In this document: piece after piece, positions 1 to 64,000 of the stretch
Numbering within the stretch: position 1 is the stretch's first letter
Layout of the letters: every line of letters begins with the position of its first letter
Source of the DNA: Sphyrna mokarran
Lineage: Eukaryota
NCBI GenBank assembly: GCA_024679065.1
Contig: JAGIQG010000040.1
Coordinates: 9,486,001-9,550,000, forward strand
Direction of reading: 5' to 3'
Length of the DNA: 64,000 nt
Translations under genes and position numbers: made by a program
Notes under the pieces: model-generated
What the model saw: only the letters and a program-made list of their open reading frames with translations
Database searches by the model: none
Told to the model about the DNA's origin: nothing

Positions 1-365
1 TTCATTTCCTGACCGGTAGTTACAGCTTGCTTTGCAATTAGCTTTACCCAAGCTCCTTTTGTTATTTGAAGTTTCACGCCAGGGCTCTTTCACCACATAC
101 AAGATTCTCCTGCAAAATGGCACCTTCTTGTTCAACACCAGTGGTTTGGCTAAAGTAATGACAACATACACCAGACACTCCACTAATGTTATCACTTTTG
201 CTTCTGACGGTTTGAAACTGGAAAGGAATATTTCCAAATGATTTGCTTTGCACCATGAGGTAAAAGTTCCATAACTCGGTGGAAGTATGAATGGTTAAAT
301 CAGTTTTTTTTTTACCAGATTTTATCTTGAATGACAATCATTATCATCAGCACTTTGTAGCCTCT
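1..365. repeat. Copy 1 of a dispersed duplicated segment (copy 2 at about 3496-3845)
   Basis: ttcatttcctgacc...cagcactttg aligns colinearly with 3496 onward at roughly 90%. Copy 2 lacks a short segment between repeated cacc motifs. Confidence 0.9.
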
Positions 366-441
366 GGAACAGGTTTTCAGAAATAGAATTTGATCATTTG
401 TCACAAAAAGGTTTAGAATATGTTTAGTTATTGCTGTTTCA

Positions 442-515
442 GTCTCTGTGGCGCAATTGGTCAGTGCGTTCGGCTATTATCCGAAAGGTTGGTTGTTCGA
501 GACCACCCAGGGACG
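442..515 (+). tRNA. tRNA-Asn-derived gene with ATT anticodon, probable pseudogene
   Basis: GTCTCTGTGGCGCAATTGG...CCCAGGGACG matches vertebrate tRNA-Asn(GTT). The anticodon loop is CTATTAT instead of CTGTTAA, the T-arm has substitutions, and a T-run follows just downstream. Confidence 0.85.
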
Positions 516-889
516 GGATTTTACTATTTTCTCACCATCAGCATTCACAGGCAAACAGTTGTCTCTTGGTAATGGGTCCGTGGGTGCCAATAAAAAAAAA
601 GCTGTCAATTTTTCCCGGTTGTGCTGTTATCTGGTGTTACCAATATTATTTAATGACGATTGACTTCAAACATATTACATATAACATTATACACATACTT
701 CCATTATAACATTAAACTTAAAAAAATCATGTTCCAGCTAACAGGAATCGCTGCTTTCATTGGCTGAAGCAGTCACTTCTGTGTGAAATAAACATGACAA
801 TTTGAAAGATAAACTTGTATTTGGTGAATAAAAAGACAGGCACAAAACTAAAGGCAGGTGGTTCAAGGATAAATTAATGTCTTATAAAA

Positions 890-961
890 TACTTGGTGGT
901 CCAGTGGTTAGGATTCGGCGCTTTCACCGCCACGGCCTGGGTTCAATTCCCAGTCAGGGAA
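890..961 (+). tRNA. tRNA-Glu(TTC), degenerate acceptor stem, probable pseudogene
   Basis: GGTGGTCCAGTGGTTAGGATTCGGCGCTTTCACCGCC...GGTTCAATTCCCAGTCAGGGAA matches tRNA-Glu. The 5' end is TACTT instead of TCCCT. Confidence 0.85.
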
Positions 962-1382
962 TGTAGATTTATTGCTGTACAACAATCCTGTGTTACTTCC
1001 TGGTCTGTACCAGTTCTGCCAGAATCAGTGTCAGGGAGATTTCCTCTTTAGTATCTGAATTGGAAATGTCACATATAAAGAACAAAGAAAAAGACAGGGA
1101 CAGGTCACAAAACGCTGATGATACAAAATGCGGATGATTATTTGAAGAAAGATGAAAATGATGTATTAATGAATGGGCAGAAATCATTGCTCCCTTAGAT
1201 ATTTGCGAGACGAACGCGTTTCAATGTTGATGTTCTGGATAAGTCGGACAATCAGATTGAAAGTAACGGTTATCTTCCTGAATTCAGTGACATGGGCTCT
1301 CAGTCTAACCATCGGAACCTGCAGCAAAACAGCGGAGTTGAACATTGCAGACAGGCAGATTTGCTCCACTGTTTTTCAGGTT

Positions 1383-1455
1383 GTTTCTGTAGTGTGGTGG
1401 TTATCACATTCACCTCACACGCGAAAAGTCGCCGGTTCGAAACCGGGCAGAAACG
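1383..1455 (+). tRNA. tRNA-Val(CAC), several substitutions
   Basis: GTTTCTGTAGTGTGGTGGTTATCACATTCACCTCACACGCGAAAAGTCGCCGGTTCGAAACCGGGCAGAAACG matches tRNA-Val. The acceptor stem pairs; the anticodon stem has a mismatch. Confidence 0.85.
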
Positions 1456-2598
1456 TTCATTTAACTTTCTCATGTCGGGTAAGGGGAAATAGTTTGATTT
1501 CAGTTTGTTGCTCAACATTATCTGAACCTCAGTGTTAAAGGCATGTTATCATTGCTCTGACTTCACCCTGAAATACTTTCTGTGAAATAAGATGCATTGA
1601 CAGGAATGTTCAATTTTGACATCGAGCATTTATTCGCATCTCGTTCAGTCTCCAAAGAATTGAATGGGTTTATAGGTGCAGACTGATATGGTTAATGACC
1701 ATCTGAAATATCTGATAGTGGTGTGTGCTCAAACGGATAGATACAAGTGATACTGTAAGTGAAGGAGGGGAAATGATGCACTTTTCACAGAAGAATATTT
1801 TTAAATATTTTTTCATCACTAAGAAACAGGAAAAGCCACTCAGATAGACGAGGGAATCGAGACTCAGTGCCAATCTACTAGATTTTCCTGTAACGGCCGG
1901 ATTTTATGCGCTTGAATGTTTCACACCCATAATAAAAATAGGCTCAAGTATCACTAACGGATAATTCTTGATTTTCCTCCATTTAAATGTAGTTGATTTT
2001 GTTTAAAACCTGACGATAGTTAATAATCACAATCATAATTAATCACAGTCACTGAACAAACAAGATGATACATATTTTCTTGCGAAGTACATGTTTAATG
2101 AAAATGCTTTGCATTCATGTTGAACAATATTACCCAATGCCAACGTACATGTCCAACTAGTTCCAGAAAAAGTGGAATATTGTATCACAAAATATTAATG
2201 ATCTGAAGTAAAAGAAATTCAGATGTTTATCCATCGAGAATGCAGAAGCAGAATTATTGCAAATTTACACTGCTGCTACTCAGCAAAATTCCAATTGTTG
2301 TGTGTAGTCTGGAGTGAGTGTATCATTATTAATTGTGTGGACCATGCTGGGTTTTCAGGTAGGAGATACTTGATGGATGTGGATATATCTGAGGTGGAGA
2401 GCAGGAGGCTGGAAGATGCAACTTGAAAGTGGCATTATTTGATATGCGTTTCATGAGATTCTTCTTCAGAGTTTTACATCTCTGACATTTCCAGCTCTCT
2501 TACAAATTCATCCAACTGAAGATTAACCTTGTTTCTCCCTTCACAGAAGGTGTGAGGCATGTTTACATTAAGTGAAGAATTAAACAAAAAATTATTCA

Positions 2599-2662
2599 CT
2601 CCGTGACTGGGAATCATACCCGGAATCACTGTGTTGAATCCTGATCACCAGACCCTCAGGGA
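2599..2662 (-). pseudogene. Highly decayed tRNA-Glu-like relic
   Basis: The minus strand reads TCCCTGAGGGTCTGGTGATCAGGATTC...CCGGGTATGATTCCCAGTCACGGAG, colinear with tRNA-Glu but with the anticodon arm partly deleted. Confidence 0.55.
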
Positions 2663-3495
2663 AGCTGAAGAGAGAGAGTTGATTATCTGTATATTCATTG
2701 TTTCATTTCAAATAAATTTCACTAAAAACACAGTCGCAATGAAGAATGATGGGAAGCATACATACCAGGATTTGTACTTCAGTTAGAAAATTCCAATCCA
2801 TCAACTTAACCCCTTGGCCGGGAATACAGACTCAATGTTTGTGATCCTTTTGCTCATTCCGCCCGTGTTTTCGTGTGTGCTCTCTACCGTGGCAACTTCA
2901 GCCCTTCCACAGAAGCTCCTTCACACCAACAAGTGTTCACACTTGCACTGTCACTTCTCTTTATTTCTGCGAGAAACAACACCGCAAACGCTCCTGTATT
3001 CAATCTAAGTTGTTGGACTTCAGCTGGAAGCACAAGAATTCAAATGCATTTTGGCAGCGATATGTTTTGAACACCACTGCTGCAGAATCTTAACACTGCA
3101 TTTTAGAGTGTTTGGCCACCACGTTAAAATGTATCACACTCATGTTATTTACTGAGATATTTTCCTGAAATTTATTAAAAACTGCGGAACTAGGAAAGGC
3201 CATAGGTGCCTTGAGGCCGCTCCTTCACTGGATCAGATAATCATGAACTGTGTAACAAACACAAATCACATCCACTCAGGAACACAATGAGCTGCCATGA
3301 AGTGCCGGTACCAGTTACATGGTGAATAATCACCTCTTCTTCCCCATCTCCTGCCAGAAATGACAAGAAAAAATCCTGCTGAATTTGTTCAGGATCTCCA
3401 TTTCTAAAAGGACAACATATGAGGCGGGACTACGATTTCTGTCTTCAAAAAGGAAATGACTGATATTCATTCGGGGTTTTGATCTGAGCAATAAG

Positions 3496-4006
3496 TTCAT
3501 TTCCTGACCAGTAGTTACAGCTTGCTTTGTAATTAGCTTTACCCAAGCTCCTTTTGTTATTTGAAGTTTCACACCAGGCCTCTTTCACCACATACAAGAT
3601 TCTCCTGAAAAATGGCACCAGTGGTATGGCTAAGGTAATGACAACATACACCAGACACTCCACTAAAGTTATCACTTTTGCTTCTGACGGTTTGAAACTA
3701 GAAAGGAATATTTCCAAATGATTTGCATTGCACCATGAGGTAAAAGTTTCATAACTCAGCGCAAGTATAAATGGTTAAACCTGTTTTTTTTAACCAGATT
3801 TTACCTTGAATGACCATTTTTATCATCAGCACTTTGCAGCTTCTCACTGGCCTTTTCTTTCTGAGTTTGTTGTTGAACTGTTGCATACGTGACATTTTTA
3901 GCACTGAAGTAAACTTGTGAACCTCTTCAGTTGATTCGAACAGATTTACTTTCAATATGAGAGAAAATCAGATTATTTTTTAATCATTTGCTGAGCGCAA
4001 AGTACC
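3496..4006. repeat. Copy 2 of the duplicated segment; its 3' part also matches about 5990-6170
   Basis: Direct alignment to 1-365. The stretch 3822-4006 aligns more weakly to 5992-6170 (atcat(c/t)agcactttgcagc...tttgctgag). Confidence 0.8.
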
Positions 4007-4049
4007 TTCCTTTCCTGTGTGACAATTGAAACAGATCATCAATGCTGAC

Positions 4050-4370
4050 ATAATGAAGGACCTGTGCATCCCGGACACTCTCTCTTCCACATTCCTCCTT
4101 CGGGAATAAAGGATACAAAACTCTGAGATCTTGCATCAGCCCTTTCAAGAACAACTTCTTCCCTGCTGCCATCAGACTTTTAAATTGACCTGCCTTGCAC
4201 CAAGTCGACCTTTCTCTACACTCTAGCTGTGACTGTAACAATACATTCTTCACTTTCTCGTTTCCTTCTCGATGAACAGTATGTTTTGTCTCAACAGCGC
4301 ATAAGAAACAATTCTTTTTATTGTATGTTAGCACATGTGACAATAATAGATCAAATCAAAGCAAAACAAA
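4050..4370 (+). mobile_element. Rex1/Babar-like non-LTR retrotransposon 3' end
   Basis: Decayed HPGHSLF..LPSG...KNNFFPAAIRLLN coding remnant followed by the typical tail ending aataata(g)atcaaatcaaa. Confidence 0.7.
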
Positions 4371-4609
4371 AGAGATGAACACAAACCACAGAACTCCCCG
4401 GATAACTGTGAAGTGTGATTTTCAAACCGACTTATCGTATATCCGATTTTTGCTTTATTTACATTTCGGACCCATTCCACCAGAGACACGATTCTCCTTC
4501 AAAATGTCCTACTTAGATTTGTGTGGCAGTTTCTGGTGGGTTTTGTTCTCGTATACCAATGGAAGCTCATAAAGCCATATTGTTGTCACACTTGCTGTTG
4601 CCACCGCAT

Positions 4610-5186
4610 TGAATGATCCAATAGTTGATCAGAATCTCAGAACAGTAGATTGTAATGCTCCATTACAAGATGAGAATCTGAGAACGGTAGACTGTATTGT
4701 TCCAATAATGGATCAGAATCTCAGTACAACAGGTTGTAATGATTGTAATGTTCCAATAATGGATCAGAATCTCAGGACAACAGGTTGTAATGATTGTAAT
4801 GTTTCAATAATGGATCAGAATCTGAGAACAATAAACGGTAACATTCCAATTTTGGATCAGAATCGGAGAAAATAGACTGCGATGTTTCAATACTGGAACA
4901 GAATCCGTGAACAATAGACTGCAAAGTTCCAGTACTGAATCAGAATCAGAGAACAATAGACAATAGATTGCAGTGTTGGCACAATGGATCAGAATGTGAG
5001 AACAACCGAATGCAATATTCAAGAAATGGATCAGAATCTGAGAATAATAGAACGCAATCTTCCAAACTTGGGTCAGCATCTGAGAACAATGGGCTGTAAT
5101 GTTTCAACACTTGATCAAAATCTGAGGATAATAGACTGTAATCAATTTAAATTAATTAGATTAATAGACTGTAATCAAAGAAAGAT
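4610..5186 (+). repeat. About 42-bp tandem array (MDQNLRTxDCNVPI-type) homologous to the GPCR N-terminal repeat, frameshifted and with stops
   Basis: About 12-13 units of atggatcagaatctgagaacaatagactgtaatgttccaata; same core as 7349-7560. Confidence 0.85.
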
Positions 5187-6249
5187 GTGAGTGGTGCCGA
5201 TTACAGTAGAAATAATCCAGATCACAGCGATAATATCATCAAACTAATAGTTCCCTTTCTGGGCAGTGAGCATTTATGTTTAATTGTGCACAGGTATTTG
5301 TTCAGCTTCTTTCCACCGTGACCTCCCCATATATTACACAGTGTTACAATTCAGCATCAAAACCTCGGGGACTGGGTGGGATGTTGGGACATGAATTAAC
5401 CAGCGCGGAAAGTGGCTTCCAGTTCCGGCTGTGAGCCGAGGATCCCATCTGGTGTCCGGGTTTGTAACTGGGATCAGTCATTTCCATTCTCAATTCACCG
5501 ACAGCACTCCCAGGAATGATAGTCCCATCCACTCACACTCCGTATTTATAAAACTCAACATAGCAACGGTGATAATCAGGTCTTATTAAAAATAAACTGT
5601 GGCATCAGGAGTGTGAGGGATTGGGGGGTAGTGGGATTGGGGGCGGCGGGGGGGGGGTGGTTCAAGGTAGATTAACTCCATTTTTTTCCTTTGGTTCTGT
5701 GAGAATCTGCAGAGAGAGTTTTTGTATCGCGGGAAGCCGAGGCCCATCACCGTGTCTTGTACTTAGCTTTACAGTAATAGGTGGCGGCGTCTTCAACTCT
5801 CACATCCCGAATTTCCAGCGAAAATGTCTTTCCTGCTTTATTCACAGAAACAATAAATCTCCCTCCGCTGGAGATCGGCTCCCTCTCCTCCACACAATGC
5901 AGAGTGTGGGGAAAGCTTCATAATTGTGTATCACTGTAAATTGTAAAATCTGACCCATTACAGACAGATTTCACCTTGTGAAAACGTCTCAATCATTAGC
6001 ACTTTGCAGCCTTTCCTTGTCTTTGTGTTTGTTCTTGAACTGTTGCATGTGAAATTTCCAGCTCTGATAGAAATTTGCCAACTTCGCTCGGCTGATTCTA
6101 GTAGATCTGCTTTCGATGGAAGAGTAAATCAAACCAGTATTAATAGTTTGCTGAGGGCAAATAATCATCATTTCTGCAGCGGGAATTGAAACAAGTTATC
6201 ACTGGGGGAGGGCTGGAAACAAACAACTGGACTACCGGGGAAACAAGTT

Positions 6250-7020
6250 ACAGGACCATAATTAAGCCATTTGGCCCATCGAGCCGGCTCCACCATTCAA
6301 TTATAGCTGAATTGTTTCTCAAACCCATTCTCCCATTTTTTTCCCCTGTAAGCTTTGATCATTTTACCAGTCAAGAACCTGTCTATCTCTTTCTTAAATA
6401 CTCTCAGAATCTTGTGTGGCAAAGAATTCCACAGATTCACCACCTTCTGACTGAAGCTATTCCTCCTCATAACAATTCTAAAGTAAGAATTCCTCACAGC
6501 AGCAGGGTAAAATCTCACAAGTTTCCTTGGAATCACGAGCTTTCGGAATGCTGCTCCTTCATCAACTGAGGGGACAACTGGTGTTGTGAGACTTCCCAAT
6601 GTGCCCAAGCCAGTCCAACGCTGGCATCTCCATATCATTGTTCTAAACGGTGAGCCCTTTCCTTTAAGGATGCACCCTCGTATCCTAGTCTCTCCTACTA
6701 ATGGGAACATCTTCCCCAAGTGCACTCTATCCAGGCTTCCATTACTCTGAAAGATTCAATGAGATCCCATTCCTCATCCTTCCAAAATCTATGAACTACA
6801 GATTCAGAATCCTCAGACGCTGCTCAGGTAACAAGTATTTTATTCCCCGTATCATTTTTGTGAATCTCCTCTGGACACCCTCCAAGGCCAGCTGATCCTT
6901 CCTTAGATATAGAGCCCAAAATTGCTGACAATGTTCTGAATGCGGCCTGTCCAAAGTCTTATAAAACCTCGGCAGTACACCGCTGCGTTGTATTCTAGTC
7001 CTCTCGAAATGAATCCTAAC
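6250..7020 (-). mobile_element. CR1-clade LINE 3' fragment, interrupted by a Penelope-like insert
   Basis: Minus-strand RNSFSQKVVNLWNSLP..FKKEIDRFL motif plus a CR1 tail. Confidence 0.8.
6483..6637 (-). mobile_element. Penelope-like pLTR-derived short element with a degenerate hammerhead core
   Basis: The minus strand reads TTGATGAAGGAGCAGCATTCCGAAAGC (CUGANGA/GAAA core with a short stem II). The insert is flanked on both sides by ttctaaa. Confidence 0.6.
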
Positions 7021-7348
7021 AGAACGATCTCTGTTCTATAGAATGAATATTGAAAGATTTACAGCATGACCTTCCATTATTTCCAATTCTCTGACCCTCA
7101 ACATCTCATGTAAGCTGTAAATTTTCTATTTGTGGATAAATAGTGTTGGATTGAACTTGGTTAAGTGAAGCTGTTTGTTTAGTGACTGTAATTGATGTGA
7201 GTCTCCATGGATCCGAATAGTGTGTCTGGAGGGTTAACACTGTTCTATTAATAAGGGATTTCATTCAATGTGTTTTCCCATTGAGTCAGCGGGAGTGACA
7301 ACTCCAACACTAACAGAGATCAGCGGCTGTGGAGAGAAAGGGTGGGAG

Positions 7349-7700
7349 ATGCGAGATCAGAAACTGAGAGTAATGGATTGGAATCTTCCAACAATGGATC
7401 AGAATTTGGAAGCAATGGATTGGAATCTTCCAACAATTGATCAGAATTTGGAAGCAATGGATTGGAATCTTTCAACAATGGATCAGAATCTGGGAGCAAT
7501 GGATTGGAATCTTTCAACAATGGATCAGAATCTGGGAACAATGGATTGGAATGTTCCAAGCAAGGACAGGGGTTTATCCTATTGGATTTTTTGGTTTACT
7601 TCTGATCATTGGTGGATAACACCAGCTGGTCGAATTGGGTATCTACTGAAGATGATTCAGTACATTTACTATCCCCTCTTGGCGATTGTTGGTGTTCCAC
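7349..7700 (+). CDS. GPR139/GPR142-like class A GPCR, coding exon 1 (repeat-rich N-terminus + start of TM1)
   Basis: ATG 7349, MD[Q/W]NLxx repeats, then IYYPLLAIVGVP. A phase-1 donor C|GTAAGT at 7701 joins in frame to the exon at 11804 (C+TG = Leu, then the TM1 Asn). Confidence 0.85.
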
Positions 7701-8369
7701 GTAAGTCCCTGGCTGGAATTGAACCGGCCAGTCTATCATGGGAATCAGAGCAGGCGACGGGCAGACATGGGAAGATCTGTTAAACACGGGTGGGATTTTG
7801 CATCTTCGGGAAGAGTAAGGCTGTGAAGTCCCACCCCCTGTTTCCAGTTCCTAATTCTCGAAAGGCTGTTTAAATATATTGATTTCCTTGTCATTTACTG
7901 CACTGGATTTGCTACTGTTGTTTCAATTGAATCTCTGGATCCAGTTATTAATTATTTCTGCCACTGACAACTGTCTTAGGACCTATGGGCTAAGATGTCT
8001 CCTGTGTTCTGTGACATTCCATAGACATGTGACATCAAGTGCGGCACCTTTGTAAGTAAAAAATTGAGAGAGAATCCTTTTTTACCCTCTAAACATAACA
8101 CCATTTCACAGTCAGCAGGCTGCAGAATCCATTTTATTGGTCATGTTTGCACAGCAAGTTCTCACAGAAAGAGAACATGCTCTGTAACGTTTATTCATTA
8201 GTGTCACAAACAAGAGAACATTAGCATGGCAATGAAATGATTGTGAAAATTCCCAAGGAATTCCAGTGCCTGTACACTGACGAAGATACAGCATGGACAA
8301 TGCACCCAACCAACACGAATTTCAAAGCTGAAGCAGATTCCTATTCTGCACAGAAACTTGTGCACATGC

Positions 8370-9085
8370 TTCGCAGGCCCACCCCCTCCCCGTCCCCGCC
8401 CCGGGATACAACCCCCCTGAATGACAGATTCCCCCTGGCAGAACCCTCCCCGCACCGTGATCAGACCCCACCCCGGGAAGCAGGAGATACTCCCAAGTCC
8501 ATCCTCCCCCATACTCCACCACCCCAATCCCCGAACCGAAGATCCATCTGCGCCCGTCCCCCTCCTCCGGCAGGCACCAGCAAAAGGCCAGGAAGGTGTT
8601 GCACGCTGTCCAACGAATCTAGTAGAAGTCTCACAACAGCAGGTTAAAGTCCATCAGGACTTTAACTACCCGTTTTGAGATTTCTTTCTGTGTTTAACCC
8701 ATTCCAACTCCAGCATCTCCACATTAACGTGTGCCGGTCAGAAGGATCTGCTGGGCGGGGTGGGGGGGAGCGGGGGCTGCCTCCCGGGGTTGGGAGGGGG
8801 GGGCGCTCGCGGCTCATCCTCCCCCATTTCCCTCGAAGCTCCCGATCATTCTGCTGGTTTTCTCTTCCCCACAAATTGGGGGCGCTGTTTCGGATTTTTG
8901 CTTTTCAAACTGCGCATGCGCGGTTCGGAATGTTTCCGGCAGCGCTAAACCCCGCCCACAGCGCGGAGCGGATCGGAGCCGGCAAAAAGCTTATGGGAGA
9001 GGATTCCGGGCTCAGAACCGTTTCACAACCAGATCCGGACCTTCGCCTCCAATCGGGCCCTGTGTCTTGGGCACGATCTTGGATG
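8370..9085. promoter_or_regulatory. CpG-rich island inside the GPCR intron with a perfect NRF1 site
   Basis: TGCGCATGCGCG at 8911-8922, GC boxes, and high CpG density relative to the flanks. Confidence 0.5.
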
Positions 9086-9759
9086 TCCCCAGGACACCTT
9101 GTAGAATTGCAGTATGGCACAGTATGGCACTGCTGCCTCATAGCATCAGGGATCCCAGTTCAATGCCTGGGATTCCACCGTCACAAGTCAAGTTTTTTTT
9201 ATTATTTCAAAACCAATTCAATTCTCACATACAGATTGTTGGGATTTCTCTTATTCCAATATCGTGTGGTGTTTCTCTGGAACTGATACACTTTGAGCAA
9301 ATCCAGTTTCTCGCAGCTTTCCAATGTCCACATTGAGCCTTGTACATTCATTTCCGATCACAGCAGCATTATCAACCTGCATAAGTTCATTGGTAAGGCC
9401 AGGGTACTTGAAATGTGAAAGACCGATTTGATTTAATTTGAATTGATTTGGTTTATTATCTTCAGCACAAAAAAAATGATACAAGCCAGGAATGAAACCC
9501 AGGTACCTGTGCGACAGCAGTGCTAACTATGATATCACCATGTTGCCGACTCAAGGACAGCAACTTCTCTGCTGCTACCAGATGTTTGAATGGATCCATA
9601 TCGCATTAAAACGATTGCAGCATTACACTCTGCACTCTCTCCTTCTCTATGTACAGGGTTACAGTGTTACAGAGTTCACTGTTCAAGGAAATGGCGTCTT
9701 TGGGAGGTAGGTGAACTATAGTGTATCCAGGCAATCTGGGAGTCCAGAATTGATTCATA

Positions 9760-10860
9760 CCATGACTCACCTTTTGAGGCATTTCATAATATTGGATAGA
9801 CAGTGAAAAGCTTTGTTGCTTGGGTGCTACACAGACAAAGCATGTTCCGTTCTATGAGTCCGTTGGTACACGTCCTTACACTTTTTTTTTATCTTTTTCT
9901 CTGATTGAACAAAGGGGAGAGTGTTAATGTCTGTTGTGTGCTATTCCTTCATTGGGCTGGTTGCTTTTATGAGGCAACGATAAGTTTAGACAGTCAATGA
10001 GTGGGAGCTTGGTTTGAGTGATGGACAGGTCTGCATTCGCTAAGCTGTGAAGGAACTATAGCAAGCGAAAATGTTGCTTGTGATGCATCGGTGAAAGTTG
10101 GTGAGAGTAGCAGCTGACATACCAAATGTCTGTAAACCTCTGAGAAAATACAGGCGTTCATAGACTTTTTTTGAAAAAATATAGGGTCGCCTGGGAGGAA
10201 CCGGGAAAGGTTGTTAGTGATCTGTATCATAAAACTTGAAGCTCTCGTATAATCGGAACTTCATCCCATTGATGTAGAGAGGGACATGTACTCCACTACA
10301 GTTCCAAAAGTCGATCTGTTCTGTTGATATTGAGGAAGAGATTATTGTTGTCACCCCAGTTAACCCAGATTCGCTGTCTCTTCTTTGATCTCGGTCTTAC
10401 CATTGTTTGAGATCTGACCTTTTACAGGTGTCATCAGCAAACTTAGAAATCGATTTGGAAGGGAATTTGGCCTCACAGTCATCAGCGTATGAGGTGAAAA
10501 GTAAGGGGCTGAGTCCACAGCCTTACGGGGCAGTGCTGTTGAGGATGATTGTAGAGGAGGCGTTGTTGACTATCCTGATTTATTGTTGTCTGCGGGTCAG
10601 GACGTTCAGAATGAAATTGCAGAGGCAGGAGCCAAGCCCCAGGCCACAGATTTTGAACATGAGTTTGGTAGGACTAATGGTGTTGCAGGCTGACCTGTAG
10701 TCAATAAACACAAGTCGGTGTTAAAAGGGTTGGCTGTAGGGTCAGAGAGAGGATTTTTGGACCTCTTGTGGATGTAGTGAACTGTAGTGGATCTAGGCAA
10801 TGGGGAAGCCGGAATTAATGCTTGCCATGTCTAACTTTTGGATATATTTCATAATCTTGT
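9760..10860 (-). mobile_element. Decayed Rex1/Babar-like RT fragment
   Basis: Minus strand encodes LVFIDYRSACNTISPTKL (Rex1 FIDYSSAFNTI motif), a STAP-GC-LSP motif and a YADD-like motif. Confidence 0.7.
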
Positions 10861-11517
10861 ATATTAGAGTCACCGAAAAATAGTGATTAGGCAGCTGTTT
10901 GTCTTTCCTTTGGTACTGGCCTTTATTTGAGTTTTTACTTGATGTATAGATTGGGAACTTTCCTGCTGAGAGAGGGTTCATGGAGTTGCACGTTCCAGTA
11001 TACCAAAGTGGGACAGCAGCAATTGCACTGTTATGGACGACAGCTATTCGCCGAACCCTGAAGTTTTCATCCACTATTGAAAGCAAACATTGATACGTGT
11101 GATTCTGTGCCAATCGAGTGTTAGATTACTATGATTTCTTCCTACCGGTGACCAAAATGATGTGGTCTCCTCTCCAGGGTACTTTTTTTGTAAATATAGT
11201 GGAGATTCTCTTCTATAAAGGCATCAGGATCTCCCTCTGCCAACTGTTAGTAGTGTCCAGAGGCAAGAGTCAAACAAGCACTGTTTGGTACCAGTTCTGT
11301 TGTGGGAGTTGTCACTAAGCTTCTGAGAGACAACAGATTACACTTACAGGACGCCATCAGGATTTTCTGTCAGCGTTTACTCCCTCAGCCTTCTTTCCCT
11401 CCACGTCTTCCACTAGGTAGAGGTGCTATTTACCTGTAGCTGAGTGACGGAATGTGTTAAGGACTCCCCGGAAGGCTCCCTTCCAAATGTATACCTTTGT
11501 GTTGCTACCAAAGAGCA

Positions 11518-11672
11518 GTACGGTGGCACAGTAGCTAGCACTGCTGACTCACAGAATCAGAGACCTGGCTTGGGTCACTGCCTGTGTGGAGGCTGGACAC
11601 GCTCCCCATGTCTGTGTGGGTTTCCTCCAGATGCTCCACTTTCCTCTCACAATCCAAAAGACGTGCTGGATT
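11518..11672 (+). mobile_element. tRNA-derived HE1/V-type SINE
   Basis: ggtggcacagt..agcactgctg head and the gtgtggag..ctccccatgtctgtgtgggtttcctcc core. Confidence 0.75.
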
Positions 11673-11803
11673 AAAAAAAAAGATGTAAGTGATTTTGTAC
11701 GTGTGTGCATTTTTTATATATATTTGAATACATCATCAGTCTGAATGGTCTTGTCTTCCCCTGAATCATGTCTAATTTTATTATTTATGTCCCTCTCTAA
11801 CAG

Positions 11804-12702
11804 TGAACATAATCACAATTGTGACACTGGTGAGCAGAAACTGTGGTCTGTCCAAATGTGTCACTCGTTACCTGGTGGCCATGTCAGTGGGGGATCTGCT
11901 GGTTGTTATCCTCGACCTGATATTGAGACAGATTCCCATTGTTTATCATGAACAGTTTTATTTCCTGCTGTCTCTCCCCGTGTGTAACATCCATGCTGTC
12001 CTGCTTTACGCAGCCACTGACTGTTCTGTCTGGTTCACCGTCACTTTCACCTTTGATCGATTTGTGGCCATTTGCTGCCCCAAACTTAAAAGTAAATATT
12101 GCACTGAGAAATCGGCGGCTGTGGTTCTGGGAACAGTGACGGTGTTGAGCTGTTTGAAAAACATTTTCTGGTGTTTTATGTTATTAAATCAATATCGGCT
12201 GGTGAACGTTCCCTGGTTTTGTGATTACACAACAGATGTTTTGGAATCTCCGGTCTGGGTAACAATCGAGTTCCTTCACAACATTCAAAACCCATGTGTC
12301 CCTTTCATTCTGATTCTACTGTTCAACGTTCTCACCGTCAAACACATTTTAGTGAGTAGCAGAGCCCGCAGGAGACTCCGCGCTCACAGTGGGGAGAATC
12401 CTAGAGACCCAGAGATGGAGAGTCGAAGGAAATCCATCATTTTACTGTTTGTTATCTCAGCCAATTTCATCATCTTATGGTCGACATTAATGGTTTATTC
12501 AATATGGATTCGGATATATGATTTGGGCTATCAGTCGGTATGGTTAGATAATTTTGTGTTGGAATTGGGCCTCATGCTGCAACTCACTAGTTGCTGCACA
12601 AATACTCCCATTTATGCTGTGACACAGACTCACTTCAGACAGCAGCTAACAAGTCTGCTGAAATATCCCCTTGCTGCAATTCTTCAACTCAGTACGCCCT
12701 AA
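11804..12702 (+). CDS. GPR139/GPR142-like class A GPCR, coding exon 2 (end of TM1 to C-terminus); spliced product about 416 aa
   Basis: Polypyrimidine acceptor ctctctaacAG. Hydrophobic TM segments, TM2 AMSVGDLL, TM3 FTFDRFVAIC (DRY variant), TM7 SCCTNTPIY (NPxxY variant), helix 8 FRQQL. Open to the TAA. Confidence 0.9.
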
Positions 12703-12774
12703 GATGAAGCTACCCCCACAAGACCCCTGCCTCTTCCTGTTGGAAATTCATAATGTAAGCAACAAAACAGCCTT

Positions 12775-13445
12775 ATAGAGACAGAAGGAGTGACAGATAG
12801 AGAGAGAGGGCAATATGATTAACTCTGATAGAGACACAGAGAATGACAGACAGAGTCAAGGACAGAAAGACCTGGAGAGCAACAAATTTTGAAAGAGCTT
12901 CTAATAGATACAGTGAGAAAATTACAAGCGATAGAGACAGGGAGGAAGGACAAAGACAGGGAGAGATTCACACAGAGCGAGAGAAGCAGGGATAGAGATT
13001 GGGGGAGATGGTGAGGGAGATAGATACAGAATGAGAAAGGGAGACATAGGAAGACAGATTGAAGGATGTAACTAGAAAGGGAGAGGGAAATTAAAAGGGA
13101 AGACAAGCAGAAAGGGAGGGCAGAGGAAAATAGTCAGAAACAGAGAGAAACTGAGATACAGAGAGAGAGAGAGAGAGACCATCAATGATTGGGAAAAAGC
13201 GAGACTGATTGATATAATGGGCACAGCAAGAGCACAAAACATAGCAAAGTAGAGGGAGAAAAAGAAATAAGAAAAGAGAGGCAGAGACAGTGAGGGAGAG
13301 ATAGAGAGAGATGGAGATGGAGTGGGACAAGGAGAGCGGGACTGAGAGGGGACAGGAAAGCAGAGGAAGAGGATAGAAAGAGAGACTGAGGACGAGGCTA
13401 TGAGACAGTAAGAAAGACAGAGAAACGTATAGAGAAAGACAAAGG
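12775..13445. repeat. GA-rich purine low-complexity tract
   Basis: About 670 nt of degenerate (GA/GACA/GAGG)n. Confidence 0.85.
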
Positions 13446-14314
13446 CATGGATATATTTGTGATCTTCCAAAACGTATTTACAAAAAATGCATCTGCTTAT
13501 TCGACTGGCCGTAAGGATTAGAAGAAACACATGATTGAGAGTTCATAGTGAATAACATTAGTTCCAGTCTTTACTACTTTTTTAATCTGAATCTGTTTTA
13601 AATCCTTTGTGACACTGTGATTGGATTGGTCTGTGGGAATAAAATGCAGTGGGACTTGATTAATTCAGACATTTCTATTTATTTCCATGATGCAAAGTTC
13701 TGCTTTCACTGCAGGGAAATGTTGTCCTCTTTCCGGAGCTGGGATCAGCTCACACAATTTAGACCCATTGCTAACATTGCCCCAAAACAATGTAACACAT
13801 AGAAAAATCAGACATTAATACAGATAGTTCTGGTAAAACAAGTAGGTAGAGTTTTTTGGGTTCCAAACTCTCTGATTGAAGCATCTGCAGACATGTATAA
13901 AATGATGGCTAGGTTACCGGAAATCAGAGTGTATGCACTGAGCGTGTGGTTTCATCACGAGACAGTTAATACAGAAACTTGGCTAAAGTTCTGGGCACCC
14001 CGGTTCCAATCTTGTCACAGCAGATGGTGGACTTTGAATAAGTATAACTGGAATTCAGGGTCAGATGGTGACCATAAAACAATATTGTCGATTTTCTGGA
14101 AAAAGAACATCTGGATCACTAATGACCCAGGGAAGGGAATCTGTTGTCCTTCCGTGGTCAGGCCTAATCGTGATTACAGGACACTTAATTGCCTTTTGAA
14201 CATGGGCAACTAGGCAGCCGAATCGCGAAGGCAAATGCCTTGAATTGGTTTCAATTAACAAACACTTGTATTCCCAATGGAAGAGACGTTAATCATGAAC
14301 TTTATCAAAACTCT

Positions 14315-14790
14315 CCCAGTGACAGCCAATAATATTCAGCTGTCGAGGAAAAAAATACCCAGTCCTGAATACATTGAAGCAGCTAGTGCTGATGGGGGAA
14401 TCCAAAAGGCTGTTACAGGCTGAAATGCACCGTATTGGAGAGACAGAGAGCAGCTGACTGTGGAAGAAAGCACACATCTATGGGGTTCAAAAGTGTCATT
14501 CTGAGTCAGGTTTACTTTCCCATCCTGGCTGAAATTTATCATGATCACCCAGGAGTGACAAACTGACGATCCTCCAAATTGTCCTGTCTGGTGGCCAAGT
14601 ATGGATACAGATATTTGCCGGTGGGCCAGTGGTGGCAATATCAACAAAAGCAGAACTGTCACCAGTCACTACTCTTCACACTTGGGAATGGGGAGGACGG
14701 CCGGAGATGGGACTGCACATGGACAGTGCCGGACTATCCATGGGGTCTATGTTCCTGATAATGATAGATACTGATTCAAAATGGATGGCC
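14315..14790 (+). mobile_element. Ty3/Gypsy pol (integrase) relic
   Basis: Frameshifted translation gives PYWRDREQLTVEESTHLWGSKV, ILAEIYHDHPGV, WWPSMDTDI and LHTWEWGGRPEMGLHMDSAGLSMGSMFLIMIDTDSKW: the HHCC region plus the start of the integrase core. Confidence 0.75.
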
Positions 14791-14849
14791 ACACACAGAG
14801 TGAGTTAATCAAACACAAGGACAAGAGTGGAGAAACTTCATGCTATGAG

Positions 14850-15635
14850 AAACATGCAGACAAGCTTCAGTGTGATTTGAACAAGGTCAATGTATGGGCA
14901 TGTGCAAAGCAGTTGCACTAAAAGGTGGGTGTGTGAAGTTATAACTTTGCAGCAATAATAGGAAGATGTAAATTGAGAGAGGTGGAAACTCAGTGAGACC
15001 TTGGTGTCCGCATGCATCAGTAACTGAAAGTAAGCACGCAAATACAACAGACAGTAAAGAAGGCCAATGGTATGCTAGCCTTCAAAGGGAAAAGTTCTAA
15101 GTACAGGAATAGAGACATGTTACTGCAATTGTGCAGGGCATTGCTGAGGCCACACTTCGATATTGTGTGCAATTTTGATGTCCTTATTTGAGGAAGGATA
15201 TCCCTTCTGCAGGAAGAGTACAGCGATTGCTTACCAGGTTGATTCCTGGGTTAGCGATTGTGATATGAACAGAGATGAAGTTGGTTAGGGTTTCATTCAT
15301 TGGAGTTTATTAAAGTGAAATTTACAATATTGGGACAGGTTTAGACAGGGGAGATTCAGAAAGAATTGAAGTTGAGGGCTAAAGGTTCATGGCTTGAGAT
15401 AAGCATCAACCTTTTAGAACGGAGATGAGAGAAATTTCTCCACCCAGATAATCTTTAGACTTCATTACTACATAAAATAGTTCAGGCCAAAACCTTTCGT
15501 TATTTCAAGGAGAACTGATGTATAACTGTTGGAGCTAAAGTGGTCACGGGAATTGGGAGGAAGGGATGATCAGGAGAGTAAAGTTGATGATCAGCTGTGA
15601 TCAAATTGAATGTTGGAGCAGGCTCGAAGGGCTGC
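14850..15635 (+). mobile_element. Decayed CR1-clade LINE 3' fragment
   Basis: DLGV / KANGMLAF / LRPH motifs and a CR1 tail ggagcaggctcgaaggg. Confidence 0.75.
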
Positions 15636-15699
15636 TTTTAACATTTTTCAATGATTGTGAAGCTGAGCTGAGTCTGTACATGGTCTGTGTCCCAACCTT

Positions 15700-15915
15700 A
15701 TGCAACTCTGAGCCTTGACTGAGTCCGAACCTTGCGTGAATCTGAACCGTGTCTCTGTCTGAACCTGAGTGGGTCTGAAACTGGTGTGGGAGCCTGAGCC
15801 TGGTGTGGTCCCGAGCCTGGTGTGGGCCCGAGCCTGGTGCGGGTCCAGGCCTAGTGTGGGCCCGAGCCTGGTGCGGGTCCGGGCCTGGTGCGGGTGCGGG
15901 CCTGGTGTGGGCCCT
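15700..15915. repeat. 18-bp GC-rich minisatellite (gggcccgagcctggtgtg)n
   Basis: About 7 clear units plus degenerate units. Confidence 0.85.
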
Positions 15916-16295
15916 CTCGACATGAATACCAGCACTCCATTTGCATTTCTAACTACCGATTGAACCCTGAGGTTAATCTTCAGAGAAACTTGAACAAGGG
16001 CTCCCAAATTTCTTTGTGCATCTGATTTTGTAAGTATTTCCCCATTTAGAAAAATCTATGCCTCCATTCGTCCTTCCAAAGTGCAGAATCTCACACTTTT
16101 CCTCATTGTATTCCATCTGCCACCTCTTTGCCCACTCTCTGACCTTTCCAAGTCCTTCTGCAGTCCTCCAACGCCAACCCGTCCCTGCCCAACTTCCTCA
16201 ATATTCCCTGTCATCCTGCATATCTTTGTATCATCTGCAAATTTAGCAACAGTGCCTTCATTTTGCTCTTCCAAATTATTAATGTATATTGTGAG
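15915..16295 (-). mobile_element. CR1-clade RT fragment
   Basis: VAKFADDTKI motif in ORF 16056-16274. Confidence 0.8.
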
Positions 16296-16304
16296 AATTT
16301 GTGA

Positions 16305-16740
16305 AAATTTGAGGGCAGGTCCTATGAAGAGAGGTTGAAGGATTTGAGGTTGTTTTCGTTAGAAAGGAGGCGGCTAAGAGGGGATCTTATTGAAACATAT
16401 AAGATGATTAGAGGTTTAGATAGGGTGGACAGTGATAGCCTTTTTCCTAGATGGAGAAAGCTAGCACGAGGGGACACAGCTTTAAATTAAGGGGTATGAG
16501 TTATAGGACGGATATCAGAGGTAGGTTCTTACTCAAAGAGTGATTAGGGAGTGGAATGCCCTGCCTGCAGCTGTTGTAGATGCGCCAAGTTTGGTGGCGT
16601 TTAAGAGGTTAGTTGATACGTATATGGAAGAGAAGGGAATGGTTTAGTTAGGAGGGGCATTGCTTTTTATTTTGGTCGGCACAACATCGAAGGCCGAAGG
16701 GCCTGTTCTGTGCTGTATTGTTCTATGTTCTATGTTCTAT
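16305..16740 (+). mobile_element. Young 5'-truncated CR1-clade LINE with (TTCTATG)n tail
   Basis: [27 protein letters not shown].. followed by ggccgaagggcctgt and ttctatg x3. Same subfamily as 42201-42555 and 28700-28910. Confidence 0.85.
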
Positions 16741-16879
16741 AAAACAATCATTAAAGTGAAAGCAGACAACACATTCACACACACAAACATGTATGTGCTC
16801 ACACACAAGTGCACATGAACTGAAATGCGTGTGCACCCCCACAGACATGCAATCATAGATGCAAACGTGCATCTATAAA

Positions 16880-17450
16880 ATAGTAGAATCCTATAGTGCA
16901 GAAAAGACCATTCAGCTCTTTGAGTCTGCACTGACTCTCTGAGCATCTGACCCTTTCCCACACCCTATCCCTGTAACCTGATGTATTTACCCCACCAATT
17001 ATCCAATCTACATATTTGTGACACTAAGTGGCAATTTAGCATAGCTAATCCATCTAACCAGCATGTTTTGGGACTTCGGGTACTCCACTTTCCTCCCAGA
17101 GAAAAGTCATGCAGACACTGGGAGAAGGTGCAAACTGCACACAGACACAGGGGAGGCTGGTGGTTAGCACTGTTGCCTCAAAGCACCAGGGACTGGGTTC
17201 AAATCTGGCTTCAGGTGACTGCGCATTTTCCCCATGTCTGTGTGGGTTTCCTTCGGGGGATCTGGTTTCCTCCCAGAATTCGAAGATGTGCAGATTAGGT
17301 GGATTGACCAGACTCAATTACCTTAGTGTCAGGGAGATTAGCACGGTAAATATGTGGGGTTACGGGATAGGACATGGTTGTTGGTTGTTGTTGTTGGTGT
17401 AGGCTTCATGGGCTGAATGGCCACTCTGCTCTGCAGGTATTCTATGATTT
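16880..17450. mobile_element. Two adjacent HE1/V-type SINE copies in opposite orientation
   Basis: Minus-strand copy ends at about 17150; plus-strand copy starts gtggttagcactgttgcctca at about 17160 and has a CR1-type tail. Confidence 0.65.
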
Positions 17451-18209
17451 ATCCACTACTGGATGGAGAGAAGGAGAGCTCCTGCTGATTTTTGAGGGCC
17501 GATCCTTCAAACAACCTAACATTTGGTGGGTAGCCAACAGTTTGTGGAATCTGCTGAGTTTCCCAAGTGAACAGCAGAGTGTTTGGAAATAGGAAGTTGC
17601 CGTGTTGATTCAGAGCACTTTGGGACAGCCTGAAAGGACACAGGAGACAGACCATTTCCTCCTTTCGATTGGTCACTCCTTTCTAGTACTCCCTGCCATT
17701 CTGTGGGAAGAGATAATGACTGCCATGTGCACATCAGGATCCCATAAGATATAAGGCAACACATGATCTTGGAACTTAATTTCAGAGATGGTTTAAGGGA
17801 CCACTGGGAGAACCTGTTACAGCAGCTTGATTCTTAGGAAAGTGTTATTCTCAGGGAAGTGTCTCACAAACCTGTGACCTTCTGACCTGGAATGAGTGAT
17901 CCAGGAACCTCTAGTCCGACTGTTAATCCCAACAGCTCCCTCATCTGAGGATCAGCAAAGGGAATCAACATGATTAACAACTTACTGTCCAGTGAAAAAA
18001 TACACAGTTCCTGCAATCAATATCTCCAGCCATTGCGACATCAGTCACAGGCACACGGGCCAGGTGTCTGTGTCTGTGTGGGTGAGGGGGAGCAGTGATG
18101 GGAGGGATTGTTACCTACAGAAAGCCTGGTCCCAGGTTAGCCAGATGGCAGCAGGTATGGATCATCCTCGGGTTGTGTCTCAGTGAGCGATAGGAGGAAA
18201 GTGGGACCA

Positions 18210-18245
18210 TCACAGGACTAGGCCCCCGCCCGTGTACTCCACTCT
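18210..18245 (-). CDS. EMC4: ER membrane protein complex subunit 4, last coding exon (RVEYTGGGLVL*)
   Basis: Acceptor cttctttcacacAG. The 36 coding nt match the EMC4 C-terminus (human RMEFSGGGLLL*). Confidence 0.85.
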   Translation of the reverse strand, partial: RVEYTGGGLVL

Positions 18246-18329
18246 CTGTGTGAAAGAAGAAGGTGATAAGGATCGAAGTGGTAATAGCTTCTGTCGAGCC
18301 TGCTCCACAATTCATCATCAACTTCATCT

Positions 18330-18505
18330 CGACCTTCCCCACACTCCTCCCTCTCCCTCAATTCCCAAAGATTTTCCCTCTTTCCCCACAATCTTCCCAC
18401 TATTCTTCAATTCCCAGAAATATCTCCACTTTCCACAGTCTTCCTCCTATCCCTCAATTCTCAAAGATATTCCCACTTTCCCCATACATTTCCCCCATTC
18501 CTCAA
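18330..18505. repeat. About 48-bp pyrimidine-rich tandem repeat in the EMC4 intron
   Basis: ctcaattc(c/t)caaagat recurs about 3.5 times. Confidence 0.7.
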
Positions 18506-18837
18506 TTTTTTTTTCTTCATTCGTGAGATATGGGTGTCTCTGGATTGCCAGCATTTATTGCCCATCCCTAATTGCCTGAGGTCAGTTGAGAGTAAACCAC
18601 ATTGCTGTGGGTCTGGAGTCACATGTAGGCCACACCAGGTAAGGGTGGCAGATTTCCTGTGGTTGATTCTCAGCTGCTCTCCAAGGGCAATTAGGGATGG
18701 GTAATAAATATGTCCCATGAATGAATAAAAAATAAATATTGGGTCTGATCTACTCAACCTCTCAGGGTCCACAGCCCTGAATGATTTCCTCTTCCTATTT
18801 TCCTGGCTCCCCCTCACATACCGAGTGTGTAACTCAC

Positions 18838-18998
18838 CTTGGGTGGCTGTATGAACGCCAGCCAGTCAGAGGCGTGTGTGGGCAGCAGCCCCATCGCCTG
18901 GCACTTGTAGATGGCCAGAAGCAACCCCAGCAAGTTGCCGATGAAGTAGACCATAGGTTGCAGCCAGTTATGATTTGAATTTCCCAGGACCCTAAAGA
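18838..18998 (-). CDS. EMC4: ER membrane protein complex subunit 4, penultimate coding exon (161 nt)
   Basis: Acceptor tctcactgtcAG, donor AAG|GTGAG. Translates [54 protein letters not shown], matching EMC4 (..[33 protein letters not shown]). Confidence 0.92.
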
Positions 18999-19094
18999 CT
19001 GACAGTGAGAATGGAAAAGCAGGAAGTTCAGGAACAGGTCAGAGAATGAGAAATGTTCTGAGAGAATCGGGAATCATTGTCCTCAAATCACAGA

Positions 19095-20250
19095 GAGTCA
19101 GCACATAGGCACAGCAGGAAATTAGGATGCAGATGATCTGTTAGCCTTTATTCCCTATGGATGGAGTTTCAGAATGAGGAAAACTTTTTGCAATTGTATC
19201 GAGTTTTGGTGAAACCACACTTGGAATATTCAGCAGAGTTTGGGTCTCCTTATCCAGAGAATTGCCCAGAGGGAGACTAACAAAGCTTCACTAGACTATT
19301 TCCTGGGATGACAGGACTGTCAATGAAGAAGCAGGATTGAGCAGAATGGCTCTTTACTCTCTGATCTGATAATAACCTCAAATCTTCATCCCACTCTCTC
19401 CCAATTACCTATCACCACACACACCCAACACGCCCCTATGTACCAAAAATCTAACCACCTCTGCCTTAAAATTATCAAAGACTCTGCATCCACCACCTTT
19501 TCAGGAAGAGAGTTCCAAAGAGTTATGACACTCAGAAAAAAAAAATTCTCATCCCTAATTTAAATGGATGACCCTTTAATTTTAATCCGTAACCCCTACT
19601 TCTAGATTATCCCACAACAGTAAACATCTTCTCTACCTCCATCCTGTCAAGGCCCCACAGGCCACTTATTCTTCTTAGTTCCAGCAGATAGATGCTTAGC
19701 CTGGCCAACTTTTCCTCATAACACAGCTCATCCATTTCAGATCTTGGTCTGGTAAACCTTTCCTGAACTTTCTCCAAAATATTTACATCCTTCCTGAATC
19801 AAGGAATTAAATACTGTACACAGTACTCAGATGTGGTCTCACTAGTGACCTGTACAACTGAAGCATAATCTCCCTAATTCTGTATTAAGTTCCCTTCACA
19901 ATGAATGATAACTTTCTATTATCCTAATTACTTGCTCTGTCTGCATATTAGCCTTTTGTGATTTATGTAATAAAACAACCAGAATGCTTCTGAATCTCTG
20001 AGCTCTGCAATCTCTCACCATTTAAACAAAATGCTTCTTTTTTATTCTTCCTATTGAAATGATCACTTTCCCATTTGCCCACATTTTATCCAATTACCAA
20101 ATATTTGCCCACTCACTGAACCTTTCTGTCTTTTTGACTCCTCCATATGTTCTTGTTACAACTTATTTTCGCACTTATCTTTGTGTCATTGGCCAATTTG
20201 CCAATCATCCCTTTATCCAGTTATTTCTATAAATTTTTGATAGTTGTCAG
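19095..20250. mobile_element. Decayed CR1 fragments (plus about 19095-19370, minus about 19370-20250)
   Basis: VLVKPHLEY motif on the plus strand; RT and tail remnants on the minus strand. Confidence 0.65.
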
Positions 20251-20606
20251 TCCCATGCCCGAGTCTTAGAGAATCAGTTCACCAGGTCGAGACACAACAC
20301 TAAGTGGACACCACTGATGCACAATTCCACTTCAACAACATGGAAACCCATGCAGACACGGGGAGAACATGTAACTTCCACACAAATAGTGATCCAAGCT
20401 GGGAATCAAACTCAGGTTCCTGGCACTGTTGATGCAACAGTGCTAACTGCTGTGCTGCCCTTTCCCCGGGGAGGAGGGAGTATGTGTGGGACAGAGATTT
20501 ACTGTTTTTAGGAACAAGAGCAGAAAAGATATTGTTTTGAAATTAGACTTATCTGATCAGAATTTCTATTGTGGACTGACAATAGTTTTGTAAACTCCTT
20601 TTCCAG

Positions 20607-21441
20607 GATATTTGAAGGGGAAGATTTACAGTCAGAAAAATGGAATCAAGATTTAACAGTCGGTCAATTTAGCAGCACCTGAACACTATCAGCCTTTGAA
20701 CATGGAATGCAGGAAAAAATTTCAACATCAATGTGACTGGAAAAGCACTGAGACACACACGTAACCGAGTGAGAGTTTTCCAGTGAACTGACTGTGGAAA
20801 GAACTTTAACCAGTTACACAGCCTGAAAAAAGATCACACCATTCACTGCAATGTGAATCTGTGCATGTGTTCTTTGTGTGGACGAAGCTTCAACTAATTG
20901 CCCAATATGGAGAGACATGATGATCCTGACATCATAGAGAAATCGTGGATATGTGGGGACTGTGGGAAAGCATTCACTTGCCCATCCAAACTGGAAACTC
21001 ATCAACGCACCCACACTGGGGAGAGACCCTTCACCTGCCCCGTGTGTTGGAAGGAATTTACTCAATCATCCTGCCTAACATTACACCAGTGAGTTCACAC
21101 TGGAGATAGGCCATACACTTGCTGTGTGTGTGGGGAAGAGATTCGTCCAGATGTATAACCTACAATTACATAGGAGAGTTCACACTGGGGAGAGACCGTT
21201 CACCTGCTCTGTGTGTGGGAAGCAATTCATTAATTCATCCAACCTTGTGACACACCAGCAAGTTCACATTGAGGAGAGGCCATTCAGCTGCACTGATTGT
21301 GGAGAGAGCTTCAGACATTCATCCAGCCTCAAAGCACATCAGCGAATTTACACTGGAGAGAGACCATTCACCTGCTCAGAGTGTGGGAAGGAATTCACTA
21401 CCTTCTCCCATCTGATGACACATCAGCAACGTCACGAGTGA
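20607..21441 (+). pseudogene. C2H2 zinc-finger pseudogene (about 6 fingers)
   Basis: Acceptor ccttttccAG at 20605-6, TGERP linkers, in-frame TGA at 21090 replacing CGA, and a +1 frameshift at about 21135. Confidence 0.85.
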
Positions 21442-23244
21442 ATGCAGGGAGTGGATTCTGCTATAATTGCTGCTGTTCGTCACATCCAGGAGTGAGCCAC
21501 ATTCATTCTGAAATTTGAGGTTTGTTTCTGCAGATGTTAATAATCCCTGTAGGTGGACCGCAGCATAATATTCTCAATCTAAAGCTGATTGCTTTTTTGG
21601 GGTTGCGGTTTCCCTTTAAGAACCGCTGCTTGTGATCTTCCCCATTATTCAGGAACTCTCATCACATTCTTTACAGTACAGAAAGAAGCCGTTCAGCCCA
21701 TCAAATCTGCACTGGTTCACTGAAAGAGCCTAATGCCACTCCACTGCCGTAACCCCTATAAACTTACACATTCTTTATTTTCAGATAATCCAATTCTCTT
21801 TTCAGTATCTTGATCAAACCTACCTTCACTGCCCTCACAGGAAGTTTATTCCAGATTCCAACCACTCTCTAGGTGAAAATAATTTTCCCCATTAATGTAT
21901 GTTTGTGTCCTCTGGTTTTTTGATGTTCTCTTGGTGGAAACATATTCTCACTATTTCACCTTCCCAATTCCTCAGCATCTTGAATACCTCAATCAATCTC
22001 CTCTTGACCAAATTCATTCAGACAATTCACGTTTATTTCTTCTGATGTTAATAATCTCTGTATCTGGATGAGAGTTTAATATGCTGACATCTGTTAAATA
22101 AATCAGCTTTGTTTCAAACACAGTATGTCAAATCCTTGATTTCTCCAGGATAAGAGATTAATTGATGTCCTGTTCTTTTCCCCTTTCTAACTCGATTATT
22201 TCAGACTTTCAATTACGCTTTTTTTAACGTTTGATTTATTATTGTCACATGTATTAGTGAGAAGTATTGTTTCCAATCATGGACAAGTCCCAGTTCCCTA
22301 TATCTTTCAGAGTGTCTGTCCCAGCCTTGAAATCCAGGGCAGTTTTCAGTTTTTAAAAACAGAAAATACTGGAAATTATAATCCATACTTTTCCAAGTGA
22401 CAGTTGGTTGTGTCTCAGTTTATTGGCTTTTCACCGATGTTAAGCTGATTGTTCTATAATTGCTGTGTTTTTGAACAGAGATATAACATTTATATTCTCT
22501 GTCCTTCATCACCACAACTCTATAAGGAAGATTGGAAGGTTGTGGCCAGAACTCCACAAGCTCCGTGTGAAGGACACTGTGTTTCAGAGTGCAGCAGTCC
22601 CTCAATGTCAGACTGGAGTGTCAGCCTAGAGAATGTGCTCAGCTTGATGAGTATTTCCAGTTATTGATGTGGTTCATTCACAAACAATGGACTCTGATGA
22701 TGTCATCCAGTCCTGCTGTGATGATGTCATAGAGACTATTACATCACAGTGGGGCTTCAGTGATGAAAACAGTTTTGTTCCAGACAGGAGGTGATGGTCA
22801 ATGGTATTATCTCCTAGACTATTAATCCATAAACTCAGCTAATGTTCTGAAGGCTGGGTTCAAATCCCACCACAGCAAGAGGTGTAATTTGAACAAAGAA
22901 CAAGAGAAAAGAAAATTACAGTACAGGAGTTGGCCCTCCAAGCCTACACACACCATGCTGCCCGTCTGAACTAAAAATCCCTCTGGTGACCATATCCCTC
23001 TATTCCCATCTTATTCAATCATTTATCCAGGCATCCCTTAAGTCACTATCATATCTGCTTCCACTACCTCCCTGGCAATGAGTTCCAGGCATCTACTACC
23101 CTCTATGTAAAAAAACTTGCCTCATACATCTAATTCAATAAAAATAATTGAATTCAATAAAAAAAAAATCAGAATTAAGAATCTACTGCTGACCATGAAA
23201 CCATTGTCAATTGACGTGAAAAAAACATTTGGTTCAGTAAAAAG

Positions 23245-23505
23245 TAAAGTTTATTCATTAATCACAAATAGGCTTACATTAATTGTGCAGTGAGGATACT
23301 GTGAAATTCCCCTGTCGCCACACTCCAGCATTTGTTCGAGTCAATGCACCTAACCAGCATGTCTTCCAGATTGTGGGAGGAAACTGGACTCACTGGAGGA
23401 AACCCATGCAGAGAACATGCAAACTCCACACAGACAGTGATACATGCCGGGATTCAAACGTAGGTCCCTGGCGTTGTGAGGCAACTGTGCTAACCACTGT
23501 GACAC
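23245..23505 (-). mobile_element. HE1/V-type SINE
   Basis: Minus strand reads cacagtggttagcacagttgcctcac...gtgtggagtttgcatgttctc..gggtttcctcc. Confidence 0.75.
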
Positions 23506-23886
23506 CCCATGAATGTCCTTTCGGAGAAGGAAATCTGCCATCCTTACCTCTCCATCTTACATGTGACCCTGGAGCCATAGCAATGTGATTGACTGTCAAC
23601 TGGCCTAGTAAGCCACTCAGTTCAATGGCAGCTAAGGATGCGCAGTAAATGCTGGCCATGCAGTGACGCTCATTTCCCACAAATGCATAAAAAATTCCCA
23701 CAGTTTAAATTCACATGGCCATTCTGTCTCCTTTTGTAATTATCACTCACTTCAGTTTAAAAAAATCAGAATTTACCCATAGAAAATATTTTAATTTCTC
23801 AGATTTTCTTGACATATCAATAGAAATGGACGTCAATGAACATATCACATCGAGGAATGAGTTTTACAGTAAAATCCAGTCACTGA

Positions 23887-25006
23887 TTATTTGTGAACTC
23901 GCTGGTGACTTGTCAGGGTGGATGAGCGAGTGAATCTCTTCCCACACACGAGGCAGATGAATAGTCTCTCTCCAGTCTGAATTCGCTGGTGTCTCTGCAG
24001 GGTGGCTGACTGAGTAAATCCTTTCTCACACTGCAAACAGATGAATGGCTTCTCTCCAGTGTGAATCCGCTGGTGTGCAGTCAGTTGACATAATTGTCTA
24101 AACCCAATCCCGCAGTGAGAGCACCTGGACGGTCTCTCGTCAGTGTGAACAAGCTGATGGCGCATCAGGTCCACAGAACTTTTATAGCATTTCTCACAGT
24201 CAGCACATTTAAAAGGTCTCTCGTCAGTGTGAACTTGCTGGTGTTTCAGCAGAGCGGACAAATCGCTGAATCCCTTCCCACATTTGGAGCAGGTGAATGT
24301 TCTCTCCCCTGTGTGAACTCGATGGTGTTGTAGAAGCCCTAATGATCGAGTGAATCTCTTCCCACATTTCAGACAGATGAATGGCTTCTCCCCAGTGTGA
24401 ATTCGCTGATGTGCAGTGAGTTCAGATGATTGTCTGAACCCAGTCTCACAGTGAGAGCATCTGAAGGGCCTCTCATCAGTGTGAACAAGCTGATGTCGCA
24501 TTAGGTTCAGAGAACTTTTATAGCACTTTCCACAGTCCGGGCATTTAAATGGTCTCTCATCAGTGTGAACTCGCTGATGTTTCAGCAGAGTGGATGAATC
24601 AGTAAAACCCTTCCCACACTTGGAGCAGGTGAATGGCCTCTCCCCAGTGTGAACTCAGTGGTGTTGTTGCAGCCCAGATGATCGAGTGAATCCCTTCCCA
24701 CAGTCGGGGCAGGTGAAAGGCTTCTGCCCATTATGAACACGCTGGTGCCTCAACAGGTTGGATGACCAAGTGAATCCCTTCCCACACTCAGGGCAGGTGA
24801 ATGGCCTCTCCCCAGTGTGACAGGGCTGATGAGTTTCCAGCTCAGACAGGGAGCTGAATCCTTGCTCACAGTCCCCAGTTTTCCACGGTTTATCTACACT
24901 GTGAACATTGCTGTTTTCTTGCATGTTAAAAACCCAATGATATTCAGATTCTCATGTGATGTTTGGTTTCAGTTTCCCTGACTGCAGATCTTCCCCTTCC
25001 AACACC
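23887..25006 (-). pseudogene. C2H2 zinc-finger gene (about 11 fingers) with a single premature TGA
   Basis: ORFs 24655-24924 and 23887-24501 are in the same frame, separated by TGA at 24655-57 (CGA position of HxRVH). Acceptor aatttcacAG at 25007-8. Confidence 0.85.
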
Positions 25007-25744
25007 CTGTGAAATTGATTTAAAACAGAAAAAAGGGAGTGAGAGAGAACTCAAAAAACCCAGAAAGGTGGGTTGTGAAACTCAGCTGGTTTTAGCGCCA
25101 ATTTCCCACTCCTTCCCCAATCCTTTGATTCCCTGAAAGATCTCTCCAGCTCTGGGCTAGAATTTTCCTCCATTTTAATCCTGGGAAAACTATTGTTATT
25201 TTCTCCACTCTCTGCTACAAATTCCACCCATTGATTCCATCCCCTTCCTCAGAAATTGTCTGAGACTGTTCACAACCACAGCAAAATATTACACCCAACG
25301 TGAGAATATGACCACAAATCCACATCATTACCAAGACCAGTTCCACCTCAGGAACATCACCCAACTTCAGTCTACTCTGTTCATCTGCTGCTCAAACTGT
25401 CACTCATTCCTTTGTTTTGATTTGATTTATTATTCTCACATGTATTAGTACACAGTGAAAAGTATTGTTTCCTGCATGCTATACCGACAAAGCATACCGT
25501 AAATAGAAAACGGATGGCATGGTAGCACAGTGGTTAGCATTGCTGCTTCACAGCTCCAGGGATCTGGGTTTGATTCCTGGCTCGGGTCACTATTTGTGTG
25601 GAGTTTGCATGTTCTCCTCGTGTCTGCGTGGGTTTCCTGTGACACTCTGCTGGTGAACGGTCTCCAGTTTGAAAAACAACCCTCTACAACCACCCCCTGG
25701 CTTCTATCATCAAGTCAATTTTGTATGCATTTAGCTACCTCACC

Positions 25745-26455
25745 CTGAGGTTTTCCTTAATCTTCTGAGAAAGTAGAGGCATTGGTTGGCTTTCTTAACT
25801 ACATTGTTGGCTTGGGGGACCAGGACAGGTTGTTAATTATCTGGACTCCTAAAAACTTGAAATGTTCAACTACTTCTATTTCATCCCCGTTGATGTAGAC
25901 AGGGCATCTTCTCCATTATGTTTCCTTAAATCGATGGCAATTTCCTTTATTTTGTTTACATTGAGGGAGAAATTATTGTTGTCGCACCAGTTCACCAGAT
26001 TCTCTATCTCATTCCTGTACTCTGTCTCATCATTGTTGAAGATCCGTCCCACTACGGTGGTGCCACGAGCAAACTTGAAAATAGAGTTGGAGGAAATTTG
26101 GCCACACAATTATAGGTGTATAAGGAGTATAGTAACAGCTGAGAACACAGCCTTGCGGGGCACTGGTGTTCAGGATGATCGAGGAGGTGGTGTTGTTACC
26201 TATCCTTACTGATTGTGGTTGATGGGTTAGGAAGTTAGCATCCAAGCACAGAGGGAGGAGCTGAGCCCAGGCCACAGAGTTTGGAGATGAGTTTTGTGCG
26301 AATAATGAAGGCTGAGCTGTAGTCAAAATATAAGAGTCTGACATATCTGTCTTTGTAATCCAGATGTTCCAGGGTTGAGCGCAAGGCAAGGAATTTTTGT
26401 CCGCTGTGGAATTGTTGGGCAGTAGGCTGTATTGGATCCAGGCAGTCTGAGAGGA
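25745..26455 (-). mobile_element. Rex1/Babar-like RT fragment
   Basis: IFKFARGTTVVGRI..WCDNNNFSLNVNKIKE and NTSAPQGCVLS motifs. Confidence 0.8.
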
Positions 26456-26999
26456 CTGTATCTCTGCATTCCTTTCATTCCAGCTTCCTCAGCATTCACA
26501 GTTTTAAACACTCTATCCTACATGTCCACACTCCCAGTTAGCAAGGCCACAAACTTTGCAATTTTCCTCTAAATTGCTCCCCTCTCTATCATCCTCCCAC
26601 CCCCTTTAACATACTCATTAAAATTACCTCTTTAACCAAGCCTTTACCCATCCAACCTCATGTCTGCTCACATGACTCAATGTCAAATGTTGCTTTATAA
26701 CACATCTGAGAAACACCTCAGAATGTTTCATTACGTGAAAGATGCTGTATAAATACATGTTGTAATTCTGAATCAGAGATCATAGAATCATAGAACCCTC
26801 CAGTGCAGAAAGAGGCTATTCAGTCCATTGAGTCTGCACCGACCACAATCCCACCCAGGCCCTATCCCCACATATTTTACTCCCTAATCCCTCTAATTTA
26901 TGCATCTCAAGACACTAAGGAACAATTTTCTTTAGCATCACCAATCAACCTTACCCATATCTTTGGACTGTGAGAGGAAAACAATAACTGTCTAGTCTA

Positions 27000-28450
27000 G
27001 TGACTTTCCTTATTACTGGCTGTACCTGTAAACTAGTCATTTCTGATTCATGCATGCGTACACAGATCCCCCTGTAACTCAGAACCTAGCAATCTCTCAC
27101 TATTTAGATCATAAGCTTTTTTATTCCTCCTGCTAAAATGGATAATTTCATACTTACCCACATTATAATTCATTTGCCAGGTGTTTGTTCTTTCACTTAA
27201 CCTATCCATGTCCTCTTCACAACTTACTTTCCTATATATATTTGTTTGCAAATTTAGCGACCATTAATTTCTGTCCCTTCATCGAAGTCATTTACATAAA
27301 TTGTTAAAAGTTGAAGCCTCAACACTGATCCATGTAGCACATCATTTGTCACATTCTCCCAACCAGAAAAAGACCAATTTATGCTGTTTGGCCAGCTAAC
27401 AGGAAGCAATTTTCAACCCATGCCAATATGTTACCCCTTGCTTTTGTTTTCTGTAATAATCTTTGATGTGGCATTTTATCAAATGCCTTCTGGAAATCTT
27501 AAGTACAGTAAATCTATTCCCTTCCCTTTATCCACAGCATATGCGATTCCTTTAAAGAACTCCAATAAATTGGTTAAACATGATTTCCCATTTGCAAAAC
27601 CATGTTGACTTTGTCTAATAGCGTTGAATTTTTCAAAGTGCCCTGCTAATACAACTTGAATAAGAGCTTCTAACATTTACCCGTGACAGATATTAGATTA
27701 ACTGGCCTAGAGATTCTGTCTCTCTTTTTGCTATCTTCCAGTGTAATGGAAATGTCTCTGAATCCAAGGAATTTTGGAAATTAATGCATCAGCTATCTCA
27801 TTAGCCATTTCTTTCAAGATCTTAAGGTGAAATCCACCCAAGCTGAAGATCTTTCAACTCACAAACCCAAAAACTTGCTCAATACCATTTCTCTGGTGAT
27901 TGTAATTTTCCTGCGACCCTCTGCCTGTTCTGTTTCCTGATTTACAGCTATACCTGGGATGTTACTTATGTCCTCTATAGAGAGGATCAATGCAAATACC
28001 TGCCATAGTCCTAGTTTCCTTTATCAATTCCCCAAATACACTTTCCAAAGGACCAATGCTTACTCTGTTAATTATTTTCTTATTTAGCTGTCTATAGAAA
28101 CTCTTACTATCCATCTTTATATTACTAGCTAACTTTCTTTCACATCTATTTTTTTCCTCCTTATCAATCTTCTGTCATTGTTGTTCATATCCCTTCCAAT
28201 CTTCTGACCAGCCACCCTTCTTTGCACAAATACGTGTTATTTCTTTAAGTTTAATACTGTCTTTAAGCACAAATGATGGACATCCCTTTGGAATTTTTCT
28301 TTCTCAGTGGAATGTGTCCGTTTGTGTGTTCCGAAATATTTCTTTAATTGTCTGCTGCTGAACCTCTCTTGATCTAGCCTTAAGCAAATTTTCCAGTTCA
28401 CTAGCTCGCTCTGCTTTCATGCCCTCATAATTATTCTTCTTTAAGTTTAA
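27000..28450 (-). mobile_element. Decayed CR1-clade LINE (RT region)
   Basis: IRQSQHGFANGKSCLTNLLEFF..VDKG..D motif. Confidence 0.8.
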
Positions 28451-28459
28451 AATACTAAT

Positions 28460-29025
28460 CATAAAATCTCTACAGTGCAGAAAAAGGCCATATGATTCAT
28501 CCATCAAGCTCCGACCATAATCCCACCCAGGTCCCATCCCTGTAACCCCATATATTTATCCTGCTTATCTCCCTGACACTGAGAGGCAATTTACATGGCC
28601 AGTCAACCTAACCTGCATATCTTTGGACCTTGGGAGGAAGCTGGAGCACCTGGAAGAAACTCACACAGACATTGGGACAGACACTCTTCTCTCCCTCAGA
28701 CATAATGTAAAATTCTTTACACAGAGGGTGGTGAGGGCATGGAATGCCCTGCCTGCAGCAGTTGTGGACTCGCCTACTTTGGGGGCATTCAAATGATCGG
28801 TGGATAGGCATATGGACGATATTGGAATAGTTTAGGTTAGAGGGTCCACTGGCCGGCGCAACATCGAGGGCTGAAGGGCCTGTACTGCGCTGTAGTGTTC
28901 TATGTTCTATGAAACCCATGCAGACACAAGGAGAATGTGCAAACTCCACACAGACAGTGACCAGCGCTGGTCTCCCAGGTCTCTGGAGCTGTGAAGCAGC
29001 AGTGCTAACCACTGTGCTACCGTGC
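28460..29025 (-). mobile_element. HE1/V-type SINE interrupted by a plus-strand CR1 3' end (about 28700-28910)
   Basis: SINE head at about 29020 and tail at about 28460. The nested insert ends in ttctatgttctatg and is flanked by a near-duplicated gaaac(t/c)ca(c/t)(a/g)cagaca. Confidence 0.7.
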
Positions 29026-29349
29026 CACAGAGGTATATCACCATCCCATCATCATCACTGGGTGAATAGCCTGTAACTCCTGACCTAATGGGGAGCACCT
29101 TCACCCCATTGCCCGTAACTGTTCAAGAAGATAAAACATAATCTTCTCCACTGGTAATTAGGGATGGGAAATAATTTCTGCTGGCCTTGTTGGTGAAAAG
29201 ACAGGGTAATAGGATGAGCTGATTTTCCCTTGCAGAGAACCAGCACATGCATGACGGGTTAGTCATTTTCTGCAGTGTAACAATTCAATGTTTTTATGGC
29301 TTAATAGAAAAGAGACCCATTCTGGAGGCCAGCAACTAACTTCTGGAAT

Positions 29350-29820
29350 CAATGCCCATTGCCTCCTACAGAGGTGGTGACTGCACATGCGCCCTATTGC
29401 CCATTGCCCCCTATAAAGATGGCCACCGCCTGCTGTCCATTGCCCCCAATAAATATGGCGGCCACGCTGTCCATTGTTCTCTAAAGATGTAGGCTACAAA
29501 ATCGGTCAGACAGGGCCTCGAGCATCTTATTTGTGGACTGAAGCTAATATCCGATGTTTATGAAAGTTCTCGTTCCTACACCGGGTGTTTATAAGGTCTC
29601 CCTTTTGACCCTCAGGCTCCATTTAACTTCACTCACCCGCTGTCTCCAGTTTCTGCTCTCCGGCTGCTCCAACACCACGCCATCTGATCACTGCCTACAC
29701 CGCACTGCGCATGCTCCGGTCGGAGAGGTACTGAACCTGCGCAATGATCTCCTGTATCAGAAAATAGGGTGTAGTCATTCTCTCGGTGCACGCTGGGTAA
29801 TAGCGCCGCCATTGCCACCT
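29350..29820 (-). promoter_or_regulatory. Putative promoter and non-coding first exon of the minus-strand ZNF at 23.9-25.0 kb
   Basis: NRF1-like TGCGCATGCT at 29706-15, donor CGG|GTGAGT at 29636, and an array of YY1-like AAGATGGCC / AATATGGCGGCC motifs. Confidence 0.6.
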
Positions 29821-30659
29821 GATATTATGGAATATAAATACATCTTTCCTGCTCCATGATCATAATGACTGGCCAAGAATGACTTACTCCTCTTCCTATT
29901 TTCTATGAAAATATATTCAAACGGGCTTATTTCAAATTATTTAACACCTTCCTCGAAATAGTGTGCACAGTGCAATTATCACAATCATTTATCAGACTGG
30001 AAATTTAAACCCGCTGTTCCACTTTCAGTCAGGATCAAGTCCTTGTTTTACACTAATCTTTGATTCGACAGCCTTCACCGTTGTTCAAAAGCCAGAATTG
30101 TTGAAAACTCTCTGCAACTGCGACAGTATCTGTAAAGATAGAAACAGAGTCAATGTTTCCAGTCCAACATGACTCTTCTTCAGTTCCAAATCATTATCTC
30201 TGTTTCTGCAGAAATGCTGCCAGACCTGCTGAGTTTTTCTAGCTTTGTTTTTATTTCAGATTTCCAGCATCTGTAGTAATTTGATTTTCTTTCACAATTA
30301 TTTATCCTGACTCTAAACATAGTTGTAAAACAGCCTTCTGTTCCATGTCTAGGAGCTCTGGACTATAGAACATTACAGCATAGTACAGGCCCTTCGGCCC
30401 TCAATGTTGTGCCAAGCTATGTGCAAACCCAAGATCAAGCTATCCCACTCCCTATCATTCTCCTGTGATCCATGAGCTGATCCAATAACCGCTTGAAAGT
30501 TCCTAAAGTGTCTGATTCCACTATCACTGCAGGCAAGAGAACAGCTGGGACATATTTCTTACACACCTCAGTCTTAACCCACTTGGCTGTCAGAGAAATG
30601 AGAAAGACAAAAATGCTGTTTGTCCCTCTCAGTGTCACCCTATGACAGGGACAGACTGA

Positions 30660-32235
30660 AGTTCTGTTTCCGCCATGTAGACTGACAGAGAAGGTGAAGG
30701 CGCATGGGTTCCAGGGCCGGGTATGTAGATGGGTCGAGAACTGGCTCGGGAGGAGGAGACAGAGGGTAGTAGTGGAAGGCTCTTTTTCCGACTGGAAGCC
30801 TGTCACTAGTGGAGTGCCACAAGGCTCAGTACTAGGTACTCTTCTATTTGTGGTCTACATAAACGACTTGGAAGTTGGGGTAGGTGGTGAGATCAGCAAA
30901 TTTGCTGATGACACTAAGATGCTTGGATTGGCGGGTACAGAGGAGCAGTGCCAGGCCATACAACAGGACATAGATAGGTTGGTAGACTGGGCAGATAGAT
31001 GGCAAATGGAATTTAATCCGGATAAATGCGAGGTGATGCATTTTGGCCGGAAAAATGAAGAAGAGAGTTATAGGATAAAAGGTAAAACTATTCGGAGTAT
31101 AGAGATGCAGAGAGACTTGGGGGTGCAAGTTCACAAGTCTCTGAAGGTGTCTTCACAGGTGGAGAAGGTGATAAAGAAAGCGTATAGTATGTTAGCTTTC
31201 ATAGAAAAGGGTATAGAATACAAGAGTAGGAGTTTGATGTTGCAGTTGTATAGAACGTTGGTTAGGCCTCACTTGGAATACTGCGTCCAGTTCTGGTCAC
31301 CATACTATCGGAAGGATGTGGAGTCCTTGGAGAGAGTGCAGAGGAGGTTTACCAGGATGCTGCCTGGTATGGAAGGACTGTCTTATGAGGAACGATTAAA
31401 TAGACTGGGGTTGTTTTCCCTTGAAAGACGTCGGTTTAGAGCAGATCTAATAGAGGTGTATAAGATTATAAGGGGTATAGATAGAGTAAATGGTAGTAAA
31501 CTTTTTCCACCTTCAGAAATGGATAGGACGAGGGGTCACGGCCTTAGGGTGAGGGGGGCTAGGTATAAGACGAATATTAGAGGGCAGTTTTTCACACAAA
31601 GGGTAGTGGGGGTGTGGAATGCACTGCCGAGTAAGGTGGTGGGAGCAGGCACGCTAGGGCTGTTTAAGGGTCTCTTGGACACCCACATGAGCGTTATGCA
31701 GATAGAGGGATATAGTAGGACTGTTTAACTATGGCTTTTTTTTTCCACAGGTAATTCAGTCCATACTTGACCAACAAGGAGCATGCATTCGGCAGGTGGT
31801 GCGAGGACAGCTCTTGGATGTTGATTCATGGGTTTCCTGGTGCTTCATGTCGTAAATGAGTGCTTTATCTGGACCATCTGAAGGGCACCATGACAGCTCA
31901 GTGACTATCACTGTAGCTGTGCAGACACTTGGGATTGGGCCGGTGTCTGCAGGAATTTGCACGTTCTCCCCGTGGTTGCGTGGGTTTTCTCTGGGCGCTC
32001 TGGTTTCCTCCCACATCCCAAAAATTCGCTCTTAGGCTGATAGGGAAACAAATTGTCCCTACATTGAGACTCTTCCATATTAGGAATAACCTAAAATTAG
32101 GATAGGATAATGGAATATATAGTTATGAATATATAGTTATATATGTATATATATAGAATATATATAGTTATGACGGCGGCGTGGGCTCATTGAGCCGAAG
32201 GGCCTGTTTCCCATGCTGTGTTGCTCTAAAAAAAA
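30660..32235 (+). mobile_element. Young 5'-truncated CR1-clade LINE: open RT C-terminal ORF plus a long 3' UTR
   Basis: 344-aa open frame 30694-31728 with SGVPQGSVLG, KFADDTK and RPHLEYCVQFWSP. The downstream ~500 nt ends in gccgaagggcctgtttcc..ctctaaaaaaaaa. Confidence 0.9.
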
Positions 32236-32564
32236 ATGTGATCCTCCCCCATATTGCCCTTTGTGAGCTCCAGACAGTCAAACACACAGCTGGGAAAGAC
32301 AGACATCTGCAACAATGTATTCAAACAAAGCAGTTTTATTTCCCATAAATTTAGAATATTCAACTTCAGTCCAGTCTGGTTCACTAATTTCCTTCACAGA
32401 AAGGGGTGAAAATGAGAAGATGGAAGAGGCAGGAGGAGTCACATTTACAGTTAACCAAAACTTTTTAGAATCTCTCAAACCCTCAACTTCTATAACTCAG
32501 TGAGATCAGAGTATCAGGAATCTGTGAATATCATCACTGGCACTCACACACTGTCCTGACTGAA

Positions 32565-32905
32565 AATTGACCAGGTTGTTCCCTGGCCTCGAGGACATCA
32601 GCTATAAGGAATGGTTGAATAAACTAGGATTGTTTTCACTGCAAAGACAGAGGCAGAGGAGATATCTGACAGAGGTCTACAAAATCCTGAAAGGCATAGA
32701 CAAGTGGATTGTCAGACACTTTTTCCCAGGGTGGAAATGTCAATTACAAGGCGTTACAAGTTCAAAGTGAGGGGGGAGGGTAGTTTGAGGGAGATGTGCA
32801 GGGGAAATTTTTCATGCAGAGAATGGTGGATGCCTGGAACAAGCTGCCAGAGGAGGTGGTGGAAGGAGGCACATTAGCGACATTGAACAGGCAGCTTAAT
32901 GGGTA
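32565..32905 (+). mobile_element. CR1-clade LINE 3' fragment
   Basis: ISYKEWLNKLGLFSL..EVYKILKG and FFMQRMVDAWNKLPEEVV motifs. Confidence 0.8.
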
Positions 32906-32914
32906 CAGCCAACG

Positions 32915-33360
32915 AGGGAGACCCGGGATCAGCCCCGCCCCTCATTCACTCCGATTGGTTGGAGGACCAGCCGCTCCTCTCAGTCCTCCAGTCCCGCCCC
33001 CTCTTCCTACTGGTCCAGAGCTGCTGTCAATCACTGCCCGGCCATTGTGTTTTGGAGCATGCGCAGTGCCGCTGGGAGTTCGGCATTGAGGCGGTGAAAA
33101 TTCTCATCGCATCAGAAACCGAAGGATGAGGAGGAGGCTTCAATAAAACGCCGTGTCGGTGACGAGCCCCGAATACAAATTTCGGATGCGGGTTGTGAAC
33201 GGGGGAAATCAGCTCGGGCTTTTCCCCGATACAGGCCCAGATTCCCCGCCGCCATCTTTATCAGAAGGCTGTGCGGTACGACGCATGCGTCATGAGGGCC
33301 CCGCCTCTCATTCACTCCGATTGGTTGGAGGACCAGTTGCTGGCGCTCGGTCCTCCAGCT
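32915..33360 (+). promoter_or_regulatory. CpG-island promoter module (GC box, CCAAT, NRF1, YY1)
   Basis: A duplicated ccccgcc.ctcattcactccgattggttggaggaccag, GGAGCATGCGCAGTG at about 33054, and CCGCCATCTT at about 33249. Homologous in inverted orientation to the 29.5-29.7 kb module. Confidence 0.6.
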
Positions 33361-35195
33361 CTGTCACCACACAGACTGTGATGTGAGGCTGGAATTGAAC
33401 CCGGGTCGCTGGCGCTGTGAGACAGCAGTGTGAAGCACCATACTGGCTGAGAGAATTTCATGCGAGAGATTTAAATACTCCATTTTCTCCCCCACTCCTC
33501 CACCCCCAACAATCATGTCCCATCCTCAGCCTTCTCTGCTCGAGGGAAAATGTCAGGAGTGTCTTTCCACTCATGGGAGAGTGTTGGTCGGACCAAAGGG
33601 CACAGGATCAGAATGAGGGAGTGCTCATTTTAGACAGACATGAGGAAGAATTTCTTCTCTTTAAGACTGGCCAACCTTTGGGATTCATTCCCCCAGTCGG
33701 CACCAAATCCAAGGCCGTGATCAATGCTTTCTGTTTTTTGTTTAATTGGTCAGGGGAATTCAAGGTTATGGCGAGAAGGCAGGAAAGTAGCGGTAGCAAG
33801 TATTCAGGCGGGCCACCATCTAATTCAAGGGGGCTGCAGGCTGGAAGGGCTGAATGGCCTCTGCTTCTGCTTCTCACGGGCAACAAAGAGATTGCAGAAA
33901 TTGGGATTGTATTTGCCGGAATGAAGAAGGTAACTGCTGATTTGATTAAAGTTTACAAGCTTCAGGGAACAGATTCGGGTTAGATAGAGGGTGTTATCTC
34001 TGCTATTTGGTGACCTTGGAGTCCTCCGGGGTCCTGTTAAACAGCTTTAATGGTCCGTGAGTGCAGAAACTGAGCAGTCACAGGAATGTGGTCAAGACAG
34101 TCCAGTCCCATAATGCTTCACATTCAATCTGCAGTCCTTCAATTATAACAGAATATTTGGCTGTATGTAGCTGCCTCAGCCTTGGTCAACCCCAACACTA
34201 CCTTCCTGAACTGCTGCAATGTCTGAGGTGTCAGTACACCCAGTGCTGGAGATATATCCAGCTACACATTCTAGAGTTCCTCTAAACTGTAGGTGGATAT
34301 TAGATTGATAATTTCATTCAACTGCGTCCAAGCTGAGTTATTCAAATCCCTTTATTAGATGGAACAATATATTCACAATATCTTTAAAACAGAATTAAAA
34401 CATTTCCATTTGATGTCAGGTATTAACATTCTTTTAGTTTGTTCCTTATTATCAATGTCAGGCTAGGGTTGTTCCCCTTGGAGCATAGGAAGTTGAGGGG
34501 AGACTTGGTAGAGGTGGACAAGATTCTGACAGTTTAAATAAGGTGGACAAAGAAAAGTTGTTCCCATTCGCTGATGGGACAAGGACAAGGGAGATGTAGA
34601 TTTGACGTTTTGGGTCAGAGATGCGGAGGCGGGGAATGTGAGGAAGAATATTTTGATGCAGTGAAAGGTAATGACCTGGAACTCGCTGCCTACGAGAGTG
34701 GAGGAAGTGGAGACAATAAATAATTTCAAAGCAAATTGGATGAACGTTTGAGGGATTTCCAAACAGAAATGCCTACTAAATATTACTGAACTTCCTAACA
34801 CCCTGTCACTCTGTGACCCTTGTGACTTTTTTTGATTTTGATTTATTATTCATGACAGTGAAAAGTATTATTTCTTGCATGCTACACAAAGTATACCGTT
34901 CATAGACAAGGAAACAAGAGTGTAGAATGTAGCATTACAGTCATAGCTAGGGTGTGGAAAAAGTCAATTTAATGCAAGATAAGTCCATTCAAAAGTCAGA
35001 CCACGTCAGACCAGTTTGAAACCAGATATTTACAACAAGACTCAAAGAGCATCAACTCACTGGAAGCAAAGTCGTGAGACCGGCCAGTCCAGCAGAAAGA
35101 AACTCTCTGACCCTCCCCATTGACCAACATTGAGAATGAAAAAAATGCAGTGCTGGATGTATTGAGAGCGGAAACAGCAGCATCCACTACCTGTA

Positions 35196-36035
35196 ATCAC
35201 CATGAAATCGCTGGTGTCTCAACAGGGCAGATGAAGTTCTGAATCTCTTCCCACACTGAGAACAAGTAAATGGTTTCTCCCCAGTGTGAACTCGCTGATG
35301 TGTCTGCAGGGGGAATAATCGAGTGAATCCCTTCCCACACTGACAGCAGGTGAATGGTCTCTCACCCGTGTGAACTCGCTGGTGTCTTTGCAGGCTGGAT
35401 GTGTGAATGAATCCTTTCCCACACTGAGAGCAGGTGAATGATCTCTCCTGAGTGTGAACTCGCTGGCGTGCCTGCAGATCAGACTAAGTGTATCCCTTCC
35501 CACATATGAGAGCAGGTGAATGGTTTGTTCCCAGTGTGAACTTGCTGGTGCGTCTGCAGTTTGATTAACTGAGTGAATCCCTTCCCACACACAGAGCAGG
35601 TGAACGGCCTCTCCCCAGTGTGATAGCGTCAATGAATTTCCAGCGGGGATGGGACTCTGAATCCCTTCCCACAGACTGTACATTTCCACAGTTTCTCCAT
35701 AGTTTGGGTTCCTTGCGACTCTCCAGGTTAAACAATCAGTTAAATCTCACACACAACACGGGTACAGTCTCCCCCCACTGTGAATGCTGCCATGTATTTT
35801 CAGGCTGTGTAACTAATTAAAGCTTTTTCCACAATCGTGGACTGGAACACTTTCAGTCAGGTATACATGTGTCTCGGTGCTTTTCCAGTTAAATTTATGC
35901 AAAGAAAAACGTCTGCAGCAGACAGAACAGGAAAGAATTTTTTCTTTTAGATTGAAAGGCCGATGGTATTCAGGTCAGATTTTGACATGATGTTCATTCA
36001 AGATTTCTGTCTGTGAAACCTCACCTTCTGATATC
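35196..36035 (-). pseudogene. C2H2 zinc-finger pseudogene, paralog of the 49288-50130 gene
   Basis: Acceptor at 36036-7. ATG at 35700 reads MEKLWKCTVCGKGFRVPSPLEIH*, with TGA at 35629-31 where the paralog has CGA; further frameshifts follow. Confidence 0.85.
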
Positions 36036-37767
36036 CTGTGGAAGGAGTTTATAAAAAAGTCATCAGTATCAGCACAGGATGGAAATACAGAACAGACAAT
36101 TCTAATTTCTACAGAATGTCATTTCCCAAAAGCTGTAAATCTCCATCCCACACACTCTCCACATTCTCGTTCAACACCTGATACTTGTGATTTCCTTATC
36201 CAACAAGAGTTGGTATAAAGGCAAATTCTGCTGTTATTGGAATCAAACAAAAACAGAAAATACTGGACAATCTCAGCAAGTCTGACAGCATCTGTAAAGG
36301 GAGAATAGGGACGATATTTTGAGTCAGGATTACACTTTGTCAGAGGTGAAGACAAGGAAAATCAAACAATTTATCCTGTGAGGGTCAAGAATTAGGAAGC
36401 AATCTATTAAACCTTCTCAGATCCAGTTTCAATGCATTTGTATCATTTCTTAACTAGGAGACTAAACTGCACCCAGTATTCAAGATGTAGTCTCAGCAAA
36501 GCCCTACATAACTGAAGTGCAACATCTATGTTCAATTTCTCTCGTAGTAAAGGATTGCAGTCCATTTGTCAGAACTATGATTTATTTGAACTAAGATTTA
36601 TGGATGTTCTCTTGTTACAATTACCTCCTTCATCGTAAATCACCCCAGGTTCCAGTGTCTCATATGGCAAAAAAGAATATGTTAAATGGTGAATTTGGGA
36701 AGTTTATTAATCATTAAAAATGTAAAAAGTCAGAAGGATTAAAAAAAGTGCAGATTTACAGTTAGAGAGAAAGTTTAACATTAATAATTGAACAGACTTC
36801 TCTCCATCCCTCTCAGACCAGGACATGAAGTGACCGCTCCAAAAATGTGGACAACTCGTAAAACCAACAGGTCTCAACACTTCTCTGTAAACATATCTCC
36901 CTCTCCCTCTCTCTACCAAACTGCCTTCTCAAGATCACTTTTTATACTTTAAAATGTCAGAAGTCCATCTTAGCCAATTCCCTTAAATATCCAATTATGA
37001 ACTAAAATATACACAGGTTTACGGGCGATTTAAAAACAAATGAACTGTCTGTTGAAAGGGTTAACTTTTCTACAGATATAAAGGGGCGGGGAGTGAACTG
37101 CAAAAACTTGGCACACAATTACATCAATTTACACATATTTAAAAGAAAACAAATGATTTTAAACTTTGTCTGTTAATTTTTGTGTTATATTCCTCAACCT
37201 ATTTAACGTGATCAGTTTTTATTAGGGATGGGTAGCTTCTATTCTTTATAAACTGATTCACTCATTTTGTTAATCACACTTGGGCTCAGAGAATCAGAAC
37301 CCAGACATTATCATCCTTATCCTTTTTCTCCCTTTGCTCCCTCTGTTCTGGCGAAGGGTCGTAGGGATTCCAGTCAGACCAAATCATTTTAGCATAAAAG
37401 CAAAATATTGCAGATGCCGGAATCTGAAAAACAGAAAACGCTGCAAGATTTCAGCAGGTCTGACAGCATCGGTGGAGCGAGAATAGAGCCAATGTTTCTA
37501 GGCTGGATGATCCTTTATAACAGCTCCTATGAAGTGATCCTTGTGAAATTTGAAACCATGTATTCGCAACAAGACTCGAAGAGCATCAGCCCACTGGAGT
37601 CTGAGACTAGCCAGCCCAGCAGAAAGAAACCCTCCGACTCTCCCCATTGAGAGAATGAACAAAATGCAGCCTGGATGTAATTGAGAGCAGAAACAATAAC
37701 AGCACACTGGAATCACTCATGAACTTGATGGTGTCTCAGCAGATGGGATGAAAGACTATATCTCTTC

Positions 37768-38637
37768 TCACACAGAGCAGGTGAATGGTCTTTCCCCAGT
37801 GTGAATTCGCTGGTGTGTCCGCAGTTTGGATGACTGACTGAATCCCTTCCCACGCTGAGAGCAGGTGAACGGCCTCTCCCCCGTGTGAACTCGCTGATGC
37901 GCCTGCAGATGGAATGACTGAGTGAATCCCTTTCCGCATTGAGAGCAGATGAATGGCCTCTCCCCAGTGTGAACTCGCTGGTGTGTCTTCAAATGGAATG
38001 ACTGAGTGAATCCCTTCCCGCACACAGAACAGGTGAATGGTCTCTCCCCAGTGTGAATTCGCTGGTGTCTCCGCAGTTCAGATGACTGAATGAATCCCTT
38101 CCCACACTGAGAGCAGGTGAATGGCCTCTTCCCCGTGTGAGTTCGCTGGTGTATCTGCAGATGGGATGACTGATAGAATCCCTTCCCGCATTGAGAGCAG
38201 GTGAACGGCTTCTCCCCAGTGTGAACTCGCTGGTGCGCCTGCAGATTGGATGACTGATTGAATCCCTTCCCGCATTGAGAGCAGGTGAACGGTCTCTCCC
38301 CGGTGTGAACACGTGTGTGTGCCCGCAGATTGGACGGACAAGCAAATCCCTTTCCACACTGAGAGCAGGTGAACGGCCTCTCCCCGGTGTGAATGCGCTC
38401 ATGGGCCTGCAGGTTGGAAGATTGAGCGAACCTCTTCCCACACTGAGAACAGATAAATGGCCTTTCCCCAGTGTGAACTCGCTGGTGTGACTGCAAGCTG
38501 GATAACTGTGTGAATCCCTTCCCACACTGAGAGCAGGTGAATGGTCTCTCCCCAGTGTGGCTGCGCCGATGAGCATCCAGCAGAGAGGGGGCTTTATATC
38601 TCTTTCCACAGTCCGCACATGTCCATGATTTCTCCAT
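37768..38637 (-). CDS. Finger-only C2H2 zinc-finger protein (9 canonical fingers, one C>R finger, 11th truncated by frameshift)
   Basis: ORF 37768-38673; Kozak-like cccATGg at 38637; TGERP linkers; exon acceptor ccttttacAG at 38958-9. Confidence 0.8.
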
Positions 38638-40264
38638 GGGGCAGGTGTCCTTGCCTCTCTCTTGGGTGGACAATCAGTTGAAGCCTCGTCCACGCACTCA
38701 ATACATGTACATTCTCTCCCCACTGTGAATGGTGTGATATTTATTCAGTCAGTATACTGGAACGTTCTCACTCGTGTAGCAGTGTATGATGCTTTTCCAG
38801 TCACGTTGACATTTGAAATCTTTTCAAATCGACAGACCAGACAACCATTTCTCCTTCCAGATTCAAAGTCCAAGGGTATTCAGGTCCCAAGGAATATGAC
38901 TCTGTCTGATCTAGACCTGACATTGAGATTTCAGCCTGTGATTCCTCTTTCAATATCCTGTAAAAGGAGTTTACAAAAGTTATCAATGTCAGTACAGTAT
39001 AGAAATTCAGAACAGACAATTATAGTCTCTGTGGAACATTCTTTCTTATTTCAGTCCCAAAAAGCTGAAATCTCTATCCCACACATTCCTTCCATTCTCA
39101 CTCTGCTGTATCTAATATTCACCCTCCCAGTTTCTCCTGACGGTGCTGATTCAGGCTGATTGATAGATCCATGCTCACTGCTTCCTGTCCAGCACACAGA
39201 GACCATAACAAATAGGAACTGCAGTTGGCCATTTAACCCATTGAATCTTTTAAACTATTCAATGGGATAATTCGTTCATCTACCTCAGCATCATTTTCCC
39301 CCACACTAAACCATATATGCCTTCATATCTTCAATATCTAGAAACTAATTTCTCTCTTGAACATAGTTGATGACTGAAGCTTCACTGTCCTCAGGAGTTG
39401 AGAATTCCAAAGCTTTCCCAAACCCTTGAGTGAAGAAATCCCCCACATCTTAGCTTTTGCTCTATCTTCTTGTCTGTTCCCCTGATCCTTGACAACATTC
39501 AGTTAAAAATCTGTCTAACTGGAATATATTCAATGATCTTCAGCCTTCACTGGTCCCTGTGGAACAGAAATCCAAAATACCAAGAACCCCCTGAGGGAAG
39601 AGATGTCTGGAAATATATAACGTAACTACAGTTCCATATTACAAGATATTCAGATCCTAAAGAATATATCTGTCTAGATGTGATGGTTGAGGTTTTCATC
39701 TGCGTTTCCTTGATCAATATCCTGTGAAATAAGTTTGCAAAAGTCAAGACAGTCAATATAGGACAGAAATCCAGAACGCACAATTCTAGTTCCATGTAAC
39801 ATTCTTTCCTATTTCATTCCCAAAAAGTTGTAAATCTCTAACCATATCTATGGATTCTATTTAAAAATGAAAGTAGAAGGGCACTTGAAGAAATAAACTT
39901 TCAGAAGAATGGGGATATCGAATGGGAATGGGGGGACTGGAATGTTATACAGAGAATTAGCATGGACTCGAGTTACCAAGTGGATTCTTTCTGTGCTGTA
40001 ATGACTTTATGACTGGAAACGTATAGCATTGCTACAGTGTTATATTACAATGTAAGAAATAATAAATGTATTTTATTACAGAAACATAAATAATATATCT
40101 AATCTGGATATCATATAACAACACTAGCCATATCTCGGTCCTTTATTAATGTACTGTCCCCTTAAATGTCAGCCATCTCTTAGAGAAAACAGCCCTTTAA
40201 TTGTGAACATTAGGAAAAAGACCATCCTTTTAGACAGACATAAATGTGTCAAGCCGAGGGAGCA

Positions 40265-40750
40265 AAGGATGTTTACCAGGCTGATTCAGGGAATCGCAGC
40301 ATTGGTGTATGAGGAGAGACTGACAAGGTTAGGATTGTTTTCATTGAGTTCAAATGAAAGAGGGGGGCGGGGTCTCATACAGACTTACAAAATTCTCAGA
40401 GGTCAAGACAGGATAGATGCAGGGAGGATGTTGTCGATGGAATACAGAACCTGGGGTCACAATCTGAGCATTCAAGGTAGACCATTTAGGACAGAGGGTG
40501 GAGACATTTTTTCATCCAAAGAGTAATGACACTGTGCAGTTTATTACCACAGGAAGTAGTTGATGCCAAAATATTGACTGTATTCAAGAGGCGGCTGCAT
40601 ATAGCAGTTGGGGCGAATGGGATCAAAGGTTATGGGGGAAAAGCACAGTTAAGCTATTGGGTTAGATGATCAGCCATAATTGTAATGAATGGCGGAGTAG
40701 GCTCGAAGGATTAAATGGCCTCCTTCTGCTCCTAACTTCCATGTTTCTAT
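40265..40750 (+). mobile_element. CR1 3' fragment in a ZNF intron (mirror at about 61430-61910)
   Basis: MFTRLIQG..YEERLTRLGLFSL plus a CR1 tail. Confidence 0.8.
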
Positions 40751-40920
40751 ATCAATGTCATTAAGAGAGAGAGAGAGAGAGGAAAAGAGACCTGGGCCAA
40801 TCCCAGAGTCTGCAGCCTCCCTGGATTCACTTCCTTTCATTTCAGCTGCTGGATGTCCCCAATTTCCCCCAGAATGGGAAAAGAAATGGAAAGGTGCAGA
40901 AAAGAAAGTGTTTTACTCAC

Positions 40921-41564
40921 AGATATTGACAACAGGAAGAAGTTTGAGTCTGTCTGAAGCTTAATCTTCATTCAGAGAGAGAGCAGCAGCAGCCTTGCTG
41001 GATGGGAATGAGCCTCTGAACAAGCTCATTGTCCACTAGCGCATTCAGACAATAGGGGAGCTCTGATTGGCTAGAGGGGGCAGTGTCCTTCCCGTCTTTC
41101 AGCCTTTCCCATTGGTCAGGGCCTCAGCAAAAAAGTCAGGGAGGGGACAGGCAGCCCTGCACATGCGCAGCTTCCCCTCTCTCTTGAACATGCGCAGTCC
41201 CGGTCCGGCGGGGGGAGGGGGAGATCACCGAGCGGCTTCTCGCTCTGGGCGGAGCCGCCAGCCGCTTGTCTGGAAACCTTGGCTCGAGGAGGGGGAGGGG
41301 AACAATGGGTGGAGGCGGGGCTCCCGGGAGGGGGAGGGGAACAATGGGCGGGGGCGGGGCTCCTGGGAGGGGGAGGGGAACAATGGGCGGAGGAAGGGAA
41401 ACAATGGGCGGGGGCGGGGCTCTTGGCGACGTCACCGCAGAACTCGGAGACGTCATCGCAGAGCGGAGTGATTGGCTAATCTGGGCAGCACTCCATTATG
41501 ACGTCACAATACGGAAGTTGTCGAATGAGTTTCAGACTCAGATTTGCTCCTGTCTCTGATATCT
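40921..41564. promoter_or_regulatory. Bidirectional CpG promoter with divergent non-coding first exons (left arm)
   Basis: Outward-facing donors ATCT|GTGAGT (minus at 40920, plus at 41565); CCAAT boxes; ACATGCGCAG (NRF1-like) twice; perfect CRE TGACGTCA at 41499-41506; ETS CGGAAGT; a 4-unit GC-box/AACAATGG minisatellite. Confidence 0.7.
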
Positions 41565-42200
41565 GTGAGTAAAACACTTTCTTTACTGCCCCTTTCCATT
41601 TCTATTCTCATCCTGGGGGAAACTGGGGACCTGCAGCAACTGAAGGGCAAGGAAGTGAGTCCAGGGAAACTGCAGATTCTGGAAAGGTTGGCCCAGGTCT
41701 CTCTCTCTCTCTTAAAGACACTGACATCCTTTGCTTCCTCAGCTTGATACGTTGATTTGTTTGGCTAAAAGGATGGTCACTTTCCTAATGTTCACAATTA
41801 AAGGGGTGGTTTGCCCAGGAGATAGAAACTAGAAGCAGGAGTAGGCCATTCAGTCCTTTGCGTTTACTCCACCATTCATTATGATCATGGATGATCATCA
41901 ATTTCGATATTCTGATCCCCCCTCCGCCCCCTCCCCATCTCCTTTGATCCCCTGAACCTCAGGATTTATTCTTGAAATCATGCAGTATTTTGGCCTCAAC
42001 TACTTTCTGTGGTAGTGAATTCTACACATTCACCACTCTTTGGGTGAAGACATCTCTTCTCATTTTATTTCTAAAAGGTTTACCCCTTATCTTCAAACTT
42101 TGATCCGTGGTTCTGGACTCACCCAATATCAGGAACATTGGGAGATGGCTGACATTTAAGGAGACAGTAAATATAGAACAGAGATAAATCTAATGCTGTT

Positions 42201-42555
42201 ACATAGAACATAGAACATTACATCGCAGAACAGGCCCTTCGGCCTTCGATGTTGCACCGACCAATTAGGAACAAGCAGTGACCCTCTAACCTAAACCATT
42301 CCCCTTTCATCCATAAACTTATCTACTAACCTCTTAAACGCCACCAAACTTGGCGCATCTACAACTGACACAGGCAAGGCATTCCATACCCTTACCACCC
42401 TCTGGGTAAAGAACCTACCTCCGACATCTGTCCTAAAACCACCACCCCTTAATTTAAAGCTATGTCCCCTCGTGCTAGCTTTCTCCATCCTAGGAAAAAG
42501 GCTATCACTGTCCACCCTATCTAAACCTCTAATCATCTTATATGTTTCAATAAGG
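42201..42555 (-). mobile_element. Left-arm-specific CR1 3' insertion
   Basis: The mirror site at about 59745-59755 is empty (GCTGTACATGGTACAG); the insert has a (TTCTATG)n tail. Confidence 0.85.
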
Positions 42556-43159
42556 TGGTACAGGTTAGATATACAATAATGGTTCTGTGATAAAATACAT
42601 TTATTAGTTCTAGCCTTGTAATATACCAATGCAACTACATTATAAACTTCCAGTCAGAGTCATTACCACATAGGCGGAGTCCATTCAGCAACTCGAGTCC
42701 ATGGCGATTCTCTGGAGGACAATACAGTCAATCCCACTCTGCTTCTATAATCTCTTCTCCCTACAAGTTTATTTCCTTCAGATGTCTAACCCAATTTATT
42801 TGAAATTATTCTTCTCCACTTCAACCACTGGTGTAATTTTCTGATTATGCCCACTTGCTGTCTAAATAAAGTTCTTCCTTGCACATGCCCCGCCCCCCCC
42901 GCCCCCACTCGATCTCTGATTAAAAGGTACAGTACTCTCTATCAAACATTTTCTATACAATTAATTGTGCATCTGGCGAGATATATGTACATTTACTGAA
43001 TAAAACGTTTGGGTGTCTGACTCCAGAGCCTTGTATTGATAGATTCGCATGACTCACTCATTCATTAGAATTGAGAGGATGAATATTAGATTCAGCAGAG
43101 TGAGAATGGTGGGAGAGTGTCTGACATGGAGATTTTCAGATTTTGGGATTTTTAAAATT

Positions 43160-43420
43160 TAATCGTGTCACAAGTAGGCTTACATTAACTCTGCAATGAA
43201 GTTACTGCGGAAATCCCCTAGTTGCCACACTGAGGTACATTGAGTGAGAATTTAGTATGGCCAGTGCAGTTAACCAGCATGTCTTTCGGACTGTGGCAGG
43301 AAACCTGAGAAGGAAATCCATGCAGATACAAGGAGAATGTGCAGTCTCTGGACAGACGGTGATCCAAGCTGGAATCAAAGCCAGATCCCTGGCGTTGTGA
43401 GAGAGCAACACACTGTGCCA
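43160..43420 (-). mobile_element. HE1/V-type SINE (mirror at about 58905-59150)
   Basis: tggcacagtg head, gggatctggctttgattccagcttgg B-box region, and core. Confidence 0.7.
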
Positions 43421-43829
43421 AATAAGGGAGGAAAGAATGCTCTGTAGAAATTTGAATTGTCTGTTTTGAATTTCTATTCTGTTCTGCCAGAAATGACTTT
43501 TGTAAACCTTTTTACAGGATATCAGAAGGTGAGGATTTACAGACCGAAATTTTGAATGAAATATCACATCAACATTTGACAGAGTCACTCAATTCATTGG
43601 GAGCTGACTATCATCAGTCTTTGAATCTCGAAGGAGAAATGTTTGTCTGTTTTGACTGATACAGAAGATTTTAAACATCAGTCTGACTGGAAAAGCACCG
43701 AAAACACATGCACATCTCAGTGAGAGTGTTTCAGCTTTAATTAGTTACACAATTTTCCAAAACCCTTCGGAACTGGGAAAGACACTACACGCGTTCTCTG
43801 CGTGTGGACACCTCAGTTGATTCTTGAAT

Positions 43830-44423
43830 ATGGAGAGACACAAGGACACCTGTACCATGGAAAAACCATGGAAATGTGCGGAATGTGGGAAGGGCTTCAT
43901 TACCCCATCAAGCCTGGAAAGTCATCGACGCATTCACACAGGGGAGAGACCGTTTGCTTGCTCTGACTGTGGGAAGGGCTTCACTCAGTTATCCCATCTG
44001 TGGACACACCAGCGAGTTCACACAGGGGAGAGGCCTTTTATCTGCATTGACTGTGGGAAGGGATTCACTCAGTCATCCAACCTGCTCGGACACCAGCGAG
44101 TTCACACTGGAGAGAGGCCATTCATCTGCACTGAGTGTGGAAAGGGCTTCAGAGATTCATCCACTCTGCAGAAACACCAGAGAGTACACACTGGGGAAAG
44201 ACCATTCAGCTGCTCTGATTGTGGGAAGCGATTCCGAGATTCCTCCACCCTGGTGAGACACCATCAATTTCATACCGGGGAGAGACCGTTCATCTGCTCT
44301 GACTGTGGGAAGGGATTCACTCAGTTATCCACCTTGCAGACACACCAGCGAGTTCACACCAGGGAAAGCCGTTCACCTGCTGTCAGTGTGGGAAGGGATT
44401 CACTCGGTCAACACTCCTGCTGA
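43830..44423 (+). CDS. C2H2 zinc-finger protein, 6 fingers (7th lost by a 1-nt deletion)
   Basis: Acceptor tttttacAG at 43516-7; [16 protein letters not shown] start. Reads agggaaagccg versus agggagaggccg in the mirror copy. Confidence 0.75.
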
Positions 44424-44859
44424 GACATCAGCGAGTTCACAATTCCTTCCGTGGGTTGGATTGTGCTGTTAATCACATCCAAGACTGATCCATGTCCATT
44501 CTGACAGTTGGTGAAATGGGGGAGGGTCGGAGGGTTTCTTTCTGCTGGACTGGCCAATCTCCCAACTTTGCTTCCAGTGGGTCGATGCTCTTTGAGCCAG
44601 GGTGAGCACATTCCCATGAAAATGATCTACTTAAGCCAATGAAAGACATTTATGATACTTGGTTGTAAATAATGTGTTTCCCCCTACTACATGCAAGCTT
44701 AAAATAAATGCAAAAAGAGCTAAAAGAAATGCTGCTGTCTAGCAGCATCTGTGGAAAAAATATCTTGGAGCAAAAGGCAAAGGGAGAGGTATGAGTTGTG
44801 CGAATAAATACAGCATTGATCCAGAGTAAGTTTAATGGCTGAATAAAGGACAGCTCTCC

Positions 44860-45120
44860 CTGTATCTCTCCAGTTAAGGCAATCAGCTGAAGCCTGATTC
44901 ATATACATGTGGATGGTGTCTCCCTGCTGTGAATGGTGCAATGTTTTTTTTTCAGGATGGGTAAGCTGTTAAACCTCTTTTCCTAGTCAGTGCACTCGGG
45001 TATGTTGAAGGAGAATTTAGTATGGCCAGTGCAATTAGCCAGCATGTCTGTCGGACTGTGGTAGGAAATCTGGTTGTGCTTGTGTGTGTGTTAGTACTTC
45101 CCAGTCACACAAATGTTTAG
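44860..45120 (-). pseudogene. Relic of a ZNF coding-exon 5' region (mirror at about 57200-57460)
   Basis: Aligns to 50155-50330 (aatcag.tgaa..ctgtgaatg.tgc.atg.ttttcagg..tcagtgca..ttcccagtcacac). No fingers remain. Confidence 0.55.
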
Positions 45121-46979
45121 AAGGGAAAAAAATTGAAAAGGAAGAATTTGTAGGGCTGTGGGGAAAAAGCAGAGCAGTTGGATGAATCACAGAGTCCTTT
45201 CAAAGAGATAGCAGGGACATGAAGAGCTGAATGGTCTCCTCCTGCAGCCTGTCAATCTCAGCTCCTGCTTTTATGCAGGTTAAAAGGGCCAAATTTCAGT
45301 GCAGCCTCTTCACTGTATATGTATTTAAAGAGACAGGTTTCTCTTTAGCTGAATGACTGATAGCAATTTGTTGAAGGTCCTTTTCCCACTCAGTTCTCCA
45401 GCACCTTTCTGTCTCGCTATTAATCCGATGCCCAGGACAGCTTCCCAACTGGGGCACAGACCCTATTATTCTCAACTAAATTCAGCACTCAGCTCTGTCA
45501 CCCAGCTGTCATTGACAGGAGCAATAGAGAAACAGAAAAGTGTCCCAGGTTCAAATGGGAAGTCAAAACTTGTGGCTTTAAATGAACTGTTAAGATCAAC
45601 AATTTAAAAAATTGTTTAAATTAAAGAGTCACATGACAAAACTTAAAGTTTATGGCATTTATTCCAACAAACTGGAAGAAACAATGATTAAACATTTTTT
45701 TTGTAGGGAACATTGCCCTTAAACTTTAAAATTGAACTTTGCCTTTTGCTCTTAACACAATCAAATATCTCAGTCAATGGTTATATTTTACGCTGTCTTG
45801 GAATGTTGACACTCAATTCTCAAAGATTTTTCACTCCCGAGGGTTTATTTCCATTGTTTTCCTTTCCCAGTCTTGCAACATTTAATCCCAGACTGTCTTC
45901 ACAGTGACAATACACCTGGACATTTTCTCAGTAACACAAGCAAGGCAAATCTTCCAGCCTTGTTTCACAATCCTCAGGAATTTATGACCAACATTTGATA
46001 GAGGAGCACAAGTAGGCCATTTGGCCCCTCTGAGTCGAAGGAGGCCATTTGGACACTCTGAGTCTGCTCCTCCATTTATTTAGATCATGGCTGATCTGTT
46101 TATGTTAAGTTCCTCATATTCTAGTTCCAGATCCGATATTTTTGATTTCCTTATGCAACAAAAGTTGGTGTAAAGGCAAAATTCTGCTGTTGAGGGAATC
46201 TGAGAGAAAAACACAAAATGCTGGATAATCTCAGCAAGTCTGACAGCCTCTGTAGAGAGAGAATAGAGACAACATTTCAAGTCAGGGTGACCCTTTGTCC
46301 AAAATGAAGACAAGGAAAATCAGACAAAATTCATACTGTGAGGATCAAGAATTGGGAAGCAACCGATTAAACCTGCACCACACTCAATGCATTTGTATCA
46401 TTTCTTAAATAGAAGACAAAGCTGCAGCCAATATTCAAGATACAGACTCAGCAATGCCCCGTATAACTGAAGCAGAACAACTTCTATGTTCAATTTCTCT
46501 CATAATAAAGGATTGCATTCCATTTGTAAGAACTTTGATTAATTTGAACTAAGATTTAGGGGGTTCTCTTGTGTATAATAACCTCCCCAATTGTAAATCA
46601 CACCAGGTTCCAGTGTCTTAACCATATGACAAGAAAGAACACTTTAAAAGGTGAATTCAGAAACTTTATTAACCATTAAAAATGTAACAAGTCAGAAAGT
46701 TAAAAAGCAAAGTATTGATTAACAGTTAACAGAGAAAGCTTCACTTTAATGATTGAATAGACTTCTCTCCATCTCTCTCAAACCAGGACATGAAGTGACA
46801 ACTCTGAAAACATGGATAACTTATAAAACCAACAGCTCTCAACATCTGTCTGTAAACATATCTTCCTCGTCCTCTCTGTACCAAATTGCTTCTCAAAACC
46901 ACTTTTTTATACTTTAAAAATTTCAAAAGTCCATCTTAGCAATTCCCATAAATCTGGTGAGTTTCTGGTGATTTAAAAA

Positions 46980-47345
46980 CACATCGTTAGTGTACGCTTG
47001 ACCTGGACCATTTGATGGGCAACACAACAGCTCAGTGACTATCGCTGTGCTGTGCAGATACATGGATTTGGGCATGTGTCTGTGGGAATTTGCGCATTCT
47101 CCCCGTGCTTGCGTGGGTTTTCTCCGAGCGCTCCGGTTTCCTCCCACATCCCAAAGATGTGCTCTTAGGCTAATTGGCAAAACAAATTCTCCCTAAATTG
47201 TTTCAAATTTGGTTTTTAATCCATAGATCTATAAACATGGACAGGGATTGCGGGTAGAGGTGGGAACATCGGGGTGGCGGCGCGGGCTCGTTGGGTCGAA
47301 GGGCCTGTTTCCCGTGCTGTTTTGTTCTGTGTTCTAAATCTAATT
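46980..47345 (+). mobile_element. 5'-truncated copy of the 3' UTR of the 30.7-32.2 kb LINE family (mirror at about 54860-55225)
   Basis: Aligns to 31845-32230; absent from the paralogous site at about 37040. Confidence 0.75.
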
Positions 47346-47704
47346 CCTACTTAAAGGATTAACTTTTCCACAGAACCTAAAGGAGTGGGGAGTGAGCAGC
47401 AAAAACTTGGCACACAATTACATCACTTCACACAAGTTTAAAACAAAACAAATGATTTTAAACTTCATCTATTAATTTTTTTTTGTTATATTCCTCAACC
47501 GATTAAATTTGATCAGTTTTTGTTGGGGATGGGTAATTTCTATTCTTTATAAACTGGTTCACTCATTTTGTTTATTCTCCTTGGGCTGAGAGAATCAGAA
47601 CACAGACTTTATCATCCTTCTCCTTTTTTCTCTTCTCCTACCACTCTCTCTGTTTTGCGGGAGGGTCATGGGGATTCCAATCAGACCTGATCATTTTATC
47701 ACAC

Positions 47705-47882
47705 AAGTAAAATACTGCGGATACTGGAATCTGAAACAAAAAAACAGAAAATGCTGGAAAATCTCAGCAGGTCTGACAGCATCTGTGGAGAGAGAATAGA
47801 GCCAATGTTTCGAGTCTGGATAACCCTTCATTAGCGCTCTTACAAAGTGTCAATCAGATTCAAAAGGTTGGCTCTATCCTCT
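47705..47882 (-). mobile_element. Penelope-like pLTR remnant with an inverted partial copy (mirror at 54323-54500)
   Basis: The mirror reads CTAATGAAGGGTTATCCAGACTCGAAACATT (degenerate hammerhead core). Local hairpin arms at 47791-47828 and 47843-47882. Confidence 0.6.
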
Positions 47883-49287
47883 AATCATTTTAATCAATAA
47901 GTTTCTTGCTTTTAGTTTCCAAATGGCAGATAAGTGACTGTCTGATCCCCACTCAAGCTCTGATTTTTCACTGGCCATGATGGGGTAAGATAATAACCAT
48001 TCGGATCTACTCTCAGAGGGTCCGCTTTTCAGTCCAGTGCTACTTGGAGAATACCATCACTTCACTGACTATCAGATCACAAATCAGTCACAGTTTTTAT
48101 CACAAGTTTAGGATAAATTAATTTAAACAATGCCTGAGAACGCACCTTGATTTCTTAACCAACTACTTACCACTGTTTGTTGATTTGTCAGACTCCCCTT
48201 TTTACAGATTCAGAAATATCATCTGCTTAACACCAGCTGGTCCTTGGATAAGTTTAATTCCAACTCATTCCCAGTAAATATTCTCACTGGGTCCTCCCTG
48301 GAGGCTCTGCTAAGCAGCGTTAATGGTCTGTGATTGCAGAAACTGAGCAGTCACAGGAATGTGGTCAAGACAGTCCAGTCTCATAATGCTTCACATTCAA
48401 TCTGCAGTCCTTCAATTATAACAGAATATGTGGCTGTGTGTAGCTGCCTCGGCCATGGTCAACCCCAACACTGCCTTCCTGAACTGCTACCATGCCTGTA
48501 AATACATCCACAGTGCTATTAGGGAGTGATTTCCAGATACATATTCCAGAATTTCACTAACTGTAGGTGGATACCAGATTGATATATTCCATTCAACCAC
48601 ATCCAAGCTGCATTACCCAATTTCATTATTGTCCAGGACAATATATTCACAATATCTTTAAAACAGAAATTCAACATTCCCATTTTATTTCAGGTACTAA
48701 CATATTCTGTTGGTTTGTTCTTTATTGTCAAAGTCAGGCTGGGGTTGTTCCTCTTGGAGCAAAGGAGGTTGAGGGGAGATTTGCTATAGAGTTGGACAAG
48801 ATTCTGACATAGTTAGATAAGGTGGACAAAAAAAAGCTGTTCCCATTAGCTGACAGGACAAGGGCGAGGGGATCACAGGTTTATGCTTTTAGGATGTTGC
48901 GGGGGGCAGGCGGGGGGATGTGAAGAAGAATATTTTGATGTGGCGAATGGTAATGATCTGGAACTTGCTGCCTACGAGCGTAAAGTGGAGGCAATAAATC
49001 ATTGCAAAGGAAATTGGATGGGCATTTAGGCAGTGTTGCAAATAGAAATGGGACTAAATATATCTTAACTTTCAATTGCCCTGTCAGTCTTTTATCCTTC
49101 TGAAATTTAAAACCAGGTATTTGCAACAAGATTCAAAGATCATCCGTCCACTGGAGATAAAATCATGAGTCCTGCCAGTCCAACACAAAGAAACCCTTTC
49201 CTTTGACCAACTGTGAGAATGAATAAAATGTAGTCTTGGCAGTAATTGAGAGCTGAACCAGTAACAGCAGAATCCAAACCTCTGGAA

Positions 49288-50130
49288 TCACTTGTGTATT
49301 AGTTGGTGTCTCAGCAGTTGGGATGAAGCTCTGAAACTCTTCTCGCATTGAGAGCAGGTGAACGGCCGCTCCCCAGTGTGAACTTGCTGGTGTCTCCGCA
49401 GGGTGGATGACTGAGTGAATCTCTTCCCACACTGAGCGCAGGTGAATAGTTTTTCCCCAGTGTGAACTCGCTGGTGTGTCTGCAGATTGGATAAGTCAGT
49501 GAATCCCTTCCCACACTGAGGACAGATGAACGGCCTCTCCCCAGTGTGAACTCGTTGGTGTGCCTGCAGGTGGGATAATTGAGTGAATCCCTTCCCACAC
49601 TGAGAGCAAATGAATAGCTTCTCGCCAGTATGAACTTGCTGGTGTCTCCGCAGAGCAGATGACTGAGTGAATCCAATCCCACACTGAGAGCAGGTGAATG
49701 GTCTTTCCCCGGTGTGAACTCGCTGGTGTCCCCGCAGGCTGGATAAGTCAGTGTATCCCTTCCCACACACAGAGCAGGTAAACGGCCTCTCCCCAGTGTG
49801 AACTCGCTGGTGTGTTTGCAGGTGGGATGTCTGAGTAAATCCCTTCCCACACTGAGAGCAGGTGAATGGTCTCTCCCCAGTATGAACACGCTGGTGTGTC
49901 TGCAGGCTGGATAACCGAGTGAATCCGTCCCCACACTGAGAGCAAAAGAAGGGCCTTTCCCCAATGTGAACTCGCTGGTGTGTCCGCAGATTCGATAACT
50001 GACTGAATCCCTTGCTGCAGACACAGCAAGTGAACGGTCTCTCCCCAGTGTGACTGCGTCGATGAGCTTCTAGCTGAGATGGAGAAACGAATCTCTTCCC
50101 ACAGTCCCCACATTTCCATGGTTTCTCCAT
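49288..50130 (-). CDS. Finger-only C2H2 zinc-finger protein, 280 aa, 10 fingers (left copy)
   Basis: Intact ORF MEKPWKC..LIHK*, accATGg start, acceptor ccttttacAG at 50485-6. Confidence 0.9.
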
Positions 50131-52074
50131 GGTGCAAGTATCCTAGTGACTCTCCAGGTTAAACAATCAGTTAAATCTCACACAGATCATGGGGACAGTC
50201 TCTCTCCGCTGTGAATGCTGCGATGTGTTTTCAGGCTGTGTAACTGGTTGAAGCTCTTCCCATACTCAGTGCATTGGAAAACTCTCATTCGGGTGTATCT
50301 GTGCCTTGGTGCTTTTCCAGTCACACATATGATTAAAGTTTTTGAAGCAGATAGAATAGAGAAACATTTCTCCTTCGAGAATTAAAATCGATAAATTCAG
50401 ATCCTGATGAATTGAGTGAGGATGTCAGATGTTGATGTGACATTAGGTTTGAGATTTGTCTGTAAATCCTCCCCTTCCAATATCCTGTAAAAGGAATTTT
50501 AAAAAGTGGTCAATATCAGTACAGGATAGAAATTCAGAACAATTGTAGTTTTTGGAACATTCTTTCCCCTTTCATTACCAAAAGCTATAAATCTCCATCC
50601 CAGACACTCTCATTCTATTCTCTACTCTAAATTCATTCTCCCAGTTTCTCCTGAAGATGCTGATTGAGGCTGATTTTCAGATCCGTGCTCACTGCTTCCT
50701 GTCTGGGACACAGAGAGCTGAAATTCTCCATGCAGGATGCGAGCCCAACAGAAATATGGCTGTATTCCTCGACTAAAAATGTTTTAAATGGATTGGTTCA
50801 GTTAGTGAAGATACAGGAGGTTGCAACTGATGATGATCTTGAACTTGCTGCCTATGAGGGTGGTCAGAGGGTTTTACACCATGTAAAGAGGCCCTCCGGC
50901 CCATCATGCTTGCACTGGCCACTCTTGATGTGCAACCTTGTCTGCTGGGATACATCCCATCTGGATCTGAGGCTTTATACAATTTAACGCCCAGTTAAAA
51001 CCGTTAATATCTCCTCCCTCTCAACGTTAAGTTATTGAAGTGATTCACAAAGGGTATGTTTTCTCTGGAAGCGTGTAAAAGACAAAAATTTTCACTGTGC
51101 TTGCATGTGCATAATAATCAAATTAAAATGTATCAATGAAAGAGGGAGGGCTTTGTTGAATCACTTCAATGAACTTAACGTTGAGAGGGAGGAGATATTA
51201 ACGGTTTTAACTGGGCGTTAAATTGTATAAAGCCTCAGATCCAGATGGGATGTATCCCAGCAGACAAGGTTGCACATCAAGAGTGGCCAGTGCAAGCATG
51301 ATGGGCCGGAGGGCCTCTTTACATGGTGTAAAACCCTCTGACCACCCTCATAGGCAGCAAGTTCAAGATCATCATCAGTTGCAACCTCCTGTATCTTCAC
51401 TAACTGAACCAATCCATTTAAAACATTTTTAGTCGAGGAATACAGCCATATTTCTGTTGGGCTCGCATCCTGCATGGAGAATTTCAGCTCTCTGTGTCCC
51501 AGACAGGAAGCAGTGAGCACGGATCTGAAAATCAGCCTCAATCAGCATCTTCAGGAGAAACTGGGAGAATGAATTTAGAGTAGAGAATAGAATGAGAGTG
51601 TCTGGGATGGAGATTTATAGCTTTTGGTAATGAAAGGGGAAAGAATGTTCCAAAAACTACAATTGTTCTGAATTTCTATCCTGTACTGATATTGACCACT
51701 TTTTAAAATTCCTTTTACAGGATATTGGAAGGGGAGGATTTACAGACAAATCTCAAACCTAATGTCACATCAACATCTGACATCCTCACTCAATTCATCA
51801 GGATCTGAATTTATCGATTTTAATTCTCGAAGGAGAAATGTTTCTCTATTCTATCTGCTTCAAAAACTTTAATCATATGTGTGACTGGAAAAGCACCAAG
51901 GCACAGATACACCCGAATGAGAGTTTTCCAATGCACTGAGTATGGGAAGAGCTTCAACCAGTTACACAGCCTGAAAACACATCGCAGCATTCACAGCGGA
52001 GAGAGACTGTCCCCATGATCTGTGTGAGATTTAACTGATTGTTTAACCTGGAGAGTCACTAGGATACTTGCACC

Positions 52075-52917
52075 ATGGAGAAACCATGGAAATGTGGGGA
52101 CTGTGGGAAGAGATTCGTTTCTCCATCTCAGCTAGAAGCTCATCGACGCAGTCACACTGGGGAGAGACCGTTCACTTGCTGTGTCTGCAGCAAGGGATTC
52201 AGTCAGTTATCGAATCTGCGGACACACCAGCGAGTTCACATTGGGGAAAGGCCCTTCTTTTGCTCTCAGTGTGGGGACGGATTCACTCGGTTATCCAGCC
52301 TGCAGACACACCAGCGTGTTCATACTGGGGAGAGACCATTCACCTGCTCTCAGTGTGGGAAGGGATTTACTCAGACATCCCACCTGCAAACACACCAGCG
52401 AGTTCACACTGGGGAGAGGCCGTTTACCTGCTCTGTGTGTGGGAAGGGATACACTGACTTATCCAGCCTGCGGGGACACCAGCGAGTTCACACCGGGGAA
52501 AGACCATTCACCTGCTCTCAGTGTGGGATTGGATTCACTCAGTCATCTGCTCTGCGGAGACACCAGCAAGTTCATACTGGCGAGAAGCTATTCATTTGCT
52601 CTCAGTGTGGGAAGGGATTCACTCAATTATCCCACCTGCAGGCACACCAACGAGTTCACACTGGGGAGAGGCCGTTCATCTGTCCTCAGTGTGGGAAGGG
52701 ATTCACTGACTTATCCAATCTGCAGACACACCAGCGAGTTCACACTGGGGAAAAACTATTCACCTGCGCTCAGTGTGGGAAGAGATTCACTCAGTCATCC
52801 ACCCTGCGGAGACACCAGCAAGTTCACACTGGGGAGCGGCCGTTCACCTGCTCTCAATGCGAGAAGAGTTTCAGAGCTTCATCCCAACTGCTGAGACACC
52901 AACTAATACACAAGTGA
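52075..52917 (+). CDS. Finger-only C2H2 zinc-finger protein, 280 aa, 10 fingers (identical right copy)
   Basis: Translation identical to 49288-50130; acceptor at 51719-20. Confidence 0.9.
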
Positions 52918-55900
52918 TTCCAGAGGTTTGGATTCTGCTGTTACTGGTTCAGCTCTCAATTACTGCCAAGACTACATTTTATTCATTCTCACAGTTGGTC
53001 AAAGGAAAGGGTTTCTTTGTGTTGGACTGGCAGGACTCATGATTTTATCTCCAGTGGACGGATGATCTTTGAATCTTGTTGCAAATACCTGGTTTTAAAT
53101 TTCAGAAGGATAAAAGACTGACAGGGCAATTGAAAGTTAAGATATATTTAGTCCCATTTCTATTTGCAACACTGCCTAAATGCCCATCCAATTTCCTTTG
53201 CAATGATTTATTGCCTCCACTTTACGCTCGTAGGCAGCAAGTTCCAGATCATTACCATTCGCCACATCAAAATATTCTTCTTCACATCCCCCCGCCTGCC
53301 CCCCGCAACATCCTAAAAGCATAAACCTGTGATCCCCTCGCCCTTGTCCTGTCAGCTAATGGGAACAGCTTTTTTTTGTCCACCTTATCTAACTATGTCA
53401 GAATCTTGTCCAACTCTATAGCAAATCTCCCCTCAACCTCCTTTGCTCCAAGAGGAACAACCCCAGCCTGACTTTGACAATAAAGAACAAACCAACAGAA
53501 TATGTTAGTACCTGAAATAAAATGGGAATGTTGAATTTCTGTTTTAAAGATATTGTGAATATATTGTCCTGGACAATAATGAAATTGGGTAATGCAGCTT
53601 GGATGTGGTTGAATGGAATATATCAATCTGGTATCCACCTACAGTTAGTGAAATTCTGGAATATGTATCTGGAAATCACTCCCTAATAGCACTGTGGATG
53701 TATTTACAGGCATGGTAGCAGTTCAGGAAGGCAGTGTTGGGGTTGACCATGGCCGAGGCAGCTACACACAGCCACATATTCTGTTATAATTGAAGGACTG
53801 CAGATTGAATGTGAAGCATTATGAGACTGGACTGTCTTGACCACATTCCTGTGACTGCTCAGTTTCTGCAATCACAGACCATTAACGCTGCTTAGCAGAG
53901 CCTCCAGGGAGGACCCAGTGAGAATATTTACTGGGAATGAGTTGGAATTAAACTTATCCAAGGACCAGCTGGTGTTAAGCAGATGATATTTCTGAATCTG
54001 TAAAAAGGGGAGTCTGACAAATCAACAAACAGTGGTAAGTAGTTGGTTAAGAAATCAAGGTGCGTTCTCAGGCATTGTTTAAATTAATTTATCCTAAACT
54101 TGTGATAAAAACTGTGACTGATTTGTGATCTGATAGTCAGTGAAGTGATGGTATTCTCCAAGTAGCACTGGACTGAAAAGCGGACCCTCTGAGAGTAGAT
54201 CCGAATGGTTATTATCTTACCCCATCATGGCCAGTGAAAAATCAGAGCTTGAGTGGGGATCAGACAGTCACTTATCTGCCATTTGGAAACTAAAAGCAAG
54301 AAACTTATTGATTAAAATGATTAGAGGATAGAGCCAACCTTTTGAATCTGATTGACACTTTGTAAGAGCGCTAATGAAGGGTTATCCAGACTCGAAACAT
54401 TGGCTCTATTCTCTCTCCACAGATGCTGTCAGACCTGCTGAGATTTTCCAGCATTTTCTGTTTTTTTGTTTCAGATTCCAGTATCCGCAGTATTTTACTT
54501 GTGTGATAAAATGATCAGGTCTGATTGGAATCCCCATGACCCTCCCGCAAAACAGAGAGAGTGGTAGGAGAAGAGAAAAAAGGAGAAGGATGATAAAGTC
54601 TGTGTTCTGATTCTCTCAGCCCAAGGAGAATAAACAAAATGAGTGAACCAGTTTATAAAGAATAGAAATTACCCATCCCCAACAAAAACTGATCAAATTT
54701 AATCGGTTGAGGAATATAACAAAAAAAAATTAATAGATGAAGTTTAAAATCATTTGTTTTGTTTTAAACTTGTGTGAAGTGATGTAATTGTGTGCCAAGT
54801 TTTTGCTGCTCACTCCCCACTCCTTTAGGTTCTGTGGAAAAGTTAATCCTTTAAGTAGGAATTAGATTTAGAACACAGAACAAAACAGCACGGGAAACAG
54901 GCCCTTCGACCCAACGAGCCCGCGCCGCCACCCCGATGTTCCCACCTCTACCCGCAATCCCTGTCCATGTTTATAGATCTATGGATTAAAAACCAAATTT
55001 GAAACAATTTAGGGAGAATTTGTTTTGCCAATTAGCCTAAGAGCACATCTTTGGGATGTGGGAGGAAACCGGAGCGCTCGGAGAAAACCCACGCAAGCAC
55101 GGGGAGAATGCGCAAATTCCCACAGACACATGCCCAAATCCATGTATCTGCACAGCACAGCGATAGTCACTGAGCTGTTGTGTTGCCCATCAAATGGTCC
55201 AGGTCAAGCGTACACTAACGATGTGTTTTTAAATCACCAGAAACTCACCAGATTTATGGGAATTGCTAAGATGGACTTTTGAAATTTTTAAAGTATAAAA
55301 AAGTGGTTTTGAGAAGCAATTTGGTACAGAGAGGACGAGGAAGATATGTTTACAGACAGATGTTGAGAGCTGTTGGTTTTATAAGTTATCCATGTTTTCA
55401 GAGTTGTCACTTCATGTCCTGGTTTGAGAGAGATGGAGAGAAGTCTATTCAATCATTAAAGTGAAGCTTTCTCTGTTAACTGTTAATCAATACTTTGCTT
55501 TTTAACTTTCTGACTTGTTACATTTTTAATGGTTAATAAAGTTTCTGAATTCACCTTTTAAAGTGTTCTTTCTTGTCATATGGTTAAGACACTGGAACCT
55601 GGTGTGATTTACAATTGGGGAGGTTATTATACACAAGAGAACCCCCTAAATCTTAGTTCAAATTAATCAAAGTTCTTACAAATGGAATGCAATCCTTTAT
55701 TATGAGAGAAATTGAACATAGAAGTTGTTCTGCTTCAGTTATACGGGGCATTGCTGAGTCTGTATCTTGAATATTGGCTGCAGCTTTGTCTTCTATTTAA
55801 GAAATGATACAAATGCATTGAGTGTGGTGCAGGTTTAATCGGTTGCTTCCCAATTCTTGATCCTCACAGTATGAATTTTGTCTGATTTTCCTTGTCTTCA

Positions 55901-56964
55901 TTTTGGACAAAGGGTCACCCTGACTTGAAATGTTGTCTCTATTCTCTCTCTACAGAGGCTGTCAGACTTGCTGAGATTATCCAGCATTTTGTGTTTTTCT
56001 CTCAGATTCCCTCAACAGCAGAATTTTGCCTTTACACCAACTTTTGTTGCATAAGGAAATCAAAAATATCGGATCTGGAACTAGAATATGAGGAACTTAA
56101 CATAAACAGATCAGCCATGATCTAAATAAATGGAGGAGCAGACTCAGAGTGTCCAAATGGCCTCCTTCGAGCAGACTCAGAGGGTCCAAATGGCCTACTT
56201 CTGCTCCTCTGTCAAATGTTAGTCACAAATTCCTGAGAATTGTGAATCAAGGCTGGAAGATTCGCCTTGCTTGTGTTACTGAGAAAATGTCCAGGTGTAT
56301 TGTCACTATGAAGGATAGTCTGGGATTAAAAGTTTGCCAGATTGGGAAAGGAAAACAATGGAAATAAACCCACAGGAGTGAAAAATCTTTTGAGAATTGA
56401 GTGTCAACATTCCAAGATAATGTAAAATATAACCATTGACTAGATATTTGATTGTGTTAAGAGCAAAAGGTAAAGTTCAATTTTAAAGTTTAAGAGCAAT
56501 TTTCCGTACAAAAAAAATGTTAGTCATTGTTTCTTCCAGTTTGTTGGAGTAAATGCCATAAACTTGAAGTTTTGTCATGTGATTCTTTAATTTACTCAGA
56601 GTTTCGAATTCATTTTTTTAAATTGTTGATCATTACAGAGATCTGAACAGTTCATTTAAAGCCATAAGTTTTGACTTCCCATTTGAACCTGGAACACCTT
56701 TCTGTTTCTCTGTTGCTCCTGTCAGTGACAGCCGGGTGACAGAGCTGAGGGCTGAATTTAGTTGAGAATAATGGGGCCTGTGTCCCAGTTGGGAAACTGT
56801 CCTGGTCGTCGCACTAATAGAGAGACAGAAAGGTGCTGGAGAACTGAGTGGGAAAAGAACCTTCAACAAATAGTTATCAGTCATTCAGCTAAAGAGAAAT
56901 CTGTCTCTTTAAATACATATACAGGGAAGAGGCTGCACTGAAATCTGGCCCATTTAACCTGCAT

Positions 56965-57060
56965 AAAAGCAGTAAAAGTAAAAAACAAAAAAAAAAAAAA
57001 AAAATGGAAAAACAAAAGAAAAAAAAAAAAAAAAAAAAAAAGAACAAAAAAAAAAAGCAG
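56965..57060 (+). mobile_element. Right-arm-specific poly(A)-only insertion with an AAAAGCAG target-site duplication
   Basis: The left arm (about 45265-45275) has a single AAAAGCAG. The right arm has two, flanking about 80 nt of A-rich sequence. Confidence 0.75.
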
Positions 57061-57836
57061 GAGCTGAGATTGACAGGCTGCAGGAGGGGACCATTCAGCC
57101 CATCATGCCCCTGCTATCTCTTTGAAAGGACTCTGTGATTCATCCGACTGCTCTGCTCTTTCTCCACAGCCCTACAAATTCTTCCTTTCAATGTTTTTCC
57201 CTTTTAAACATTTGTGTGACTGGAAAGATACTAACACACACACAAGCACAACCAGGTTTCCTGCCACAGTCCGACAGACATGCTGGTTAACTGCACTGGC
57301 CATACTAAATTCTCCCTCAATGTACCCGAGTGCACTGACTATGAAAAGAGGTTTAACAGCTTACCCATCCAGAAAAAAAAACATTGTACCATTCACAGCA
57401 GGGAGAGACCATCCACATGTATATGAATCAGGCTCCAGCTGATTGCCTTACCTGGAGAGATATAGGGAGAGCTGTCCTTTATTCAGCCATTAAACTTACT
57501 CTGGATCAATGCTTTATTTATTCAGACAACTAATACCTCTCCCTTTGCCTTTTGCTCCAAGATATTTTTTCCACAGATGCTGCCAGACAGCAGCATTTCT
57601 TTTAGCTCTTTTTGCATTTATTTTAAGCTTGCATGTAGTAGGGGGAAACACATTATTTACCACCAGGTATGATAAATGTCTTTCATTGGCTTATGTAGAT
57701 GATTTTCCTGGGAATGTGCTCACCCTGGCTCAAAGAGCATCAGCCCACTGGAAGCAAAATTGGGAGACCGGCCAGTTCAGCAGAAAGAAACCCTCCGACC
57801 CTCCCCCATTTCACCAACTGTTAGAATGGAGACGGA

Positions 57837-58496
57837 TCAGTCTTGGATGTGATTAACAGCACAATCCAACCCATGGAAGGAATTGTGAACTCGCTGATGT
57901 CTCAGCAGGAGTGTTGACCGAGTGAATCCCTTCTCACACTGAGAGCAGGTGAACGGCCTCTCCCTGGTGTGAACTCGCTGGTGTGTCTGCAAGGTGGATA
58001 ACTGAGTGAATCCCTTCCCACAGTCAGAGCAGATGAACGGTCTCTCCCCGGTATGAAATTGATGGTGTCTCACCAGGGTGGAGGAATCTCGGAATCGCTT
58101 CCCACAATCAGAGCAGCTGAACAGCCTTTTCCCAGTGTGTACTCTCTGGTGTTTCTGCAGGGTGGATGAATCTCTGAAGCCCTTTCCACACTCAGTGCAG
58201 ATGAATGGCCTCTCTCCAGTGTGAACTCGTTGGTGTCCGAGCAGGTTGGATGACTGAGTGAATCCCTTCCCACAGTCAATGCAGATAAAAGGCCTCTCCC
58301 CCGTGTGAACTCGCTGGTGTGTCCGCAGATGGGATAACTGAGTGAAGCCCTTCCCACAGTCAGAGCAAGCAAATGGTCTCTCCCCTGTGTGAATGCGTCG
58401 ATGACTTTCCAGGCTTGATGGGGTAATGAAGCTCTTCCCACATTCCGCACATTTCCAAGGTTTTTCCATGGTACAGGTGTCCTTGTGTCTCTCCAT
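57837..58496 (-). CDS. C2H2 zinc-finger protein, 7 fingers (mirror of 43830-44423)
   Basis: Open ORF 57837-58502 (221 aa from TTG); acceptor at about 58809-10. Confidence 0.85.
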   Translation of the reverse strand: MERHKDTCTMEKPWKCAECGKSFITPSSLESHRRIHTGERPFACSDCGKGFTQLSHLRTHQRVHTGERPFICIDCGKGFTQSSNLLGHQRVHTGERPFICTECGKGFRDSSTLQKHQRVHTGKRLFSCSDCGKRFRDSSTLVRHHQFHTGERPFICSDCGKGFTQLSTLQTHQRVHTRERPFTCSQCEKGFTRSTLLLRHQRVHNSFHGLDCAVNHIQD

Positions 58497-60397
58497 ATTC
58501 AAGAATCAACTGAGGTGTCCACGCGCAGAGAACGTGTGTAGCGTCTTTCCCAGTTCTGAAGGGTTTTGGAAAATTGTGTAACTAATTAAAGCTGAAACAC
58601 TCTCACTGAGATGTGCATGTGTTCTCAGTGCTTTTCCAGTCAGACTGATGTTTAAAATCTTCTGTAGCAGTCAAAACAGACAAACATTTCTCCTTCGAGA
58701 TTCAAAGACTGATGATATTCAGCTCCCAATGAATTGAGTGACTCTGTCAGACATTGATGTGATGTTTCATTCAAGATTTCGGTCTGTAAATCCTCACCTT
58801 CTGATATCCTGTAAAAGGGTTTACAAAAGTCATTTCTGGCAGAACAGGATAGAAATTCAAAACAGACAATTCAAATTTCTACAGAGCATTCTTTCCTCCC
58901 TTATTTGGCACAGTGTGTTGCTCTCTCACAGCACCAGGGATCTGGCTTTGATTCCAGCTTGGATCACCATCTGCACATTCTCCTTGTGTCTGCATGGATT
59001 TCCTTCTCAGGTTTCCTGCCACAGTCTGAAAGATGTGCTGGTTAACTGCACTGGCCATACTAAATTCTCCCTCAATGTACCTGAGTGCGGCAACTAGGGG
59101 ATTTTCGCAGTAACTTCATTGCAGTGTTAATGCAAGCCTACTTGTGACACGATTAAATTTTAAAAATCCCAAAATCTGAAAATCTCCATGTCAGACTCTC
59201 CCACCATTCTCACTCTGCTGAATCCAATATTCATCTCTCAATTCTAATGAATGAGTGAGTCATGCGAATCTATCAATACAATGCTCTGGAGTCAGACACC
59301 CAAACGTTTTATTCAGTAAATGTACATATATCTCACAGATGCACAATTAATTGTATAGAAAATGTTTGACAGAGAGTACTGTACCTTTTAATCAGAGATT
59401 GAGTTGGGGGGGGGGCATGTGCAAGGAAGGACTTTATTTAGACAACAAGTGGCCATAATCAGAAAATCACACCAGTGGTTGAAGCGCAGAAAAATAATTT
59501 CAAATAAATTGGGTGAGACATCTGAAGGAAATAAACTTGTAGAGAAAAGAGATTATAGAAGCAGAGTGGGATTGACTGTAGTGTCCTCCAGAGAATCGCC
59601 ATGGACTCGAGTTGCTGAATAGACTCCGCCTATGCCGTAATGACTCTGACTGGAAATTTATAATGTAGTTACAGTGGTATATTACAAGACTAGCACTAAT
59701 AAATGTATTTTATCACAGAACCATTATTGTACATCTAATCTGTACCATGTACAGCATTAGATTTATCTCTGTTCTATATTTACTGTCTCCTTAAATGTCA
59801 GCCATCTCCCAATGTTCCCGATATTGGGTGAGTCCAGAACTAGGGATCAAAGTTTGAAGATAAGGGGTAAACCTTTTAGAAATAAAATGAGAAGAGATGT
59901 CTTCATCCAGAGAGTGATGAATGTGTGCAATTCACTACCACAAAAAGTAGTGGAGGCCAAAATACTGTGTGATTTCAAGAATAAACTAGATAGAGCTCTT
60001 GAGGTTCAAGGGATCAAAGGAGATGGGGAGGGGGCGGAGGGGGGATCAGAATATGAAATTGATGATCATCCATGATCATAATGAATGGTGCAGTAAACGC
60101 AAAGGACTGAACGGCCTACTCCTGCTTCTAGTTTCTATCTCCTGGGCAAACCGCCCCTTTAATTGTGAACATTAGGAAAGTGACCATCCTTTTAGCCAAA
60201 CAAATCAACGTATCAAGCTGAGGAAGCAAAGGATGTCAGTGTCTTTAAGAGAGAGAGAGAGAGACCTGGGCCAACCTTTCCAGAGTCTGCAGTTTCCCTG
60301 GACTCACTTCCTTGCCCTTCAGTTGCTGCAGGTCCCCAGTTTCCCCCAGGATGAGAATAGAAATGGAAAGGGAGAGTAAAGAAACTGTTTTACTCAC

Positions 60398-61262
60398 AGA
60401 TATCAGAGACAGGAGCAAGTCTGAGTCTGAAACTCATTCGACAACTTCCGCATTGTGACGTCAAAATGGAGGGCTGACAGGATTAGCCAATCACTCTGCT
60501 CTGCGATGACGTCTCCGAGTTCTGCGGTGACGTCGCCAAGAGCTCCGCCCCCGCTCATTGTTTCCCTTCCTCCGCCCATTGTTCCCCTCCCGGGAGCCCC
60601 GTCCCCACCCATTGTTCCCTTCCCGGGAGCCCCGCCCCCGCCCCTTGTTCCCCTCCCCCTCCCGGGAGCCCCGCCCCACACCCATTGTTCCCTCCCGGGA
60701 AAAAATAAAAACGAAAAGTTCCCCGTCCCCACCCATTGTTCACTTCCGGGACCCCGCCCCCGCCCCTTGTTCCCCTCCCCCTCCGGGGCCCCGCCCCCCT
60801 CCATGTTCCCTTCCCGGGAGCCCCGCCCCCGCCCATTGTTCCCCTCCCCCTCCCGGGAGCCCCGCCCCCCCCATTGTTCCCCTCTCCCTCCTCGAGCCAA
60901 GGTTTCCAGACAAGCGGCTGGCGGCTCCGCCCAGAGCGAGAAGCCGCTCGGTGATCTTCCCCTCCCCCCCCGCCGGACCGGAACTGCGCATGTCCAAGGG
61001 GCAGGGGAAGCTGCGCATGTGCAGGGCTGCCTGTTCCCCCTCCCCGACTTTCTTGCTGAGGCCCTGACCAATGGGAAACGCTGAAAGACCGGAAGAACAC
61101 TGCCCCCTCTAGCCAATCAGAGCTCCCCCATTGTCTGAATGCGCCAGTGGACAATGAGTTTGTTCAGAGGTTCATTCCCATCCAGCAAGGCTGCTGCTGC
61201 TCTCTCTCTGAATGAAGATTAAGCTTCAGACAGACTCAAACTTCTTCCTGTTGTCAACATCT
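60398..61262. promoter_or_regulatory. Bidirectional CpG promoter, right-arm copy with an expanded minisatellite
   Basis: Donors at 60397 (minus) and 61263 (plus); CRE at 60456-63; about 10 repeat units. Confidence 0.7.
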
Positions 61263-63542
61263 GTGAGTAAAACACTTTCTTTTCTGCACCTTTCCATTTC
61301 TTTTCCCATTCTGGGGGAAACTGGGGACATCCAGCAGCTGAAATGAAAGGAAGTGAATCCAGGGAGGCTGCAGACTCTGGGATTGGCCCAGGTCTCTCTT
61401 CCTCTCTCTCTCTCTTAATGACATTGATACAGAAACATGGAAGTTAGGAGCAGAAGGAGGCCATTTAATCCTTCGAGCTTGCTCCGCCATTCATTACAAT
61501 TATGGCTGATCATCTAACCCAATAGCTTAACTGTGCTTTTCCCCCATAACCTTTGATCCCATTTGCCCCAAGTGCTATATGTAGCTGCCTCTTGAATACA
61601 GTCAATATTTTGGCATCAACTACTTCCTGTGGTAATAAATTGCACAGTGTCATTACTCTTTGGATGAAAAAATGTCTCCACCCTCTGTCCTAAATGGTCT
61701 ACCTTGAATGCTCAGATTGTGACCCCAGGTTCTGTATTCCATCGACAACATCCTCCCTGCATCTATCCTGTCTTGACCTCTGAGAATTTTGTAAGTCTGT
61801 ATGAGACCCCGCCCCCCTCTTTCATTTGAACTCAATGAAAACAATCCTAACCTTGTCAGTCTCTCCTCATACACCAATGCTACGATTCCCTGAATCAGCC
61901 TGGTAAACATCCTTCGCTCCCTCGGCTTGACACATTTATCTGTCTGTCTAAAAGGATTGTCTTTTTCCTAATGTTCACAATTAAAGGGCTGTTTTCTCTC
62001 TAAGAGATGGCTGACATTTAAGGGGACAGTGCATTAATATAAGACCAAGATATGGCTAGTGTTGTTCTATGATATCCAGATTAGATATATTATTTATGTT
62101 TCTGTAATAAAATACATTTATTATTTCTTACATTGCAATATAACACTAGCAATGCTATACGTTTCCAGTCATAAAGTCATTACAACACAGAAAGAATCCA
62201 CTTGGTAACTCTAGTCCATGCTAATTCTCTGTATAACATTCCAGTCCCCCCATTCCCACTCGATATCCCCATTCTTCTGAAAGTTTATTTCTTCAAGTGC
62301 CCTTCTACTTTCATTTTTAAATAGAATCCATAGATATGGTTAGAGTTTTACAACTTTTTGGGAATGAAATAGGAAAGAATGTTACATAGAAACTAGAATT
62401 GTCTGTTCTGGATTTCTGTCCTATATTGACTGTCTTGACTTTTGCAAACTTATTTCACAGGATATTGATCAAGGAAACGCAGATGAAAACCTCAACCATC
62501 ACATCTAGACAGATATATTCTTTAGGATCTGAATATCTTGTAATATGGAACTGTAGCTACGTTATATATTTCCAGACATCTCTTCCCTCAGGGGGTTATT
62601 GGTATTTTGGATTTCTGTTCCACAGGGACCAGTGAAGGCTGAAGATCATTGAATATATTCCAGTTAGACAGATTTTTAACTGAATGTTGTCAAGGATCAG
62701 GGGAACAGACAAGAAGATGGAGCAAAAGCTAAGATGTGGGGGATTTCTTCACTCAAGGGTTTGGGAAAGCTTTGGAATTCTCAAATCCTGAGGACAGTGA
62801 AGCTTCAGTCATCAACTATGTTCAAGAGAGAGATTGGTTTCTAGATATTGAAGATATGAAGGCATATGGTTTAGTGTGGGGGAAAATGATGCTGAGGTAG
62901 ATGAACGAATTATCCCATTGAATAGTTTAAAAGATTCAATGGGTTAAATGGCCAACTGCAGTTCCTATTTGTTATGGTCTCTGTGTGCTGGACAGGAAGC
63001 AGTGAGCATGGATCCATCAATCAGCCTGAATCAGCACCGTCAGGAGAAACTGGGAGGGTGAATATTAGATACAGCAGAGAGAGAATGGAAGGAATGTGTG
63101 GGATAGAGATTTCAGCTTTTTGGGACTGAAATAAGAAAGAATGTTCCACAGAGACTAGAATTGTCTGTTCTGAATTTCTATACTGTACTGACATTGATAA
63201 CTTTTGTAAACTCCTTTTACAGGATATTGAAAGAGGAATCACAGGCTGAAATCTCAATGTCAGGTCTAGATCAGACAGAGTCATATTCCTTGGGACCTGA
63301 ATACCCTTGGACTTTGAATCTGGAAGGAGAAATGGTTGTCTGGTCTGTCGATTTGAAAAGATTTCGAATGTCAACGTGACTGGAAAAGCATCATACACTG
63401 CTACACGAGTGAGAACGTTCCAGTATACTGACTGAATAAATATCACACCATTCACAGCTGGGAGAGAGTGTACATGTATTGAGTGCGTGGACGAGGCTTC
63501 AACTGATTGTCCACCCAAGAGAAAGGCAAGGACACCTGCCCC

Positions 63543-64000
63543 ATGGAGAAATCATGGACATGTGCGGACTGTGGAAAGAGATATAAAGCCCCTTCTCTGC
63601 TGGATGCTCATCGGCGCAGCCACACTGGGGAGAGACCATTCACCTGCTCTCAGTGTGGGAAGGGATTCACACAGTTATCCAGCCTGCAGTCACACCAGCG
63701 AGTTCACACCGGGGAAAGGCCATTTATCTGTTCTCAGTGTGGGAAGAGGTTCGCTCAATCTTCCAACCTGCAGGCCCATGAGCGCATTCACACCGGGGAG
63801 AGGCCGTTCACCTGCTCTCAGTGTGGAAAGGGATTTGCTTGTCCGTCCAATCTGCGGGCACACACACGTGTTCACACCGGGGAGAGACCGTTCACCTGCT
63901 CTCAATGCGGGAAGGGATTCAATCAGTCATCCAATCTGCAGGCGCACCAGCGAGTTCACACTGGGGAGAAGCCGTTCACCTGCTCTCAATGCGGGAAGGG
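63543..64000 (+). CDS. C2H2 zinc-finger protein, mirror of 37768-38637, truncated by the window end
   Basis: Acceptor at 63221-2, ATG at 63543 ([13 protein letters not shown]..), open to the window end. Confidence 0.85.

Follow-up and report, generated by a model that had tools for sequence, protein, structure and literature searches.

Fold-back has been described as a source of inverted duplications in which the spacer between the arms is single-copy (Hermetz et al., 2014, PMC3907307; reviewed in PMC9199198), and the cases described there are human: large rearrangements that carry terminal deletions and whose spacers mostly measure a few kb. In tandem gene clusters, head-to-head pairs make up 21% of linked duplication events in human, 16% in mouse and 13% in zebrafish (PMC3194840, Table 2), most inverted linked duplicates were concluded in that study to have been created inverted, and more than 25% of neighbouring pairs are non-parallel in PMC3283317. 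A literature search found no paper on the arrangement of shark zinc-finger (ZNF) clusters, and sharks are not mentioned in the main text of the study of KRAB-ZNF and cyprinid FiNZ-ZNF genes that we use for comparison (bioRxiv 10.1101/2022.11.29.518450).

In the window, by which we mean the whole 64,000-nucleotide stretch of Sphyrna mokarran DNA analysed here, we found two C2H2 zinc-finger paralogues, gene A (minus strand) and gene B (plus strand), that lie head to head with their splice donors 645 bp apart. Their inferred start sites fall between the donors and are hence divergent and less than 1 kb apart. As in the tandem clusters of PMC3194840 and PMC3283317, direct and inverted family copies adjoin; however, the shark inverted pair is less than 1 kb apart and is nested in a younger palindrome. 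The region between the genes can be compared with the bidirectional CpG-island promoters of PMC3082894: the genes diverge over less than 1 kb, and the putative promoter is GC-rich, has no TATA match and contains candidate NRF1-, ETS/GABPA- and CCAAT-like motifs. Unlike those promoters, it lies between paralogues with apparently homologous core promoters and has no YY1 match in its centre. The shark genes share with the KRAB-ZNF and FiNZ-ZNF genes of the preprint a short upstream exon followed by one finger-array exon, clustering, fast turnover and many broken copies, but no effector domain was found and the first exon is likely non-coding. The younger palindrome has multi-gene inverted arms around a spacer, as do the large palindromic segmental duplications of mouse chr12 (PMC13688818), but it is far smaller, its spacer measures about 100 bp and its identity changes in steps. 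Compared with the fold-back cases of PMC3907307, the core of this outer palindrome likewise consists of inverted arms that are identical and a short spacer that is single-copy, with a short inverted repeat at the spacer edges; the inner A/B pair likewise has inverted arms around a spacer of 400-580 bp, but shows no detectable edge microhomology, no sister relationship and no mirrored distal flank.

Anatomy of the head-to-head pair

The features of the two genes, with SINE-like as a putative repeat class and the NRF1-like, CCAAT, GC-box and CRE-like names as putative motif classes, are as follows.

37768..38637, minus: gene A coding region, a 289-aa ORF of tandem C2H2 fingers, 9 fitting the strict pattern; no effector domain seen
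38638..38957, minus: gene A exon 2, 5' part, decayed and finger-like with stops, likely UTR; acceptor 38,958/38,957
38958..40920, minus: gene A intron 1
39604..39850, minus: internal duplicate in the A intron, with a second acceptor (39,721) and about 70 nt of exon 2
40273..40748, plus: LINE 3' fragment in the A intron, antisense to A; absent from B
40921..41075, minus: gene A predicted first exon and core promoter
41076..41472, no strand: non-mirrored promoter centre with two NRF1-like motifs, a CCAAT box, GC boxes, CRE-like motifs and a 39-bp VNTR (41,288-41,393)
41473..41564, plus: gene B predicted core promoter and first exon, with CRE and ETS-like motifs; donor 41,564/41,565
41565..43517, plus: gene B intron 1, collinear with the A intron
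41824..42141, minus: LINE 3' fragment in the B intron, bounded by a 5-bp duplication; the site is empty in A
42200..42552, minus: 353-bp LINE 3' fragment, in the left outer arm only; 88% identity to a copy at 16,386-16,735
about 43151..43424, no strand: SINE-like repeat in the B intron, absent from A; dispersed copies within the window
43518..44440, plus: gene B exon 2, acceptor 43,518; a decayed 5' part, then an ORF from 43,830 with 6 intact fingers
44850..45149, minus: remnant G, the 5' part of another ZNF exon 2, ending just past the polyA-signal motifs of B

Pfam searches matched zf-C2H2 and zf-H2C2_2 in A, B, the right-arm copy B2 and the further finger exon C, with the tandem C2H2 array in one exon. 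No KRAB, SCAN or BTB domain was among the best 25 Pfam families listed per ORF, and a 51-aa open stretch of exon 2 had no Pfam match. Stops are present in the frames of exon 1 and of the 5' part of exon 2, and both segments are likely non-coding. In B exon 2, the loss of 1 bp near 44,365 puts finger 7 out of frame, whereas the right-arm copy has 7 fingers. A 17-nt donor motif occurs four times with 0-1 mismatch (40,920, 41,565, 60,397 and 61,263; chance expectation 0.25), and one further match has 3 mismatches. By exact look-up, 0 of 7 window proteins were present in the protein collection and no annotated copy of the locus was found; an Rfam scan of the window returned tRNAs only, at its left end.

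The initial annotation of this DNA held that the divergent first exons and their introns are homologous, and we found all eight motifs that it quoted once per strand and in mirror order. The exon-1 ends lie at 40,952 (minus) and 41,533 (plus), the donors at 40,920 and 41,565 and the last motif at 40,179 and 42,142. When the retro-insertions were taken out, the alignment of exon 1 plus intron scored 596 compared to 35.5 ± 4.1 for shuffles (0 of 100 reached 596), and the first-exon ends and introns, with 452 of 565 aligned sites identical, are collinear mirror homologues. Each intron also leads to a paralogous ZNF exon, as the annotation had it, with acceptors at 38,957 and 43,518. Thus, inverted homologous arms flank a single-copy spacer, with mirror homology running outward from 40,952/41,533; beyond the fingers, it ends at a 135-bp family motif 3' of them (69% over 136 columns). 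The A first exon is clearly homologous to B over its last 32 nt and weakly over 41,021-41,075, and the A first exon and promoter region has about 67 nt extra relative to B. The two introns were further said to carry different CR1 insertions: the insertions are independent later events at different sites, but CR1 is a presumed label, for which Pfam gave no hit. Three of them match the 3' end of a reverse-transcriptase-like ORF at 30,919-31,728 (47-56% at the amino-acid level), and the Atlas gave an RT-like lead only, with RVT_1 on 12% of a cluster.

Promoter centre and origin of the pair

The centre between A and B has a GC content of 57% and a CpG observed/expected ratio of 0.56 as compared to 0.36 for the window; raw motif counts are 2 NRF1-like, 1 ETS-like and 3 CCAAT, and neither TATA nor YY1 matches were present in the centre. 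Mirror symmetry of the 400-580 bp centre was absent, its self-inverted score being reached by 32 of 200 shuffles. The 645-bp interval is likely a short promoter region common to A and B. Homology between the two core promoters is weak (3-32 of 1000 shuffles); apparently, each gene has a homologous core promoter of its own, a weak signal that makes it more likely that the promoter was duplicated than created. The proposal that the first round of duplication created the head-to-head promoter is therefore not supported.

We propose that an ancestral unit with its core promoter underwent a single inverted duplication that would have placed A and B head to head, and that the whole pair was later copied into a larger inverted repeat; we give this sequence of events about an even chance. 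The old event could have been a hairpin fold-back or another template switch, either of which is compatible with the sequence. The genes are adjacent, their homology comes within 400-580 bp of the centre, and a single event would account for the split as well as for the orientation. This old one-step duplication is the simplest origin, with later inversion of an existing paralogue as a close rival. On this account, no split within the local set would be older than that of A and B (about 20-30% divergence), direct duplication on the A side would have given rise to C, D and G, and the 400-bp centre would give both genes orientation-independent sites (NRF1-like, CRE-like and GC boxes).

Of the six pairings among A, B, C and D, A with B is the least alike (71.1% of 912 sites; the others 71.6-76.5%). 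The best tree places B outside A, C and D (74/76, unsupported); the tree is a star, and a tree with A and B forced together is not rejected (AU p = 0.10). The B acceptor region is 79% identical to D, 77% to C and 69% to A. No measure tested groups A and B as sisters. The 3' flanks of A, C and D are alike in direct orientation at 76-82% (about 84% ungapped) and B is without this flank, which, together with the best tree, is as expected if B split first.

The exon-1/intron module is also found in gene models from other loci, which may be orthologues or paralogues and from which 4 weak matches of 14 (P0128, P0130, P0133 and P0135) were left out of the comparison. The B exon-2 peptide has 23-29 identical residues with all 8 outside models compared and 21 with A. 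In the shared intron, P0127 matches A at 15/18 and B at 14/19 pseudo-residues, while A matches B at 13/18. Intron similarity above that of any two random family members, on which the initial annotation made its inference depend, is not seen wherever it can be compared: A-B is the lowest of six pairs and P0127 is equally close. This comparison is not decisive, because an oldest A/B split would also give low identity. P0126 bridges the A and B forms of exon 1 and is spliced in the predicted phase (1/300 each). P0127 carries the A-side promoter part (0/300) and P0131 carries a B-type exon 1 (0/300 vs B2, 10/300 vs B), and in both models the segment in front is a third, E-type promoter rather than the other half, which fits two separate genes joined later. 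Matches of P0123 and P0136 are mainly to the E-type promoter, and P0134 and P0137 had no significant match among the 8 promoter/intron regions tested. A word-indexed search with the 51-aa exon-2 peptide gave no match among 10 candidates, and a profile search gave 2 named shark proteins, neither of which matches A/B exon 1 or intron.

Such a joining is possible, though we lean against it: the B unit would have been inverted, or inserted inverted, between breakpoints near 41,280 and 44,850 in an array (D, A, G, C) whose members lie on one strand, which would have put its promoter back to back with that of A. It would explain why A-B similarity is that of the family background, why B breaks a run of minus-strand copies and why remnant G is cut off shortly after the polyA motifs of B, likely at the distal breakpoint of the B unit; yet two separate events are needed, one breakpoint must have fallen no more than about 200 bp from either promoter, and re-inverting B would leave the fingers of G still missing. 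The two halves of the centre differ, a GC-rich VNTR lies at the presumed junction, and each half has an outside counterpart in its own sense: the A-side part (41,081-41,179) matches P0127 in A's sense. However, the ancestry of B's upstream part in B's sense is weakly backed: the VNTR matches the E unit at 67/1000 shuffles and is not among the best of 56 pairs, and when the B-side part was compared with other window promoters, 1 of 56 pairwise tests reached 0/500, a match to a double NRF1-like cassette of ambiguous orientation that loses significance after correction.

We found that A-B intron identity is about 86% over the first 296 sites from the donor and about 74% further out (Fisher p = 5e-6). 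Such a drop would follow if only the exon-1/5'-intron module had been duplicated inverted, or homogenised arm to arm, more recently and an older exon 2 then joined, but the drop is gradual and we consider this very improbable. In A, the shared module is followed immediately by an acceptor that resembles A most and B least (the internal duplicate is 74% identical to A and 60% to B), P0127 is as near to each copy in the donor-proximal segment as A is to B, and this segment is also slow between the outer arms (in B, 5/259 differences vs 61/1,317; Fisher p = 0.06). With an old inverted duplication, the donor-proximal intron would stay more alike through constraint. A chimera of a B-derived 5' module on a C-like exon was rejected as the main account, the duplicate acceptor in A being least like B.

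No inverted microhomology was detectable at the inner spacer edges, where the best alignment is weak (score 16) and the edges themselves are not fixable at 20-30% divergence. That A is a fold-back copy of B is not shown.

The outer palindrome

Both A and B recur in the other arm of a palindrome that is centred near 51,100 and runs on, to its true outer end, past the right edge of the window.

38204..46027, plus: left arm, diverged part, 98.4%, 95.7% and 91.5% identical in three strata; pairs with about 56,180-64,000
46028..51030, plus: perfect core, 0 substitutions in 5,003 sites vs 51,175-56,180
acceptor 50,484, ORF 50,130-49,288: ZNF exon C, inside the perfect core, 10 fingers
51033..51172, no strand: palindrome centre, an imperfect inverted repeat of about 20 bp (two 1-nt bulges) with a spacer of about 100 nt
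57837..60430, minus: right-arm copy B2, donor 60,397, acceptor 58,808, 219-aa ORF with 7 fingers
61231..64000, plus: right-arm copy A2, donor 61,263, acceptor 63,223; the ORF runs off the window

Since the A/B pair is present in both arms, it is older than the palindrome. Each arm had been described as an older inverted duplication in itself; the pair is indeed homologous, inverted and present in both arms, but it spans about 7 kb of an arm of at least 12.8 kb and is not the whole arm. A recent fold-back primed at the short imperfect inverted repeat (centre hairpin z = –7.8) would produce the 5-kb perfect core and would have separated exon C from its own first exon. This core appears to be the only clear fold-back signature of the locus and lies outside the A/B pair. 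Of the suggestion that the family expands by fold-back, the presence of inverted duplications at the locus is borne out, whereas a fold-back origin of A and B, the pair of lowest identity, is not supported. Direct-orientation duplication is at least as prominent at the locus as inverted duplication.

The perfect core may be real or may be a read or assembly artefact. A fold-back read or collapsed polishing could have joined haplotypes or paralogous copies in inverted orientation and so produced it, which we regard as somewhat improbable though still a serious prospect. Identity jumps abruptly from 91.5% to 100%, the right-arm VNTR contains irregular low-complexity sequence, and the spacer is below 200 bp, the range that flags foldback artefact reads in PMC12870357. 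However, the differences between the arms resemble real mutation (185 transitions and 81 transversions), and each arm has a private insertion (353 bp in the left arm; an 88-bp poly-T with a flanking duplication in the right arm). The spacer is a fragment of a genomic repeat with two other copies in the window, which also counts against an artefact, as does the divergence of 1.6-8.5%, which is high for two haplotypes. The question of an artefact in the core is separate from the choice among the three accounts of the A/B pair.

Rearrangement of the zinc-finger cluster

An inverted paralogue pair copied within a larger repeat is ordinary for such gene clusters. The locus is a well-preserved case of lineage-specific zinc-finger cluster rearrangement, with direct and inverted duplications side by side that can be dated by nested identity steps and retro-insertions. 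Its anatomy also helps annotation: the first exon is likely non-coding, the likely 5' UTR holds decayed fingers, and some finger exons are orphans. It would carry greater weight if germ-line DNA truly contains the 5-kb perfect palindrome with its 100-bp spacer; an artefactual core would instead be a caution about gene counts in ZNF clusters. The weight would likewise be greater if the head-to-head cassette is a genome-wide unit of expansion. Such growth of the shark ZNF subfamily, by repeated inverted duplication of the cassette, is in our estimate unlikely; it would comprise three nested generations (divergence about 25%, 2-8% and 0%), in the last of which a fold-back was rescued by a switch into the older inverted arm, and the promoter-less exons C and D would be alternative last exons of shared first exons. 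If so, the same process may also have left a second pair of divergent, homologous family promoters, which lie at 29.6 and 33.1 kb.

Mirror homology of the A/B pair

We counted ten C2H2 finger arrays or fragments in the window, and the main family members, including the head-to-head genes A and B, are placed as follows.

Acceptors of the finger genes and decayed 5' parts of exon 2
38,957, minus strand: acceptor of gene A
43,518, plus strand: acceptor of gene B
50,484, minus strand: acceptor of C
51,721, plus strand: acceptor of the mirror copy of C
36,035, minus strand: acceptor of D
25,006, minus strand: acceptor of E
20,607, plus strand: acceptor of F
38,638–38,957: decayed exon-2 5' part
43,518–43,856: decayed exon-2 5' part
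50,131–50,484: decayed exon-2 5' part
35,701–36,035: decayed exon-2 5' part
20,607–20,933: decayed exon-2 5' part

All eight motifs that the initial annotation had quoted in mirror order around A and B are present. The distance from the A donor to the B donor is 645 bp, and the 17-nt donor motif (≤1 mismatch) occurs in four copies, two in each arm of the outer palindrome, a larger inverted repeat whose right arm carries the copies A2 and B2. The A/B homology is collinear: blocks of 73–83% identity start with the final 32 nt of exon 1, cross the intron and reach both acceptors. With insertions removed, 452 of 565 sites are identical and the alignment scores 596 as compared to 35.5 ± 4.1 in shuffles (0 of 100 reach it).

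The two introns had also been said to hold different CR1 insertions. We found that LINE fragments do lie at different sites in the A and B introns, antisense to each host gene, and that their sequences align with the end of an RT-like ORF at 30,919–31,728; they may be CR1, a name that Pfam did not confirm and for which the Atlas match is a lead only. One fragment has a 5-bp flanking duplication, and A holds the matching empty site. The fragments inserted later than the A/B split.

Gene A encodes 289 aa, including 9 strict fingers; B has 6 fingers followed by a 1-bp deletion that is absent from B2, and the predicted DNA-contact residues of A differ from those of B. Stops occur in exon 1 and in the first 320–340 nt of exon 2, and both parts are likely untranslated. 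In five paralogues, exon 2 carries a decayed finger pair as its 5' part, and the stops in it fall at what look like shared positions; translation therefore seems to start at the same downstream ATG context across the family.

The predicted promoter centre

The 580 bp that separate the blocks of clear homology are not self-inverted (score reached by 32 of 200 shuffles). A weak match in a core-promoter-like stretch, 41,021–41,075 with 41,473–41,532, lengthens the mirror by ~55 nt (3–32 of 1000 shuffles over four copy pairs), and beyond it ~400 bp of the centre is left unmatched, so each gene seems to bring its own putative core promoter and to share the middle. The centre has 57% GC and a CpG o/e of 0.56, and it matches NRF1-like, ETS-like, CCAAT, CRE-like and GC-box motifs; we found no TATA match there. 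Bidirectional promoters are enriched in GABPA, NRF1, NF-Y and YY1, according to PMC3082894.

The promoter VNTR of the right arm (60,575–60,891) is ~218 bp longer and includes a T-rich stretch of irregular sequence that may reflect poor consensus. Two CpG-rich promoters of the family, homologous to each other, at 29,330–29,850 (minus) and 32,900–33,340 (plus), diverge ~3.2 kb apart (homology 1/200 and 6/1000 shuffles); by eye, the plus-strand promoter is without the donor seen in its minus-strand partner, and no exon lies nearby in its sense.

Kinship of A and B within the family

The initial annotation had proposed that a fold-back duplication produced A and B and created their promoter, and that similarity at the family background would speak against this. 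Across the 3' intron, the 5' part of exon 2, the first three fingers and the 3' motif, A–B identity is 71.1% (912 sites), the lowest of the six pairs among A to D (the other five, 71.6–76.5%). This is the outcome that would speak against the proposal, but it is not decisive, because low identity is equally expected if A and B separated basally. The tree is star-like, and its best topology, (F,(B,(A,(C,D)))), is unsupported, and an A+B grouping is not rejected (AU p = 0.10; 0.16 and 0.36 with shorter alignments). No test that we ran favours A and B as sisters.

In the acceptor region, B is 79% identical to D, 77% to C and 69% to A, and a duplicate acceptor in A's intron most resembles A (74%) and least resembles B (60%). 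Downstream of the fingers, A–B homology is limited to one 136-column motif that is present in all copies. A (over 36,160–37,704) and D (over 31,829–35,200) share sequence with C's flank in direct orientation, and B sits within the minus-strand series, adjoining a truncated minus-strand exon-2 remnant at 44,850. A direct-orientation duplication at ~84% with shuffled block order (31,829–37,704 versus 46,115–49,291) connects the 3' flanking sequences of A, C and D.

When we searched with 51 aa encoded by an open stretch in exon 2 of B2, we obtained 14 unnamed gene models from outside the window, which look like ab initio models. We compared 10 of them in 88 comparisons, so values of 1/300 are leads only. 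P0127 joins an A-side promoter part (0/300 shuffles), the shared intron segment (0/300) and exon 2, and its upstream region matches E's promoter (0/300), not the B half of the centre. P0131 has a B-type exon 1 (0/300 versus B2, 10/300 versus B) behind an E-type segment, and in P0126 the splice from exon 1 to exon 2 keeps the predicted phase (1/300, a lead given the 88 comparisons). By these matches, the exon-1/intron module is a trait of the subfamily, or an orthologue's, and not private to the A/B pair. Two named relatives were found, in Scyliorhinus torazame and Heterodontus francisci; an exact look-up of 7 window proteins in the protein collection found none of them.

One result favours a special A–B link: the donor-proximal 296 sites are ~86% identical as compared to ~74% further out (p = 5e-6). 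However, identity falls gradually away from the donor, P0127 is equally close in the shared intron segment (pseudo-residues: P0127–A 15/18, P0127–B 14/19, A–B 13/18), and B's donor-proximal stretch shows 1.9% change between the outer arms versus 4.6% (p = 0.06), which makes constraint the likelier cause.

The outer palindrome and a proposed history of the block

The arms of the outer palindrome pair inward from 38,204/64,000 in strata of 98.4%, 95.7% and 91.5% identity, followed by 0 substitutions in 5,003 sites. The differences are rich in transitions (185:81), and each arm has one private insertion. The right arm alone holds an inserted poly-T tract of 88 bp (56,974–57,061), flanked by a short duplication; the tract looks like a severely truncated retro-insertion.

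At the palindrome centre, a 20-bp imperfect inverted repeat surrounds ~100 nt of genomic repeat fragment. The perfect core (46,028–56,180) has 5 kb per arm and a 100-bp spacer, and the arms are only 91.5% identical at its edge. PMC3907307 describes this anatomy for fold-back duplications, and PMC12870357 for foldback artefact reads. The core is a recent fold-back or a read/assembly artefact, the artefact being a real but lesser possibility.

Because the fold point lies inside C's intron, C and its mirror, both intact 10-finger ORFs, have no first exon of their own. The finger exons of C (49,288–50,716), the mirror (51,489–52,917) and D (35,200–36,168) have acceptors but no own first exon. In sense, they lie downstream of donors that belong to B2, B and A, for which they could be alternative last exons.

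In the most economical history, which we rate at about even chances, B would have parted from the A/C/D line through an old inverted duplication; the A side would then have undergone direct duplications, the entire block would have been copied by a large inverted duplication, and at the centre of that palindrome a fold-back (or artefact) would have arisen recently. Somewhat less probable is that an existing paralogue was inverted later. ZNF expansions are widespread, and gene clusters often contain paralogues in inverted and head-to-head arrangement (PMC3194840, PMC3283317). The passages of PMC8455134 found by search added nothing on ZNF clusters, and our search, largely without subscription papers, found no account of this arrangement in sharks.

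Elsewhere in the window, an intact 273-aa receptor ORF (11,881–12,702) belongs to a large shark-expanded family (2,019 matches); its best named relatives are shark proteins, mostly named 'GPR139-like', the closest from Mustelus asterias (85% identity), which points to a carcharhiniform shark as the likely source of the window. At the left end, where bases 1–365 are duplicated at 89%, 442–1,456 (partly repeated at 3,496–3,844) holds three tRNA genes by ARAGORN and two by Rfam. Related 21/42-bp tandem repeats lie at 4,608–5,150 and 7,355–7,559 in opposite composition contexts, the second inside a 171-aa open frame, and a further promoter-like, CpG-rich region at 8,300–9,120 matches NRF1-like and ETS-like motifs.

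What the first reader, a model, noticed from the sequence alone, without database searches (positions are those of the whole stretch)
38180..64000. >=26-kb zinc-finger palindrome with stratified arm identity (about 100% inner 5 kb, diverged middle, about 98-99% outer)
Seen: 46035-51033 and 51172-56170 mirror each other with no net indel, and every spot I checked was identical, including homopolymer lengths. Identity drops abruptly at 46035/56170 (about 7 mismatches in the next 100 nt) beside a ~35-bp tandem duplication. It recovers to about 98-99% at 38-40 kb. The outer arms have arm-specific insertions, so the palindrome is old. Inference: patchy arm-to-arm gene conversion, as established for mammalian sex-chromosome palindromes, is homogenising a ZNF cluster. 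A secondary re-duplication of the centre is an alternative.
Basis: partly seen in the sequence, partly recalled or inferred. Interest (0 to 1): 0.85.

Follow-up and report, generated by a model that had tools for sequence, protein, structure and literature searches.

The report
Three-layered zinc-finger gene palindrome, probably shark
A block of zinc-finger genes lies next to its own mirror image, and the 5 kb nearest the centre are letter-perfect while the rest has drifted apart, which looks like one copy recently overwriting the other but could not be checked against sequencing reads.

Summary
Arms 46035-51033 and 51172-56170 are 4999 nt with 0 mismatches and 0 indels around a 138-nt spacer. 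The mirror homology runs out to 38180/64000, where the window ends. Segmentation gives three strata: outer 44/2800 = 1.57%, middle 220/4675 = 4.71%, inner 0/4990. Indel events number 6, 25 and 0 inside the identical arms.

The pattern fits at least two separate arm-to-arm copying events in an old palindrome. The host is probably an elasmobranch, not a mammal. Nothing here bears on sex linkage.

The rival, re-duplication of a once single-copy central gene unit, stays open. The inner stratum begins only 80 nt outside the start of a paralogous ZNF unit.

Internal evidence argues against a simple fold-back or haplotype mis-join but does not exclude one.

First-reader notes report other large palindromes elsewhere in this genome. 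None has been followed up.

Verdict: a new member of a known kind, of moderate interest.

The parts
38180..51033 (.). Left arm as far as the window allows (12,854 nt). Its true outer end is unknown because the partner runs off the window at 64000.
51172..64000 (.). Right arm, cut by the window end (12,829 nt).
51034..51171 (.). 138-nt spacer. Its first 19 nt and last 21 nt continue the arm homology across two 1-nt indels. The core of about 98 nt is asymmetric and has no other copy in the window.
46035..51033 (.). Inner stratum, left copy: 0 mismatches and 0 indels against 51172-56170.
51172..56170 (.). Inner stratum, right copy.
40988..46034 (.). Middle stratum, left copy. Partner is 56171-61195. 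Mismatches 220/4675 = 4.71% as segmented on a 25-column grid, 25 indel events, ts:tv 155:65.
56171..61195 (.). Middle stratum, right copy.
38180..40987 (.). Outer stratum, left copy. Partner is 61196-64000. Mismatches 44/2800 = 1.57%, 6 small indel events, ts:tv 32:12.
61196..64000 (.). Outer stratum, right copy.
46010..46064 (.). Old tandem duplication (period 28, 88% matches) straddling the identity step. The outer unit differs between arms; the inner unit is identical.
56136..56201 (.). Mirror copy of that tandem duplication (period 33, 93% matches).
49288..50130 (-). ZNF exon C: 280-aa ORF, 10 C2H2 stretches. An in-frame stop lies 6 codons upstream of the ATG.
52075..52917 (+). ZNF exon C', identical to C. 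The two point away from the centre.
43824..44423 (+). ZNF exon B, left copy: 199 aa. A 1-nt indel at 44365 shifts the frame of the last finger.
57837..58502 (-). ZNF exon B', right copy: 221 aa, 7 fingers. Against B, dN 4/421.2 and dS 7/118.8.
37768..38673 (-). ZNF exon A: 301 aa. Only 38180-38673 has a visible partner.
63507..64000 (+). ZNF exon A', cut by the window end. It differs from A at 4 of 494 nt.
41001..41500 (.). G+C-rich block (GC 0.634, CpG o/e 0.59) with a 39-nt tandem repeat, between the divergent exons A and B. The outer/middle stratum change-point lies beside it.
60501..61000 (.). Mirror G+C-rich block (GC 0.696, CpG o/e 0.79). It carries the right-only 218-nt repeat expansion at 60592-60809.
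42200..42552 (.). 353-nt block present only in the left arm. It is an interspersed repeat with copies at 16388-16735 (88%) and 28713-28911 (77%).

Best explanation
A natural, old inverted duplication of a three-gene C2H2 zinc-finger block, ordered A(-) B(+) C(-) | spacer | C'(+) B'(-) A'(+), in a genome that is probably an elasmobranch's.

The arms have diverged to about 4.7% with many indels and a repeat insertion. One arm has since been copied onto the other at least twice.

- **Earlier event.** It reset the outermost visible 2.8 kb or more, now 1.57% apart.
- **Latest event.** A single long tract of about 5 kb runs from a repeat-derived tandem duplication at 46035/56170 to within about 20 nt of the end of arm homology at the spacer. 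No substitution has occurred in it since.

The inferred mechanism is repair of a break in one arm by invasion of the other arm of the same chromatid. Long-tract synthesis then runs towards or away from the centre. Annealing at the homologous point resolves the event without crossover.

Shown: the structure and the three strata. Inferred: that the structure exists in the animal, the direction of copying, and the repair route.
For: - Perfect 4999-nt arms with a sharp step at the boundary.
- Three strata, each internally homogeneous.
- Differences between the arms look evolutionary, not technical: ts:tv 155:65 and 32:12; 31 indel events including a 353-nt interspersed repeat present in one arm only; 3 of 7 simple-sequence tracts differ in length.
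- Exon B has dS 5.9% against dN 0.95%. Both copies have therefore been kept under purifying selection over a divergence that matches the non-coding rate.
- The spacer is asymmetric, with diverged remnants of arm homology at both ends. This is expected of an old centre.
- The tandem-duplication units at the step differ from each other and from either arm's outer unit. They are not an untrimmed assembly overlap.
- Kilobase tracts are documented in palindromes (PMC3723533).
- Centre-proximal perfect identity with distal decay is documented in small autosomal inverted gene pairs of Caenorhabditis (PMC1803023, Results read).
Against:
- A 138-nt gap between perfectly symmetric arms also fits the working definition of a long-read fold-back artefact, which is within 200 bp on the opposite strand (PMC12870357).
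- If the assembler traversed one unitig twice, small real differences between the inner arms would have been erased. '100%' may then overstate the identity.
- The tract stops 20 nt short of the end of homology. Those 20 nt carry two indels but no substitution, which is odd for sequence that is merely old and unconverted.
- The step lies 80 nt from a gene-unit boundary (chance about 0.013). That favours the re-duplication rival.
- At the epaulette-shark mutation rate, 4.7% would take about 3.5e7 generations. That is uncomfortably old.
Confidence: 0.55

Rival explanations
1. Secondary inverted re-duplication. The old palindrome comprised only the A-B blocks, and ZNF unit C sat as a single copy in its spacer. 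A break at the spacer/right-arm junction was repaired by invading the left arm and copying inward through unit C. This created C' and replaced the rest of the old spacer. The 100% stratum is then one gene unit plus about 80 nt of old arm.
For: - Non-coding paralogy of the inner arm with unit A (36160-39202) and with 34017-35889 starts at 46115, only 80 nt inside the step at 46035. The chance of such proximity is about 0.013.
- The cluster visibly grows by unit duplication in both orientations.
- Two 1-nt indels in the last 20 nt beside 4999 clean nt would fit error-prone termination of copying. That step is inference.
- Fold-back priming and template switching at inverted repeats are established routes to inverted duplications (PMC10622511 and PMC10766186, search listings only; PMC6103520, abstract read).
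Against: - It needs the new copy to resolve at exactly the mirror position in the right arm. Homology-guided resolution allows that, but the event then becomes a special case of gene conversion.
- The 14 + 5 nt of inverted homology inside the spacer is long for a chance microhomology.
- The inner end of the paralogy (50716) lies 317 nt from the end of the stratum.
Confidence: 0.17
2. Assembly artefact at the centre. The outer arms are real inverted paralogues. The inner 10.1 kb was built from a fold-back chimeric long read, from a single-read gap fill, or from one repeat unitig traversed twice. The true inner arms are then absent, different, or less than 100% alike.
For: - Perfect symmetry and a 138-nt gap match the fold-back criterion (PMC12870357: within 200 bp; 0.55-0.6% of ONT genomic reads).
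- First-reader notes report many large palindromes in this assembly. They include one folded on a 100-N gap, one with a 139-bp spacer and one with an identity gradient (all unchecked).
- No read support could be obtained.
Against: - A fold-back read gives a symmetric turn. This spacer has a core of about 98 nt that is asymmetric, and arm ends that differ by indels.
- The junction of the right outer arm with the inner sequence must exist in reads for any overlap assembler to build it. That requires a second genuine copy of at least the outer part of the inner arm.
- The window has no N.
- HiFi data show virtually no fold-backs (PMC12870357), but the sequencing platform of this assembly is unknown to me.
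Confidence: 0.12
3. Two haplotypes of one locus joined head to head. The arms would then be alleles, and the inner 5 kb a shared identical-by-descent segment.
For:
- Other mirror structures are noted in this assembly.
- It would also give two kinds of flank on one inner sequence.
Against: - Divergence of 1.6-4.7%, 31 indel events and a 353-nt repeat difference over 7.5 kb is far above what I would expect between shark alleles.
- The directly measured shark mutation rate is 7e-10 per bp per generation (PMC10587355).
- The turn would still need an unsupported junction at the right end of the spacer.
Confidence: 0.06

Closest known systems
Large palindromes of mammalian sex chromosomes (human Y P1-P8; primate and mouse X palindromes)
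   Same: - Inverted arms above 8 kb carrying multicopy genes around a spacer.
- Arm-to-arm gene conversion without crossover.
- Multi-kilobase tracts (PMC3723533).
- Instability concentrated at the centre, and small spacers least stable (PMC8327919).
   Different: - Those arms are above 99% to 99.9% identical along their whole length. Here the whole-arm ungapped identity is 97.9% and only 5 kb is perfect.
- The host is probably an elasmobranch.
- The genes are C2H2 zinc fingers.
- Sex linkage is unknown.
Actively maintained inverted-repeat gene pairs of Caenorhabditis (hsp-70 F44E5.4/5, hsp-16 locus; Zhao et al. 2007, PMC1803023)
   Same: - Autosomal divergent or convergent paralogue pairs.
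- Spacers of 126 and 414 bp.
- Identity of 100% near the centre that falls off distally: one pair is 59.6% identical globally but 100% over the first 297 nt.
   Different: - The arms there are hundreds of bases to about 2 kb. Here they are at least 12.8 kb with a 5-kb perfect core.
- Maintenance there was shown by comparison between species, which I could not do.
Fold-back artefacts of long-read sequencing (Heinz, Meyerson and Li 2026, PMC12870357)
   Same: Two halves on opposite strands of one locus, within 200 bp of each other and symmetric about the midpoint.
   Different: - Here the symmetric core is flanked on both sides by diverged inverted homology.
- The turn has an asymmetric core of about 98 nt.
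Template switching between imperfect inverted repeats that homogenises the arms (PMC8604942, abstract read); fold-back priming at breaks (PMC10622511, search listing only)
   Same: One arm is rewritten from the other, starting at the centre, with no second chromosome involved.
   Different: That mechanism is described for short repeats of tens of bases. A 5-kb version has not been shown in anything I read.

Membership tests
Sex-chromosome-type large palindrome (criteria of Jackson et al. 2021: arms of at least 8 kb, at least 99% arm identity) | Inverted arms of at least 8 kb around a spacer | tested here: met
   Arms of at least 12,854 and 12,829 nt; spacer 138 nt. Criteria taken from PMC8327919.
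Sex-chromosome-type large palindrome (criteria of Jackson et al. 2021: arms of at least 8 kb, at least 99% arm identity) | Arm-to-arm identity of at least 99% over the arms | tested here: not met
   264 mismatches in 12,465 aligned columns = 97.9%, plus 31 indel events. Only 46035-51033 passes.
Sex-chromosome-type large palindrome (criteria of Jackson et al. 2021: arms of at least 8 kb, at least 99% arm identity) | Location on a sex chromosome | not testable with these tools
Palindrome maintained by arm-to-arm gene conversion (any chromosome) | Arms of one origin show blocks of sharply different divergence that selection does not explain | tested here: met
   Three strata at 1.57%, 4.71% and 0%. 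Mismatches are Poisson-like within strata. dS of exon B is 5.9%, matching the non-coding rate.
Palindrome maintained by arm-to-arm gene conversion (any chromosome) | Arms within a species are more alike than orthologous arms between species | not testable with these tools
Palindrome maintained by arm-to-arm gene conversion (any chromosome) | The structure exists on single DNA molecules | not tested
0 of 10 exact ORF look-ups hit.
Long-read fold-back artefact or mirror misassembly | Two halves on opposite strands within 200 bp, symmetric about the midpoint | tested here: met
   4999 + 138 + 4999 nt. Criterion from PMC12870357.
Long-read fold-back artefact or mirror misassembly | No genuine second copy: flanks are one locus read twice, and the turn is symmetric | tested here: not met
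   The flanks are two different sequences, 4.7% apart with indels. The spacer core of about 98 nt is asymmetric.
Long-read fold-back artefact or mirror misassembly | The junction is unsupported by independent reads | not tested
Transposable element with long terminal inverted repeats | Target-site duplication, with homology ending at the element's ends | tested here: not met
   Inverted homology continues straight through 46035/56170 into the outer arms. There is no direct repeat at the two ends.

The most novel reading that the evidence does not exclude
The perfect core is not a one-off repair event. It would be the visible product of a centre-out homogenising process: snap-back pairing of the two arms on one strand during replication or resection, nucleated across a short spacer of about 140 nt. 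The partner arm would then be corrected by mismatch repair or template switching.

That would be a kilobase-scale version of quasi-palindrome correction. It would act recurrently on the multigene clusters (ZNF, IgM and others) of this slowly mutating genome. It would explain why first-reader notes list several other large palindromes, one with a 139-bp spacer and one with an identity gradient.
Probability: 0.1. Interest if true: 0.7.

Novelty: new member of a known kind. Interest (0 to 1): 0.35.

Why it matters
If real, this is a natural record of at least two dated copying events in one palindrome, outside mammals and possibly outside sex chromosomes. Both tract ends are visible to the base, which is rare: in the well-studied palindromes the arms are too alike to show tract ends (PMC3723533).

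It would show that a 5-kb perfect inverted repeat with a spacer of about 100-140 nt is tolerated in a vertebrate germ line. It would also show that zinc-finger clusters can be homogenised in mirror orientation.

If it is an artefact, it flags a class of mirror errors in this assembly. That would affect the immunoglobulin-cluster palindromes noted elsewhere in the same genome.

Tried and rejected
**Independent support was sought and not obtained.**
- The look-up of sequencing runs found one strong holder (X1, 0.66 of 560 sampled words) and three raw Illumina runs under the same species label.
- An exact look-up of 10 ORF translations found 0 of 10. Four of them span a step or the junction between spacer and right arm.
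- One findings look-up with coordinates beyond the window was rejected as out of range.

**Readings considered and rejected.**
- A transposon with 5-kb terminal inverted repeats. There is no target-site duplication, and homology runs through the ends.
- Purifying selection as the cause of perfect identity. The arm is 0/4990 across mostly non-coding sequence, and exon dS matches the neutral rate.
- The boundary tandem duplication as an untrimmed assembly overlap. The inner unit matches neither arm's outer unit.
- Many small conversion patches. There is no over-dispersion within strata.

**Analyses that gave nothing.**
- A tighter date from fast-mutating tracts was not possible. The inner arm holds only a T9 and an A8 run.

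**Literature.**
- A search for shark + palindrome + gene conversion found 14 papers. None, by title and abstract start, concerns a shark palindrome.
- Searches likewise found none on shark or zinc-finger palindromes.
- Supplements were closed. The heterozygosity values of PMC9826928 sit in figures and supplements that I did not see.

Full report

Yes. The repeat finder on 36000-64000 returned 66 inverted pairs, of which the 25 longest were shown. The longest has arms 46035-51033 and 51172-56170: 4999 nt, 100% complementary, 138 nt apart. A direct comparison found 0 differences in 4999 positions, and the window has no N.

I aligned 36000-51102 against the reverse complement of 51103-64000 with MAFFT. 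Homology runs without a break from the centre to 38180/64000, where the window ends. The visible palindrome is therefore 25,821 nt, with arms of 12,854 and 12,829 nt. Its true size is unknown.

**2. Shape of the identity profile**

In 250-nt bins, identity is 96.8-100% at 38180-40929. It falls to 91-99% between 40930 and 45929, is 96.8% in the bin that holds the step, and is 100% from 46180 to 50929.

A penalised-likelihood segmentation on a 25-column grid returns three segments.

| Stratum | Left-arm coordinates | Mismatches / aligned | Divergence | Indel events |
|---|---|---|---|---|
| Outer | 38180-40987 | 44 / 2800 | 1.57% | 6 |
| Middle | 40988-46043 | 220 / 4675 | 4.71% | 25 |
| Inner | 46044-51033 | 0 / 4990 | 0% | 0 inside; one 1-nt indel exactly at the inner edge |

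- The last eight mismatches lie at 45947-46025.
- The last difference of all is a 5-nt indel at 46034/56175.
- Within the outer and middle strata, mismatch counts per 100 nt are close to Poisson. Variance/mean is 1.06 and 1.21, and 773 and 239 of 2000 permutations reach the observed value.
- The picture is three clean layers, not many patches.
- The chance of 0 in 4990 is 10^-104 at the middle rate and 10^-34 at the outer rate.

**3. Anatomy**

Each arm holds three C2H2 zinc-finger exons.
- A: 37768-38673, minus strand.
- B: 43824-44423, plus strand.
- C: 49288-50130, minus strand.
- The mirror copies are C' 52075-52917 (+), B' 57837-58502 (-), and A' from 63507 (+), which is cut by the window end.

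A and B point away from a G+C-rich block with tandem repeats at 41001-41500. Its mirror lies at 60501-61000. The change-point between the outer and middle strata lies next to this block.

C and C' point away from the spacer. No CpG-rich block lies between them. C has an in-frame stop six codons upstream of its ATG, at a place where A and B read on.

The step at 46035/56170 lies inside an old tandem duplication, 46010-46064 with period 28 and 56136-56201 with period 33. Its two units differ from each other at three or more positions. The outer unit also differs between the arms.

The spacer has no other copy in the window. Its ends continue the arm homology for 14 + 5 nt across two 1-nt indels. 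That leaves an asymmetric core of about 98 nt.

**4. Are the arm differences evolutionary?**

They look so.
- Transitions outnumber transversions 155:65 in the middle stratum and 32:12 in the outer.
- The left-only 353-nt block at 42200-42552 is an interspersed repeat. Copies lie at 16388-16735 (88%) and 28713-28911 (77%).
- Of seven simple-sequence tracts in the outer and middle strata, three differ in length between the arms.
- Exon B against B' has dN = 4/421.2 (0.95%) and dS = 7/118.8 (5.9%). Exon A against A' has dN 1/380.8 and dS 3/111.2.
- Both B copies have therefore been under purifying selection. The synonymous rate matches the non-coding rate of their stratum.
- The left B copy has lost its last finger to a 1-nt indel at 44365.

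**5. Which organism?**

- The closest protein by identity to exon C is from the shark Mustelus asterias: 78% over 67% of the query.
- Next come the stingray Hemitrygon akajei at 64-66% and a gar protein at 64%. The search listed 120 of 3907 proteins with E <= 1e-30.
- An ORF at 11803-12702 is a GPR139-like receptor.
- Unchecked first-reader notes on the same genome mention VNAR, IgM clusters and V-D1-D2-J miniloci.

I take the host to be an elasmobranch, which is probable but not proven.

**6. Could I test that the structure exists in the animal?**

No.
- The look-up of sequencing runs gave one strong holder kept as contigs (X1, 0.66 of 560 words) and three raw Illumina runs of the same species label.
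- 0 of 10 exact ORF look-ups, four of them across junctions, were in the protein collection.

All that follows on reality is internal evidence.

**7. Artefact or real?**

Points for an artefact:
- A symmetric pair of halves 138 nt apart meets the working definition of a long-read fold-back, which is within 200 bp on the opposite strand. Such reads make up 0.55-0.6% of ONT genomic reads and virtually none of HiFi reads (PMC12870357, passages read).
- First-reader notes list many other big palindromes in this assembly. One is folded on a 100-N gap, one has a 139-bp spacer and one has an identity gradient. None has been followed up.

Points against:
- A fold-back turn should be symmetric. This one has an asymmetric core and arm ends that differ by indels.
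- The inner sequence is joined to two different outer flanks, 4.7% apart. An overlap assembler can only build that if a second genuine copy of at least the outer part of the inner arm exists.
- The tandem duplication at the step is not an untrimmed overlap. Its inner unit matches neither arm's outer unit.
- A head-to-head join of two haplotypes would need alleles 1.6-4.7% apart, with 31 indel events and a repeat insertion. [quoted passage not shown] The measured shark mutation rate is 7e-10 per bp per generation (PMC10587355).

One caveat remains. If the assembler walked one unitig twice, small real differences between the inner arms would have been erased. The step itself would still be real.

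**8. Mechanism**

The arms share one origin, so unequal divergence needs later copying between them.

My best reading (0.55) is at least two non-crossover events. An older one covers the outermost 2.8 kb or more. The latest is a single tract of about 5 kb ending near the centre. Tracts with a mean minimum of 2068 bp and a maximum above 9 kb are reported for human palindrome P6 (PMC3723533). A break in one arm, invasion of the other arm on the same chromatid, long synthesis and annealing would give this result. That route is inference.

With 0 differences in 4999 nt and the epaulette-shark rate, the 95% upper bound on the age of the last event is about 4.3e5 generations. Across the confidence interval of that rate the bound runs from 2.1e5 to 2.1e6 generations. 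'Recent' is therefore relative.

The same rate would put the outer and middle strata at about 1.1e7 and 3.5e7 generations. That is implausibly old. Either the rate is higher here or something else adds differences. I leave this unexplained.

**9. The main biological rival (0.17)**

Local BLAST shows that the inner arm is one ZNF gene unit. It is paralogous in direct orientation to unit A:
- 46115-46953 with 36160-36988, 82%.
- 47353-47828 with 37055-37515, 83%.
- 50470-50716 with 38943-39202, 81%.
- It is also paralogous to a further unit at 34017-35889.

The paralogy begins at 46115, 80 nt inside the step. The chance of being that close is about 0.013.

This fits a history in which unit C was a single copy in the spacer of an older A-B palindrome and was then copied in mirror image, with the copying resolved 80 nt into the old arm. 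The diverged 14 + 5 nt inside the present spacer argue the other way, for old arms that reached the centre. The window alone cannot decide.

**10. Comparison with what is known**

- It works like the gene-converting palindromes of mammalian sex chromosomes. It fails their 99% whole-arm criterion: 97.9% here (criterion in PMC8327919).
- The closer analogue in kind is the set of maintained inverted gene pairs of Caenorhabditis. Those have spacers of 126-414 bp and identity that is perfect near the centre and decays outward (PMC1803023, Results read). They are on a ten-fold smaller scale.
- Rearrangement concentrated at palindrome centres, with small spacers least stable, is described for primate X palindromes (PMC8327919).
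- Arm homogenisation by template switching is described for short inverted repeats (PMC8604942, abstract).
- Searches for shark or zinc-finger palindromes in the held library found no paper on the subject by title or abstract.

**11. Verdict**

- The finding is a new member of a known kind, of moderate interest (0.35), held down mainly because its existence on real molecules is untested.
- The boldest reading not excluded is a recurrent centre-out homogenising process across short spacers in this genome's gene clusters. I give it a probability of about 0.1.

Noticed in passing
window 34017-39202 and 46115-50716: The ZNF cluster is built of gene units about 3-4.6 kb long that share non-coding flanks at 77-83% identity in direct orientation: units at 34017-35889, 36160-39202 and 46115-50716. 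Unit B at about 43441-44600 is inverted. The cluster therefore grew by both tandem and inverted unit duplication.
   Followed up: partly
window 50131-50160 (minus strand, upstream of exon C) and mirror: Exon C/C' has an in-frame stop six codons upstream of its ATG, at a place where exons A and B read on. No CpG-rich block lies between C and C'. The identical pair may lack its own 5' exons or promoter.
   Followed up: partly
window 44365 versus 57960: A 1-nt indel shifts the frame of the last finger in the left copy of exon B (199 aa against 221 aa on the right). The two arm copies are no longer equivalent.
   Followed up: partly
window 11803-12702 (+): An intact 299-aa 7TM ORF (Pfam 7tm_1, E 1.9e-18). 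Its nearest Atlas clusters are named 'probable G-protein coupled receptor 139'.
   Followed up: partly
window 30694-31728 (+): A 344-aa ORF with a reverse-transcriptase domain (RVT_1, E 5.8e-12), probably a LINE remnant. A fragment about 200 nt long just downstream of it recurs in both inner arms at 84% identity.
   Followed up: no
window 38662-39159 (+) and 63021-63518 (-): A 165-aa ORF is kept open in both arms, with 3 amino-acid differences by eye, and has no Pfam match. It is probably a chance ORF in the 98.4% stratum.
   Followed up: no
run X2: A run of only 313 million letters, labelled as a different organism, holds 0.28 of the sampled words of 50450-56449. That is too much for a single-copy locus at that depth.
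   Followed up: no
other pieces of the same genome (earlier notes): First-reader notes list several further large palindromes: IgM and IgH clusters, one with a 139-bp spacer, one 43 kb long with an identity gradient, and one folded on a 100-N gap. 78 of 1227 notes match 'palindrome invert'. This is either a habit of the genome or a systematic assembly error.
   Followed up: no
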